Shown: positions 1 through 64,000 of the stretch, piece by piece | How positions within the stretch are numbered: position 1 is the stretch's first letter | How the letters are laid out: each line of letters begins with the position of its first letter | Source: Stegostoma tigrinum | Lineage: Eukaryota | Assembly: GCF_030684315.1 (NCBI RefSeq) | Contig: NC_081391.1 | Location: 21,164,629-21,228,628, forward strand | Direction: 5' to 3' | Length of the DNA: 64,000 nt | Notes under the pieces: generated by a model | What the model saw: only the letters and a program-made list of their open reading frames with translations | Database searches by the model: none | Told to the model about the DNA's origin: nothing | Translations under genes and position numbers: made by a program

Positions 1-310
1 CCACTGACACACACAGAGTACACTGTGTACTGCCTCCCAAAAGCTGCAGAAATCCACCATCGCTCCTGAGACAATACTTTCCATAGCCCTAATTACGTGC
101 CATGGGAGAAAAGCATCTGATACAGGGGAACACCACCCCCTCTAACTACTCCACCAAGCGACATGCCATCCTGAGTTGGAAACGTGACCCGCCATGCTCC
201 AGGGTCGGTGGATCAGAATCCTGGAATTCCCTCACTCAGAACATTATGGATCTGACGACAGCAAATAGGCAACAGCAATTCAAGAAGGAAAGCCACCACA
301 TTCTCTCATG
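1..310 (+). mobile_element. Old L2/CR1-clade LINE 3' end; one copy per gene unit (~6990-7300, 15185-15460, 21757-22065, 28750-29060, 36820-37100, 43540-43830, 48755-49025, 55316-55625, 62310-62620)
   Basis: Decayed ...GS.SWNSL....FKK..HH motif (ggatcagaatcctggaattccctc...ttcaagaagg). Confidence 0.6.
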
Positions 311-773
311 GTGAGCCTGATCTCAGACCGGGTCCAATACCTCGGGATGGGCCTTCTTTTGTGAAATTGTCAAGTCCTAGTTCAACCCCATCTGGAGTGC
401 ACTGTTCCAGTAGGTTCAATCCAAAGATGCTTATGCACAGAATTTCTGGAATGAACCTGGGCAGAAAGTTAATTGGCTACGATGATAATAGTTTTCCCAA
501 GTCTCTCGGTGTAGAAGTGGAAGGGATGTCTGTGCTTGAAATTTACAAGTGGATTCATGGATTTGATAGGGTAGATAGAGAGATCCTGCTTCTTTTCAAT
601 TCCATTCCAGGACCGAGAGTGGGGAATATGATTACATTCCTAGTAGTAGAAGTAAATCATCCATGATAAAGCAAAAAACAGCTGCTTTTTGGAAAGGATA
701 ATATGTGAATGAGCAGTTAGATATTTATTCGGTAGGATATTGATGTTGCCAATCACTTTCCCATTGCAACATA

Positions 774-1935
774 TGACCAAACAGGTAGATGAGAGAAAAC
801 CGGTTGATGTGGTGTATATGGATTTCGGCAAGGCTTTCGATTAGGCTATTGTACAAAATACGGAGGAATGGGATTGTGGGAGATATAGCAGTTTGGATCA
901 GAAATTGGCTTGCTGAAAGAAGACAGCGTGGTGGTTGATGGGAAATGTTCATCCTAGAGACCGGTTACTCGCGGTGTACCGCAAGGGTCGGTGCTGGGTC
1001 CACTGCTGTTTGTCATTTTTATAAACGTAGAAGGATGGGTTAGTAAATTTGCAGACGACACGAAGGTCGGTGGAGATGTGGATAGTGACGAAGAATGTTG
1101 TAGGTTACAGAGAGACGTAGATAAGTTGCAGAGCTGGGCTGAGAGGTGGCAAACGGAGGTTAATGCGGACAAGTGTGAGGTGTTGTACTTTGGTAGGAGG
1201 AACCGGAAGGCAAAGTACTGTAAGATTCTTGGTAGTGTAGATGAGCAGAGAGATCTCGGTGACCATGTACACAGATCCTTGAAAGTTGCCACCCAGGTTG
1301 ACAGGGTTGTTAAGAAGGCATACAGTGTTTTAGCTTTTATGAATCCAGGGATCATGTTCCGGAACCAAGAGGTTATGCTGCAGCTGTACAAAACTCTGGT
1401 GCGGCCGCACTTGGAGCATTGCGTACAATTCTGGTCACCGCATTATAAGAAGGATGTGGAAGTTTTGGAAAGGGTGCAGAGGAGGTTTACTAGGATGTTG
1501 CCTGGTATGGAGGGAAAGTCTTACGAGGAAAGGCTGAGGGACTTGAGGCTGTTCTCGTTAGAGAGAAGAAGGTTGAGAGGTGACTTAATTGAGACATATA
1601 AGATAATCAAAGGGTTAGACAGGTTGGATAGGGAGAGCCTTTTCCCTAGGACGGAAACGGCGAGCACGAGGGGGCATAGCTTTAAATTGAGGGGTGAAAG
1701 ATATAGGACAGATGTCAGAGGTAGTTGCTTTACTCAGAGAATAGGAAGGGTATGGAACGCTTTGCCTACAACGGTCGTAGATTCACCAACTTTAAGTACA
1801 TTTAAGTCGTCATTGGACAAGCATATGGACGTACGTGGAATAGTGTTGGTTAGATGAGCTTCAGATCGGTATGACAGGTCGGCACAACGTCAGGGCCGAA
1901 GGGCCTGTACTGTGCTGTAATGTTCTATGTTCTAT
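774..1935 (+). mobile_element. 5'-truncated CR1 LINE (CR1-a), RT C-terminal half of ORF2
   Basis: ORF 991-1857 has LGPLLF..KFADDTK and LVRPHLE.CVQFWSP motifs. 3' end is (GTTCTAT)x2. AACATA target-site duplication at 768-773 and 1936-1941. Confidence 0.93.
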
Positions 1936-1959
1936 AACATAAAAGATTAATGCATTTTG

Positions 1960-2690
1960 GTTGAGAAACATAGAAAGACAAAACAGGCTCGATGTTACAA
2001 ATCTGAGGTGAGTACGGGAGCAGAGGGACTTTGGGTTTCAAGTATGTGATTATCTGAAAGTGGCCGAGCGGGACTAACCTGCTATGAAGAAGGCTTTTGT
2101 GAAATGTGTGTTTTCAAATAGATGCGGAGAGTATAAAAGCGAGGAATAGATGTTACACCTCCACAAATCATGGGTTAGACCACATTTGCAGTACTGTGTT
2201 CAGTTCTGGGCATGGTATTTAAGGAAGGACATTAAAGCCCTCGACAGAGTTCAAAGGGCATTTACGAGAATGACACCAGGAATGAGGGATTTCAGATACA
2301 AGGAAAGATGAAGGAAATTGGGATAAATCTCCTTGAAGCATAGTTGATTAAGAGGTGTCCCCGTTGAAGTGACAAAAATAATGAACATTCTGGCATGTAA
2401 AGGAGGATATCCTGTTTTCACCAGTTGATACGGCAGTGATGAGGGGTCACAATTTGTCAGTAAGGGAGCTCTGAGATGAGGACAAACCTCTCTATTCAGA
2501 AGGTTGTTAGGATTTGGAATCTGATGCCTGGGAGAGTGGCGGAGGTAGATCCCATAGGTGGCTTCAAAACAAGAGCTGGATATATACTTGGGAGTGACGA
2601 ATATAGAGGGTGTAGGGCTGGAGAGGGGGACTAGGTGGGTAGCTCTTTCGGAAGCCGATACGGACATGATGGGCTGAATGGCCTCTGTCG
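1960..2690 (+). mobile_element. Old degenerate CR1-type LINE 3' fragment (paralogs ~23715-24447, ~57275-58007)
   Basis: Decayed LYKSLVRPHLQYCVQFW-type coding (ggttagaccacatttgcagtactgtgttcagttctgg) and a gggctgaatggcct 3' tail. Confidence 0.7.
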
Positions 2691-3141
2691 TTAAAAATCC
2701 TCTGAATGTCCACCCAGGAACTTTTGTAAATTTTGGGTTTGTATTCCTCTCAGTCTTAAATGTCCAACCCAGTCCTCTTACATCAGGATACCCTGATCCT
2801 GGACTCCCCCATCATTGGGAACATCCTTCCTGTCCTTGCCCCGTCTGATCCTGTCACAGTTTTCTATGACCCAGAGCCAATTTGCCACCTTTCTGTCTCA
2901 TATCCCAGCACAACAGGCTGAGAAACTGACACCTCTTCTTCATTGACTTCCTCGTGCAGTTTGTCACAACCGCCTTAATTTAGAAACAAAATGTTAAAGC
3001 TTTTTTCAATTGCCAGTCATCATCAGTTCTGCCCTTCTCTGCGTCAGTGCGGGATGGCCCCCAGGAGTATAAATACAGAGCTTGTCGGGGAGCAACTCAG
3101 TTCTAGGGTGGTCTTGGTTTTAATGAACAAGGCTAGTGATG

Positions 3142-5550
3142 ATGGCCTCCCAAGTGTGTCAGACCTACCACAAGGACTGTGAGGATGCTGTGAACAAACA
3201 GATCAACCTGGAGCTTTATTCCTCCTATGTTTACCTCTCCATGGTGAGACTTGTGATCTTGAATGGTCTATTTCAGTGTTAGGGCTGTGATATGATTGTA
3301 CTGAGCCTTTAAGTGGCTTCTTGCTCAATGATTTAGTACTACCATATATCTTGTCTGTTGTCCTTCCTGGAATGAATCCTGTGAGTGCTCTTAATACTAA
3401 TTCTGTAGCAATTTTAAGCTTGTCTTGTGTTGGAGCTGGCTCTTGTCTAGGAGTCCCCAGTATGTTGTAATTCTGGGCAGAGCACATTTTTGGTGCTGAG
3501 GGATGGCCTGGTTCTGCTTCTCAATTCAACTCCTCCTTCCATGTTGATATCAATGGCCCATTTATATTTGAAATCATTTACATCCTTGTGGAAGCCTGCA
3601 TCAGTCCAAATCTAACTTTTTATATCTTGTCCTTTTAATGAAGCCTTTTTTTTAATAAGCATCCTAACTGTGATTAACTACTGGAAATAAAAGACTAAAA
3701 TGAGCTGCTGGAAAAGCTTAGTGGGTCTGGTAGGATCTGTGGTGAGAAATCAGTTCCTGTTTTTGGTCCGGTGACCTTTCCTTCATGGTTTTTAGTTGCT
3801 AATTATGAGGAGCAGACTTTTTCCACTCCCAAGATGGATTATCTGGAACAAAAATCAGTCACTGTCTCTGTGCAGATGAGGTGTTCGGACAGTGGGGCTA
3901 AATCAGATGAGTGATGTTGGTAATGTGAGGAGCTCAGATTTCAGCTTCTCTTGGTCAACATGCACATGTCCCTTCGTTCTGTTGGACAATGCCCTGATTG
4001 GCTTCCAGCACTGGGTAATAGTGTTTCTGACCTGCAGTGCAGGGATGTCTAATGCCTGTTGCCAGCTGTGACCGTCACCGTGCACTGTCTCACCAAGTCA
4101 CCGACCAGCGGTTGTAGCAGGTGCTACTTAATCTTTATTTCTAGATGTTTGAACAAATGTCTGTCTAGTTTAGTTTATGGATGACCATAAATGTAAATAC
4201 CTGTCTTCTTACTGTCCATCTAACTTCCATTTCGTGAGCAAAACCAAGCTGAATTGAGTGAAATTTACTTCCCATTTTGTCTGTTTGCAGTTCTCTCTCT
4301 TTGACCGGGATGATGTTGCCCTCCATCACTTTGCTGAGTTCTTCAAGGAGCAGTCCCATGAGGAGCGGGAACACGCTGAGAAACTGATGGCATTCCAGAA
4401 TAAACGTGGAGGCTGAGTCCTCCTGCAGGACATCAAGGTTGGATTCTGAGAATGTCTGTCTGTTTGCAGCTTTTTGAGCAGCTACAATCGACTGGTATCT
4501 CCATCTATTTAGCTTCAGGATTGATCAAATACTATGTCAAGGGCAAGTTGTTCACCAAAACAGGATTTGTTTAGGGAAAAGGGAAATACTTTGCATTTGT
4601 GACTCAATAGCAGAAGGCAATTCAGATGATCCAGGCTACTGGATGGTGAGCACATGTCCCTGTATGTGACTCTATATGGACAAGGTGAGGTAACAAAAGG
4701 TAAGGCTGAGAACTTGCAGCTACAAAAAGCAGCAGCATCCAACCTCACTACATCCAGAAGAGGTTTGTAATGCCTTGGGACCATTCTGGTCACTACATCA
4801 AACAGTAAAGCAAGGGATTACTTCCATTGCGACTGATTCTAGATACGACTTCTTTCAGAATTCACAGTAACAGTGGGATATGTTAACATTTCTTTATTCT
4901 CAGACCAGCATAAAATCTAGAGGGTTTTTGTATCCAAGTAAAATTTTTTGTCTGAATGTAACCCCTGGAAATGATGAGGGATAACTAACTGATCAGATGT
5001 AGACTAATGATAGAACTGCCTGCTGAGCTGTGCTTTCTGTTCCTGCTTCCCTCGCTTCAGAAGCCAGAGCAGGATGAGTGCAGCAATGGTCTGGAGGTGA
5101 TGCAGAGAGCTCTGCAGATGGAGAAGGATGTGAACCAGAGTCTGCTGGATCTGCACAAACTTGCCTCTGACCACATAGACCCTCATGTGAGGTTTTATCC
5201 CTTTCCTGGTAGAAAGTGATCTGTTTGTGTACTTCCAGGGTGGGGAATCCAATTATTTTTCTACCTGCCTCCTGCAGGATGTTTAAACAAAACCTTGTGA
5301 AGGCATCACTTGCATGCCCCTCCCCCATAGGGAGGTGATGGTCACTTCTGTCATGGGAGGTCACTGACATTTTTTGATCCTTGTTGGATTAATTTTGTCT
5401 TCCAGCTGTGATTTCATGGAGAGGCACTACTTGGATAAGTAAGTGAAGATGATCAAGAAGCTGGGAGATCACATCACCAACCTGAAGAGACTGGGAGCCC
5501 CTGACAATGGCATGGGAGAGTACCTGTTTGACAGGTTCTCACTCAGCTGA
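3142..5550 (+). pseudogene. Ferritin pseudogene, type A (copy 1)
   Basis: Exons 3142-3243, 4291-4437, 5061-5186, 5406-5550 with GT-AG introns. Lesions: in-frame TGA at 4414 (CGA in intact copies); 2-bp deletion at the start of exon 4 (ctgtgatttc vs ctgtgtgacttc); CAA>TAA in exon 4. Confidence 0.93.
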
Positions 5551-6689
5551 ATGGGGTCAATATCTATCTGTTGTACATGGTGACCTCATTCTACTAAATG
5601 ACTAGTTGTTCTCTGAGCAAATTAAAAGAGTGTTCACCATGGAACTGAGTACAGTGTGTAATTTTCATAGCTTCCGGTTCTTGGAGGTTTTTTGTGTTTT
5701 AACATCTGGTAATCAAATCCATTTTCTGTTCTTTCTTGCAACCTTTGATTCAATGCCTGCCCCAGTAATTTGCTCGGTGTTTGCTTCTGCTGAGAGTCTG
5801 TAGGGATTGAGTGGGCAATCTTGTCCTTGGAAATGCCACAACTGGCAAATATCTGCATTGCAGACAATGCCACAACAAAATCTGTCCTCAGCTTTCCCAG
5901 GACAATTTTTCAGGACCAGCTTCGGCTCAAAACCATGACTGAAATCTGTCCTGTGCCTAAACATTAGGCATTGCCAAGGCCCGTCCATTCATTCAATCTT
6001 CAGCATTTTTGGAAAAACCAAGCTGACACTGGAAACCAGGAACAAAAGCTGCTGGGAAATCTCAGGTTTGGTAGTGAGAGGTGTTGAACAGAACCGGGAC
6101 ATGAGACACGTGTTTATCTCTTGAATGATTTTGTTGCCAGGCCATGAGGTGTTTTCCACCTACTTGTTCTCTTGCTTAAATCCTACTGACTTTAATAGGT
6201 CACAAAATTCCTCATTACAAGGATATAAAGTTGACCAATCGTGCAAGGTACACCTGCTTTTCTGCAACTGTTTACCATTTACATGTTTCCTGAGCTAGAG
6301 AATTGTTTCTCTAGTATGTCCTTTCCATTCAGTAGAATGAAAGCTCTGCTTTCTCCCTGACAATGCTAATGACTATGGCCTCTATTAGGCAATGAAGCAG
6401 TGCCCACCTTCTAAAGCATCTGCTGTAACTCCTGTCCTTGCTCTGCAATGCAAAGGTGACAAATGCTGAGGACACCTGATGACAATAAAGCAAAAACCAA
6501 AATACCACTTGCAGAAGTCAGTAGTTCCAATTTCCTTTACATTTAATTGTGAAGAAAATCAGCTTTCTGATGTAATCTGGCCTCCATGTGGCTCCACACA
6601 CGCTGCATTGGGTCTAGCTCATTGCTGTCAATCACAATCAGTCACTGGTTTCTAATGGATGACCACTGACAATTCCTTGACAGGATAAG

Positions 6690-6850
6690 GATGTCACTGA
6701 CCAGGCAGCATTTATCCTCTGTCTGAACTGCCCATGGGCCCATTAGTCAACTACAGTGCTTTAGGCTTGGTGTCATATACTGGCCAGACCAGGTAAGGAT
6801 GGCAGTTTGGCAGTTCCCTTCCCTGAATGACTTCAGTGAAAAGGATATTT
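6690..6850 (-). mobile_element. SINE fragment resembling shark Deu-domain SINEs (one per unit)
   Basis: ggccagaccaggtaaggatggcagtt..ccttccct...agtgaa and cagcatttat match my recollection of the antisense SacSINE1-like consensus. Not verified by search. Confidence 0.45.
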
Positions 6851-7939
6851 TATTCAGACTAGGAATTGCATGCTCATTTTTAGGTTCATAATGCCCGAAG
6901 AGAGTTTTTCAGACAGAATCAGGACAATGGGCCTCAGTCCCACACTCCAGAAGCTTAAGAGTTGCCAGCTCAGAGCAGCCACGAGATTCACTCCTTCCAC
7001 CACTGACACACAGGGACTGCAATGTGTACTATCACCAAATGTTGTAGAAATCCACCAAAGCTCCTTAGACAACACCTTCCAAAGCCCCCATTACTTGCCA
7101 TGGGACAAGGGCAGCAAATACATGGAGCACAACCGCCTCTAAGTTCTACACCAAGCCATTCACCATCCTGAATTGGAAACATGGTCCCATTCCCCTAGTG
7201 TGCTGGATCAGAATCCTGGAATTCCCTCCCTAACAGCATTGGGGATCTGCCTACACCAAATGGGCAACAGCAATTCAAGAAGGCAAGCCACCACATTCTC
7301 TCATCTAATGTTAGGCCTGATCTCTGAGGGTTTCAACTACCTCTGGCTGATGGTTCTTTTGTGAAATTGTCTAGTTCTAGCTCAACCACAGCTGGAGTGC
7401 TCAGTTCTAACAGCTTCGACCCAAAGATGGTTATGCACAGAATTTCTGCAATGAACTTGGACAGAGAGCTGGTTCATTGATGATAACGGTTTGTCCCAGT
7501 CCCTCTGTGTAGAAGGTTAAGGGATGGCTGTGTTTGAAATTTCAAAGAGGATTAATGGATTTGACAGAGTGGACAGACAGAATCTGTTTCTTGTCTATGG
7601 TCATTGAGGACTGTGTGCAAAATAGGATTATAATTTTCACATTACAACTAAATCATCCAGGATAGTGTCAAAAACAGCTTCTTTGTGGAGAAGATAATAT
7701 GTGCACGTGCTGTTAGATATTTATTGGGTAAGGCTTGACTTTGACAATCACTTTCTAATTTCAACACTAAAAATATGTGAATAACACATTTTGTTTGAGA
7801 AACATAGAAAGACAAAACAGGCTCAATGTTCCAAATCTGATGTGAGTACAGGAGCAGAGAGACTTTGGGTTTCAAATATGTGATTATCTGAAAGTGACCA
7901 GCCAAGATAATGCTGTTATTGAGAAGGCTGTGGTGAACC

Positions 7940-9129
7940 AAGCATGTGGATGAGGGAAGGGCAGTTGACGTGGTGTACATGGACTTCAGTAAAGCCTTTG
8001 ATAAGGTTCCACATGGTAGGCTATTGGAGAAAATACAGAGGCAGAGGATTGAGGGAGATTTAGCAGTTTGGATTAGAAACTGGCTTTCTGTAAGAAGGCA
8101 ACGAGTGGTGGTTGATGGAAAATATCCAGCCTGGAGTCAGGTCACTCGTAGTGTGCCTCAAGGATCTGCTTTAGGACCACTGCTGTTTGTCATTTTTATA
8201 AATGACTTGGACGCAGGCATAGGTGGATGGGTTAGTAAGTTTGCAGATGACACTAAAGTCGGTGGAGTGGTGGACGGTGTGGAAGAATGTTGCACGTTGC
8301 AGGGAGACTTGGATAAACTGCAGAATTGGGCTGAAAGGTGGCAAATGGAGTTCAATGCAGATAAATGTGAGTTGATTCAATTTTGGGTGAATAACAGGAA
8401 GGCAGAATACTGGGTCAATGGAAAGATTCTTGGCAGTGCGGATGTGCAGATAGATCTTGGTGTCCATGTACATAGATCCCTGAAAGTTGTCACCCAGATT
8501 GATAATGCTGATAAGAAGGCTTACCGTGTGTTAGGTTTTATTGGTAGAGGGATTGAGTTCCGGAGCCGTGATGTCATGCTGCAACTGTACAAAACGCTAG
8601 TGCGGCCTCATTTGGAATATTGCGTGCAGTTCTGGTCACCCCGTTACAGGAAGGATGTGGAAGCATTGGGAAAGGTGCAGAGGAGATTTACCAGGATGTT
8701 GCCTGGTCTGGAGCGCAGGCCCTATGAAGAAACGCTGAGGGACTTGGATCTGTTCTCATTGGAGAGAAGTAGGCTAAGAGGGGATTTAATAGAGACATAC
8801 AAGATGATCAGAGGATTAGATAGGGTGGACAGTGAGAGTCTTTTTCCGAGGATGATGACTTCAACTTGTACAAGGGGGCATAGCTACAAATTGCAGGGTG
8901 ATACATTTAAGACATTTGTCAGAGGCAGGTTCTTTGCTCAGAGAGTGGTAAGGGCGTGGAAAGCCCTGCCTGCCAATGTAGTTAACTCAGCCACGTTAGG
9001 GGCATTTAAACAGTCCTTGGATAAGCATATGGATGGTGACGTGATTGTGTAGGAGGTGGGGCTTGGATTAGCTCACAGGTCGGCGCAACATCGAGGGCCG
9101 AAGGGCCCGTTCTGCGCTGTATTGTTCTA
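7940..9129 (+). mobile_element. 5'-truncated CR1 LINE (CR1-b) with an uninterrupted 368-codon RT fragment
   Basis: ORF 7946-9052: VDVVYMDFSKAFDKVPH, VPQGSALGP, FADDTK. TSD TGAACC (7934-7939) / TGAGCC (9130-9135). Confidence 0.94.
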
Positions 9130-9135
9130 TGAGCC

Positions 9136-9722
9136 TTGTGTTTTCAAATTGAGGCATCGAGCATAAAAGCAAGGAATTGATGATACCCCTCTACAACTCA
9201 TTGGTTAGACCACATTTGCAGTGATGTGCTCAGTTCTGGGCGTGGCTTTTCAGGAAGGGCATTCAAGCCCTGGACAGAGTTCAAAGGTGATTTATAATAA
9301 TGACACCTGGAATGGGGAATTTCAGACACACGGAAAGATTAAAGAAATTGCGCTCTATTCTCCTTGGAGCAAGAAGCACTTGTTGAAGTGATCAAAATTA
9401 TCACCAATTCTGTCAGGGTAAAGGGGGATATTCTGTTTTCACCAGTGGATACGTTAGTGACGAGGGGTCACAATTTGTCAGTGAGGGAGCTCACAGTGAG
9501 AGGAGGAGAAACCTCTTCACTCAGAAAGTTGGTAGGGTTTGGTATGCGTAGCTGACAGGAGTGATGGACGCAGATTCCACAGGTGGCTTTAGAAAAGCAG
9601 CTGTATACATATATGGAAGTGGCAAATTTAGAGGGATACAGACATAGGGCTGGAGAGTGGGGCTGGGTGTGGAATGCTTTCAGAAGCTGAATCAGGCACG
9701 ATGGGCCAAATGGCCTCCTATC
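9136..9722 (+). mobile_element. Old degenerate CR1-type LINE, 3' part interrupted by CR1-b (paralog ~30895-31480)
   Basis: Continues the fossil that starts at ~7800; same decayed motifs. Confidence 0.7.
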
Positions 9723-9817
9723 ATTAAAAATCCTCTGCATGTTCCCCCAGGAAATTCTCAGAGTTTGGAGAGGGCCTTTGTACTCCTCTCAGTGGGCACC
9801 TGTACAAGGCACCTTTA

Positions 9818-10150
9818 ATGTGGGAAAGCTGTTACACATCAGCAGAGACATGGTCCTTTACACAAGGTAGACCCAGTTCCACTGGCAAAGAAATGTTGAC
9901 TGGGGATCCCCCAACTGCTGACCTTCACCCACCGTCACAGCCAACGATAGCACACGCCTATCTTCCACCTGGATGGCCGTTGGGAACTTGTTTTGCATTG
10001 CACTTTACCAGGACCTTCCCCTCGATCGTACTGTCCTGGGTGGCCCTGCCAGGAGGTGAAATCCTCTTCAGGTATCACTCTCAGAACCAACAGAACACTC
10101 GAGGCTCTCCATCACTGCGAGGTGACAATCCACAGGCAGGAGCTGGAGGC
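9818..10150 (+). mobile_element. Highly decayed RTE-like LINE fragment (paralogs at 16763, 31576, ~38410, 50329)
   Basis: Remnants across frames resemble the LLY..ETW ... FHL ... P.QEV ... GI..TLEAL region of the RTE ORF C-terminus. Recognised by eye only. Confidence 0.35.
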
Positions 10151-10300
10151 AGGGAGATGCTGCTCAGGTACAGACCCATCACAGAATCGGAGAATTGTTG
10201 TGGCACAGCAGGCGGCCATTCGGTCCTTTGTGCCTGTACCTGTTCTGGTTGTTTTCTAATTCTGCCTGTAGAGATGTTACAAAATCTCTGGATCTGGTAT

Positions 10301-10360
10301 GGACTTGGACCAAGGCTTCCTGGTCCACAGCTAGGGACATTACCCCTGCATCACAATACC
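10301..10360 (-). mobile_element. tRNA-derived SINE head fragment (one per B/C upstream region)
   Basis: Reverse complement ggtattgtgatgcaggggtaatgtccctagc...ggtccaagtcc has degenerate Pol III A-box and B-box spacing. Confidence 0.5.
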
Positions 10361-10383
10361 CTGGCTGCACTGGTTGTACAAAC

Positions 10384-10760
10384 TTAGAATCATCGAAAAA
10401 AAATTGTTGGATTCGGCCATTCAGCCCCCTCCAGACTGCTCTGCCATTCCATGTGATTGTGGCTGATTCCATAACTCAGTCCCATCTTCCCACTCTCTCT
10501 CCATACTCTTTGATCCCTTCAGCCCTCAAAGCTGCACCCAACTGCTCCTGGAAAACATTCAAAGTTTTGGCCTCAAATGTTTTCTGTGGCAGAGAATTCC
10601 ACAGGACCCCCACTCTCTCGGTGAAGAGATTTCTCCTCATCTCAGTCCTAAATGTGTACTTAGGCTGTGACCCCTGGTCCTGAACTTTTCCATCATCAGG
10701 AACATCCTTCCTGTCTTTTCCACAGCTGACACTATGACAATTTTCGATGACCCCGAGCCA
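10384..10760 (-). mobile_element. Antisense CR1 3' fragment (paralogs ~17330-17680, ~32142-32510, ~38980-39330, ~50897-51245)
   Basis: Minus-strand ORF contains FRTEMRRNLFTERVGVLWNSLPQK, typical of the CR1 ORF2 C-terminus. Confidence 0.75.
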
Positions 10761-11245
10761 ATTTCCCACCTTTCTTTCCCAAATCCCAGCACAACAGGCT
10801 GAGAAACTGACACTCCCCTTCCTCAATGAGTCCCTTCTGCAGTTGATCACAACCACCATAATTTAAAAACAAAACGAGCAATCTTTTCTCAAACCATATT
10901 TACTTCTTTTAAAAAAGAACCAAATGACCCATGACCTGATTGAGTGCTGCAGAAGGTTTGAGATGCCGAATGGCCTCCTGCTGTTCCAATCACAGAATAA
11001 CCATCCAGACCTGGCTCTCATCTCCACCTCTGATCAGCTCTGCTTAACACACCCTCCCCCTCTCTCTCATTGGTGCCTGCATCCAAGGGTCATTCCTGAT
11101 TGGCTAGCAGCAACTGTCAGTCATCATCAGTTCGGTCTCCCTCTGGGTGAGTGCCGGTTGTCTCAGGAGTAGAAACACAACAGCTTTGGGGATTGAGGCC
11201 TTTGTTCCAGAGTTGTCCTTGTGATTGTGAGCAGGAATAGTGAAG

Positions 11246-13765
11246 ATGGCTTCCCAAGTGTGTCAGAACTACCACAAGGACTGTGAGGATGTTGTTAACA
11301 AGCAGATCAACCTGGAGCTCTATTCCTCCTATGTTTACCTCTCCATGGTGAGCTTTGTGGAATTGAAGCCTGTGTGATAACAGTGTTGACCTGTTTGGGT
11401 TTTTATGCTGGGTTAATGACTTAGCTGTAGCATGTATTGTTTTCTGTGGCCCTTCCCCTGATGCAATCTCGTGCAAGTCCTAACACTGACTCTCTGTTCA
11501 GGTTTTGAACACTGTCTTAATATACAACTGGCTCCTGGGTGTGGATCCCCAGTTGTCCATCTCGGGACAGTGTAGCCCTTGGTGATTGTTTTCATTGAAC
11601 TCTGGAGGGTTGAGCTGGTTTTGCTGATAAATTTAACTTGGTTATATCCCTTTTCTTCAGAAAACCTGTCCTGGTAGGACACAAATGTCTCCTTTTGTTT
11701 GAACCTTGCCCCATTTGCCAGACTGGCTTATGTTCAAGATCTAAAGTTCCCTTAACTAAAGACAGCAACTGCTGGAAATCAAACAGCAACAAGAATAGCT
11801 AGAAAAGTTCTACAGATCTGCAAGGAATGGCGGAAGAAATCCGGTCAAATTTTGGGTCCACTGACCCTTGCTCAGTGTGTTTTGTGAGCTATGACAAGTG
11901 GCACACACTTGAAATATTAACTCGTGTACAACAAAGCAGTTAGAATTCTGTGTGGAGTGGGTGGTAGGACACTAGGGTTATTCAGGTGGGTGATGGTGAT
12001 AATGAGGCTGCTGACTGAGATTTCTGGCTGTGTTAATGACTGACTGCATTATTCATAGCATTTCATTCAGTTGGACAGGGGTCTAACTAGTCTCCACCTC
12101 GCGAACAATAATGTTTTATCACCTGCAGAACAGGGATATCTAATGGCTATAGACAGCTGTCCCCTTCATTGTGCACCATGCCACACTCTATCGCACCATT
12201 TTAGCAAAACACAGGTGAGGGATTGCATTTGGTTTTTGTCCTCTATTTCCAGAAGTCTGGCTAAGTATCTGTTACATGGGTTATAATCCATGGAAGGTGA
12301 CTTCCTGGCTCTCTCTAGTTTTGCCCACTTAAATGTGGAGTCAAGATGGTAACTGGGTTAGTATCTGAGAAGAGGCATTGATGTATTTTAGACATTTCCC
12401 TTTATTGCCTCTTTCCCCCGACAGGTCTCTTACTTTGACCGGGATGATGTTGCCCTGCGTCACTTGGCTGAGTTCTTAAAGGAGCAGTCCCATGAGGAGC
12501 GGGAACACGCTGAGAAACTGATGGCTTTCCAGAATAAACGTGGAGGCCGAATCCTCCTGCAGGACATCAAGGTTGCATTCCAAAGCTTTCTTTTGCCGCT
12601 TTTTGTGAAATACCACTCAATTGTGGCTAGCTCAATCTGTTTAGCTTCAGGACTGAGCAAATACTGTATGAATGGGGGGGGGGGGTTGCTCACCACAATA
12701 CGATTCCCTTCACTAAAAGGAAACACTTTTGCACGTGATTGAACAATAGTTGGCAATTGTGATAATCCAGTATTCTGGATGGTGAGCAAATATCGGTGTC
12801 TACTGCTGCTTTGGACAAGATGAGGTGTCAAAAGGGAAAACAGAAATCTTTCAGGTGTGGAAAGCATCAGTATGAAGCCTTAATACATCTAGAAGATGTT
12901 TCTGATGCCTTGTGATTACTCTGATCACAGCATAGCAGGATCTGTTTAGAAATGTCCCCTTCAAGAACAGTACCAAATACAGCAGGTGTTTCACCAAGGT
13001 CAAGTCGGCCTGTAGTACTTCCCCTACAATGATGAGGGATAATTAACTGATCAGATGTAGACTAATGATACAACTGCCTGCTGAAATCAGAATATCCTGC
13101 TTTACTCTGACAAAATTGATCATAGTTTTGATCACGTCAATAAGGTCACCTACAAGGAGATTTCCCCCATTTTCCTTAATCTTTCCGTGTATCTAAAATT
13201 CCCCATTCCTGGGGTCATCGTAATAAATCACCTTTGAACACTTTTGAGGTTTTTCACATCCTTCCTTGAATGTCATGCCCAGAACTGAGTACATAATGGA
13301 AATGTGGTCTAACCAATGATTTGTAGAGGTGTAACATCAATTCGTTGCTTTTATACTCGATGCCTCAATTTGAAATTGAATTTGTATTTAAATCTGGGTT
13401 TCTGAATAAAAACAGTGATCAGACACTTGGTCCTTTTTGTTAGCCACAAGATCTCATTTGACATTGTGGAGGGTTTTCTTGGGTTATACCAACATCCTCC
13501 TGTTTCTAAAACTGAGCACTTTCGAAAGTATTTGGCAATCTCCATGACATCACTTCACTGTTCGGTCTCCCAAGCTGCATTTGGTCAGATTTAACCAGTT
13601 CCCCTCTTTGTCTTCCAGCTGTATGACTTCCTGGAGAGGCACTACCTGGATGAGCAAGTGAAGATGATCAAGAAGCTGGGAGATCACATCACCAACCTGA
13701 AGAGACTGGGAGCCCCTGACAATGGCATGGGAGAGTACCTGTTTGACAGGCTCTCACTCAGCTGA
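11246..13765 (+). pseudogene. Ferritin gene, B/D chimera lacking exon 3 (copy 2)
   Basis: Exon 1 11246-11347, exon 2 12425-12571 and exon 4 13619-13765 are open. Exon 3 and its splice sites are absent and replaced by the inverted insertion at 13078-13375. Confidence 0.88.
13078..13375 (-). repeat. 298-bp inverted copy of 16104-16401 (old CR1 fossil segment) inserted in ferritin copy 2
   Basis: ctgctgaaatcagaatatcctgc...tgcctcaatttgaaa is the reverse complement of tttcaaattgaggca...gcaggatattctgatttcagcag; one mismatch seen. Confidence 0.95.
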
Positions 13766-15959
13766 ATGGGGTCAATATCTATATCTGTTGTACATGGTGA
13801 CCTCATTCTACTAAATGACTAGTTGTGCTCTGAGCAAATTAAAATAGTGTTCACCATGGAACTGAGCACAGTATGTAATTTTCATAGCTTCTGGTTCTTG
13901 GAGCTTTTTGTGTTTTAATGTCTGATCATCAATCCTTTGTTCTTTGTGTCAAGCTTTTGATTCAATGCCTGCCCCAGTACCTTGATCAGTGTTTGATTCT
14001 GCTGTGTCTGGGGATTGAGTGGGCAATCCTTTTATTGGAAATTCCATAACTGGTAAGGTTGTTGACAGATAAATCAGCATTACTGACATGTACTCACAGG
14101 GACAAGTTTGCAGGACCAGCTTCTAATCAATACACTGACTGAAATCATTCCTTTGCCTAAAGGGTAGGCACTGATCTAATGCACTGCCCTTGGCCATGTG
14201 TTTGCATCTCTTTTAAATAAGGAGATTCTGGAAACCAGGAACACAACCTGCTGGGAAATCTCAGGTTGGGCAGCATTGGTAGGGAGAAGGGTTGAACAGA
14301 ACCTGGACATGAGACACTCAATCATCTCTTGATTGACTTTGTTGCCTGACAGTGAGGTGTTTTCCAGCAATTTGTTCTCATGCCTAGATGTTAGTGATTT
14401 TAGTAGTTTGTAAAATTCCTCCTTACAAGACTAAGATACAATGCTTTTCCACAGTCTCTTTTTTTCTTTGACATAAGCAATTGCTCATGTCATTGTTCCC
14501 AGAGCTAGGGAATTAGTTTCTTCAGTATTTCCTTTATACATGTAGGAGAAGGACAAATCTACCTTCTCTTAGAATGCTAACGTCTAGGAACGGCCATGCG
14601 AATGAAGCGGTGCCCACCTTGTTCCCTGTGTGATAACTTCTATTATTACCCTGCAACGAAGAGGTGACAAATACTGAGGATGCCTGGTGGAAAATCAAGC
14701 TAAAATACAAATACCATGTGCAGAATCGGCAGTTCCAATTTTTACGTTTTTTAATCTTCAGCAGGAGAGCTGATCTGGCTGACCTGTGACTCCAAACAGT
14801 GCACTGTGGTGGCCTAATCACTATCAATCAGCCCTGAATTACAATGTGACTGGTTTGTGTAAGGGCTTTAACAGGATCAGGCTATCACTGACAGGCAGCA
14901 TTTATTATCCATCTCTGATTACCCACCCAGCCCATGAGTAATTCAAATTAAACCCCTTTGCTCTGCCTGTGGCGTTACGCAAAGGCCCGATCAGGTAAGG
15001 ATGGCAGTTTCTTACGAACAAGGACATTAGTGAACCAGAAGAGGCTTGTTTGGACCATCTCTTCTGGAAAGAGAATGATGTGCATGAAATTCTGTCAAGT
15101 CAGACAGTATCAGGATTACAGGTGTCAGTCTAACACTCCAGAATGTTGACAGCCTCCAGCAAACGAGCAGCCACTTTCGTCTATCCTTCCACCACTGACA
15201 TACGCAGAGACTGTAATATATACCATCTACCAAATGCTGTAGGAATCCACCAAAGCTCCTCAGACAACTTCTTAAAATTCTGACTACTTTCCATCGGACA
15301 AGGGCAGATGATATGTGGGAACACCACGTTCTACACCAAACCACCGATCAGCTGGTGTTGGAAACATCGCTCCCAGGTTCCCTCCCGAACAGCAGTATGG
15401 GTTTGATTACACCAAATGGGCAACAGTAATGCAAGAAGGCAAGTCACCACATTCTCTAAACTAATGTTGGCCCTGATCTCTGAGGGGTTCAAATACCTCT
15501 GGATGAAGAGATTTTGGTGAAATGGTCAAGTTCCTGTTCAACCACAGCCGGAGTGCACAGTTCTGGCAGGTTCGACCCAAAGATGGTTATGCACAGAATT
15601 TCTGGAAGTAACCTGGACAGAGTGATGGTTAATTCATGATAACGGCTTGTCTAGTCCCTCTGTGTAGGAAGTTAAGGGATGGCTGTAATTGATAATTTTC
15701 AGAGGATTAATGGATTTGACAGGGTAGAGAGGAAAGAACCCATTTCTTCTCAATGATCATCTCGGACTGTGCGCAGAATGGGATGACAATCTTCACGTGA
15801 GAATTACATCATCCAGGATAATATCAAAAACAAATTTCTTTGTGGAAGGGACAATATCTGCACACACAGATATTTACTGCACAAGGTTTGATGTTGCCAA
15901 TCACTTTCCAATTTCAACAAAAAAAAGTGAGTAATGCATTTTTGTCGAAGAAACACAAA

Positions 15960-16680
15960 GTCAAAACAGGCTCGATGTTACAAATCTGATGTGAGTACAG
16001 GAGCTCAGCGACTTTCAGTTTCAAGTATGTGATTATCTGAAAGTGGTCAGGCAGGATGAAGCTGTTATTAATGGAGATTGAGCCACTTTTGTGAACCTTG
16101 TGTTTTCAAATTGAGGCATCGAGTATAAAAGCAACGAATTGATGTTACACCTCTACAAATCATTGGTTAGACCAAATTTCCATTATGTACTCAGTTCTGG
16201 GCATGACATTCAAGGAAGGATGTGAAAAACCTCAAAAGTGTTCAAAGGTGATTTATTACGATGACCCCAGGAATGGGGAATTTTAGATACACGGAAAGAT
16301 TAAGGAAAATGGGGGAAATCTCCTTGTAGGTGACCTTATTGACGTGATCAAAACTATGATCAATTTTGTCAGAGTAAAGCAGGATATTCTGATTTCAGCA
16401 GTTGACTTGTCAGTGACGAGGGGTCACAGTTTGTCAGTAGGGGAGATCAGAGTGAAATGGTTAGAAAACTCTTTGCTCAGAAAGTTGTTCGGATTTGGAA
16501 TGTGCTGCCTGGGAGAGTGACGGAGGTCGATTCCATGGTTGGTTTCAGAACAAGAGTTGGATATGTCCTTGGAAGTGACGAATTTAGAGAGTGACAGAGA
16601 TAGGGCTGGAAAGTGAGACTAATCAGGTAGCTCTTTCAGAAGCTATTACAGGAACGGTGGGCTGAACGGCCTCCTGTTGT
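15960..16680 (+). mobile_element. Old degenerate CR1-type LINE, uninterrupted 'empty-site' version (paralogs ~37615-38327, ~49527-50245)
   Basis: Homologous to 1960-2690. Shows gtgaaccttgtgttttc without the CR1-b insertion. Confidence 0.7.
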
Positions 16681-17994
16681 GAAAAACGCTCTGAATTTCC
16701 ACTCAGGAAATTCTGAGAGTTTGGGGACGGGGTTTGAATTCCACCTGTAGAAGGCACCTTTAATGTGGGAAAGCTGTTACACGCCAGCAGAGACATGGTC
16801 CTTTACACAAGGTAGACCCAGTTCCACTGGCAAAGAAATGTTGACTGGGGATCCCCCCACTGCTGACCAACACCCACTGTCACAGCCAACGATCGCACAC
16901 ACCTATCTTCCACCTGGATGGCCGCTGGGGACTGGTTTTGCATTGCACTTTATCAGGACCCTCCCCTCGATCGTACCATCCTGGGTGGCGCTGCCAGGAG
17001 GTGAAATCTTCTTCAGGTATCACTCTGAGAAACAACACAACACTTGAGGCTCTCCATCACTGCGAGGTGACAATCCACAGGCAGGAGCTGGAGGCAGGGA
17101 GATTCTGCTCAGGTACAGACCCACCACAGAATCGGAGAATTGTTATGGCACAGCAGGAGGCCATTCGGTCCTTTGTGCCTGTACCTGTTCTGGTTGTTTT
17201 CTAAATCTGCCTGTGGAGATGATTTAAGATCTCTGGATCTGGTAGGAACTTGTACCAAGGCCTCCTGGTCCACAGCTAGGGACATGACCCCTTAACCACA
17301 AGACCCTGGCTGCGCTAGTTGCACAAACGTGGAATCATAGAAAATAAATGTTGAGTCGGCCATTCATCCCTTCCAGCCTGCTCTGCCATTCCATGTGATT
17401 GTGGCTGATTCCATAACTCAGCACCATATTCTCACCCTCTCTGCATTCCCTTTTGATCCAGCCCTCAAAGCTCTCCCCAATTCCTGTTTTGGCTTCAATC
17501 CTTTTCTGTGGCAGAGAATTCCACAGGATCCACCACCCCGCCCCCCGAGGTGAAGAGATTTCTCCTCACCTCAGTTCTAAATGTATCCTTAGACTGCAAA
17601 CCCTGGTCCTGAACTCCCCCATAATCAGGAACATCCTTCCCGTCTTTTCCACAGCTGACACTGTTGCAATTTTCTATGACCCAGAGACAATTTCCCAACT
17701 TTCTTTCCCAAATCCCAGCATAACAAGCTGAGAAACTGATGCCCCTCTTCCTCATTGAATCCCTCGTGCAGTTGCTCACAACCACCTTAATTAAAAAAAA
17801 TGTGAAAACTTTTCTCAAACCAAATTGACTTATTTTAAAAAAGAACCAAATAACACACGACCTGAGTGAGTGGTGCAGAAGGTTTGAGATGCCGAATGGC
17901 CTCCTGCTGTTCCAGTCACAGAATAACCATCCAGACCTGGCTCTCATCTCCACCTCTGATCAGCTCTGCTTAACACACCCTCCCCCTCTCTCTC

Positions 17995-18104
17995 ATTGGT
18001 GCCTGTATGCTGCGGTGGTTCCTGATTGGCCAGCAGCAACTGTCAGTCATCATCAGTTCTGCCTCTCTCTGTGTGACTGCAGGATGGTCCCAGGACTATA
18101 AATA
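17995..18104 (+). promoter_or_regulatory. Pol II core promoter of copy 3: two inverted CCAAT boxes plus TATA
   Basis: ATTGG at 17995 and 18025; TATAAATA at 18097-18104, ~70 nt upstream of the ATG. Confidence 0.75.
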
Positions 18105-18173
18105 CAAGAGCCTGTGGGAGAGAGAGACTTAGTTCTAGAGTTTTCTTGGTGCTTGTGAGCAGGAATAGTGAAG

Positions 18174-20447
18174 ATGGTTTCCCAAGTGTGTCAGAACTAC
18201 CACAAGGACTGTGAGGATGCTGTTAACAAGCAGATCAACCTGGAGCTCTATTCCTCCTATGTTTACCTCTCCATGGTGAGCTTTGTGGAATTGAAGCCTG
18301 TGCTATGATAGTGTTGACCTGTTTGGTTTTTATGCTGAGTTAATGAATTAGCTGTATCATGTATTATTTTCTGTGGCCCTTCCCCTGTTGCAATCTAGTG
18401 CAGGTCTTAACACTGACTCTCTGTTTTGTCTTCATGTCCAACTGGCTCCTGGATGTGGATGCCCAGCTTGCTGTCTCTGGACAATGTAACCCTTGGTGAT
18501 TTTTCATCTAACTCTGGAGGGATGATCTGGTCTTGGTCAATAATTAATTTTTGTAAAACTTTGGTTGTATTCCTTTTCTCAACAAAAGCCTTCCCTGGTG
18601 GAAACTTTTGCTGACACAAATATACTCCTTTTTTCAAACCTTGCCCTATTCACCGGACTGTCTTGTGCTCAAGATGTAAAGTTCCCTGAACTAAAAGAAC
18701 AGCTGCTGCTAGACATTAAACACTAACAAAAATAGCTAGAAAAGCTCTACAGAGCTGGAAGAAATCCAAGCTCTGGGTCCATTGACCCTTTCTCAGAAGT
18801 GGCTTTGAGCTATGCAATGTGAGGAAAGGGGCACATTTTCAGACTGTGTGTTTTTTTTCTTTCTCTCTAACAAAGCAGTTAAAATTCTGTGGAGTGGGTG
18901 GTAGGACACTGCGGTTATTCAGGTGGGTGATAGTGATAATGAGACTGCTGACTGAGCTTTCTGGTTGTGTTAATGAACACATGTCCCTTCATTCAGTTGG
19001 ACAGGGGCTGAACTGGTCTCCACCTCCTGAACAATAGTGTTTCTAACCTGCAGAGCAGGGATGTCTAATGGCTATAGACAGCTCTCCCCTTCATCATCCA
19101 TGGAAGGTGACTTGCTGCTTTGTCTGTTTTATTTTTAACCACTTAAATGTGGAATCAAGATGGTGCCCAGGTTAGTTCCAGAGTGAGGAGTGTCAGTCAT
19201 GAATTTCAGACAGTTTCCTTTTAGCCTCTCTCTTCCCACAGTTCTCTTACTTTGACCGGGATGATGTTGCCCTGCATCACTTTGCTGAGTTCTTCAAGGA
19301 GCAGTCCCATGAGGAACGGGAACACGCTGAGAAACTGATGGCATTCCAGAATAAACGTGGAGGTCGAGTCATCCTGCAGGACATCAAGGTTAGATTCTGA
19401 AGCCTTCTGTTTGCAGCTTTTTGTGAGCAGCTACAATCGACTGGTATCTCCATCTATTTAGCTTTAGCCTTGAACAAATACTGTGTGAAGGGGAGGTTGT
19501 TCACCAAAATAGGATTCCTTTAGGTGAAAGGAAATACTCTGCACTTATGAGGGCAATTGAGAGGAACCAGAATAGTGAGTAGACATCAATGTGAATGACT
19601 CTCCTTCAGACAGAATGAGGTAACAAAAGCTAAGACAGGAAATTGTTGCAGTGTGGAAAGTAGCAGTGTCCAGCCTTTCTGAATCTGGAAGATGTTTCTA
19701 ACACCACAATAGTGAAGCCAGGAATTACTTCCATTGGTACCTATTCTCTACATGTGAATTCTGAGAATCTACATTAACAGTAGAATGTGTTTAGAAAATT
19801 TGTTATTCCCTCAGTACAAAATCTAGTTGTTGTCTTCAAATTCAAGTTGGTTTGCAGTACCTCCCCTACAATGATGAGGGATAACTAACTGATCAGATGT
19901 CGACTAATGATACAACTGCCTGCTGAACTGTGCTTTCTGTTCCTGCTTCCCTCCCTCCAGAAGCCAGAGCAGGATGAGTGGGGCAGTGGTCTGGAGGCAA
20001 TGCAGAGAGCTCTGCAGATGGAGAAGGATGTGAACCAGAGTCTGCTGGATCTGCACAAACTCGCCTCTGGCCACACTGACCCTCATGTGAGTTTGTAAAC
20101 TTTCTTCTTGGAAGAAAGTGGTGTGTTTGTGCACTCTCTGGGTAAAAATCCAATTACCTTCTCCCAGCCTCCTGCAGGCTGTTAAAACAAACTTACAAAT
20201 GCATCACCTCAGTGGACCTCCACCTGGTTGTGATGGTCACATCTGTCATGGGGGTCACTTTCAGACACTTTTGATCCTCTGGATTAATTTTCTCTTCCAG
20301 CTGTGTGACTTCCTGGAGAGGCAATACTTGGATGAGCAAGTGAAGATGATCAAGAAGCTGGGAGATCACATCACCAACCTGAAGAGATTGGGAGCCCCTG
20401 ACAATGGCATGGGAGAGTACCTGTTTGACAGGCTCACACTCAGCTGA
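18174..20447 (+). CDS. Ferritin heavy/middle-subunit-like protein, type C (copy 3), 173 aa, intact
   Basis: join(18174-18275,19242-19388,19961-20086,20301-20447). [34 protein letters not shown] / [49 protein letters not shown] / [10 protein letters not shown]...DPH / [15 protein letters not shown]...DRLTLS*. Canonical splice sites and the vertebrate ferritin 4-exon layout. Confidence 0.95.
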
Positions 20448-20515
20448 ATGGGGTCAATAATGTGTATGTTGTACATGGTGACATAATGCTAGTAACTTGG
20501 TTGTGCTCTGAGCAA

Positions 20516-20521
20516 ATTAAA
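20516..20521 (+). terminator. Polyadenylation signal ATTAAA of copy 3 (equivalents at 13838, 35469, 42284, 54081)
   Basis: ATTAAA ~70 nt after the stop codon, at the same position in every copy. Confidence 0.65.
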
Positions 20522-22529
20522 ATAGTGTTCACCATGCAACTGAGTACTTTGCATAATTTCACAGCTGCTTCTGGCTCTTGGTATTGCTGTTTGACACCTG
20601 ATCATGAAGTGTTTTTCTGTTCTGATTAACCTTTGATTCAATGCCTGCCCCACTGGTTTGCTCCTTTTTCTCTTGTTTGTAGGAATTAGGTGGGCAATCC
20701 TTGTAGTGGAAATTCCACAAGTGTTCAGTTTGGGTTTTTTGGCTAGTAAGCAGTGTTGTATTGACTTTTTTATTCCAAACCAGCTTCTGGTCAATATCTT
20801 CAGTGAAACCAGCCCCCTGTCTCAATGTTAGACACTGCCCTTGCAAATGTTTAGGTCTCTTTTGTAAATAAGCAGGGGCAGGAAATAGCAGGTTTGGGGA
20901 GCATCTGTGGAGAGAAAACTGTTCAGTCCCAGGACCCAAGCTTTCCAGCAATTTTGTTGTCGCACTTCAAATCTAATGATTTGAGCATACATTTACTCTT
21001 TTTGGAACAGGAATATATATATAGCAGAACATCCAGCATTTCAGATGCACTGATCTTTAGCATTTAGATAAGCAATTGTGTCCAGATCTGGGAAATTGGT
21101 TTCTCTCTTTTGCTGCGGTGGTGGAAGGAGTGAGGGCAGTGGCTGTTTGTAGGAGAATGGCAGAGTTTGTTTTCTTGTGTATCAGTCTCTCTGCTTCTAG
21201 ACAATGATCCTGATTAGGTAATGAAGCAGTCCCCACCTTCGAGCCCCTGTGGTAGAACTTCTATCACTTCTCTGCAGTCTAAGGACGCCAAATGCTCATG
21301 ACACCAGGAGAAAATAAAGCTCCAACCCAAATGCCACTGGTAGAAAGCAGCAGTTCCTATTCTTAGCAAGGAAATAAGCTCTCCTGATGTAGATTGACTG
21401 ACTGGAATGTACCTACACCTGCAGAGCACTCTGGCTGCCTAATTACTGATGCTCAGGGGTGACAGATTCCTTTATAAAAAGGATGAGGATGTCTCTGAGC
21501 TGACACCATTTATTTATCCATTTCCGATTGCCCCCTGCCAAAGCCAGGTCAGAGTGTCACGCTTTGCTGTGGTTGCAGTGTCATATGCAGGCCAGACTAA
21601 GTAAGGATGCATTTTTGACACTGAATTTAATGCTACTCATCAGTTTCTTAATTCTAGAACTCCAGAGAGTTGTTGCACAGAATTAGAAGATCAGTCCACC
21701 ACTCCAGAAATGTGATGGCCTCCCGCTCCCACCAGCCACGAGATTCATTCTTTGCACCACTGACACACACAGAGTACACTGTGTACTGCCTCCCAAAAGC
21801 TGCAGAAATCCACCATCGCTCCTGAGACAATACTTTCCATAGCCCTAATTATGTGCCATGGGAGAAAAGCATCTGATACAGGGGAACACCACCCCCTCTA
21901 ACTACTCCACCAAGCGACATGCCATCCTGAGTTGGAAACGTGACCCGCCATGCTCCAGGGTCGGTGGATCAGAATCCTGGAATTCCCTCACTCAGAACAT
22001 TATGGATCTGACGACAGCAAATAGGCACCAGCAATTCAAGAAGGAAAGCCACCACATTCTCTCATGGTGAGCCTGATCTCAGACCGGGTCCAATACCTCG
22101 GGATGGGCCTTCTTTTGTGAAATTGTCAAGTCCTAGTTCAACCCCATCTGGAGTGCACTGTTCCAGTAGGTGCAATCCAAAGATGCTTATGCACAGAATT
22201 TCTGGAATGAACCTGGGCAGAAAGTTAATTGGCTACGATGATAATAGTTTTCCCAAGTCTCTCGGTGTAGAAGTGGAAGGGATGTCTGTGCTTGAAATTT
22301 ACAAGTGGATTCATGGATTTGATAGGGTAGATAGAGAGATCCTGCTTCTTTTCAATTCCATTCCAGGACCGAGAGTGGGGAATATGATTACATTCCTAGT
22401 AGTAGAAGTAAATCATCCATGATAAAGCAAAAAACAGCTGCTTTTTGGAAAGGATAATATGTGAATGAGCAGTTAGATATTTATTCGGTAAGATATTGAT
22501 GTTGCCAATCACTTTCCCATTGCAACATA

Positions 22530-23691
22530 TGACCAAACAGGTAGATGAGAGAAAACCGGTTGATGTGGTGTATATGGATTTCGGCAAGGCTTTCGATTAG
22601 GCTCTTGTACAAAATACGGAGGAATGGGATTGTGGGAGATATAGCAGTTTGGATCAGAAATTGGCTTGCTGAAAGAAGACAGCGTGGTGGTTGATGGGAA
22701 ATGTTCATCCTGGAGACCGGTTACTCGCGGTGTACCGCAAGGGTCGGTGCTGGGTCCACTGCTGTTTGTCATTTTTATAAACGTAGAAGGATGGGTTAGT
22801 AAATTTGCAGACGACACGAAGGTCGGTGGAGATGTGGATAGTGACGAAGAATGTTGTAGGTTACAGAGAGACGTAGATAAGTTGCAGAGCTGGGCTGAGA
22901 GGTGGCAAACGGAGGTTAATGCGGACAAGTGTGAGGTGTTGTACTTTGGTAGGAGGAACCGGAAGGCAAAGTACTGTAAGATTCTTGGTAGTGTAGATGA
23001 GCAGAGAGATCTCGGTGACCATGTACACAGATCCTTGAAAGTTGCCACCCAGGTTGACAGGGTTGTTAAGAAGGCATACAGTGTTTTAGCTTTTATGAAT
23101 CCAGGGATCATGTTCCGGAACCAAGAGGTTATGCTGCAGCTGTACAAAACTCTGGTGCGGCCGCACTTGGAGCATTGCGTACAATTCTGGTCACCGCGTT
23201 ATAAGAAGGATGTGGAAGTTTTGGAAAGGGTGCAGAGGAGGTTTACTAGGATGTTGCCTGGTATGGAGGGAAAGTCTTACGAGGAAAGGCTGAGGGACTT
23301 GAGGCTGTTCTCGTTAGAGAGAAGAAGGTTGAGAGGTGACTTAATTGAGACATATAAGATAATCAAAGGGTTAGACAGGTTGGATAGGGAGAGCCTTTTC
23401 CCTAGGACGGAAACGGCGAGCACGAGGGGGCATAGCTTTAAATTGAGGGGTGAAAGATATAGGACAGATGTCAGAGGTAGTTACTTTACTCAGAGAATAG
23501 TAAGGGTATGGAACGCTTTGCCTACAACGGTCGTAGATTCACCAACTTTCAGTACATTTCAGTCGTCATTGGACAAGCATATGGACGTACGTGGAATAGT
23601 GTTGGTTAGATGAGCTTCAGATCGGTATGACAGGTCGGCACAACGTCAGGGCCGAAGGGCCTGTACTGTGCTGTAATGTTCTATGTTCTAT
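22530..23691 (+). mobile_element. CR1-a copy (segmentally duplicated)
   Basis: ORF 22666-23613 (GVPQGSVLGP, FADD); same AACATA flanks. Confidence 0.93.
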
Positions 23692-24898
23692 AACATAAAA
23701 GATTAATGCATTTTGGTTGAGAAACATAGAAAGACAAAACAGGCTCGATGTTACAAATCTGAGGTGAGTACGGGAGCAGAGGGACTTTGGGTTTCAAGTA
23801 TGTTATTATCTGAAAGTGGCCGAGCGGGACTAACCTGCTATGAAGAAGGCTTTTGTGAAATGTGTGTTTTCAAATAGATGCGGAGAGTATAAAAGCGAGG
23901 AATAGATGTTACACCTCCACAAATCATGGGTTAGACCACATTTGCAGTACTGTGTTCAGTTCTGGGCATGGTATTTAAGGAAGGACATTAAAGCCCTCGA
24001 CAGAGTTCAAAGGGCATTTACGAGAATGACACCAGGAATGAGGGATTTTAGATACAAGGAAAGATGAAGGAAATTGGGATAAATCTCCTTGAAGCATAGT
24101 TGATTAAGAGGTGTCCCCGTTGAAGTGACAAAAATAATGAACATTCTGGCAGGGTAAAGGAGGATATCCTGTTTTCACCAGTTGATACGGCAGTGATGAG
24201 GGGTCACAATTTGTCAGTAAGGGAGCTCTGAGATGAGGACAAACCTCTCTATTCAGAAGGTTGTTAGGATTTGGAATCTGATGCCTGGGAGAGTGGCGGA
24301 GGTAGATCCCATAGGTGGCTTCAAAACAAGAGCTGGATATATACTTGGGAGTGACGAATATAGAGGGTATAGGGCTGGAGAGGGCGACTAGGTGGGTAGC
24401 TCTTTCGGAAGCCGATACGGACATGATGGGCTGAATGGCCTCTGTCGTTAAAAATCCTCTGAATGTCCACCCAGGAACTTTTGTAAATTTTGGGTTTGTA
24501 TTCCTCTCAGTCTTAAATGTCCAACCCAGTCCTCTTACATCAGGATACCCTGATCCTGGACTCCCCCATCATTGGGAACATCCTTCCTGTCCTTGCCCCG
24601 TCTGATCCTGTCACAGTTTTCTATGACCCAGAGCCAATTTGCCACCTTTCTGTCTCATATCCCAGCACAACAGGCTGAGAAGCTGACACCTCTTCTTCAT
24701 TGACTTCCTCGTGCAGTTTGTCACAACCACCTTAATTTAGAAACAAAATGTTAAAGCTTTTTTCAATTGCCAGTCATCATCAGTTCTGCCCTTCTCTGTG
24801 TCAGTGCGGGATGGCCCCCAGGAGTATAAATACAGAGCTTGTCGGGGAGCAACTCAGTTCTAGGGTGGTCTTGGTTTTAATGAACAAGGCTAGTGATG

Positions 24899-27307
24899 AT
24901 GGCCTCCCAAGTGTGTCAGAATTACCACAAGGACTGTGAGGATGCTGTGAACAAACAGATCAACCTGGAGCTTTATTCCTCCTATGTTTACCTCTCCGTG
25001 GTGAGACTTGTGATCTTGAATGGTCTATTTCAGTGTTAGGGCTGTGATATGATTGTACTGAGCCTTTAAGTGGCTTCTTGCTCAATGATTTAGTACTACC
25101 ATATATCGTGTCTGTTGTCCTTCCTGGAATGAATCCTGTGAGTGCTCTTAATACTAATTCTGTAGCAATTTTAAGCTTGTCTTGTGTTGGAGCTGGCTCT
25201 TGTCTAGGAGTCCCCAGTATGTTGTAATTCTGGGCAGAGCACATTTTTGGTGCTGAGGGATGGCCTGGTTCTGCTTCTTAATTCAACTCCTCCTTCCATG
25301 TTGATATCAATGGCCCATTTATATTTGAAATCATTTACATCCTTGTGGAAGCCTGCATCAGTCCAAATCTAACTTTTTATATCTTGTCCTTTTAATGAAG
25401 CCTTTTTTTTAATAAACATCCTAACTGTGATTAACTACTGGAAATAAAAGACTAAAATGAGCTGCTGGAAAAGCTTAGTGGGTCTGGTAGGATCTGTGGT
25501 GAGAAATCAGTTCCTGTTTTTGGTCCAGTGACCTTTCCTTCATGGTTTTTAGTTGCTAATTATGAGGAGCAGACTTTTTCCACTCCCAAGATGGATTATC
25601 TGGAACAAAAATCAGTCACTGTCTCTTGTGCAGATGAGGTGTTAGGACAGTGGGGCTAAATCAGATGAGTGATGTTGGTAATGTGAGGAGCTCAGATTTC
25701 AGCTTCTCTTGGTCAACATGCACATGTCCCTTCATTCAGTTGGACAATGCCCTGATTGGCTTCCAGCACTGGGTAATAGTGTTTCTGACCTGCAGTGCAG
25801 GGATGTCTAATGCCTGTTGCCAGCTGTGACCGTCACCGTGCACTGTCTCACCAAGTCACCGACCAGCGGTTGTAGCGGGTGCTACTTAATCTTTATTTCT
25901 AGATGTTTGAACAAATATCTGTCTAGTTTAGTTTATGGATGACCATAAATGTAAATACCTGTCTTCTTACTGTCCATCTAACTTCCATTTCGTGAGCAAA
26001 ACCAAGCTGAATTGAGTGAAATTTACTTCCCATTTTGTCTGTTTGCAGTTCTCTCTCTTTGACCAGGATGATGTTGCCCTCCATCACTTTGCTGAGTTCT
26101 TCAAGGAGCAGTCCCATGAGGAGCGGGAACACGCTGAGAAACTGATGGCATTCCAGAATAAACGTGGAGGCTGAGTCCTCCCGAGGACATCAAGGTTGGA
26201 TTCTGAGAATGTCTGTCTGTTTGCAGCTTTTTGAGCAGCTACAATCGACTGGTATCTCCATCTATTTAGCTTCAGGATTGATCAAATACTATGTCAAGGG
26301 CAAGTTGTTCACCAAAACAGGATTTGTTTAGGGAAAAGGGAAATACTTTGCATTTGTGACTCAATAGCAGAAGGCAATTCAGATGATCCAGGCTACTGGA
26401 TGGTGAGCACATGTCCCTGTATGTGACTCTATATGGACAAGGTGAGGTAACAAAAGGTAAGGCTGAGAACTTGCAGCTACAAAAAGCAGCAGCATCCAAC
26501 CTCACTACATCCAGAAGAGGTTTGTAATGCCTTGGGACCATTCTGGTCACTACATCAAACAGTAAAGCAAGGGATTACTTCCATTGCGACTGATTCTAGA
26601 TACGACTTCTTTCAGAATTCACAGTAACAGTGGGATATGTTAACATTTCTTTATTTTCAGACCAGCATAAAATCTAGAGGGTTTTTGTATCCAAGTAAAA
26701 TTTTTTGTCTGAATGTAACCCCTGGAAATGATGAGGGATAACTAACTGATCAGATGTAGACTAATGATACAACTGCCTGCTGAGCTGTGCTTTCTGTTCC
26801 TGCTTCCCTCGCTTCAGAAGCCAGAGCAGGATGAGTGGGGCAATGGTCTGGAGGTGATGCAGAGAGCTCTGCAGATGGAGAAGGATGTGAACCAGAGTCT
26901 GCTGGATCTGCACAAACTTGCCTCTGACCACATAGACCCTCATGTGAGGTTTTATCCCTTTCCTGGAAGAAAGTGATCTGTTTGTGTACTTCCAGGGTGG
27001 GGAATCCAATTATTTTTCTATCTGCCTCCTGCAGGATGTTTAAACAAAACCTTGTGAAGGCATCACTTGCATGCCCCTCCCCCATAGTGAGGTGATGGTC
27101 ACTTCTGTCATGGGAGGTCACTGACATTTTTTGATCCTTGTTGGATTAATTTTGTCTTCCAGCTGTGATTTCATGGAGAGGCACTACTTGGATAAGCAAG
27201 TGAAGATGATCAAGAAGCTGGGAGATCACATCACCAACCTGAAGAGACTGGGAGCCCCTGACAATGGCATGGGAGAGTACATGTTTGACAGGCTGCCACT
27301 CCGTTGA
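24899..27307 (+). pseudogene. Ferritin pseudogene, type A (copy 4)
   Basis: Exons 24899-25000, 26049-26194, 26818-26943, 27163-27307. Lesions: TGA at 26172; 1-bp deletion near the end of exon 2 (ctcccgagg); 2-bp deletion at the start of exon 4. Confidence 0.93.
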
Positions 27308-29698
27308 ATGGGGTCAATATCTATATCTGTTGTACATGGTGACCTCATTCTACTAAATGACTAGTTGTTCTCTGAGCAAATTAAAAGAGTGTTCACCATG
27401 GAACTGAGTACAGTGTGTAATTTTCATAGCTTCTGGTTCTTGGAGGTTTTTTGTGTTTTAACATCTGGTAATCAAATCCATTTTCTGTTCTTTCTTGCAA
27501 CCTTTGATTCAATGCCTGCCCCAGTAATTTGCTCGGTGTTTGCTTCTGCTGAGAGTCTGTAGGGATTGAGTGGGCAATCTTGTCCTTGGAAATGCCACAA
27601 CTGGCAAATATCTGCATTGCAGACAATGCCAGAACAAAATCTGTCCTCAGCTTTCCCAGGACAATTTTTCAGGACCAGCTTCGGCTCAAAACCATGACTG
27701 AAATCTGTCCTGTGCCTAAACATTAGGCATTGCCAAGGCCCGTCCATTCATTCAATCTTCAGCATTTTTGGAAAAACCAAGCTGACACTGGAAACCAGGA
27801 ACAAAAGCTGCTGGGAAATCTCAGGTTTGGTAGTGAGAAGTGTTGAACAGAACCGGGACACGAGACACGTGTTTATCTCTTGACTGATTTTGTTGCCAGG
27901 CCATGAGGTGTTTTGCACCTACTTGTTCTCTTGCTTAAATCTTACTGACTTTAATAGGTCACAAAATTCCTCATTACAAGGATATAAAGTTGACCAATCG
28001 TGCAAGGTACACCTGCTTTTCTGCAATTGCTTACCATTTACATGTTTCCTGAGCTAGAGAATTGTTTCTCTAGTATGTCCTTTCCATTCAGTAGAATGAA
28101 AGCTCTGCTTTCTCCCTGACAATGCTAATGACTATGGCCTCTATTAGGCAATGAAGCAGTGCCCACCTTCTAAAGCATCTGCTGTAACTCCTGTCCTTGC
28201 TCTGCAATGCAAAGGTGACAAATGCTGAGGACACCTGATGACAATAAAGCAAAAACCAAAATACCACTTGCAGAAGTCAGTAGTTCCAATTTCCTTTACA
28301 TTTAATTGTGAAGAAAATCAGCTTTCTGATGTAATCTGGCCTCCATGTGGCTCCACACACGCTGCATTGGGTCTAGCTCATTGCTGTCAATCACAATCAG
28401 TCACTGGTTTCTAATGGGTGACCACTGACAATTCCTTGACAGGATAAGGATGTCACTGACCAGGCAGCATTTATCCTCTGTCTGAACTGCCCATGGGCCC
28501 ATTAGTCAACTACAGTGCTTTAGGCTTGGTGTCATATACTGGCCAGACCAGGTAAGGATGGCAGTTTGGCAGTTCCCTTCCCTGAATGACTTCAGTGAAA
28601 AGGATATTTTATTCAGACTAGGAATTGCATGCTCATTTTTAGGTTCATAATGCCCAAAGAGAGTTTTTCAGACAGAATCAGGACAATGGGCCTCAGTCCC
28701 ACACTCCAGAAGCTTAACAGTTGCCAGCTCAGAGCAGCCACGAGATTCACTCCTTCCACCACTGACACACAGGGACTGCAATGTGTACTATCACCAAATG
28801 TTGTAGAAATCCACCAAAGCTCCCTAGACAACACCTTCCAAAGCCCCCATTACTTGCCATGGGACAAGGGCAGCAAATACATGGAACACAACCGCCTCTA
28901 AGTTCTACACCAAGCCATTCACCATCCTGAGTTGGAAACATGGTCCCATTCCCCTAGTGTGCTGGATCAGAATCCTGGAATTCCCTCCCTAACAGCATTG
29001 GGGATCTGCCTACACCAAATGGGCAACAGCAATTCAAGAACGCAAGCCACCACATTCTCTCATCTAATGTTCGGCCTGATCTCCGAGGGTTTCAACTACC
29101 TCTGGCTGATGGTTCTTTTGTGAAATTGTCAAGTTCTAGCTCAACCACAGCTGGAGTGCTCAGTTCTAACAGCTTCGACCCAAAGATGGTTATGCACAGA
29201 ATTTCTGCAATGAACTTGGACAGAGAGCTGGTTCATTGATGATAACGGTTTGTCCCAGTCCCTCTGTGTAGAAGGTTAAGGGATGGCTGTGTTTGAAATT
29301 TCAAAGAGGATTAATGGATTTGACAGAGTGGACAGACAGAATCTGTTTCTTGTCTATGGTCATTGAGGACTGTGTGCAAAATAGGATTATAATTTTCACA
29401 TTACAACTAAATCATCCAGGATAGTGTCAAAAACAGCTTCTTTGTGGAGAAGATAATATGTGCACGTGCTGTTAGATATTTATTGGGTAAGGCTTGACTT
29501 TGACAATCACTTTCTAATTTCAACACTAAAAATATGTGAATAACACATTTTGTTTGAGAAACATAGAAAGACAAAACAGGCTCAATGTTACAAATCTGAT
29601 GTGAGTACAGGAGCAGAGAGACTTTGGGTTTCAAGTATGTGATTATCTGAAAGTGACCAGCCAAGATGATGCTGTTATTGAGAAGGCTGTGGTGAACC

Positions 29699-30888
29699 AA
29701 GCATGTGGATGAGGGAAGGGCAGTTGACGTGGTGTACATGGACTTCAGTAAAGCCTTTGATAAGGTTCCACATGGTAGGCTATTGGAGAAAATACAGAGG
29801 CAGAGGATTGAGGGAGATTTAGCAGTTTGGATTAGAAACTGGCTTTCTGTAAGAAGGCAACGAGTGGTGGTTGATGGAAAATATCCAGCCTGGAGTCAGG
29901 TCACTCGTAGTGTGCCTCAAGGATCTGCTTTAGGACCACTGCTGTTTGTCATTTTTATAAATGACTTGGACGCAGGCATAGGTGGATGGGTTAGTAAGTT
30001 TGCAGATGACACTAAAGTCGGTGGAGTGGTGGACGGGGTGGAAGAATGTTGCACGTTGCAGGGAGACTTGGATAAACTGCAGAATTGGGCTGAAAGGTGG
30101 CAAATGGAGTTCAATGCAGATAAATGTGAGTTGATTCAATTTTGGGGGAATAACAGGAAGGCAGAATACCGGGTCAATGGAAAGATTCTTGGCAGTGTGG
30201 ATGTGCAGATGGATCTTGGTGTCCATGTACATAGATCCCTGAAAGTTGTCACCAGGTTGATAATGCTGATAAGAAGGCTTACCGTGTGTTAGGTTTTATT
30301 GGTAGAGGGATTGAGTTCCGGAGCCGTGATGTCATGCTGCAACTGTACAAAACGCTAGTGCGGCCTCATTTGGAATATTGCGTGCAGTTCTGGTCACCCC
30401 ATTACAGGAAGGATGTGGAAGCATTGGGAAAGGTGCAGAGGAGATTTACCAGGATGTTGCCTGGTCTGGAGCGCAGGCCCAATGAAGAAACGCTGAGGGA
30501 CTTGGATCTGTTCTCATTGGAGAGAAGTAGGCTAAGAGGGGATTTAATAGAGACATACAAGATGATCAGAGGATTAGATAGGGTGGACAGTGAGAGTCTT
30601 TTTCCGAGGATGATGACTTCAACTTGTACAAGGGGGGCATAGCTACAAATTGCGGGGTGATACATTTAAGACATTTGTCAGAGGCAGGTTCTTTGCTCAG
30701 AGAGTGGTAAGGGCGTGGAAAGCACTGCCTGCCAATGTAGTTAACTCAGCCACGTTAGGGGCATTTAAACAGTCCTTGAATAAGCATATGGATGGTGACG
30801 GGATTGTGTAGGAGGTGGGGCTTGGATTAGCTCACAGGTCGGCGCAACATCGAGGGCCGAAGGGCCCGTTCTGCGCTGTATTGTTCTA
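29699..30888 (+). mobile_element. CR1-b copy, frameshifted
   Basis: ORFs 29705-30292 and 30286-30642. Perfect TGAACC TSD (29693-29698, 30889-30894). Confidence 0.93.
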
Positions 30889-33003
30889 TGAACCTTGTGT
30901 TTTCAAATTGAGGCATCGAGCATAAAAGCAAGGAATTGATGATACCCCTCTACAACTCATTGGTTAGACCACATTTGCAGTGATGTGCTCAGTTCTGGGC
31001 GTGGCTTTTAAGGAAGTGCATGCAAGCACTGGACAGAGTTCAAAGGTGATTTATAATAATGACACCTGGAATGGGGAATTTCAGACACACGGAAAGATTA
31101 AAGAAATAGCGCTTATTCTCCCTGGAGCAAGGAGCACTTGTTGAAGTGATCAAAATTATCACCAATTCTGTCAGGGTAAAGGGGGATATTCTGTTTTCAC
31201 CAGTGGATACGTTAGTGACGAGGGGTCACAATTTGTCAGTGAGGGAGCTCACAGTGAGAGGAGGAGAAACCTCTTCACTCAGAAAGTTGGTAGGGTTTGG
31301 TATGCGTAGCTGACAGGAGTGATGGACGCAGATTCCGTAGGTGGCTTTAGAAAAGCAGCTGTATACATATATGGAAGTGGCAAATTTAGAGGGATACAGA
31401 CATAGGGCTGGAGAGTGGGGCTGGGTGTGGAATGCTTTCAGAAGCTGAATCAGGCACGATGGGCCAAATGGCCTCCTATCATTAAAAATCCTCTGCATGT
31501 TCCCCCAGGAAATTCTCAGAGTTTGGAGAGGGCCTTTGTACTCCTCTCAGTGGGCACCTGTACAAGGCACCTTTAATGTGGGAAAGCTGTTACACATCAG
31601 CAGAGACATGGTCCTTTACACAAGGTAGACCCAGTTCCACTGGCAAAGAAATGTTGACTGGGGATCCCCCAACTGCTGACCTTCACCCACCGTCACAGCC
31701 AACGATAGCACACGCCTATCTTCCACCTGGATGGCCGTTGGGAACTTGTTTTGCATTGCACTTTACCAGGACCTTCCCCTCGATCGTACTGTCCTGGGTG
31801 GCCCTGCCAGGAGGTGAAATCCTCTTCAGGTATCACTCTCAGAACCAACAGAACACTCGAGGCTCTCCATCACTGCGAGGTGACAATCCACAGGCAGGAG
31901 CTGGAGGCAGGGAGATGCTGCTCAGGTACAGACCCATCACAGAATCGGAGAATTGTTGTGGCACAGCAGGCGGCCATTCGGTCCTTTGTGCCTGTACCTG
32001 TTCTGGTTGTTTTCTAATTCTGCCTGTAGAGATGTTACAAAATCTCTGGATCTGGTATGGACTTGGACCAAGGCTTCCTGGTCCACAGCTAGGGACATTA
32101 CCCCTGCATCACAATACCCTGGCTGCACTGGTTGTACAAACTTAGAATCATCGAAAAAAAATTGTTGGATTCGGCCATTCAGCCCCCTCCAGACTGCTCT
32201 GCCATTCCATGTGATTGTGGCTGATTCCATAACTCAGTCCCATCTTCCCACTCTCTCTCCATACTCTTTGATCCCTTCAGCCCTCAAAGCTACACCCAAC
32301 TGCTCCTGGAAAACATTCAAAGTTTTGGCCTCAAATGTTTTCTGTGGCACAGAATTCCACAGGACCCCCACTCTCTCGGTGAAGAGATTTCTCCTCATCT
32401 CAGTCCTAAATGTGTCCTTAGGCTGTGACCCCTGATTCTAAACTTTTCCATCATCAGGAACATCCTTCCTGTCTTTTCCACAGCTGACACTATGACAATT
32501 TTCGATGACCCCGAGCCAATTTCCCACCTTTCTTTCCCAAATCCCAGCACAACAGGCTGAGAAACTGACACTGCCCTTCCTCAATGAGTCCCTTGTGCAG
32601 TTGATCACAACCACCTTAATTTAAAAACAAAACGAGCAATCTTTTCTCAAACCATATTTACTTCTTTTAAAAAAGAACCAAATAACACACGACCTGAGTG
32701 AGTGGTGCAGAAGGTTTGAGATGCCGAATGGCCTCCTGCTGTTCCAATCACAGAATAACCATCCAGACCTGGCTCTCATCTCCACCTCTGATCAGCTCTG
32801 CTTAACACACCCTCCCCCTCTCTCTCATTGGTGCCTGTATGCATGGGTGGCTCCTGATTGGCTAGCAGCAACTGTCAGTCATCATCAGTTCGGTCTCCCT
32901 CTGGGTGAGTGCCGGTTGTCTCAGGAGTAGAAACACAACAGCTTTGGGGATTGAGGCCTTAGTTCCAGAGTTGTCCTTGTGATTGTGAGCAGGAATAGTG
33001 AAG

Positions 33004-35396
<2,393 letters not shown>

Positions 35397-38300
35397 ATGG
35401 GGTCAATATCTATATCTGTTGTACATGGTGACCTCATTCTACTAAATGACTAGTTGTGCTCTGAGCAAATTAAAATAGTATTCACCATGGAATTGAGTAC
35501 AGTGTGTAATTTCCATAGCTTCTGGTTCTTGGAGCTTTTTGTGCTGTCATGTCTGATCATCAATCCTTTGTTCTTTTGTGACATCCTTTGATTCAATGCC
35601 TGCCCCAGTAACTTGCTCAGTGTTTGATTCTGCTGTGTCTGGGGATTGAGTGGGCAATCCTTTTATTGGAAATTCCATAACTGGTAAGGTTGTTGACAGA
35701 TAAGTCAGCATTACTGACATCCACTCGCAGGGACAAGTTTGCAGGACCAGCTTCCAATCAATGCACTGACTGAAATCAGTCCTTTGCCTAAAGGGTAGGC
35801 ACTGATCTAATGCACTGCCCTTGGTCATGTGTTTGGGTCTCTTTTTAAATAAGCAGATTCTGGAAACCAGGATCAAAACCTGCTGGGAAATCTCAGGTTT
35901 GGCAGCATTGGGAGGGAGAAGGGTTGAACAGAACCTGGCCATGAGACACGTGATCATCTCTTGTTTGATTTTGTTGCCTGACAGTGAGGTGTTTTCCAGC
36001 AATTTGTTCTAATGCCTTGGTGTTACTCATTTTCGTAAATCGTAAAATTCCTCCTCCCAAAGAGTAAGATAGAATGCTTTTCCGCAGTTTTTTTTCTTTG
36101 ACATAAGCAATTGCTTATTGCACTCTTCCCTGAGCTAGGGAATTAGTTTCTTCAGTATCTCCTTCTTACATGTAAGAGAAAGGAAACATCTACCTTGTCT
36201 TACAATGCTAAAGATGATGAGGAACTGCGTTGGGAATGAAGCAGTGCCCCCCCCTTGTTGCCTGTGTGATAATTTCTATTATTACCCTGCAACGAAGAGG
36301 TGACAAATACTGAGGATGCTTGGTGCAAAAGCAAGCTAAAATGCAACGAGCATGTGCAGAAATCAGCAGTTTCAATTTTCAAGCAGATCAGATCGCCTGC
36401 TGTCGACTGGCTGATCTGTGACTCCACACAGTGCACGCTGGGGGCCTAATCACTATCAATCAGCCCTGAATTACAATGTGACTGGTTTGTGTAAGTGCTT
36501 TAACAGGATCAGGCTATCACTGACGGGCAGCATTTATTATCCATCTCTGATTACCCACCCAGCCCATGAGTAATTCAAATTAAACCCCTTTGCTGTGGCC
36601 GTGGGGTTACACATAAGCCAGAGCAGGTAAGGATGGCAGTTTCTTACAAACAAGGACATTAGTGAACTAGAAGAGGCTTGTTTGCACCATCACTTCTGGA
36701 ATGAGAATGATGTGCAGGAAATTCAGTGATGTCAGACAGAATCAGGAAAACAGGTTGCAGTCTAACACTACAGAATGTTGACAGCCTCCAGCAAACGAGC
36801 AGCCACTTTAGTCAATCCTTCCACCACTGACATACGCAGAGACTGCAATATATACCATCTACCAAATGCTGTAGGAATCCACCAAAGCTCCTCAGACAAC
36901 TTCTTAAAACCATAACTACTTTCCATCGGACAAGGGCCGCAGAAATGTGGGAACACCATGCCTCTCCACGTTCTACACTAAGCCACTGCTCATCTGGCGT
37001 TGGAAACATAGCCCCACATTCCCTCCCTAACAGCAGTATGGCTTTGCCTACACCAAATGGGCAACAGTAACGCAAGAAGGAAAGTCACCACGTTCTCGAA
37101 ACTAATGTTAGCCCTGATCTCTGAGGGGTTCAAATACCTCTGGATGGAGAGGTATTGGTGAAATTGTCAAGTTCCTGTTCAACCACAGCCGGAGTGCACA
37201 GTTCTGGCAGGTACGACCCCGACAATGGTCATGCACAGAATTTCTGGAAGTAACCTGGACAGAGAGATGGTTAATTCATCATAATGGCTTGTCCAGTCCC
37301 TCTGTGTAGAAGGTTAAGGGATGGCTGTAACTGATATTGTTCAGAGGACTAACGGATTTGACAGGGTAGAGAGGAAAGAACCCATTTCTTCTCAATGATC
37401 ATCTCGGACTGTGCGTAGAATGGGATGACAATCTTCACATGAGAACTACATCATCCAGGATCATGTCAAAAACAGTTACTTTGTGGAAAGGACAACATTT
37501 GCACGCACAGATATTTACTGCACAAGGCTTGATGTTGCCAATCACTTTCCAATTTCAAGACATGAAAAAAAAAATGAGTAATGCATTTTTGTCCAAGAAA
37601 CACAGAAAGACAAAACAGGCTCGATGTTACAAATCTGATGTGAGTACAGGAGCTCAGAGGCTTTCGGTTTCAAGTATGCGATTATCTGAAAGTGGTCAGG
37701 CAGGATGAAGCTGTTATTAATGGAGATTGAGCCACCTATGTGAACCTTGTGTTTTCAAATTGAGGCATCGAGAATAAAAGCAATGAATTGATATTGCACC
37801 TGTACAAATCATTGGTTAGACCACATTTCCATTATGTACTCAGTTCTGGGCATGGCATTCAAGGCACGACATGAAAAACCTCAAAAGAGTTCAAAGGAGA
37901 TTTATTAGAATGACCCCAGGAATGAGGAATTTTAGATACACAGAAAGATGAAGGAAAATGGGCTAAATCTCCTTACAGGTGACCTTGTTGACATGATCAA
38001 AACTATGAACAATTTTGATAGAGTAAAAAGGATATTCTGATTTCAGCAGTTGACTTGTCAGTGACGAGGGGTCACAGTTTGTCAGTAGGGGAGATCAGAG
38101 TGAAATGGGAAGAAACCTCTTTGCTCAGAAAGTTGTTCGGATTTGGAATGTGCTGCCTGGAAGAGTGACGGAGGTCGATTCCATGGGTGGTTTCAAAACA
38201 AGAGTTGGATATGTCCTTGGAAGTGACGAATTTAGAGAGTGACAGAGATAGGGCTGGAAAGTGGGACTAATCAGGTAGCTCTTTCAGAAGCTAATACAGG

Positions 38301-39643
38301 AACGGTGGGCTGAACGGCCTCCTGTTGTGAAGAACGCTCTGAATTTCCACCCAGGAAATTCTGAGAGTTTGGGGACGGGGTTTGAATTCCACCTGTACAA
38401 GGCACCTTTAATGTGGGAAAGCTGTTACACATCAGCAGAGACATGGTCCTTTACACAAGGTAGACCCAGTTCCACTGGCAAAGAAATGTTGACTGGGGAT
38501 CCCCCCACTGCTGGCCAACACCCACTGTCACAGCCAACGATCGCACACACCTATCTTCCACCTGGATGGCCGCTGGGGACTGGTTTTGCATTGCACCTTA
38601 TCAGGAGCCTCCCCTCGATCGTACCGTCCAGGGTGGCCCTGCCAGGAGGTGAAATCCTCTTCAGGTATCCCTCTCAGAACCAACAGAACACTCGAGGCTT
38701 TCCATCACTGCGAGGTGACAATCCACAGGCAGGAGCTGGAGGCAGGGAGATTCTGCTCAGGTACAGACCCGCCACAGAATCGGAGAATTGTTATGGCACA
38801 GCAGGAGGCCATTCGGTTCTTTGTGCCTGTACCTGTTCTGGTTGTTTTCTAAATCTGCCTGTAGAGATGATTTAAGAGCTCTGGATCTGGTAGGAACTTG
38901 TACCAAGGCCTCCTGGTCCACAGCTAGGGTCATTACCCCTAAACCACAAGACCCTAGCTGCGCTGGTTGCAGAAACATAGGATCATAGAAAAGAAATGTT
39001 GAGTCGGCCATTCATCCCTTCCAGCCGGCTCTGCCATTCCATGTGATTGTGGCTGATTCCATAACTCGGCACCATATTCTCACCCTCTCTGCAATCCCCT
39101 TTGATCCAGCCCTCAAAGCTCTCCCCAATTCCTGTTTTGGCTTCAATCCTTTTCTGTGGCAGAGAATTCCACAGGTTCCATCACTTCGCCCCCCGAGGTG
39201 AAGAGATTTCTCCTCACCTCAGTCCTAAACGTATCCTTAGATTGCAAACCCTGGTCCTGGCCTCCCCCATAATCAGGAACATCCTTCCTGTCTTTTCCAC
39301 AGCAGACACTGTTATAATTTTTCTATGACCCAGAGACAATTTCCCACCCTTCTTTCCCAAATCCCAGCACAACAAGCTGAGAAACTGATGCCCCTCTTCC
39401 TCATTGAATCCCTCGTGCAGTTGCTCACAACCACCTTAATTTTTAAAAAATGTGTAACTTTTTTGAAACCAAATTGACTTCTTTTAGAAAAGAACCAAAT
39501 GATCTATGACCTGATTGAGTGCTGCAGAAGGTTTGAGATGCTGAATGGCCTCCGGCTGTTCCAATCACAGAATAACCATCCAGACCTGGCTCTCATCTCC
39601 ACCTCTGATCAGCTCTGCTTAACACACCCTCCCCCTCTCTCTC

Positions 39644-39753
39644 ATTGGTGCCTGTATGCAGGGGTGGTTCCTGATTGGCCAGCAGCAACTGTCAGTCATC
39701 ATCAGTTCTGCCTCTCTCTGTGTGACTGCAGGATGGTCCCAGGACTATAAATA
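39644..39753 (+). promoter_or_regulatory. Core promoter of copy 6: two inverted CCAAT boxes plus TATA
   Basis: ATTGG at 39644 and 39674; TATAAATA at 39746-39753. Confidence 0.75.
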
Positions 39754-39822
39754 CAAGAGCCTGTGGGAGAGAGAGACTTAGTTCTAGAGTTTTCTTGGTG
39801 CTTGTGAGCAGGAATAGTGAAG

Positions 39823-42215
39823 ATGGTTTCCCAAGTGTGTCAGAACTACCACAAGGACTGTGAGGATGCTGTTAACAAGCAGATCAACCTGGAGCTCTAT
39901 TCCTCCTACGTTTACCTCTCCATGGTGAGCTTTGTGGAATTGAAGCCTGTGCTATGATAGTGTTGACCTGTTTGGTTTTTACGCTGGGTTAATGAATTAG
40001 CTGTAACATGTATTATTTTCTGTGGCCCTTCCCCTGTTGCAATCTAGTGCAGGCCTTAACACTGACTCTCTGTTCAAAACCTGACCATTGTCTTCATGTC
40101 CAACTGGCTCCTGGATGTGGACGCCCAGCTTGCTATCTCTGGACAATGTAACCCTTGGTGATTTTTCATCTAACTCTGGAGGGATGATGTGGTCTTTGTC
40201 AATAACTAAATTTTAAAATTGGTTGCATTCCTTTTCTCAACAAAAGCTTTCCCTGGTGGAAACTTTTCCTGACACAAATATACTCCTTTTTGTTTAAAAC
40301 CTTGCCCCATTCACCAGACTGTCTTGTGCTCAAGATGTAAAGTTCCCTGAACTAAAAGAACAGCAGCTGCTGGACACTAAACACCAACAGAAAAGCTCTA
40401 AACATCTGGTTGAAAACCAAGCTCTGGGTCCACTGACCCTTTCTCAAGTGGCTTTGAGCTATGCAATGTGAGGAAAGAGGCACACTTTCACACTATGTAT
40501 GTGATTTTTTTCTCTCTCTAACAAAGCAGTTAGAATTCTGTGGAGTGGATGGTAGGACACTGGGGTTATTCAGGTGGGTGATGGTGATAATGAGGCTGCT
40601 GACTGAGCTTTCTGGCTGTGTTCACGAACACATGTCCCTTCATTCAGTTGGACAGGGGCCTAACTGGTCTCCACCTCCTGAACAAGTGTTTCTAACCTGC
40701 AGAGCAGGGATGTCTAATGTCTATAGATAGCTCTCCACTTCATCAGGCACCATGCCACATGTACTGTCTCTCTTTCTCGCTCACACAGGCCAGGGATTGC
40801 ATTTGCTTTTTGTCCTTGATTTCCAGAAAGCTGGTGAAATATCTGCACAAAGGCTGCTTTAGTATCTGTTGTTTGGGTTATAATCCATGGAAGGTGACTT
40901 CCTGCTTTGCCTGTTTTTTTACCACTTAAATGTGGAATCAAGATGGTGCCCAGGTTATTTCCTGAGTGAGGAGTGTCATTCACGAATTTCAGACAGTTTC
41001 CTTTTAACCTCTCTCCCTCCCTCCCTCCCTCCACAGTTCTCTTACTTTGACCGGGATGATGTTGCCCTGCATCACTTTGCTGAGTTCTTCAAGGAGCAGT
41101 CCCATGAGGAACGGGAACACGCTGAGAAACTGATGGCATTCCAGAATAAACGTGGAGGTCGAGTCCTCCTGCAGGACATTAAGGTTGGATTCTGAAGCCT
41201 TCTGTTTGTGTAGCTCTTTGTGAGCAGCTACAATCGACTGGTATCTCCCTCTATTTAGCTTTAGCATTGAACAAATACTGTATGAAGGGGAGGTTGTTCT
41301 GCAAAATAGGCTTCCTTTAGGTGACAGGAAATAATCATCAATTGAGACTCACCAGAATAGTGAGTAGATATCAATGTGAATGACTCTCCTTTAGACAGAC
41401 TGAGGGAACAAAAGCTGAGACAGGAAATTGTTGCAGTGTGGAAAGTAGCAGTGTCCAGCCTTTCAGAATCTAGAAGATGTTTCTAACACCACAATCGTGA
41501 AGCCTATTCTCTGCATGTGAATTGAGAATCGACATGAACAGTAGAATGTGTTTAGAAAATTTCTTATTCCCTCAGTACAAAATCTAGTTGTCTTGAACAA
41601 ATTCAAGTTTGTTTGTAGTACCTCCTACAATGATGAGGGATAACTAACCGATGTAGACTAATGATACAACTGCCTGCTGAACTCTGCTTTCTGTTCCCAC
41701 TTCCCTCCCTCCAGAAGCCAGAGCAGGATGAGTGGGGCAATGGTCTGGAGGCAATGCAGAGAGCTCTGCAGATGGAGAAGGATGTGAACCAGAGTCTGCT
41801 GGATCTGCACAAACTGGCCTCTGGCCACATGGACCCTCATGTGAGTTTGTAAACTGTATTCTCTCTCTTCCTTGGAAGAAAGTGATGTGTTTGTGCACTC
41901 TCTCTTGGTTTAAAAATCCAATTACCTTCTCCCAGCCTCCTACCGGCTGGTAAAACCTTTCAAAGGCATCACCTAAGTGGACCTCCACATGGTGGTGATG
42001 GTCGCGTCTGTCATGGGAAGTCACTTTCAGACACCTTTTTGATCCTCTGGATTAATTTTGTCTTCCAGCTGTGTGACTTCCTGGAGAGGCACTACTTGGA
42101 TGAGCAAGTGAAGATGATCAAGAAGCTGGGAGATCACATCACCAACCTGAAGAGACTGGGAGCCCCTGACAATGGCATGGGAGAGTACCTGTTTGACAGG
42201 CTCACACACAGCTGA
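39823..42215 (+). CDS. Ferritin heavy/middle-subunit-like protein, type C' (copy 6), 173 aa, intact
   Basis: join(39823-39924,41037-41183,41715-41840,42069-42215). GT-AG introns; ends DRLTHS*. Confidence 0.95.
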
Positions 42216-44296
42216 GTGAGGTCAATAATGTGTCTGTTGTACATGGTGACATAATGCTAGTAACTTGGTTGTGCTCTGAGCAAATTAAAATAGTGTTCAC
42301 CATGGAACTGAGTACTTTGTATAATTTCACAGCTGCTTCTGGCTCTTGGTATTGCTGTTTGACACCTGATCATTAATTCCTTTTCTGTTCTGATTACCCT
42401 TTGATTCAATGCCTGCCCCAGTCGTCTGCTCCTTTTCTCTTGTTTGTAGGAATTAGGTGGGCAATCCTCGCAGTGGAAATTCCACAAGTGTTCAATTTGG
42501 GTTTTTGGCTAGTAAGCAGTGTTGTATTGACTTTTTTATTCCAAACCAGCTTCTAGTCAATATCTTCAGTGAAACCAGCCCCCTGTCTCAATGTTAGACA
42601 CTGCCCTTGGCAATGTTCAAGTCTCTTTTGTAAATAAGCAGGGGCAGGAAATAGCAGGTTTGGGGAGCATCTGTGGAGAGAACTGTTCTCAGTCCCAGGA
42701 CCCAAGATACAGTCACATCTCGTGACAGATGTTGCCAGACCTGTGAGGCTTTCCAGCAATTTTTTTGTCGCACTTCAAATCTAGCAATTTGAGCATACTT
42801 TCACTCTTTTGAACAGGAATATATAGTGGAACATCCAGCATCTAAGATGCACTGATCTTTAGCACTTTAGATAAGCAATTGTTTCCAGAGCTGGGAAATA
42901 GTTTACTCTCTTTTGCTGCAGTGGGGGAAGGAGTAAGGGCACTGCCTGATTGTAGGAGAATGGCAAAATTTGTTTTCTCGTGTATCAGTCTTTCTGCTTT
43001 TAGACAATGATCCTCATTATGTAATGCAGCAGTGCCCACCTTGGAGCCCCTGTGGTAGAACTTCTATCATTGCTCTGCAATGTAGAGATGCCAAAGGCTC
43101 AGGACACCTAGTAAAAATAAAGCTAGAATGCAAATGCCACTAGCACAAAGCAGCAGTTTGTGTGCTTAGCAAGGAAATAAGCTCTCCTGATGTATGCTGA
43201 CCGGCATGTACCTCCACCTGCAATGTGCTATGGCTGCCTAATTACTGGTGCTCAGGGGTGACAGTTTCCTTTATTTAAAGGATGAGGATGTCTCTGAGCT
43301 GACACCATTTATTTATCCATTGCTCATTGTCCCCAAGGCCAGGTCAGAGTCACACACGTGGCTGTGGTTGCAGCGTCATACGCAGGCCAGGTAAGGATGG
43401 GTTTTTGACACTGAATATAATGCTCCTCATCAGCTTCTTAATTCTAGAACTCCAGAGAGTTGTCGCACAGAATTAGGAGATCATTCCACCACTCCAGAAA
43501 CTTGATGGCCTCCAGCAGCCACTAGATGCATTCTTTGCACCACTGACACACACGGAGTACACTGTGTACCGCCTCCCAAAAGCTGGAGAAATCCACCAAA
43601 GCTCCTGAGAATACTTTCCAAAGCCCTAATTACTTGCCATGGGAGAAAGGCATCTGATACAGGGGAAAACCACCCCCTCTAAGTTCTCCATGAAGCTACC
43701 TGCCATCCTGAGTTGGAAACACAACACCCCATTCTCCAGTGTCGGTGGATCAGAATCCTGGAATTCCCTCACTAGGAACATTGTGGATCTGACTACAGCA
43801 ATTAAAGAAGGAAAGCCACCCCATTCTCTCATGGTGGGTGTGATCTCCGAGCGGGTCAAATACCTCTGGCTGGGCCGCCTTTTGTGAAATTGTCAAGTTC
43901 TAGCTCAACTCCATCTCGAGTGCATGGTTCTAGTAGGTTCAATCCAAAGATGCTTATGCACAGAATTTCTGGAATGAACCTGGGCAGAAAGTTAATTGGC
44001 TACGATGATAATCGTTTTCCCAAGTCCCTCGATGTAGAAGTGGACGGGATGTCTGTGCTTGAAATTTACAAGTGGATTCATGGATTTGACAGGGTAGATA
44101 GAGAGATCCTGCTTCTTTTCAATTCACATCCAGGACTGAGAGGGGGGAATATGATTACATTCCTAGCAGTAGAAGTAAATCATCCATGATAAAGCAAAAA
44201 ACAGCTGCTTTTTAGAAAGGATAATATGTGAATGAGCAGTTAGATATTTATTCGGTAAGATGTTGATGTTGCCAATCACTTTCCCATTGGAACATA

Positions 44297-45472
44297 TGAC
44301 CAAACAGGTAGATGAGAGTAAACCGGTTGATGTGGTGTATATGCATTTCGGCAAGGCGTTCGATTAGGCTCCCCACAGTAGGCTATTGTACAAAATGCGG
44401 AGGAATGGGATTGTGGGAGATATAGCAGTTTGGATCAGAAATTGGCTTGCTGAAAGAAGACAGGGTGGTGGTTGATGGGAAATGTTCATCCTGGAGACCG
44501 GTTACTCGCGGTGTACCGCAAGGGTCCGTGTTGGGTCCACTGCTGTTTGTCATTTTTATAAACGTAGAAGGATGGGTTAGTAAATTTGCAGATGACACTA
44601 AGGTCGGTGGAGATGTGGGTAGTGACGAAGAATGTTGTAGGTTACAGAGAGACGTGGATAAGTTGCAGAGCTGGGCTGAGAGGTGGCAAATGGAGGTTAA
44701 TGCCGACAAGTGTGAGGTGATGCACTTTGGTAGGAGGAACCGGAAGGCAAAGTACTGTAAGATTCTTGGTAGTGTAGATGAGCAGCGAGATCTCGGTGAC
44801 CATGTACACAGATCCTTGAAAGTTGCCACCCAGGTTGACAGGGTTGTTAAGAAGGCATACAGTGTTTTAGCTTTTATGAATACAGGGATCGTGTTCCGGA
44901 ACCAAGAGGTTATGCTGCAGCTGTACAAAACTCTTGTGCGGCCGCACTTGTAGCATTGCGTACAGTTCTGGTCAGCGCATTATAAGAAGGATGTGGAAGT
45001 TTTGGAAAGGGTGCAGAGGAGGTTTACTGGGATGTTGCCTGGTATGGAGGGAAAGTCTTACGAGCAAAGGCTGAGGGACTTGAGGCTGTTTTCGTTAGAG
45101 AAAAGAAGGTTGAGAGGTGACTTAATTGAGACATCTAAGATAATCAAACGGTTAGACAGGTTGGATAGGGAGAGCCTTTTTCCCAAGACGGAGACAGCGA
45201 GCACGAGGGGCATAGCTTTAAATTGAGGGGTGAAAGATATACGACAGATGTCAGAGGTAGTTTCTTTACTCAGAGAATAGCAAGGGTGTGGAACGTTTTG
45301 CCTGCAACGGTAGGAGATTCACCAACGTTAAGTACGTTTAAGTTGTCATTGGACAAGCATATGGACGTACATGGAATAGTGTAGGTTAGATGAGCTTCAG
45401 ATCGGTATGACAGGTCGGCACAACGTCAAGGGCCGAAGGGCCTGTACTGTGCTGTCATGTTCTCTGTTCTAT
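44297..45472 (+). mobile_element. CR1-a copy, diverged paralog upstream of type D
   Basis: ORFs 44447-44953 and 44993-45226. Same insertion site and AACATA TSD (44291-44296, 45473-45478). Confidence 0.92.
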
Positions 45473-45514
45473 AACATAAAAGATGAATGCATTTAAGATT
45501 ATCTTCATTAGAAG

Positions 45515-46022
45515 GGTGATGGGGTCGGGGGGGAACCTGACTGAGGTCAACAAAATCATGAGAACTATAGACAAGGTGAATAGCAAGAAGCTTTTTCCCA
45601 GAGTCGGGGATTCAATGACTCGGAGTCATGAGTTCAAAATAAGAGCAAAGTTTAGAGGGGATTTGGTTAGATTGCCTACAGTGTGGAAACAGGCCCTTTA
45701 AGCCAAAAATGTCCACACTGGCCCTTGAAGCATCCCACCAAAACCCCCCACACTTCTGAACGCTACGGGCAATTTATCATGTGGATGTGTGGCAAGCTCT
45801 TTACGCAGAGGTTGGAGGGTGCCTGGCACACTTTGCCTGTGGAGGTGGTAGACGAAGTCACGCAAGTGTCTTTTTAAGATGTATCAGGACAGGTACATGG
45901 ATGGGCAGGGAGCAAAGGGATACTGACCCTAGAAAAGAGATGACAGACTTACACAGGATCTCGATCGGTGCAGGCTTGGAGGGCCGAAGGGCCTGTTCCT
46001 GTGCTGTGATTTTCTTTGTTCT
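45515..46022 (+). mobile_element. Short CR1 3' fragment abutting intron 1 of copy 7
   Basis: Encodes GNLTEVNKIMRTIDKVNSKKLFPRVG...HEFKIR and KLFTQRLEGAWHTLP; ends gggccgaagggcctgttcctgtgctgt. Confidence 0.8.
45662..45781 (-). mobile_element. Antisense SINE 3' fragment nested in the CR1 fragment
   Basis: agattgcctacagtgtggaaacaggccctt...gggcaatttatcatg interrupts the CR1 frame and resembles the reverse 3' end of elasmobranch HE1-type SINEs (from memory). Confidence 0.55.
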
Positions 46023-46124
46023 TAAATGTAGAATCAAGATAGTGACCAGGTTAGTTTCTGATTGAGGAGTGCCATTGATTAACATCAGATATGTTTCCCT
46101 TTCCTGCCTTTCTCTTCCCCACGG

Positions 46125-47332
46125 TTCTCTTACTTTGACCGGGATGATGTTGCCCTGCGTCACTTTGCTGAGTTCTTCAAGGAGCAGTCCCATGAGGAGC
46201 GGGAACACACTGAGAACCTGATGGCTTTCCAGAATAAACGTGGGGGCCGAATCCTCCTGCAGGACATCAAGGTTAGATTCTGAAGCCTTCTGTTTGCAGC
46301 TTTTCGTGAAATACCACTCAATTGTGGCTCGCTCAATCTGTTTAGCTTCAGGACTGAGCAAATACTGTATGAATGGGGGGGTTGCTCACCACAATACGAT
46401 TCCCTTCACTAAAAGGAAACACTTTTGCACGTGATTGAACAATAGTTGGCAATTGTGATAATCCAGTATTCTGGATGGTGAGCACATATCGGTGTCTAAC
46501 GCTGCTTTGGACAACATGAGGTGTCAAAAGGGAAAACAGAAATCTTTCAGGTGCGGAAAGCATCAGTATGAAGCCTTTATACATCTCAAGATGTTTCTGA
46601 TGCCTTGATATCACTCTGATCACAGCATAGCAGGATCTGTTTAGAAATGTCCCCTTCAAGAACAGTACCAAATACAGCAGGTGTTTCACCAAGGTCAAGT
46701 TGGCCTGTAGTACCTCCCCTACAATGATGCGGGATAACTAACTGATCAGATGTAGACTAATGATACAACTGCCTGCTGAGCTGTGCTTTCTGTTCCTGCT
46801 TCCCTCCCTCCAGAAGCCAGAGCAGGATGAGTGGGGCAATGGTCTGGAGGCAATGCAGAGAGCTCTGCAGATGGAGAAGGTTGTGAACCAGAGTCTGCTG
46901 GATCTGCACAAACTGGCCTCTGGCAACACAGACCCTCATGTGAGTGTGGTGTATTTAAATCTGGGTTTCTGAATAAAAACAGTGATCAGACACTTGGTCC
47001 TTTTTGTTAGCCACAAGATCTCATTTGACATTGTGGAGGGTTTTCTTGGGTTATACCAACATCCTCCTGTTTCTAAAACTGAGCACTTTCGAAAGTATTT
47101 GGCAATCTCCATGACATCACTTCACTGCTCGGTCTCCCAAGCTGCATTTGGTCAGATTTAACCAGTTCCCCTCTTTGTCTTCCAGCTGTGTGACTTCCTG
47201 GAGAGGCACTACCTGGATGAGCAAATGAAGATGATCAAGAAGCTGGGAGATCACATCACCAACCTGAAGAGACTGGGAGCCCCTGACAATGGCATGGGAG
47301 AGTACCTGTTTGACAGGCTCACACTCAGCTGA
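46125..47332 (+). pseudogene. 5'-truncated ferritin pseudogene, type D (copy 7; exons 2-4 only)
   Basis: Exon 2 46125-46271 (acceptor AG>GG at 46123-46124), exon 3 46814-46939, exon 4 47186-47332. Only ~100 bp of intron 1 remains (from ~46021), preceded by LINE sequence. There is no promoter or exon 1. Confidence 0.9.
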
Positions 47333-50300
47333 ATGGGGTCAATATCTATATCTGTTGTACAAGGTGACCTCATTCTACTAAATGACTAGTTGTGCTCTGA
47401 GCAAATTAAAATAGTGTTCACCATGGAACTGAGCACAGTGTGTAATTTTCATAGCTTCTGGTTCTTGGAGCTTTTTGTGTTTTAATGTCTGATCATCAAT
47501 CCTTTGTTCTTTGTGACAAGCTTTTGACTCAATGCCTGCCCCAGTAACTTGATCAGTGTTTGATTCTGCTGTGTCTGGGGATTGAGTGGGCAATCCTTTA
47601 ATTGGAAATTCCATAACTGGTAAGGTTGTTGACAGATAAATCAGCATTACTGACATGTACTCACAGGGACAAGTTTGCAGGACCAGCTTCTAATCAATAC
47701 ACTGACTGAAATCATTCCTTTGCCTAAAGGGTAGGCACTGATCTAATGCACTGCCCTTGGCCATGTGTTTGCATCTCTTTTAAATAAGGAGATTCTGGAA
47801 ACCAGGAACACAACCTGCTGGGAAATCTCAGGTTGGGCAGCATTGGTAGGGAGAAGGGTTGAACAGAACCTGGACATGAGACACTCAATCATCTCTTGAT
47901 TGACTTTGTTGCCTGACAGTGAGGTGTTTTCCAGCAATTTGTTCTCATGCCTAGATGTTAGTGATTTTAGTAGTTTGTAAAATTCCTCCTTACAAGACTA
48001 AGATACAATGCTTTTCCACAGTCTCTTTTTTTCTTTGACATAAGCAATTGCTCATGTCATTGTTCCCAGAGCTAGGGAATTAGTTTCTTCAGTATTTCCT
48101 TTATACATGTAGGAGAAGGAAAAATCTACCTTCTCTTAGAATGCTAACGTCTAGGAACGGCCATGCGAATGAAGCGGTGCCCACCTCGTTCCCTGTGTGA
48201 TAATTTCTATTATTACCCTGCAACGAAGAGGTGACAAATACTGAGGATGCCTGGTGGAAAATCAAGCTAAAATACAAATACCATGTGCAGAATCGGCAGT
48301 TCCAATTTTTACGTTTATTAATCTTCAGCAGGAGAGCTGATCTGGCTGACCTGTGACTCCAAACAGTGCACTGTGGGGGCCTAATCACGATCAATCAGCC
48401 CTGAATTACAATGTGACTGGTTTGTGTAAGTGCTTTAACAGGATCAGGATATCACTGACGGGCAGCATTTATTATCCATCTCTGATTACCCACCCAGCCC
48501 ATGAGTAATTCAAATTAAACCCCTTTGCTCTGCCTGTGGCGTTACGCAAAGGCCCGATCAGGTAAGGATGGCAGTTTCTTACGAACAAGGACATTAGTGA
48601 ACCAGAAGAGGCTTGTTTGGACCATCTCTTCGGGAAAGAGAATGATGTGCATGAAATTCTGTCAAGTCAGACAGTATCAGGATTACAGGTGGCAGTCTAA
48701 CACTCCAGAATGTTGACAGCCTCCAGCAAACGAGCAGCCACTTTCGTCTATCCTTCCACCACTGACATACGCAGAGACTGCAATATATACCATCTACCAA
48801 ATGCTGTAGGAATCCACCAAAGCTCCTCAGCCAACTTCTTAAAACCGTAACTACTTTCCATCGGACAAGGGCAGATGATATGTGGGAACACCACGTTCTA
48901 CACCAAACCACCGATCAGCTGGTGTTGGAAACATCGCTCCCAGGTTCCCTCCCGAACAGCAGTATGGGTTTGATTACACCAAATGGGCAACAGTAATGCA
49001 AGAAGGCAAGGCACCACATTCTCTAAACTAATGTTGGCCCTGATCTCTGAGGGGTTCAAATACCTCTGGATGAAGAGGTTTTGGTGAAATGGTCAAGTTC
49101 CTGTTCAACCACAGCCGGAGTGCACAGTTCTGGCAGGTTCGACCCAAAGATGGTTATGCACAGAATTTCTGGAAGTAACCTGGACAGAGAGATGGTTAAT
49201 TCATGATAATGGCTTGTCTAGTCCCTCTGTGTAGGAAGTTAAGGGATGGCTGTAATTGATAATTTTCAGAGGATTAATGGATTTGACAGGGTAGAGAGGA
49301 AAGAACCCATTTCTTCTCAATGATCATCTCGGACTGTGCGCAGAATGGGATGACAATCTTCACATTAGAATTACATCATCCAGGATAATATCAAAAACAA
49401 TTTCTTTGTGGAAAGGACAATATCTGCACACACAGATATTTACTGCACAAGGTTTGATGTTGCCAATCACTTTCCAATTTCAACAAAAAAAAGTGAGTAA
49501 TGCATTTTTGTCGAAGAAACACAAAGTCAAAACAGGCTCGATGTTACAAATCTGATGTGAGTACAGGAGCTCAGCGACTTTCAGTTTCAAGTATGTGATT
49601 ATCTGAAAGTGGTCAGGCAGGATGAAGCTGTTATTAATGGAGATTGAGCCACTTTTGTGAACCTTGTGTTTTCAAATTGAGGCATCGAGTATAAAAGCAA
49701 CGAATTGATGTTACACCTCTACAAATCATTGGTTAGACCACATTTCCATTATGTACTCAGTTCTGGGCGTGACATTCAAGGAAGGATGTGAAAAACCTCA
49801 AAAGTGTTCAAAGGTGATTTATTACGATGACCCCAGGAATGGGGAATTTTAGATACACGGAAAGATTAAGGAAAATGGGGGAAATCTCCTTGTAGGTGAC
49901 CTTATTGACGTGATCAAAACTATGATCAATTTTGTCAGAGTAAAGCAGGATATTCTGATTTCAGCAGTTGACTTGTCAGTGACGAGGGGTCACAGTTTGT
50001 CAGTAGGGGAGATCAGAGTGAAATGGTTAGAAAACTCTTTGCTCAGAAAGTTGTTCGGATTTGGAATGTGCTGCCTGGGAGAGTGACGGAGGTCGATTCC
50101 ATGGTTGGTTTCAGAACAAGAGTTGGATATGTCCTTGGAAGTGACGAATTTAGAGAGTGACAGAGATAGGGCTGGAAAGTGAGACTAATCAGGTAGCTCT
50201 TTCAGAAGCTATTACAGGAACGGTGGGCTGAACGGCCTCCTGTTGTGAAAAACGCTCTGAATTTCCACTCAGGAAATTCTGAGAGTTTGGGGACGGGGTT

Positions 50301-51560
50301 TGAATTCCACCTGTAGAAGGCACCTTTAATGTGGGAAAGCTGTTACACGCCAGCAGAGACATGGTCCTTTACACAAGGTAGACCCAGTTCCACTGGCAAA
50401 GAAATGTTGACTGGGGATCCCCCCACTGCTGACCAACACTCACTGTCACAGCCAACGATCGCACACACCTATCTTCCACCTGGATGGCCGCTGGGGACTG
50501 GTTTTGCATTGCACTTTATCAGGACCCTCCCCTCGATCGTACCATCCTGGGTGGCGCTGCCAGGAGGTGAAATCTTCTTCAGGTATCACTCTGAGAACCA
50601 ACAGAACACTTGAGGCTCTCCATCACTGCGAGGTGACAATCCACAGGCAGGAGCTGGAGGCAGGGAGATTCTGCTCAGGTACAGACCCACCACAGAATCG
50701 GAGAATTGTTATGGCACAGCAGGAGGCCATTCGGTCCTTTGTGCCTGTACCTGTTCTGGTTGTTTTCTAAATCTGCCTGTAGAGATGATTTAAGATCTCT
50801 GGATCTGGTAGGAACTTGTACCAAGGCCTCCTGGTCCACAGCTAGGGACATGACCCCTTAACCACAAGACCCTGGCTGCGCTAGTTGCACAAACGTGGAA
50901 TCATAGAAAATAAATGTTGAGTCGGCCATTCATCCCTTCCAGCCTGCTCTGCCATTCCATGTGATTGTGGCTGATTCCATAACTCAGCACCATATTCTCA
51001 CCCTCTCTGCATTCCCTTTTGATCCAGCCCTCAAAGCTCTCCCCAATTCCTGTTTTGGCTTCAATCCTTTTCTGTGGCAGAGAATTCCACAGGATCCACC
51101 ACCCCGCCCCCCGAGGTGAAGAGATTTCTCCTCACCTCAGTTCTAAATGTATCCTTAGACTGCAAACCCTGGTCCTGAACTCCCCCATAATCAGGAACAT
51201 CCTTCCTGTCTTTTCCACAGCTGACACTGTTACAATTTTCTATGACCCAGAGACAATTTCCCAACTTTCTTTCCCAAATCCCAGCATAACAAGCTGAGAA
51301 ACTGATGCCCCTCTTCCTCATTGAATCCCTCATGCAGTTGCTCACAACCACCTTAATTAAAAAAAATGTGAAAACTTTTCTCAAACCAAATTGACTTATT
51401 TTAAAAAAGAACCAAATAACACACGACCTGAGTGAGTGGTGCAGAAGGTTTGAGATGCCGAATGGCCTCCTGCTGTTCCAATCACAGAATAACCATCCAG
51501 ACCTGGCTCTCATCTCCACCTCTGATCAGCTCTGCTTAACACACCCTCCCCCTCTCTCTC

Positions 51561-51670
51561 ATTGGTGCCTGTATGCAGGGGTGGTTCCTGATTGGCCAGC
51601 AGCAACTGTCAGTCATCATCAGTTCTGCCTCTCTCTGTGTGACTGCAGCATGGTCCCAGGACTATAAATA
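51561..51670 (+). promoter_or_regulatory. Core promoter of copy 8: two inverted CCAAT boxes plus TATA
   Basis: ATTGG at 51561 and 51591; TATAAATA at 51663-51670. Confidence 0.75.
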
Positions 51671-51739
51671 CAAGAGCCTGTGGGAGAGAGAGACTTAGTT
51701 CTAGAGTTTTCTTGGTGCTTGTGAGCAGGAATAGTGAAG

Positions 51740-54012
51740 ATGGTTTCCCAAGTGTGTCAGAACTACCACAAGGACTGTGAGGATGCTGTTAACAAGCAGA
51801 TCAACCTGGAGCTCTATTCCTCCTATGTTTACCTCTCCCTGGTGAGCTTTGTGGAATTGAAGCCTGTGCTATGATAGTGTTGACCTGTTTGGTTTTTATG
51901 CTGAGTTAATGAATTAGCTGTATCATGTATTATTTTCTGTGGCCCTTCCCCTGTTGCAATCTAGTGCAGGTCTTATCACTGACTCTCTGTTCAAAACTTG
52001 ACCACTGTCTTCATGTCCAACTGGCTCCTGGATGTGGATGCCCAGCTTGCTGTCTCTGGACAATGTAACCCTTGGTGATTTTTTTCATCTAACTCTGGAG
52101 GGATGATCTGGTCTTGGTCAATAATTAATTTTTGTAAAACTTTGGTTGTATTCCTTTTCTCAACAAAAGCTTTTCCTGACACAAATATACTCCTTTTTTA
52201 AAACCTTGCCCTATTCACCGGACTGTCTTGTGCTCAAGATGTCAAGTTCCCTGAACTAAAAGAACAGCTGCTGCTAGACATTAAACACTAACAAAAATAG
52301 CTAGAAAAGCTCTACAGAGCTGGAAGAAATCCAAGCTCTGGGTCCATTGACCCTTTCTCAGAAGTGGCTTTGAGCTATGCAATGTGAGGAAAGGGGCACA
52401 TTTTCAGACTATGTATGTGTTTTTTTTTCTTTCTCTCTAACAAAGCAGTTAAAATTCTGTGGAGTGGGTGGTAGGACACTGCGGTTATTCAGGTGGGTGA
52501 TAGTGATAATGAGACTGCTGACTGAGCTTTCTGGTTGTGTTAATGAACACATGTCCCTTCATTCAGTTGGACAGGGGCCGAACTGGTCTCCACCTCCTGA
52601 ACAATAGTGTTTCTAACCTGCAGAGCAGGGATGTCTAATGGCTCTAGACAGCTCTCCCCTTCATCATCCATGGAAGGTGACTTCCTGCTTTGTCTGTTTT
52701 TTTAACCACTTAAATGTGGAATCCAGATGGTGCCCAGGTTAGTTCCAGAGTGAGGAGTGTCATTCATGAATTTCAGACAGTTTCCTTTTAGCCTCTCTCT
52801 TCCCACAGTTCTCTTACTTTGACCGGGATGATGTTGCCCTGCATCACTTTGCTGAGTTCTTCAAGGAGCAGTCCCATGAGGAACGGGAACACGCTGAGAA
52901 ACTGATGGCATTCCAGAATAAACGTGGAGGTCGAGTCATCCTGCAGGACATCAAGGTTAGATTCTGAAGCCTTCTGTTTGCAGCTTTTTGTGAGCAGCTA
53001 CAATCGACTGGTATCTCCATCTATTTAGCTTTAGCCTTGAACAAATACTGTGTGAAGGGGAGGGTGTTCACCAAAATAGGATTCCTTTAGGTTGAAAGGA
53101 AATACTCTGCACTTATGAGGGCAATTGAGAGGAACCAGAATAGTGAGTAGATATCAATGTGAATGACTCTCCTTCAGACAGAATGAGGTAACAAAAGCTA
53201 AGACAGGAAATTGTTGCACTGTGGAAAGTAGCAGTGTCCAGCCTTTCTGAATCTGGAAGATGTTTCTAACACCACAATAGTGAAGCCAGGAACTACTTCC
53301 ATTGGTACCTATTCTCTGCATGTGAATTCTGAGAATCTACATTAACAGTAGAATGTGTTTAGAAAATTTGTTATTCCCTCAGTACAAAATCTAGTTGTCT
53401 TCAAATTAAAGTTGGTTTGCAGTACCTCCCCTACAATGATGAGGGATAACTAACTGATCAGATGTAGACTAATGATACAACTGCCTGCTGAACTGTGCTT
53501 TCTGTTCCTGCTTCCCTCCCTCCAGAAGCCAGAGCAGGATGAGTGGGGCAGTGGTCTGGAGGCAATGCAGAGAGCTCTGCAGATGGAGAAGGATGTGAAC
53601 CAGAGTCTGCTGGATCTGCACAAACTCGCCTCTGGCCACACTGACCCTCATGTGAGTTTGTAAACTTTCTTCTTGGAAGAAAGTGGTGTGTTTGTGCACT
53701 CTCTGGGTAAAAATCCAATTACCTTCTCCCAGCCTCCTGCAGGCTGTTAAAACAAACTTACAAATGCATCACCTCAGTGGACCTCCACCTGGTTGTGATG
53801 GTCACATCTGTCATGGGGGTCACTTTCAGACACTTTTGATCCTCTGGATTAATTTTCTCTTCCAGCTGTGTGACTTCCTGGAGAGGCAATACTTGGATGA
53901 GCAAGTGAAGATGATCAAGAAGCTGGGAGATCACATCACCAACCTGAAGAGACTGGGAGCCCCTGACAATGGCATGGGAGAGTACCTGTTTGACAGGCTC
54001 ACACTCGGCTGA
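51740..54012 (+). CDS. Ferritin heavy/middle-subunit-like protein, type C (copy 8), 173 aa, intact
   Basis: join(51740-51841,52809-52955,53526-53651,53866-54012). Near-identical to copy 3, with M34L and a DRLTLG* ending. Confidence 0.95.
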
Positions 54013-56088
54013 ATGGGGTCAATAATGTGTATGTTGTACATGGTGACATAATGCTAGTAACTTGGTTGTGCTCTGAGCAAATTAAAATAGTGTTCACCAT
54101 GCAACTGAGTACTTTGCATAATTTCACAGCTGCTTCTGGCTCTTGGTATTGCTGTTTGACACCTGATCATGAAGTGTTTTTCTGTCTGATTAACCTTTGA
54201 TTCAATGCCTGCCCCACTGGCTTGCTCCTTTTCTCTTGTTTGTAGGAATTAGGTGGGCAATCCTTGTAGTGGAAATTCCACAAGTGTTCAGTTTGGGTTT
54301 TTTTGGCTAGTAAGCAGTGTTGTATTGACTTCTTTATTCCAAACCAGCTTCTGGTCAATATCTTCAGTGAAACCAGCCCCCTGTCTCAATGTTAGACACT
54401 GCCCTTGCAAATGTTTAGGTCTCTTTTGTAAATAAGCAGGGGCAGGAAATAGCAAGTTTGGGGAGCATCTGTGGAGAGAAAACTGTTCAGTCCCAGGACC
54501 CAAGCTTTCCAGCAATTTTGTTGTCGCACTTCAAATCTAATGATTTGAGCATACATTCACTCTTTTTGGAACAGGAATATATATAGCAGAACATCCAGCA
54601 TTTCAGATGCACTGATCTTTAGCATTTAGATAAGCAATTGTGTCCAGATCTGGGAAATTGGTTTCTCTCTTTTGCTGCGGTGGTGGAAGGAGTGAGGGCA
54701 GTGGCTGTTTGTAGGAGAATGGCAAAGTTTGTTTTCTTGTGTATCAGTCTCTCTGCTTCTAGACAATGATCCTGATTAGGTAATGAAGCAGTCCCCACCT
54801 TCGAGCCCCTGTGGTAGAACTTCTATCACTTCTCTGCAGTCTAAGGACGCCAAATGCTCATGACACCAGGAGAAAATAAAGCTCGAACCCAAATGCCACT
54901 GGCAGAAAGCAGCAGTTCCTATTCTTAGCAAGGAAATAAGCTCTCCTGATGTAGATTGACTGACTGGAATGTACCTACACCTGCAGAGCACTCTGGCTGC
55001 CTAATTACTGATGCTCAGGGGTGACAGATTCCTTTATAAAAAGGATGAGGATGTCTCTGAGCTGACACCATTTATCCATTTCCGATTGCCCCCCGCCAAA
55101 GCCAGGTCAGAGTGTCACGCTTTGCTGTGGTTGCAGTGTCATATGCAGGCCAGACTAAGTAAGGATGCATTTTTTGACACTGAATTTAATGCTAGTCATC
55201 AGTTTCTTAATTCTAGAACTCCAGAGAGTTGTTGCACAGAATTAGAAGATCAGTCCACCACTCCAGAAATGTGATGGCCTCCCGCTGCCACCAGCCACGA
55301 GATTCATTCTTTGCACCACTGACACACACAGAGTACACTGTGTACTGCCTCCCAAAAGCTGCAGAAATCCACCATCGCTCCTGAGACAATACTTTCCATA
55401 GCCCTAATTACGTGCCATGGGAGAAAAGCATCTGATACAGGGGAACACCACCCCCTCTAACTACTCCACCAAGCGACATGCCATCCTGAGTTGGAAACGT
55501 GACCCGCCATGCTCCAGGGTTGGTGGATCAGAATCCTGGAATTCCCTGACTCAGAACATTATGGATCTGACGACAGCAAATAGGCAACAGCAATTCAAGA
55601 AGGAAAGCTACCACATTCTCTCATGGTGAGCCTGATCTCAGACCGGGTCCAATACCTCGGGATGGGCCTTCTTTTGTGAAATTGTCAAGTCCTAGTTCAA
55701 CCCCATCTGGAGTGCACTGTTCCAGTAGGTTCAATCCAAAGATGCTTATGCACAGAATTTCTGGAATGAACCTGGGCAGAAAGTTAATTGGCTACGATGA
55801 TAATAGTTTTCCCAAGTCTCTCGGTGTAGAAGTGGAAGGGATGTCTGTGCTTGAAATTTACAAGTGGATTCATGGATTTGATAGGGTAGATAGAGAGATC
55901 CTGCTTCTTTTCAATTCCATTCCAGGACCGAGAGTGGGGAATATGATTACATTCCTAGTAGTAGAAGTAAATCATCCATGATAAAGCAAAAAACAGCTGC
56001 TTTTTGGAAAGGATAATATGTGAATGAGCAGTTAGATATTTATTCGGTAAGATATTGATGTTGCCAATCACTTTCCCATTGCAACATA

Positions 56089-57250
56089 TGACCAAACAGG
56101 TAGATGAGAGAAAACCGGTTGATGTGGTGTATATGGATTTCGGCAAGGCTTTCGATTAGGCTATTGTACAAAATACGGAGGAATGGGATTGTGGGAGATA
56201 TAGCAGTTTGGATCAGAAATTGGCTTGCTGAAAGAAGACAGCGTGGTGGTTGATGGGAAATGTTCATCCTAGAGACCGGTTACTCGCGGTGTACCGCAAG
56301 GGTCGGTGCTGGGTCCACTGCTGTTTGTCGTTTTTATAAACGTAGAAGGATGGGTTAGTAAATTTGCAGACGACACGAAGGTCGGTGGAGATGTGGATAG
56401 TGACGAAGAATGTTGTAGGTTACAGAGAGACGTAGATAAGTTGCAGAGCTGGGCTGAGAGGTGGCAAACGGAGGTTAATGCGGACAAGTGTGAGGTGTTG
56501 TACTTTGGTAGGAGGAACCGGAAGGCAAAGTACTGTAAGATTCTTGGTAGTGTAGATGAGCAGAGAGATCTCGGTGACCATGTACACAGATCCTTGAAAG
56601 TTGCCACCCAGGTTGACAGGGTTGTTAAGAAGGCATACAGTGTTTTAGCTTTTATGAATCCAGGGATCATGTTCCGGAACCAAGAGGTTATGCTGCAGCT
56701 GTACAAAACTCTGGTGCGGCCGCACTTGGAGCATTGCGTACAATTCTGGTCACCGCGTTATAAGAAGGATGTGGAAGTTTTGGAAAGGGTGCAGAGGAGG
56801 TTTACTAGGATGTTGCCTGGTATGGAGGGAAAGTCTTACGAGGAAAGGCTGAGGGACTTGAGGCTGTTCTCGTTAGAGAGAAGAAGGTTGAGAGGTGACT
56901 TAATTGAGACATATAAGATAATCAAAGGGTTAGACAGGTTGGATAGGGAGAGCCTTTTCCCTAGGACGGAAACGGCGAGCACGAGGGGGCATAGCTTTAA
57001 ATTGAGGGGTGAAAGATATAGGACAGATGTCAGAGGTAGTTGCTTTACTCAGAGAATAGTAAGGGTATGGAACGCTTTGCCTACAACGGTCGTAGATTCA
57101 CCAACTTTAAGTACATTTAAGTCGTCATTGGACAAGCATATGGACGTACGTGGAATAGTGTTGGTTAGATGAGCTTCAGATCGGTATGACAGGTCGGCAC
57201 AACGTCAGGGCCGAAGGGCCTGTACTGTGCTGTAATGTTCTATGTTCTAT
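56089..57250 (+). mobile_element. CR1-a copy (segmentally duplicated)
   Basis: ORF 56306-57172; same flanks. Confidence 0.93.
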
Positions 57251-58457
57251 AACATAAAAGATTAATGCATTTTGGTTGAGAAACATAGAAAGACAAAACA
57301 GGCTCGATGTTACAAATCTGAGGTGAGTACGGGAGCAGAGGGACTTTGGGTTTCAAGTATGTGATTATCTGAAAGTGGCCGAGCGGGACTAACCTGCTAT
57401 GAAGAAGGCTTTTGTGAAATGTGTGTTTTCAAATAGATGCGGAGAGTATAAAAGCGAGGAATAGATGTTACACCTCCACAAATCATGGGTTAGACCACAT
57501 TTGCAGTACTGTGTTCAGTTCTGGGCATGGTATTTAAGGAAGGACATTAAAGCCCTCGACAGAGTTCAAAGGGCATTTACGAGAATGACACCAGGAATGA
57601 GGGATTTTAGATACAAGGAAAGATGAAGGAAATTGGGATAAATCTCCTTGAAGCATAGTTGATTAAGAGGTGTCCCCGTTGAAGTGACAAAAATAATGAA
57701 CATTCTGGCAGGGTAAAGGAGGATACCCTGTTTTCACCAGTTGATACGGCAGTGATGAGGGGTCACAATTTGTCAGTAAGGGAGCTCTGAGATGAGGACA
57801 AACCTCTCTATTCAGAAGGTTGTTAGGATTTGGAATCTGATGCCTGGGAGAGTGGCGGAGGTAGATCCCATAGGTGGCTTCAAAACAAGAGCTGGATATA
57901 TACTTGGGAGTGACGAATATAGAGGGTATAGGGCTGGAGAGGGGGACTAGGTGGGTAGCTCTTTCGGAAGCCGATACGGACATGATGGGCTGAATGGCCT
58001 CTGTCGTTAAAAATCCTCTGAATGTCCACCCAGGAACTTTTGTAAATTTTGGGTTTGTATTCCTCTCAGTCTTAAATGTCCAACCCAGTCCTCTTACATC
58101 AGGATACCCTGATCCTGGACTCCCCCATCATTGGGAACATCCTTCCTGTCCTTGCCCCGTCTGATCCTGTCACAGTTTTCTATGACCCAGAGCCAATTTG
58201 CCACCTTTCTGTCTCATATCCCAGCACAACAGGCTGAGAAACTGACACCTCTTCTTCATTGACTTCCTCGTGCAGTTTGTCACAACCACCTTAATTTAGA
58301 AACAAAATGTTAAAGCTTTTTTCAATTGCCAGTCATCATCAGTTCTGCCCTTCTCTGTGTCAGTGCGGGATGGCCCCCAGGAGTATAAATACAGAGCTTG
58401 TCGGGGAGCAACTCAGTTCTGGGGTGGTCTTGGTTTTAATGAACAAGGCTAGTGATG

Positions 58458-60866
58458 ATGGCCTCCCAAGCGTGTCAGAACTACCACAAGGACTGTGAGG
58501 ATGCTGTGAACAAGCAGATCAACCTGGAGCTTTATTCCTCCTATGTTTACCTCTCCATGGTGAGACTTGTGATCTTGAATGGTCTATTTCAGTGTTAGGG
58601 CTGTGATATGATTGTACTGAGCCTTTAAGTGGCTTCTTGCTCAATGATTTAGTACTACCATATATCTTGTCTGTTGTCCTTCCTGGAATGAATCCAGTGA
58701 GTGCTCTTAATGCTAATTCTGTAGCAATTTTAAGCTTGTCTTGTGTTGGAGCTGGCTCTTGTCTAGGAGTCCCCAGTATGTTGTAATTCTGGGCAGAGCA
58801 CATTTTTGGTGCTGAGGGATGGCCTGGTTCTGCTTCTTAATTCAACTCCTCCTTCCATGTTGATATCAATGGCCCATTTATATTTGAAATCATTTACATC
58901 CTTGTGGAAGCTTGCATCAGTCCAAATCTAACTTTTTATATCTTGTCCTTTTAATGAAGCCTTTTTTTTAATAAACATCCTAACTGTGATTAACTACTGG
59001 AAATAAAAGACTAAAATGAGCTGCTGGAAAAGCTTAGTGGGTCTGGTAGGATCTGTGGTGAGAAATCAGTTCCTGTTTTTGGTCCGGTGACCTTTCCTTC
59101 ATGGTTTTTAGTTGCTACTTATGAGGAGCAGACTTTTTCCACTCCCAAGATGGATTATCTGGAACAAAAATCAGTCACTGTCTCTTGTGCAGATGAGGTG
59201 TTAGGACAGTGGGGCTAAATCAGATGAGTGATGTTGGTAATGTGAGGAGCTCAGATTTCAGCTTCTCTTGGTCAACATGCACATGTCCCTTCGTTCTGTT
59301 GGACAATGCCCTGATTGGCTTCCAGCACTGGGTAATAGTGTTTCTGACCTGCAGTGCAGGGATGTCTAATGCCTGTTGCCAGCTGTGACCGTCACCGTGC
59401 ACTGTCTCACCAAGTCACCGACCAGGGGTTGTAGCGGGTGCTACTTAATCTTTATTTCTAGATGTTTGAACAAATATCTGTCTAGTTTAGTTTATGGATG
59501 ACCATAAATGTAAATACCTGTCTTCTTACTGTCCATCTAACTTCCATTTCGTGAGCAAAACCAAGCTGAATTGAGTGAAATTTACTTCCCATTTTGTCTG
59601 TTTGCAGTTCTCTCTCTTTGACCAGGATGATGTTGCCCTCCATCACTTTGCTGAGTTCTTCAAGGAGCAGTCCCATGAGGAGCGGGAACACGCTGAGAAA
59701 CTGATGGCATTCCAGAATAAACGTGGAGGCTGAGTCCTCCCGAGGACATCAAGGTTGGATTCTGAGAATGTCTGTCTGTTTGCAGCTTTTTGAGCAGCTA
59801 CAATCGACTGGTATCTCCATCTATTTAGCTTCAGGATTGATCAAATACTATGTCAAGGGCAAGTTGTTCACCAAAACAGGATTTGTTTAGGGAAAAGGGA
59901 AATACTTTGCATTTGTGACTCAATAGCAGAAGGCAATTCAGATGATCCAGGCTACTGGATGGTGAGCACATGTCCCTGTATGTGACTCTATATGGACAAG
60001 GTGAGGTAACAAAAGGTAAGGCTGAGAACTTGCAGCTACAAAAAGCAGCAGCATCCAACCTCACTACATCCAGAAGAGGTTTGTAATGCCTTGGGACCAT
60101 TCTGGTCACTACATCAAACAGTAAAGCAAGGGATTACTTCCATTGCGACTGATTCTAGATACGACTTCTTTCAGAATTCACAGTAACAGTGGGATATGTT
60201 AACATTTCTTTATTCTCAGACCAGCATAAAATCTAGAGGGTTTTTGTATCCAAGTAAAATTTTTTGTCTGAATGTAACCCCTGGAAATGATGAGGGATAA
60301 CTAACTGATCAGATGTAGACTAATGATACAACTGCCTGCTGAGCTGTGCTTTCTGTTCCTGCTTCCCTCCCTCCAGAAGCCAGAGCAGGATGAGTGGGGC
60401 AATGGTCTGGAGGTGATGCAGAGAGCTCTGCAGATGGAGAAGGATGTGAACCAGAGTCTGCTGGATCTGCACAAACTTGCCTCTGACCACATAGACCCTC
60501 ATGTGAGGTTTTATCCCTTTCCTGGAAGAAAGTGATCTGTTTGTGTACTTCCAGGGTGGGGAATCCAATTATTTTTCTATCTGCCTCCTGCAGGATGTTT
60601 AAACAAAACCTTGTGAAGGCATCACTTGCATGCCCCTCCCCCATAGTGAGGTGATGGTCACTTCTGTCATGGGAGGTCACTGACATTTTTTGATCCTTGT
60701 TGGATTAATTTTGTCTTCCAGCTGTGATTTCATGGAGAGGCACTACTTGGATAAGCAAGTGAAGATGATCAAGAAGCTGGGAGATCACATCACCAACCTG
60801 AAGAGACTGGGAGCCCCTGACAATGGCATGGGAGAGTACATGTTTGACAGGCTGCCACTCCGTTGA
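58458..60866 (+). pseudogene. Ferritin pseudogene, type A (copy 9)
   Basis: Exons 58458-58559, 59608-59753, 60377-60502, 60722-60866. Lesions: TGA at 59731; 1-bp deletion in exon 2; 2-bp deletion in exon 4. Confidence 0.93.
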
Positions 60867-63257
60867 ATGGGGTCAATATCTATATCTGTTGTACATGGTG
60901 ACCTCATTCTACTAAATGACTAGTTGTTCTCTGAGCAAATTAAAAGAGTGTTCACCATGGAACTGAGTACAGTGTGTAATTTTCATAGCTTCTGGTTCTT
61001 GGAGGTTTTTTGTGTTTTAACATCTGGTAATCAAATCCATTTTCTGTTCTTTCTTGCAACCTTTGATTCAATGCCTGCCCCAGTAATTTGCTCGGTGTTT
61101 GCTTCTGCTGAGAGTCTGTAGGGATTGAGTGGGCAATCTTGTCCTTGGAAATGCCACAACTGGCAAATATCTGCATTGCAGACAATGCCAGAACAAAATC
61201 TGTCCTCAGCTTTCCCAGGACAATTTTTCAGGACCAGCTTCGGCTCAAAACCATGACTGAAATCTGTCCTGTGCCTAAACATTAGGCATTGCCAAGGCCT
61301 GTCCATTCATTCAATCTTCAGCATTTTTGGAAAAACCAAGCTGACACTGGAAACCAGGAACAAAAGCTGCTGGGAAATCTCAGGTTTGGTAGTGAGAAGT
61401 GTTGAACAGAACCGGGACACGAGACACGTGTTTATCTCTTGACTGATTTTGTTGCCAGGCCATGAGGTGTTTTGCACCTACTTGTTCTCTTGCTTAAATC
61501 CTACTGACTTTAATAGGTCACAAAATTCCTCATTACAAGGATATAAAGTTGACCAATCGTGCAAGGTACACCTGCTTTTCTGCAATTGCTTACCATTTAC
61601 ATGTTTCCTGAGCTAGAGAATTGTTTCTCTGGTATGTCCTTTCCATTCAGTAGAATGAAAGCTCTGCTTTCTCCCTGACAATGCTAATGACTATGGCCTC
61701 TATTAGGCAATGAAGCAGTGCCCACCTTCTAAAGCATCTGCTGTAACTCCTGTCCTTGCTCTGCAATGCAAAGGTGACAAATGCTGAGGACACCTGATGA
61801 CAATAAAGCAAAAACCAAAATACCACTTGCAGAAGTCAGTAGTTCCAATTTCCTTTACATTTAATTGTGAAGAAAATCAGCTTTCTGATGTAATCTGGCC
61901 TCCATGTGGCTCCACACACGCTGCATTGGGTCTAGCTCATTGCTGTCAATCACAATCAGTCACTGGTTTCTAATGGGTGACCACTGACAATTCCTTGACA
62001 GGATAAGGATGTCACTGACCAGGCAGCATTTATCCTCTGTCTGAACTGCCCATGGGCCCATTAGTCAACTACAGTGCTTTAGGCTTGGTGTCATATACTG
62101 GCCAGACCAGGTAAGGATGGCAGTTTGGCAGTTCCCTTCCCTGAATGACTTCAGTGAAAAGGATATTTTATTCAGACTAGGAATTGCATGCTCATTTTTA
62201 GGTTCATAATGCCCAAAGAGAGTTTTTCAGACAGAATCAGGACAATGGGCCTCAGTCCCACACTCCAGAAGCTTAACAGTTGCCAGCTCAGAGCAGCCAC
62301 GAGATTCACTCCTTCCACCACTGACACACAGGGACTGCAATGTGTACTATCACCAAATGTTGCAGAAATCCACCAAAGCTCCCTAGACAACACCTTCCAA
62401 AGCCCCCATTACTTGCCATGGGACAAGGGCAGCAAATACATGGAACACAACCGCCTCTAAGTTCTACACCAAGCCATTCACCATCCTGAGTTGGAAACAT
62501 GGTCCCATTCCCCTAGTGTGCTGGATCAGAATCCTGGAATTCCCTCCCTAACAGCATTGGGGATCTGCCTACACCAAATGGGCAACAGCAATTCAAGAAC
62601 GCAAGCCACCACATTCTCTCATCTAATGTTAGGCCTGATCTCCGAGGGTTTCAACTACCTCTGGCTGATGGTTCTTTTGTGAAATTGTCAAGTTCTAGCT
62701 CAACCACAGCTGGAGTGCTCAGTTCTAACAGCTTCGACCCAAAGATGGTTATGCACAGAATTTCTGCAATGAACTTGGACAGAGAGCTGGTTCATTGATG
62801 ATAACGGTTTGTCCCAGTCCCTCTGTGTAGAAGGTTAAGGGATGGCTGTGTTTGAAATTTCAAAGAGGATTAATGGATTTGACAGAGTGGACAGACAGAA
62901 TCTGTTTCTTGTCTATGGTCATTGAGGACTGTGTGCAAAATAGGATTATAATTTTCACATTACAACTAAATCATCCAGGATAGTGTCAAAAACAGCTTCT
63001 TTGTGGAGAAGATAATATGTGCACGTGCTGTTAGATATTTATTGGGTAAGGCTTGACTTTGACAATCACTTTCTAATTTCAACACTAAAAATATGTGAAT
63101 AACACATTTTGTTTGAGAAACATAGAAAGACAAAACAGGCTCAATGTTACAAATCTGATGTGAGTACAGGATCAGAGAGACTTTGGGTTTCAAGTATGTG
63201 ATTATCTGAAAGTGACCAGCCAAGATGATGCTGTTATTGAGAAGGCTGTGGTGAACC

Positions 63258-64000
63258 AAGCATGTGGATGAGGGAAGGGCAGTTGACGTGGTGTACATGG
63301 ACTTCAGTAAAGCCTTTGATAAGGTTCCACATGGTAGGCTATTGGAGAAAATACAGAGGCAGAGGATTGAGGGAGATTTAGCAGTTTGGATTAGAAACTG
63401 GCTTTCTGTGAGAAGGCAACGAGTGGTGGTTGATGGAAAATATCCAGCCTGGAGTCAGGTCACTCGTAGTGTGCCTCAAGGATCTGCTTTAGGACCACTG
63501 CTGTTTGTCATTTTTATAAATGACTTGGACGCAGGCATAGGTGGATGGGTTAGTAAGTTTGCAGATGACACTAAAGTCGGTGGAGTGGTGGACGGGGTGG
63601 AAGAATGTTGCACGTTGCAGGGAGACTTGGATAAACTGCAGAATTGGGCTGAAAGGTGGCAAATGGAGTTCAATGCAGATAAATGTTAGTTGATTCAATT
63701 TTGGGGGAATAACAGGAAGGCAGAATACCGGGTCAATGGAAAGATTCTTGGCAGTGTGGATGTGCAGATGGATCTTGGTGTCCATGTACATAGATCCCTG
63801 AAAGTTGTCACCAGGTTGATAATGCTGATAAGAAGGCTTACCGTGTGTTAGGTTTTATTGGTAGAGGGATTGAGTTCCGGAGCCGTGATGTCATGCTGCA
63901 ACTGTACAAAACGCTAGTGCGGCCTCATTTGGAATATTGCGTGCAGTTCTGGTCACCCCATTACAGGAAGGATGTGGAAGCATTGGGAAAGGTGCAGAGG
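63258..64000 (+). mobile_element. CR1-b copy (cut by the window edge)
   Basis: ORF 63264-63689 ends in a premature TAG; same 1-bp deletion (accaggttga) as the unit 2 copy. Confidence 0.92.

Follow-up and report, generated by a model that had tools for sequence, protein, structure and literature searches.

The 64,000-nt stretch of DNA analysed here (the window) most probably belongs to the tandem ferritin cluster known from elasmobranchs, here in a carpet shark. In this reading an A-B-C unit has been re-duplicated while copies died and exons were converted, and the product would be a cytosolic subunit made without iron-responsive element (IRE) control for a job in the oocyte or ovary. Shark ferritin arrays are already published, and the array itself is not new: Sahm et al. 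(2024, bioRxiv 10.1101/2024.09.09.611499) report more than 150 shark ferritin copies and an ovary-specific Greenland shark cluster, and Yang et al. (2026, PNAS, PMC13214024) report 59 tandem ferritin copies, labelled “FTH1b”.

Organization of the array

Nine ferritin loci lie on one strand, from the first ATG at 3142 to the last stop at 60866, in an A-B-C repeat (Table 1). The original prediction of nine same-strand four-exon copies holds for number and strand, but four exons, with GT-AG introns, are found in only seven loci, because B1 lacks exon 3 and B3 lacks exon 1. Matches to exons 1 to 4 accordingly number 8, 9, 8 and 9. Exons 2 and 3 matched Pfam PF00210, and exons 1 and 4 alone were below threshold; the protein fold itself is secure. 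Intact open reading frames of 173 aa begin at 18174, 33004, 39823 and 51740 and the other five loci are disabled, in agreement with the predicted counts, although the intact B2 has no TATA box and is possibly decaying. An intact frame is thus combined with a TATA box in only three of the nine loci, C1, C2 and C3. A profile search of the window for extra copies returned nine matches, all among these loci, while Tandem Repeats Finder gave no rows and ARAGORN no genes. The first position of the window aligns to 21757, in the stretch that separates C1 from A2, and its last, 64000, to 30441, in the stretch that separates A2 from B2; we infer from these edge alignments that the repeat runs past both edges, as had been claimed.

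Table 1. Coordinates of the features in the window.
Feature	Position	Strand	Remarks
Recent segmental duplicate	1..13084	+	vs 21757-34839: 143 substitutions in 13076 columns (1.09%)
Recent segmental duplicate	13383..30441	+	vs 46950-64000: 121 substitutions in 17028 columns (0.71%)
A-type LINE reverse-transcriptase 3' fragment	776..1929	+	PF00078; also before A2 and A3 and at 44299-45466
B-type LINE reverse-transcriptase 3' fragment	7937..9131	+	PF00078; 371-aa open frame; ~75% identical to A-type
Inverted insertion in place of B1 exon 3	13085..13382	-	13078-13375 vs 16104-16401
526-nt segment at deletion junction	45495..46020	+	no second copy in window
Distal promoter block	17824..18030	+	ends in two reverse CCAAT boxes
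Copy A1, pseudogene	3142..5550	+	exons 3142-3243, 4291-4437, 5061-5186, 5406-5550; R76 stop, 2-nt deletion in exon 4, Q138 stop; TATA retained, distal promoter block gone
Copy B1, disabled	11246..13765	+	exons 11246-11347, 12425-12571, 13619-13765; TATA altered
Copy C1, intact, 173 aa	18174..20447	+	exons 18174-18275, 19242-19388, 19961-20086, 20301-20447; TATA at -77; ATTAAA 69 nt past stop
Copy A2, pseudogene	24899..27307	+	R76 stop; 1-nt deletion in exon 2; 2-nt deletion in exon 4
Copy B2, intact frame	33004..35396	+	private changes Q4R, Y26C, S56F
Copy C2, intact, 173 aa	39823..42215	+	with TATA
Copy B3, 5'-truncated	46125..47332	+	exons 2-4 only; exon-2 acceptor mutated; no promoter
Copy C3, intact, 173 aa	51740..54012	+	with TATA
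Copy A3, pseudogene	58458..60866	+	frameshifts and stop as in A2
Intron-2 element, A1	4971..5026	+	34 nt above exon 3; Rfam sR1 36.4 bits, E 4.6e-8 in 201 nt, gathering 45
Intron-2 element, B1	13029..13084	+	retained; rearrangement begins at its box D
Intron-2 element, C1	19871..19926	+	
Intron-2 element, A2	26728..26783	+	
Intron-2 element, B2	34784..34839	+	
Intron-2 element, C2	41630..41680	+	box D' destroyed by 5-nt deletion
Intron-2 element, B3	46724..46779	+	box C mutated
Intron-2 element, C3	53436..53491	+	
Intron-2 element, A3	60287..60342	+	

Duplication and decay of copies

The window contains recent re-duplications of 8.7-17 kb that are 0.7-1.1% divergent, and also blocks that are 7% divergent. 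The recent duplications copied dead genes as readily as live ones and raised a nonsense-bearing A gene to three copies. The insertion in B1 is 99.7% identical to its counterpart over 298 nt, and 7 nt of microhomology are found at box D of the intron-2 element described below. The deletion at the 45495..46020 junction removed one A gene together with the 5' part of B3, and the segment found there appears, as read by eye, to be a LINE 3' end. We propose that an ancient three-gene unit was re-duplicated blockwise by unequal crossing-over and that copies would have died through nonsense, frameshift, deletion and template switching. The earlier reading of birth and death by unequal crossing-over is therefore favored by the nested duplications and by the five dead loci among nine, but it is incomplete, because gene conversion is also indicated.

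It is very improbable that much of the array is a false duplication in the assembly. Between the regions of A2 and A3 there are 2-11 substitutions per kb, so that these could be allelic, and pairs that are 0.3-1% divergent may be assembly duplicates. However, at least six loci are non-allelic, because alleles could not account for all three A copies and because other units are 7% and 19-50% divergent. Furthermore, the unique junctions fit one coherent mechanism, and such clusters have been seen in two independent Greenland shark assemblies.

Probable gene conversion and tests of selection

Synonymous divergence between the unit types (dS 0.04-0.16) was far below the divergence of introns and flanks (0.19-0.50), and the contrast between exons and introns gave Fisher p values of 2e-4, 3e-5 and 2e-7 in three pairs. 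This result suggests gene conversion in addition to birth and death, which would hold the exons far more alike than the introns; constraint on synonymous sites (GC3 0.66-0.68) could account for part of the low dS. Affinities are mosaic: A groups with B in the 3'UTR (0.037), A with C in intron 3 (0.24), and B with C in intron 1 (0.19). Only 11 of 465 pairs of informative coding sites were incompatible and the majority of sites follow unit type, which implies that conversion between types is old or slow. Conversion templated by cDNA was considered and rejected, because the 140 nt above the ATG, leader included, are not homogenised (0.71-0.83 between types).

Private changes in the intact copies comprised 6 nonsynonymous and 4 synonymous substitutions, which did not differ significantly from neutrality (p 0.24). 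The dead copies had 17 and 2, respectively, which did not differ significantly from the intact copies (p 0.14). Changes common to several copies (21 nonsynonymous, 13 synonymous) showed a synonymous excess (p 0.02).

Protein features and phylogenetic position

The ferroxidase residues E24, E58, E59, H62, E104 and Q138 and the nucleation residues E54 and E61 (residue list from PMC4117605) are kept in all four intact copies. The proteins start like cytosolic ferritins, without an N-terminal extension, so that the suggested secretory role finds no support; they have a cysteine at position 6 (Cys6) and a methionine at 141 (Met141), and their last residue is number 173. Their best PDB matches are M ferritins, and they are 92-94% identical to the nearest carpet-shark ferritins (Chiloscyllium, Rhincodon, Stegostoma).

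The window proteins fall within a 26-row elasmobranch clade (support 100/99) that groups largely by order and includes ferritin models of multi-copy type from a sawfish and from nine further genera of sharks. An FTH1 clade (98/91), which contains skate and chimaera orthologs, excludes the array clade. Because the array genes make a clade of their own, the comparison with mammalian FTH1 and FTL made in the original prediction misleads. A single clade of the array and teleost fth1b was rejected in an AU test that was designed after the tree was seen (p 0.007, two fth1b rows). In this tree, which contained no FTL rows, neither the backbone nor monophyly with M ferritin was resolved, and the window includes no flanking genes for a synteny comparison.

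Promoters and leaders

A TATA box lies 74-77 nt above the ATG in six of eight promoters. The distal promoter block is 86-100% identical between B and C units (50-column windows) and is missing from A units. No IRE was found in Rfam scans of the window or in a motif scan of the eight leaders, whose start site was placed from the TATA box only, and no Rfam family matched the window at gathering level. A possible IRE remnant above the A-type TATA was rejected, as no stem there passes the scan and it sits above the presumed start. An IRE may lie on an upstream non-coding exon beyond the scanned leaders.

A box C/D snoRNA-like element in intron 2

Intron 2 of all nine loci carries a 56-nt box C/D snoRNA-like element that is conserved as strongly as the exons. 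We regard the element as a candidate snoRNA. We did not find it in print, and it is apparently undescribed: full-text literature searches on its motifs, and on snoRNA together with ferritin, returned nothing relevant, and word searches of the main texts of Sahm et al. and Yang et al. gave no snoRNA, gene conversion, IRE or iron term. A coding extension of exon 3 into this region was rejected on account of an in-frame stop within the 90 nt that precede the exon. No translated intron block was present in the gene models of other sharks, either in the seven array-like proteins among 147 new representatives or in one further candidate. Separately, one whale-shark isoform shows merely a similar pyrimidine tract.

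A real box C/D small RNA, which would make the array also a multi-copy snoRNA cluster with the promoter-keeping dead copies as non-coding hosts, is a possible but doubtful explanation of the element. Boxes C, D', C'-like and D follow in canonical order over the 56 nt, with C' imperfect; the boxes are intact in seven of the nine loci, and the element is intact in four of the five disabled copies. The unit types differ by 0-2 substitutions in the element and by 22-29% in the remaining intron 2 (Fisher p 3e-4 to 7e-6), and the best Rfam matches are C/D families. On the other hand, the scores are under Rfam gathering, the best-matching family (sR1) is archaeal, there is no consistent terminal stem, with folds that differ among the four copies folded, and D' is lost in the intact gene C2. 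The acceptor is just 34 nt away, compared with a median of 109 nt in ribosomal-protein snoRNA hosts (PMC13736004), and the adjoining 34-nt pyrimidine tract is equally conserved. The element was also unmatched among the zebrafish SNORD sequences compared and in a search of the zebrafish snoRNAome supplement. A comparison by eye in the -5 register with zebrafish and human 18S and part of zebrafish 28S (PMC7668251) gave no contiguous complement of at least 9 bp, the best being 7 bp. The D' guide is complementary over 10 bp to the guide of zebrafish SNORD1, a match judged likely to be chance.

The competing explanation, to which we give slightly less than an even chance, is that the conserved 90 nt above exon 3 are a splicing signal (branch point, pyrimidine tract) or a conversion-tract passenger centred on exon 3, with the boxes coincidental. 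Element, tract and exon 3 form one unbroken block of 88-100% identity that includes, within the element, branch-point-like words (read from the sequence), and further non-coding blocks, the B/C promoter block and the A/B 3'UTR, are homogenised too. A simple C...D pattern appeared in 378 of 2000 simulated intron sets, but the full box pattern, which was written after the element was seen, appeared in only one of 2000. Conservation this high across 90 nt is seen at only one of the six splice flanks, the remaining five losing identity within 30-60 nt in most pairs, and conservation begins sharply at box C in all three types; these observations favor a small RNA over a splicing signal or passenger. 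A broader proposal, which we consider unlikely, is that every ferritin gene of the shark clusters hosts an undescribed orphan box C/D RNA, that the ovary-expressed copies, tens to hundreds in number, also make up a large oocyte snoRNA cluster with dead copies as working hosts, and that selection on the RNA, in addition to selection on ferritin dosage, helps the array to persist. Expression of the element would make ferritin genes a surprising kind of snoRNA host and would turn the cluster into a small-RNA locus of high copy number.

Proposed function

For the ferritin cluster itself, we suggest that the copies still alive are probably C1, C2 and C3, and that they encode a cytosolic subunit of 173 aa which, to judge from its residues, would combine an entire ferroxidase centre with nucleation glutamates of the M type. 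Its mRNA would have a short leader and no IRE, which implies an output set by transcription and copy number, not by iron. The likely job would be bulk iron storage and antioxidant buffering in oocyte or ovary, and by analogy an oocyte role would be consistent with the report that the cluster of the Greenland shark is expressed specifically in ovary. Certain copies are transcribed in fin and blood according to Yang et al., which means that expression is not strictly confined to the ovary. The array genes seem to form a lineage that lacks an IRE and is distinct from teleost fth1b, and the idea that the mother provisions iron independently of iron control thereby becomes testable.

Dosage selection, as originally predicted, draws little support from the window: recent duplications have left the nonsense-bearing A gene in triplicate, and in the intact copies the test for purifying selection on private changes fell short of significance. 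In particular, it seems quite improbable that such selection upholds copy number for somatic protection from ferroptosis or oxidative stress, an idea put forward for the Greenland shark and the hadal snailfish. The fin and blood transcripts, the speculation to this effect by Yang et al. (PMC13214024), the lowering of ROS in cells by fthl27 overexpression (PMC10746142) and the synonymous excess in common changes all point toward it. Set against them are the small number of loci with both frame and TATA box, the spread of dead copies by recent duplications, the high copy numbers also found in sharks without long lifespans (Yang et al.) and the ovary-specific expression described by Sahm et al. 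The resolution of the window thus tempers readings based on longevity and dosage, because only one locus in three seems fully functional and recent duplications are blind to function.

Comparison with known systems

The shark clusters of Sahm et al. and Yang et al. resemble the window in their tandem copies, including 5'-truncated ones, and the window proteins belong to the shark multi-copy clade. The published labels (FTL/FTH1, FTH1b), however, do not fit the tree obtained here, in which the fth1b grouping is rejected. The hadal snailfish fthl27 array (14 copies) is likewise a tandem ferritin amplification in fish, but it is recent and broadly expressed (PMC10746142), whereas the shark array is old, common across sharks and rich in dead copies. 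M ferritins are the best PDB matches of the array proteins, and amphibian and teleost M ferritins share with the array the ferroxidase and nucleation residues and the four exons. Salmon M genes have IREs (PMC4117605), unlike the array genes, whose proteins are also set apart by Cys6, Met141 and their end at 173 aa. Vertebrate FTH1 (fth1a) has the same intact ferroxidase centre and four-exon plan, but it forms a separate clade, and no IRE was found in the array.

SNORD115 and SNORD116 are tandem orphan clusters of intron-encoded box C/D snoRNAs. The intron-2 element resembles them and other intronic box C/D snoRNAs in box order, intronic position and tandem multiplication, and differs from known snoRNAs in its ferritin host, its very short length and its closeness to the acceptor.

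Anatomy of the array

Exon searches and splicing by coordinate placed nine ferritin loci on the plus strand of the window, in the order A1, B1, C1, A2, B2, C2, B3, C3, A3, where letters denote unit types and numbers copies. The original prediction had counted four intact and five disabled copies, and these numbers proved correct. Its nine same-strand copies with four exons are indeed nine loci on one strand, but only seven retain four exons. Both window ends align with intergenic portions of internal repeat units, so the array likely continues past both edges, although no gene was seen outside.

Coordinates of loci and sequence features in the window
Feature	Position (nt)	Description
A1	3142	codon-76 stop, 2-nt exon 4 deletion
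B1	11246	no exon 3
C1	ATG 18174	intact 173-codon ORF
A2		shares both lesions listed for A1
B2	ATG 33004	intact 173-codon ORF
C2	ATG 39823	intact 173-codon ORF
B3	46125	no promoter, no exon 1
C3	ATG 51740	intact 173-codon ORF
A3	ends 60866	shares both lesions listed for A1
LINE 3' fragment, A unit	776-1929	
LINE 3' fragment, B unit	7937-9131	371-aa open RT frame
Duplicate alignment	1-13084	ends at box D of the elements at 13029-13084 and 34784-34839
B/C promoter block	17824-18030	equivalents before B1, B2, C2
15-nt motif	about 18045-18060	about 120 nt upstream of ATG
Intron-1 block	about 19010-19075	
Intron-2 element, C1	19871-19926	56 nt

The TATA box lies 74-77 nt upstream of the ATG in six of the eight loci having exon 1, and is missing in both B copies that have this exon (B1 and B2); an intact ORF and a TATA box occur together only in C1, C2 and C3. 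The TATA box position implies a leader of about 45 nt. Rfam scans found no iron-responsive element (IRE), and a motif scan gave four loose matches in 64 kb, none of them in a leader.

The B/C promoter block spans about 200 nt and is near-identical between B and C units, the introns of which are divergent; it is terminated by two reverse CCAAT boxes and is absent from A units. The 15-nt motif, at the same place in all types and adjoined by an E-box-like word, is invariant in five aligned copies and is a candidate regulatory site. A short intron-1 block shows between-type identity of 0.73-0.90, higher than its surroundings.

Duplication history and gene conversion

Three duplication ages are visible. 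In the oldest tier, divergence between unit types amounts to 0.19-0.50 for introns and 0.32-0.38 for 3' flanks; the middle tier stands at 7%, and recently duplicated blocks, 8.7-17 kb long, have diverged by 0.7-1.1%. The closest pairs are possibly false assembly duplications, but that explanation leaves the three A copies and the older tiers unaccounted for. Because the recent duplications carried a dead A gene to three copies, recent turnover appears indifferent to gene function. A deletion that took out an A gene precedes B3. In place of exon 3, B1 now holds an inverted copy of sequence located 3 kb downstream (99.7% identity over 298 nt) with 7-nt microhomology, and we infer that template switching produced it. 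The duplicate alignment stops exactly at box D of the intron-2 element, where the inverted insertion starts. The two LINE fragments are distinct and lie at nearby yet different sites, beside an older remnant common to all unit types.

Between-type synonymous divergence is 0.04-0.16, significantly lower than that of introns in all three pairs compared, and affinities between unit types change along the gene, which suggests that gene conversion operates in addition to birth-and-death. Birth-and-death, as originally proposed, is kept as part of the explanation but would not suffice alone. Two observations weigh against this: incompatibility is confined to 11 of the 465 informative site pairs, and GC3 stands at about 0.67. 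Between-type conversion would accordingly be slow or ancient, with synonymous constraint a possible contributor to the low divergence. The proposed comparison of nonsynonymous (N) and synonymous (S) changes among intact copies did not demonstrate selection, private changes numbering 6 N and 4 S in intact versus 17 N and 2 S in dead copies (p 0.14). Changes common to several copies lean synonymous (p 0.02).

A conserved element in intron 2

A weak Rfam match pointed to a 56-nt element bearing C, D' and D boxes plus an imperfect C' box, present in all nine loci and with boxes intact in seven. It carries 0-2 between-type substitutions, versus 22-29% in the remaining intron; the conserved stretch starts at box C, and among six splice flanks only that of the element is conserved over 90 nt. 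We consider it rather doubtful that this is a real box C/D small RNA. The Rfam score is under gathering, there is no consistent stem, D' is lost in C2, conservation is just as high in the adjoining tract, and the element ends 34 nt from the acceptor, whereas the consulted part of PMC13736004 gives median distances of 109 nt or more. The excerpt of PMC10324135 documents intron ends beside snoRNAs that are conserved and overlap with branch points, an argument in both directions.

By eye, in the rRNA portions compared, the best contiguous match is 7 bp in 28S, which would set methylation on the C located two bases ahead of Gm2411; this C is methylated in human. At another 28S site the pairing covers 6 plus 4 bp, split by a mismatch. 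In the portions of PMC7668251 examined, the C ahead of Gm2411 is absent from the zebrafish methylation list and no SNORD matches the element. The element's motifs drew no match in the supplement of PMC11880993, and a literature search of incomplete coverage turned up no paper that describes a ferritin gene as a snoRNA host.

Protein identity and phylogeny

Among the best 120 of 248 exon-2 matches, Stegostoma, Chiloscyllium and Rhincodon models are on top, with many more from other sharks; full-length protein identity reaches 94%. The tree comprised 69 rows, namely the four window proteins and 65 named references hand-picked from protein search matches, leaving out unnamed rows, fragments and most fused models and containing no FTL. 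In it the window copies fall in an elasmobranch multi-copy clade (support 100/99). This clade is separate from FTH1 (98/91), and also from a paralog conserved among sharks and rays (100/96). A grouping of the array with teleost fth1b, represented by two proteins, was rejected (AU p 0.007). All M-chain ferroxidase and nucleation residues listed in the consulted part of PMC4117605 are present, and the top PDB matches are M ferritins. Residues and clade, like the anatomy, are direct observations.

Cys6 replaces the usual Arg in the window copies and many shark array members, and Met141 is common to aligned members. Intact copies end at 173 aa and relatives at 173 or 176. In five species the conserved paralog (P0115, P0123, P0126, P0128, P0133) sits on contigs that match those of array members in length, suggesting that it shares one chromosome with them; it is a possible parent locus. 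P0112 and P0163 are vertebrate-type ferritins deposited as bacterial, probably through contamination.

Relation to known ferritin clusters

The array is real, yet already published in kind. Sahm et al. (2024 preprint) report more than 150 shark ferritin copies, and ovary-specific expression of the Greenland shark cluster. The part of Yang et al. (PMC13214024) consulted describes 59 'FTH1b' copies in tandem, five with a truncated 5' end, higher copy numbers in sharks generally, and transcripts of some copies in fin and blood. Most likely, the array belongs to a known shark ferritin cluster that expands and decays via unequal exchange, has its copies homogenised by conversion, and would provide IRE-independent M-like ferritin to ovary; expression, activity and purpose are here argued by analogy with other sharks. 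Three points retain interest: loss of the IRE, the questionable labels used in print, and the snoRNA candidate. Zebrafish follicles are rich in ferritin mRNA (PMC1488847, in part), and the snailfish fthl27 expansion, as described in the excerpt of PMC10746142, parallels the shark array.

Follow-up and report, generated by a model that had tools for sequence, protein, structure and literature searches.

An inverted templated insert in place of exon 3 at a deletion junction in the Stegostoma tigrinum ferritin array

One copy in a tandem array of ferritin genes of Stegostoma tigrinum has lost its exon 3, and in its place lies a 298-bp inverted templated insert at a deletion junction that fuses two paralogs, B and D. 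This arrangement, which a preliminary description of the same DNA had proposed, was borne out in the assembly by self-alignment of the window (the whole 64-kb stretch of DNA analysed, to which all positions refer). Judged from the sequence, we regard the observation as confirmed in the assembly, not in reads. Our tentative reading is that of a real germline rearrangement from one homology-guided repair episode, in which pairing of B with D gave way to microhomology template switches on D. The locus adds a well-preserved case to a known class of repair junctions and documents the death of genes within a ferritin array.

Organization of the ferritin array

The window contains nine ferritin-like gene copies arranged in tandem, all on the forward strand and separated by LINE-rich spacers (Table 1). 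Their four-exon structure (102/147/126/147 nt) is that of vertebrate ferritin genes, middle-subunit-like, the subunit type being read from exon 3 only, which aligns to residues 84-125 of M ferritin (E 2.6e-16). When the exons of B were searched singly against Pfam, exons 2 and 3 (two of the four) matched the Ferritin family (PF00210), and exons 1 and 4 gave no match. Screening of the whole window against Rfam at gathering thresholds returned no matches, hence no iron-responsive element ahead of any copy.

The copies are distributed over repeat units of two lengths, long (33,559 bp) and short (21,756 bp). The long unit carries an old internal duplication (34088-45494 versus 46021-57272, 90.1% identity), with a period of 11,940 bp at exon 3. 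Younger, 5'-truncated LINE copies at 776-1929, 7937-9131, 29696-30890 and 44299-45466 were duplicated along with the array and hold long open reverse-transcriptase-like frames (for 29696-30890, frame 0, about 200 codons).

All three A copies are frameshifted pseudogenes that have a common stop within exon 2 and have lost the same 2 nt where exon 4 begins. A2 and A3 both carry an extra 1-nt deletion in exon 2 and are 0.47% apart, versus 0.88-0.89% to A1. The frame of B is open, but B has three amino-acid changes of its own (Q>R, Y>C, S>F) and is perhaps decaying. D is not a whole gene: it has no exon 1, and nothing resembling the promoter, exon 1 or intron 1 of B was found upstream of it. D begins behind stacked LINE/SINE-like fragments (45494-46125), at the edge of the old 11.9-kb internal duplication. 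D may itself be chimeric, as the final 90 bp of its intron 1 resemble B at only 65% and C2 at 74%.

Table 1. Ferritin gene copies in the window and components of the B/D junction
Feature	Position	Strand	Remarks
A1	start 3142 (3142-5552)	+	pseudogene
B/D chimera	start 11246	+	exon 3 missing
C1	start 18174	+	open frame
A2	start 24899 (24899-27309)	+	pseudogene
B	33004-35396	+	open frame
C'	39823-42215	+	open frame
D	46125..47332 (long unit), exon 2 at 46125	+	exons 2-4 only, without exon 1
C2	start 51740	+	open frame
A3	start 58458 (58458-60868)	+	pseudogene
Exon 1 of B/D copy	11246..11347	+	B-type; ATG and donor intact
Exon 2 of B/D copy	12425..12571	+	B-type, 147 nt, phase 0; private F>L at 12466 and 12478; B homolog matches PF00210
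B = D identical sequence, 41 bp	13044..13084	+	kept left part of the B-to-D switch interval, in the homogenised intron-2 stretch
Microhomology CTGCTGA, 7 nt	13078..13084	+	common to intron-2 flank and inverted donor
Inverted templated insert	13078..13375	-	291 nt beyond the microhomology; copy of D-side LINE fragment
Filler TTGAATT, 7 nt	13376..13382	+	echoes the adjoining insert end
D-type intron 3 remnant	13383..13618	+	begins at intron base 11; intron-3 donor and first 10 nt gone, exon-4 acceptor intact
Exon 4 of B/D copy	13619..13765	+	D-type; C>Y at 13623 and T>S at 13754 are private; continues the frame of exon 2
Cis donor, decayed LINE ORF2 fragment, presumably CR1-like	16104..16401	+	2,721-3,018 bp downstream of the right breakpoint
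Homogenised intron-2/exon-3 stretch	34784-34999; homologs e.g. 26728-26943, 46724-46939, 53436-53651	+	paralog identity
Perfect B/D identity tract, 142 bp	34799..34940	+	third longest of 699; includes left breakpoint equivalent 34839
Counterpart of the lost 12,110 bp in the long unit	34840..46949	+	B exons 3-4, whole C' gene, D exons 2-3
Donor counterpart in the long unit	49670..49967	+	one difference from the insert

Structure of the junction

On the left, window positions 1-13084 match 21757-34839 at 98.8%, and on the right 13383-30441 match 46950-64000 at 99.0%. Alignment columns diagnostic for B versus D were B-type in 54 of 60 cases left of the junction (5 D, 1 neither) and D-type in 201 of 213 cases right of it (10 B, 2 neither). 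These columns substantiate the proposed fusion of B to D, and answer the objection, raised together with that proposal, that both flanks might derive from the same paralog. The segments follow one another in the order B, inverted sequence from downstream in D, filler, D. The lengths of the units are fully accounted for, as had been claimed: 33,559 - 12,110 + 298 + 9 (net small indels) = 21,756. The short unit as the ancestral state was ruled out, the B and D sides being 90% alike and each flank 99% identical to its own source.

Microhomology of at least 7 nt occurred in only 112 of 200,000 random inverted joins, and the motif at the left junction is thus above chance. No microhomeology was found there beyond the 7-mer (10,040 of 20,000 null draws scored as well), nor is there an excess of substitutions near the junction, with 15, 10 and 10 in the 12-, 13- and 14-kb bins versus 3-22 elsewhere. 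Both features are common in the FoSTeS/MMBIR class and are not required; that neither is seen here speaks against a replicative signature. The filler TTGAATT also occurs in intron 3 of B (35028), yet the window holds 5 forward and 14 reverse matches, which makes this occurrence uninformative. The insert had been described as entered through the microhomology and exited through the filler. The two elements do lie on opposite sides of it, but their order is unassignable, as the filler can be parsed as repeated priming from either side.

Origin of the insert

The insert (13078-13375) is the reverse complement of both 16104-16401 and 49670-49967, with 99.66% identity to each (297/298); the single mismatches are at 13304 and 13276, one per donor copy. 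Because the paralogous donor on the B side (37753-38049) is just 90.6% identical to the insert and those on the A side about 76-80%, the template is D-type. The 7-mer CTGCTGA is also present on the B side, at 38043, where it was not used.

The donor, which we take to be a CR1 fragment, comes from a LINE, a point absent from the preliminary description: in tblastx it matched the ORF2-like frames of younger elements in the window at 47-58%. It is decayed, with stops and a frameshift. Its derivation from a LINE would suit insertion by retrotransposition or capture of a cDNA at a break, but we consider such an origin scarcely credible: the donor is decayed, the insert is internal to the element and lacks a 3' tail, the site shows a deletion without target duplication, and the insert matches the D-side copy next to it at 99.7%, versus at most 90.6% for all other copies in the window.

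The cis donor is the only copy with a derived base at 16175; the insert has the other base in common with four further copies. Unless 16175 is a consensus error, the insert was copied before this mutation. As a loose gauge of age, the insert and the cis donor show 1 difference, versus about 3 expected at the 1% divergence of the units.

Paralog register and apparent gene conversion

When placed on the alignment of B with D, the breakpoints fall 170 bp from each other (B 34840-35009 = D 46780-46949), which is also the offset of the deletion from the 11,940-bp B/D paralog register. The switch from B to D is confined to a 217-bp interval between the last B-diagnostic base (13043, so that 13044-13084 is assignable to neither B nor D) and the first D-diagnostic base (13389). 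The 142-bp perfect B/D tract overlaps with this interval (13044-13388); tracts at least 130 bp long constitute 5.5% of the 11,407-bp B/D homology. The structure is equally readable as two changes, a loss of 11,940 bp in register and a local deletion of 170 bp that took out exon 3 together with its splice sites and was filled by the insert.

At the end of intron 2, the final 90 bp show 97-98% identity in six of ten paralog pairs and 82-85% in the four pairs that involve C'. In the segment that lies 181-270 bp before exon 3, identity is 45-57% in nine of the ten. Taken together, the intron-2 end (90 bp) and exon 3 are 94-98% identical among most of the otherwise diverged paralogs, the A pseudogenes included, with the adjoining intron at about 45-60%. 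The homogenised stretch is an apparent gene-conversion tract, though the conserved intron-2 end could reflect selection and not conversion.

The chance that a process blind to homology lands this near the register is 1.7% for deletions uniform between 1 and 20 kb, 3.0% with the right end inside the D-side homology, and 5.1% for any of the three exon-3 registers. The register and tract statistics were chosen after the junction had been seen, are mutually non-independent and are moderate (2-5%), so that they shift the odds and settle nothing.

Mechanism of the rearrangement

The junction combines marks of several repair pathways. As in FoSTeS/MMBIR, its microhomology is above chance, and a nearby template was used with two or more switches (297/298 to 16104-16401, plus the filler). 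As in SD-MMEJ by polymerase theta, the inverted template lies on the right-hand fragment and the filler echoes the start of the donor; the insert is not short and close, being 291 nt from 2,721-3,018 bp away (for the typical range we draw on extracts of PMC5728401 and PMC7407515). As in NAHR, the paralog switch falls inside a long identity tract. NAHR alone was ruled out as a full account, since the junction is not seamless, with 170 bp lost and 298 bp gained. The earlier assignment to template switching (FoSTeS/MMBIR) or polymerase theta is upheld as a class by the microhomology, the inverted local template and the filler, but not as a purely non-homologous origin. The claim of one non-homologous event is not established, with breakpoints 170 bp off the B/D register, in the 142-bp perfect tract and the homogenised stretch.

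It is unlikely that one homology-blind FoSTeS/MMBIR or polymerase-theta event deleted 12,110 bp with its ends near the register by chance. Such an event is single and parsimonious, it would leave the microhomology, inverted nearby template and filler that are all seen, and nearby-templated junction inserts of 376-861 bp are described for human rearrangements in extracts of PMC5120786 and PMC6902434. It nevertheless needs the 2-5% register coincidence and, in addition, a break that happened to fall within one of the longest stretches of identity.

We tentatively favour, at somewhat less than even confidence, a germline origin in one homology-guided episode. A broken end in intron 2 of B would have paired in register with the near-identical stretch of D, 11,940 bp downstream. 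This pairing would have been unstable, and synthesis would have jumped via the 7-nt microhomology onto the other strand of that D molecule, 3.0 kb further on, to copy 291 nt backwards from the D-side LINE fragment. Two or three re-primings on 2-nt matches would then have produced the filler before D was rejoined 170 bp beyond the register point. The enzymes may have been those of BIR followed by MMBIR, or polymerase theta acting on a collapsed D-loop. The order in time is the one we infer; the path is legible from either end, so the direction of synthesis cannot be read.

This homology-guided reading is preferred because the breakpoints are only 170 bp off register, the left break falls in the third-longest perfect tract, and intron 2 bears the mark of exchange. 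It also gains from the clustering of the D-type pieces: everything from the insert onward comes from within about 3.2 kb of one D molecule, while the B-side 7-mer at 38043 went unused. Against it, two separate events fit the same sequence: an unequal B/D crossover removing exactly 11,940 bp and producing an intact chimera, then a separate local 170-bp deletion patched from 2.7-3.0 kb downstream. We hold this succession to be possible, if doubtful. The patch could be a snap-back or a template-switch copy, and the order might be reversed, with a lesion in the D copy first and the B sequence arriving later from the left.

A crossover explains the register directly, its 217-bp interval contains the 142-bp perfect tract, and the geometry of the patch is that of snap-back synthesis on the right-hand fragment followed by microhomology annealing, as outlined in extracts of PMC5728401. 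Given that a crossover happened, the density ratio over the non-homologous model ranges from 1.4 (uniform crossover) to 12 (tracts of at least 100 bp only). On the other hand, the later lesion must hit the crossover point, which is 1.9% of the homology if uniform, and the 64-kb window contains no intermediate. The insert is moreover long and distant for end joining. The part of PMC7407515 that bears on such joining speaks of small templated insertions.

Evidence from sequencing reads

Support by raw reads had been named as a check on the junction. No spanning read or contig was found among the records listed for four of ten public runs, which were examined at 80% likeness; contigs in such runs lose rare variants, the bisulfite runs were read to about 1%, and the tract is common to all paralogs. 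In X1, a DNA-like run, the letter of the copy was absent at five of the seven listed private sites and left a small residue at two; the run holds 0.66 of the words, below the 0.73 shared with other units. In the bisulfite runs X6 and X7, 5 and 6 reads, respectively, that are listed as leaving at 13070 run on into intact exon-3 sequence. The short unit may be rare or polymorphic.

These read data would fit an assembly or library artefact, in the form of a chimeric or foldback read or of mis-joined paralogs. We judge an artefact to be very unlikely on sequence grounds. Between the short and the long unit there are 143 substitutions over 13,076 bp on the left and 79 over 8,343 bp on the right, scattered throughout and including 26 and 10 CpG transitions, respectively, so that the short unit is a distinct copy. 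The insert has the ancestral base at 16175, which is unexpected for a foldback copy of the cis donor molecule, and the 298-bp inversion returns to a collinear flank.

Consequences for the ferritin genes

The deletion had been said to remove a whole intact gene, C'. The open-frame C' is indeed gone, but B, which also has an open frame, was inactivated as well, so that two open-frame genes, B and C', are lost. With a net loss of 11.8 kb, C' disappeared and B was turned into a B/D chimera without exon 3. The short unit has one open full-length gene (C1), versus three in the long unit (B, C' and C2).

The B/D copy retains the ATG, the exon-2 donor and the exon-4 acceptor. Exon 3 comprises 42 codons in phase 0, and splicing of exon 2 to exon 4 would give an open 131-codon frame without residues 84-125; with exon 3 absent, the copy does not encode a complete four-helix subunit. 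The missing stretch presumably includes helix C and a ferroxidase ligand. Because residues 84-125 of M ferritin are removed, the B/D copy is most likely non-functional. Its private changes comprise 5 nonsynonymous and 0 synonymous, a ratio that does not discriminate relaxed selection, as B (3:1) and D (5:2) are similar and the changes are too few. As for a cryptic exon within the insert, only weak acceptor-like sites were seen there (13 pyrimidines in 18 positions versus 16-17 in native ones).

Among the ten runs listed by the run search, no recorded RNA run contained the sequence. Run X5, not recorded as RNA, is RNA-like by pattern, with depth almost only on exons and spliced loose ends. It has five low-depth joints (27-381, versus a summed exon-2 depth of 1.8-5.7 million) that are one- to three-letter variants of the exon 2-exon 4 join. 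One of these fits an A-type exon-4 start, and none is assignable to the B/D copy, whose private letters at 13873 and 13980 are absent from X5 (0 of 3,001 and 0 of 2,372 depth). Over 12300-14100, exon depth in X5 reaches millions (summed word depth), and contigs depart at 13755 towards another coding end, which suggests further ferritin paralogs beyond the window.

The junction might also be seen as the fossil of an aborted ectopic gene conversion in a fragile tract, with the exon-3-less copy expressed as a three-helix subunit that alters cage assembly. This combined reading is highly improbable, because it requires expression with an effect. Its mechanistic half alone, a conversion tract that acts as a fragile site where homeologous invasion passes into microhomology switching, is quite conceivable, though short of probable.

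Comparison with known systems

Multi-copy tandem ferritin arrays are known in a fish, the fthl27 expansion of the hadal snailfish, as reported in the part of PMC10746142 concerned with it. The present array, alike in being multi-copy and tandem, differs in its nested higher-order units, pseudogenes and exon-1-less copy. A literature search at the level of titles found no described ferritin array in cartilaginous fish, which is weak evidence.

The junction works in the manner of FoSTeS/MMBIR or theta-type junctions with templated insertions, for which close precedents have been published. In the 1000 Genomes deletion breakpoints (Abyzov, 2015), template sites reportedly lie a few kb from the breakpoints. 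Human FoSTeS/MMBIR junctions similarly have several join-points, microhomology and nearby-templated inserts of hundreds of bp (extracts of PMC5120786; PMC6902434), but the ferritin junction lacks microhomeology and has its ends near the paralog register. In Blm-suppressed mouse ES cells, the clones II-13 and G-4 carry 15-kb and 10-kb deletions with inverted inserts of 432 and 132 bp, linked to interhomolog recombination (PMC3759722, in its account of these clones). They share with the Stegostoma junction a deletion in the 10-15 kb range, an inverted insert of hundreds of bp from neighbouring DNA, short microhomology and a link, proposed for the ferritin junction, to homologous recombination. 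Those events were induced, somatic and interhomolog, whereas the ferritin junction is natural and lies between 90%-identical tandem paralogs.

The SD-MMEJ or polymerase-theta snap-back resembles the junction in its inverted template on one broken end, new joining microhomology and iterative filler; it differs in having primers tens of bases from the break and small germline inserts, against 291 nt from 2.7 kb here (extracts of PMC5728401; PMC7407515). MM-BIR, as summarised in the latter, arises from early BIR intermediates with switches at 2-5 bp. DUP-TRP/INV-DUP rearrangements, for which a homology-driven first switch and resolution by MMBIR or NHEJ have been proposed (PMC11293582, in the extract dealing with them), offer a parallel in the proposed hand-off from non-allelic homology to microhomology within one episode. 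They involve inverted low-copy repeats and a gain of copies, unlike the direct repeats, loss and 298-bp inversion of the ferritin junction. Here, paralog-diagnostic bases allow the junction to be placed relative to the recombination register, which suggests that tandem-copy homology and microhomology switching acted at one spot. Should further units prove to be broken within this tract, the array could serve as a natural experiment on whether gene-conversion tracts seed complex deletions.

What the first reader, a model, noticed from the sequence alone, without database searches (positions are those of the whole stretch)
18097..18176. Ferritin genes with no iron-responsive element
Seen: only ~70 nt separate TATA and ATG, and none of the eight exon-1-bearing copies has a CAGUGN loop there (type C: ...gagacttagttctagagttttcttggtgcttgtgagcaggaatagtgaagATG). 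Known: vertebrate cytosolic H, L and M ferritin mRNAs normally carry a 5' IRE bound by IRP1/IRP2. Inference: this amplified family escapes iron-dependent translational repression. Many copies, a TATA/CCAAT promoter and no IRE would suit bulk, transcription-driven ferritin production.
Basis: partly seen in the sequence, partly recalled or inferred. Interest (0 to 1): 0.78.

Follow-up and report, generated by a model that had tools for sequence, protein, structure and literature searches.

The report
Shark ferritin array without iron switch
This shark carries hundreds of tandem copies of an iron-storage (ferritin) gene, and every copy checked lacks the RNA switch that normally ties ferritin production to iron levels, probably so that ferritin can be stockpiled in eggs; the gene arrays were known, but the missing switch seems unreported.

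Summary
Confirmed and extended. The window holds 9 ferritin copies (4 intact) of a ~1.6 Mb array in a carpet-shark genome. There are 390 exon-1 matches genome-wide, including a second cluster. None of 79 clustered exon-1 copies examined has an IRE. The same searches find perfect IREs in exactly two single-copy genes: FTH1-type and an M-like gene next to the array. An intronless retrocopy begins at the initiator about 30 nt after the TATA box. This points to a ~45 nt unstructured 5' UTR with no upstream exon. Intact copies keep all seven ferroxidase ligands (39 of 39) and show dN/dS of about 0.27. They belong to a shark-wide clade separate from both IRE-bearing genes. The arrays are already reported, with ovary-specific expression (Greenland shark preprint); loss of the IRE is not. 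The best reading is a germline or ovarian storage ferritin controlled by transcription and gene dosage, paralleling IRE-less snail yolk ferritin. The clade also changed the surface residues that bind the ferritin-degradation receptor NCOA4 in humans (A19D, R23K); whether that matters is untested. About half of the copies are broken, which tempers 'bulk production'.

The parts
17994..18029 (+). Two reverse CCAAT boxes (CATTGG at 17994, GATTGG at 18024) of copy c3
   Evidence: ATTGG present within 260 nt upstream in 53 of 57 array exon-1 copies
18097..18104 (+). TATA box of c3
   Evidence: TATAAA in 37 of 57 array copies; promoter homologous to that of the second cluster, nhmmer E 6.8e-5
18126..18135 (+). 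Initiator-like element, inferred transcription start
   Evidence: YYANWYY match peaks at +32/+33 from the TATA T (21 of 26 matches in 40 unique UTRs); C11 retrocopy homology begins 46-48 nt before the ATG
18128..18173 (+). ~45 nt 5' UTR, unstructured, no IRE
18174..18275 (+). c3 exon 1 (34 codons; carries D15 and K19, equal to human A19 and R23)
19242..19388 (+). c3 exon 2
   Evidence: junction spliced in contigs of run X2
19961..20086 (+). c3 exon 3
20301..20447 (+). c3 exon 4 to stop (173 aa protein)
20516..20521 (+). ATTAAA polyadenylation signal, present in all 9 copies
3142..5550 (+). copy c1, pseudogene (stops in exons 2 and 4, altered exon-4 acceptor)
11246..13765 (+). copy c2, lacks exon 3, degenerate TATA
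24899..27307 (+). copy c4, pseudogene (stop and frameshift in exon 2)
33004..35396 (+). copy c5, intact frame, degenerate TATA
39823..42215 (+). copy c6, intact, TATA present
46125..47332 (+). copy c7, lacks exon 1
51740..54012 (+). copy c8, intact, TATA present
58458..60866 (+). copy c9, pseudogene (stop and frameshift in exon 2)

Best explanation
A shark-wide lineage of four-exon cytosolic ferritin genes lost the 5' IRE before the shark orders diverged and was amplified in tandem. SHOWN: no IRE in any clustered copy examined; intact ferroxidase centre; purifying selection; germline or early-embryo transcription (retrocopies). INFERRED: a CCAAT/TATA/Inr promoter starts a ~45 nt leader, so IRP1/IRP2 cannot block ribosome loading and output follows promoter activity times copy number. 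The housekeeping, iron-responsive job stays with two single-copy IRE genes. INFERRED from another shark: the array works mainly in the ovary, most likely loading oocytes with ferritin ahead of iron arrival, as a maternal iron store and oxidative shield. The second cluster (E62K, Q141E) may supply an L-like partner subunit.
For: 0 of 68 main-array and 0 of 11 second-cluster exon-1 copies have a canonical IRE in 400 nt upstream. A genome-wide 22-mer search with <=3 mismatches gave 87 hits, exact only at the two control genes and none inside either cluster or C216. The C11 retrocopy is intronless, has a poly(A) tract, lies within a repeat that continues on both sides, and is colinear with the array UTR back to the initiator. 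Two spliced contigs from runs guessed to be RNA stop 22 and about 38 nt before the ATG with no joint to an upstream exon; this is a weak hint only. Seven ferroxidase ligands are invariant in 39 of 39 intact copies, and pN/pS is 0.25-0.28. Array plus second cluster form one clade, 98/89, with sevengill, saw, horn, cat, white and smoothhound sharks (basking shark and further carpet sharks join). The Greenland shark preprint reports ovary-specific expression of its largest cluster, syntenic with white shark. 5 of 6 retrocopies examined derive from the IRE-less clade. Snail yolk ferritin also lacks an IRE.
Against: There is no direct TSS, expression or IRP-binding datum for this species; no listed run is on record as RNA. 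Retrocopies can be 5'-truncated: the C13 retrocopy of the IRE gene lost its IRE that way, and only 1 of 5 clade retrocopies reaches the initiator. Retrocopy numbers also follow from copy number (390 against 2). The ovary data come from one passage on another species, and orthology to that cluster is inferred through white-shark proteins. 22 of 40 models in contiguous stretches are broken or cut. IRE absence in other sharks' copies was not testable, as no genomes are held. Only 79 of about 390 copies were read directly.
Confidence: 0.65

Rival explanations
1. The IRE-less ferritins are a somatic stress or immune stock, for example in the epigonal (blood-forming) organ that wraps the shark gonad, or in follicle cells. 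They would be induced by transcription against oxidative stress or infection, like the fthl27 tandem expansion of the hadal snailfish.
For: Snailfish has 14 mostly tandem fthl27 copies, highly expressed in most tissues and lowering ROS in cells. IRE-less mitochondrial ferritin answers to oxidative stress. An array-type spliced contig occurs in a run where the M-type contig is also present. The epigonal anatomy is recalled, not from a call.
Against: The Greenland shark cluster is described as ovary-specific. Retrocopies need germline or early-embryo transcripts.
Confidence: 0.17
2. A birth-and-death array inflated by unequal crossing-over. The IRE was lost once, neutrally, in a redundant duplicate; a few copies matter and copy number is not adaptive.
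For: Window repeats of 13-17 kb at about 99% identity; about half of the copies broken; at least 35 identical exon-1 copies.
Against: pN/pS 0.25-0.28 and invariant catalytic ligands across 39 distinct intact copies (conditioned on intactness). Large arrays persist in distant shark orders. Promoter elements are conserved between clusters 73% identical in protein.
Confidence: 0.13
3. The mRNAs are still iron-regulated through an alternative upstream exon, a non-canonical IRE or another RNA-binding protein.
For: The leader has AG dinucleotides after a T-rich run that could act as acceptors (sequence). Alternative promoters govern IRE inclusion in insect ferritin (title and abstract start only).
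Against: The C11 retrocopy runs colinearly through those AGs to the initiator. No Rfam IRE in the window or in the array and second-cluster loci among the 150 kb scanned, where the only hits were the two control genes. The leader is unstructured.
Confidence: 0.05

Closest known systems
Ferritin clusters of Greenland and white shark (bioRxiv 10.1101/2024.09.09.611499; section 6 and word search read)
   Same: Hundreds of intact-looking ferritin copies in a few clusters, ancient and shared between shark lineages; very probably the same gene family
   Different: The preprint labels copies FTL and FTH1 and does not discuss regulation (the word 'iron' occurs 0 times). IRE loss, the separate clade, the adjacent IRE gene and the surface changes are not in its main text. 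Its supplements were closed.
Amphibian/teleost M (middle) ferritin and vertebrate H ferritin
   Same: Four-exon structure, Pfam Ferritin, full ferroxidase centre; best solved match is bullfrog M (E 3e-87)
   Different: Salmon H and M mRNAs all carry predicted IREs (PMC4117605 passages). The array lacks one, forms its own clade and has K instead of the near-invariant R23.
Snail yolk ferritin (PMC10799875 passages) and schistosome ferritins (reference title only)
   Same: IRE-less ferritin tied to egg provisioning, beside IRE-type or soma ferritins
   Different: Snail yolk ferritin is one gene, secreted, with a signal peptide and a 42 aa insert. The shark proteins have neither, and number in the hundreds. 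An analogue, not an orthologue.
Mammalian mitochondrial ferritin FTMT (PMC13010531 passages)
   Same: Vertebrate ferritin with no IRE, controlled by transcription
   Different: FTMT is a single intronless retrogene with a targeting peptide; the array genes have three introns and no presequence.
Hadal snailfish fthl27 tandem expansion (PMC10746142 passages)
   Same: Tandem ferritin amplification with high expression
   Different: 14 copies, broad expression; the term IRE occurs 0 times in that paper.

Membership tests
Eukaryotic ferritin (Pfam PF00210) | Ferritin domain over the full length | tested here: met
   136 bits against cut-off 24.5 for near-identical protein P0343
Catalytic H/M-type ferritin | Ferroxidase ligands E27, Y34, E61, E62, H65, E107, Q141 (list recalled; offset checked) | tested here: met
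   39 of 39 intact array copies; the second cluster has K62 and E141
Canonical IRP-regulated cytosolic ferritin (H, L, M) | 5' UTR IRE near the cap (Rfam IRE_I) | tested here: not met
   the two control genes pass
Canonical IRP-regulated cytosolic ferritin (H, L, M) | IRP binding and iron-dependent translation | not testable with these tools
   needs gel shift and reporter
FTH1 orthologue | Groups with vertebrate H chains | tested here: not met
   The C20 gene groups with H (94/88) and the array does not; a sister relation to H is not rejected, p-AU 0.25
M/L orthologue | Groups with amphibian/teleost M or mammalian L | tested here: inconclusive
   Deep branches open; sister to the shark M-like IRE gene not rejected, p-AU 0.18; no mammalian L chain was among the fetched proteins
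Invertebrate yolk ferritin | No IRE | tested here: met
   as above; for the snail
Invertebrate yolk ferritin | Signal peptide and 42 aa insert | tested here: not met
   The 173 aa protein aligns from residue 1 without gaps to bullfrog M
Invertebrate yolk ferritin | Accumulates in yolk or oocyte | not testable with these tools
   only ovary RNA in another shark
Mitochondrial ferritin FTMT | Intronless, N-terminal targeting peptide | tested here: not met
   three introns, no extension
NCOA4-bound (ferritinophagy) ferritin | A19, N22, R23 cleft (PMC4592949, PMC11076521 passages) | tested here: inconclusive
   N22 kept, R23K 39 of 39, A19D 33 of 39. R23K and A19D were not among the mutants seen. 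The ferritin-binding helix was not found in 60 kb of the shark NCOA4 locus.

The most novel reading that the evidence does not exclude
Sharks evolved a vertebrate 'egg ferritin' lineage that escaped both cellular iron controls at once: IRE/IRP on synthesis, and NCOA4-directed degradation through fixed A19D/R23K surface changes. They amplified it to hundreds of copies, with a catalytic and (in carpet sharks) an L-like non-catalytic cluster, to lay down a stable maternal iron bank in very large, slowly maturing eggs.
Probability: 0.27. Interest if true: 0.82.

Novelty: new variant of a known kind. Interest (0 to 1): 0.6.

Why it matters
It gives a mechanism for an unexplained published oddity, hundreds of ferritin genes conserved across sharks. 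They are not extra housekeeping H and L genes but a separate lineage uncoupled from iron sensing. That changes how the expansion should be read in longevity or stress-resistance arguments, and makes the question of how iron is provisioned in giant yolky vertebrate eggs testable. It would also be a vertebrate parallel to IRE-less yolk ferritins of snails, and a natural experiment on the NCOA4 interface.

Tried and rejected
IRE relic: the array leader aligns to the neighbouring IRE gene's leader as if 8 nt of the upper stem and loop were deleted. This is significant against shuffles (p 0.003 local; 0 of 500 TATA-anchored), but not against 267 genomic control stretches (6-16% score as well under five scoring schemes). 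The H gene scores equally in local alignment, nhmmer misses it, and the test was designed after seeing the likeness. Kept as a hint (~0.3). Recent origin from the adjacent IRE gene: not supported by the trees, not rejected by the AU test (the 88-row tree is the quick version). Synteny: glycogen synthase lies on C20 and C33, not C50; long ORFs in 130 kb of array flanks were repeats or low-complexity by inspection, so synteny is unresolved. Expression: no RNA holder listed; contig depths were not used to rank genes or count copies. Hairpin with a CAGAGA loop at 7456, 29215 and 62774: kilobases from any exon 1, with its C paired; rejected. Relaxed-loop hits in 3 of 62 non-control exon-1 copies lie upstream of the TATA box. 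A complex prediction with NCOA4 was not run, because a non-pass would be no evidence. Earlier scan findings: none. PMC7992352, PMC13309962 and bioRxiv 10.1101/2025.02.19.638963 (word searches only) gave nothing useful.

Full report
OBSERVATION. The finding spans the TATA box (18097) to the ATG (18174) of a four-exon ferritin gene, copy c3 (exons 18174-18275, 19242-19388, 19961-20086, 20301-20447; 173 aa). The window holds 9 copies, 8 with exon 1. Four are intact (c3, c5, c6, c8), three carry stops or frameshifts, one lacks exon 3 and one lacks exon 1. No copy has CAGTG in the last 80 nt or an IRE-shaped hairpin in 400 nt upstream. Rfam finds no IRE in the window. The leaders fold no better than shuffles, z 0.1 to -0.9. 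Two of the 8 have TAGAAA rather than TATAAA.

CONTEXT. The window is G000:C50:21.16-21.23 Mb in a 3.2 Gb genome. The nearest named proteins are from carpet sharks, 100% identical in exon 2 to a Stegostoma tigrinum entry. Ferritin exons run from about 19.95 to 21.56 Mb on C50, over contig C216, and in a second cluster at about 13.04-14.37 Mb. An exon-1 23-mer with up to 2 mismatches has 390 matches against 1 for the reversed control (only the first 100 places were listed, and C216 may be haplotypic). In contiguous samples 18 of 40 gene models were intact, some of the rest being cut by sample edges.

CONTROLS FOR THE ABSENCE. Rfam IRE_I hits two places in the genome (82 candidates scored, so not exhaustive): an FTH1-type gene on C20, and an M-like gene at C50:21.609 Mb, about 50 kb beyond the last array copy. 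A 22-mer ferritin-IRE pattern with up to 3 mismatches gave 87 matches (control 41). It was exact only at those two genes and absent from both clusters and C216. Read directly, 0 of 68 main-array and 0 of 11 second-cluster exon-1 copies had a canonical IRE. Three aconitase-family loci exist, consistent with ACO2, IRP1 and IRP2, though I did not assign them. So the IRE system is intact and the array is outside it.

WHERE THE mRNA STARTS. TATA-to-ATG distances are 62-79 nt in the array. An initiator match peaks at +32/+33. The promoter is homologous between the two clusters (E 6.8e-5). A processed copy on C11 is intronless, 89% identical, has AATAAA and a poly(A) tract, and lies within a repeat that continues on both sides. 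Its homology to array genes starts abruptly 46-48 nt before the ATG, at the initiator, and passes colinearly through the possible splice acceptors in the leader. Against this: retrocopies are often truncated, and the C13 retrocopy of the IRE gene starts 63 nt before its ATG and so lost its IRE. Of 6 retrocopies examined, 4 are main-array type, 1 second-cluster type, 1 M-like and 0 H; only one reaches the initiator. Contigs from two runs guessed to be RNA are spliced like c3 and stop about 22 and 38 nt before the ATG without a joint upstream, which is a weak hint.

PROTEIN AND ORIGIN. The best solved match is bullfrog M ferritin. All seven ferroxidase ligands (list recalled) are invariant in 39 of 39 intact copies, with pN/pS 0.25-0.28. 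The second cluster has E62K and Q141E, an L-like pattern (K62 in every second-cluster exon 2 shown). Its top relatives were all carpet sharks. In a 39-row tree, array and second cluster form one clade (98/89) with proteins of sevengill, saw, horn, cat, white and smoothhound sharks, apart from the H clade and the shark/ray M-like clade. Deeper branching is open; AU tests reject neither sister relation (p 0.18, 0.25). Rows were chosen by me from about 300 fetched proteins (78 named rows plus 10 own; 39), and no mammalian L chain was available. Protein clusters of 180, 138, 127 and 69 members mix array proteins of several sharks (15 listed per cluster). No ray or chimaera protein fell in the array clade among the rows used.

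A SECOND CHANGE. Human FTH1 binds the degradation receptor NCOA4 through a cleft in which R23A, N22A and A19Y abolish binding (PMC4592949 and PMC11076521, passages). The array has K at 23 in 39 of 39 and D at 19 in 33 of 39 copies; other sharks' array proteins have K in 18 of 19 and D in 18 of 19. Shark M-like (11 of 11) and H (8 of 8) keep A and R, and 37 of 38 other ferritins keep R (3 rows were left out of these groups). R23K and A19D were not among the tested mutants I saw, lysine is conservative, and I could not find the human ferritin-binding helix in 60 kb of the shark NCOA4 locus, although its Cys-rich stretch matches a solved NCOA4 chain. Escape from degradation is therefore a lead, not a result.

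MECHANISM. Shown: no IRE, catalytic protein under selection, germline or early-embryo transcripts. Inferred: a short capped leader that IRPs cannot block, so output is set by promoter and dosage. Inferred from another species: ovary. The Greenland shark preprint (section 6 read; supplements closed and could bear on this) reports 155 plus 179 copies, clusters shared with white shark, and ovary-specific expression of the largest. Ferritin transcripts are abundant in vertebrate ovaries and ferritin occurs in amphibian eggs (PMC1488847 passages), and snail yolk ferritin lacks an IRE (PMC10799875 passages). A cell that must build storage capacity before iron arrives gains from dropping the switch. 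I put this reading at 0.65, a somatic stress or immune role at 0.17, neutral birth-and-death at 0.13 and a hidden IRE at 0.05.

NOVELTY. The arrays are known and annotated; IRE-less ferritins are known in mammals (mitochondrial) and invertebrates. I found no paper noting that the shark arrays lack IREs, form a clade apart from H and M, or changed the NCOA4 cleft. Searches: open-licence library only, so subscription papers are not covered. I recall a later journal paper on ferritin expansion in Greenland shark but could not find or check it. Verdict: real, new variant of a known kind, interest 0.6.

Noticed in passing
L007:1488 onward (+), G000:C50:21591488-21601894: A four-exon ferritin with a 56-residue N-terminal extension (9 Arg, no Asp or Glu), like a mitochondrial presequence, and no IRE. 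A review states that mitochondrial ferritin is known only in mammals, Drosophila and plants and is intronless in mammals, so this may be an independent intron-bearing one.
   Followed up: partly
L005-L006, G000:C50:21570741-21580354 (-): A divergent single ferritin gene with a TATA box, no IRE, and K61/Q65 at ferroxidase positions, between the array and the IRE gene.
   Followed up: partly
L020-L022, L071-L075, L096-L098, G000:C50:~13.04-14.37 Mb: A second IRE-less tandem cluster with an L-like E62K/Q141E pattern and a homologous promoter; relatives seen only in carpet sharks.
   Followed up: partly
L069:7201-8433 (-), G000:C49: The large NCOA4 exon of this shark matches the Cys-rich stretch of a solved NCOA4 chain, but no match to the human ferritin-binding helix spacing was found in 60 kb; shark ferritinophagy may differ.
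   Followed up: partly
window 18189-18191 (codon 6): Cys replaces the conserved N-terminal Arg in 38 of 39 intact copies and in many other sharks' array proteins; it could allow disulphide links.
   Followed up: no
window 1-13084 vs 21757-34839; 13383-30441 vs 46950-64000: Higher-order repeats of several genes at about 99% identity show recent block duplication, including of pseudogenes.
   Followed up: partly
P0100: A protein labelled Aeromonas veronii ferritin groups with catshark M-like ferritin: probably a mislabelled or contaminant record.
   Followed up: no
L064-L067, L094, L095: Six processed ferritin pseudogenes on C2, C5, C11, C13 and C17; none from the H gene.
   Followed up: yes
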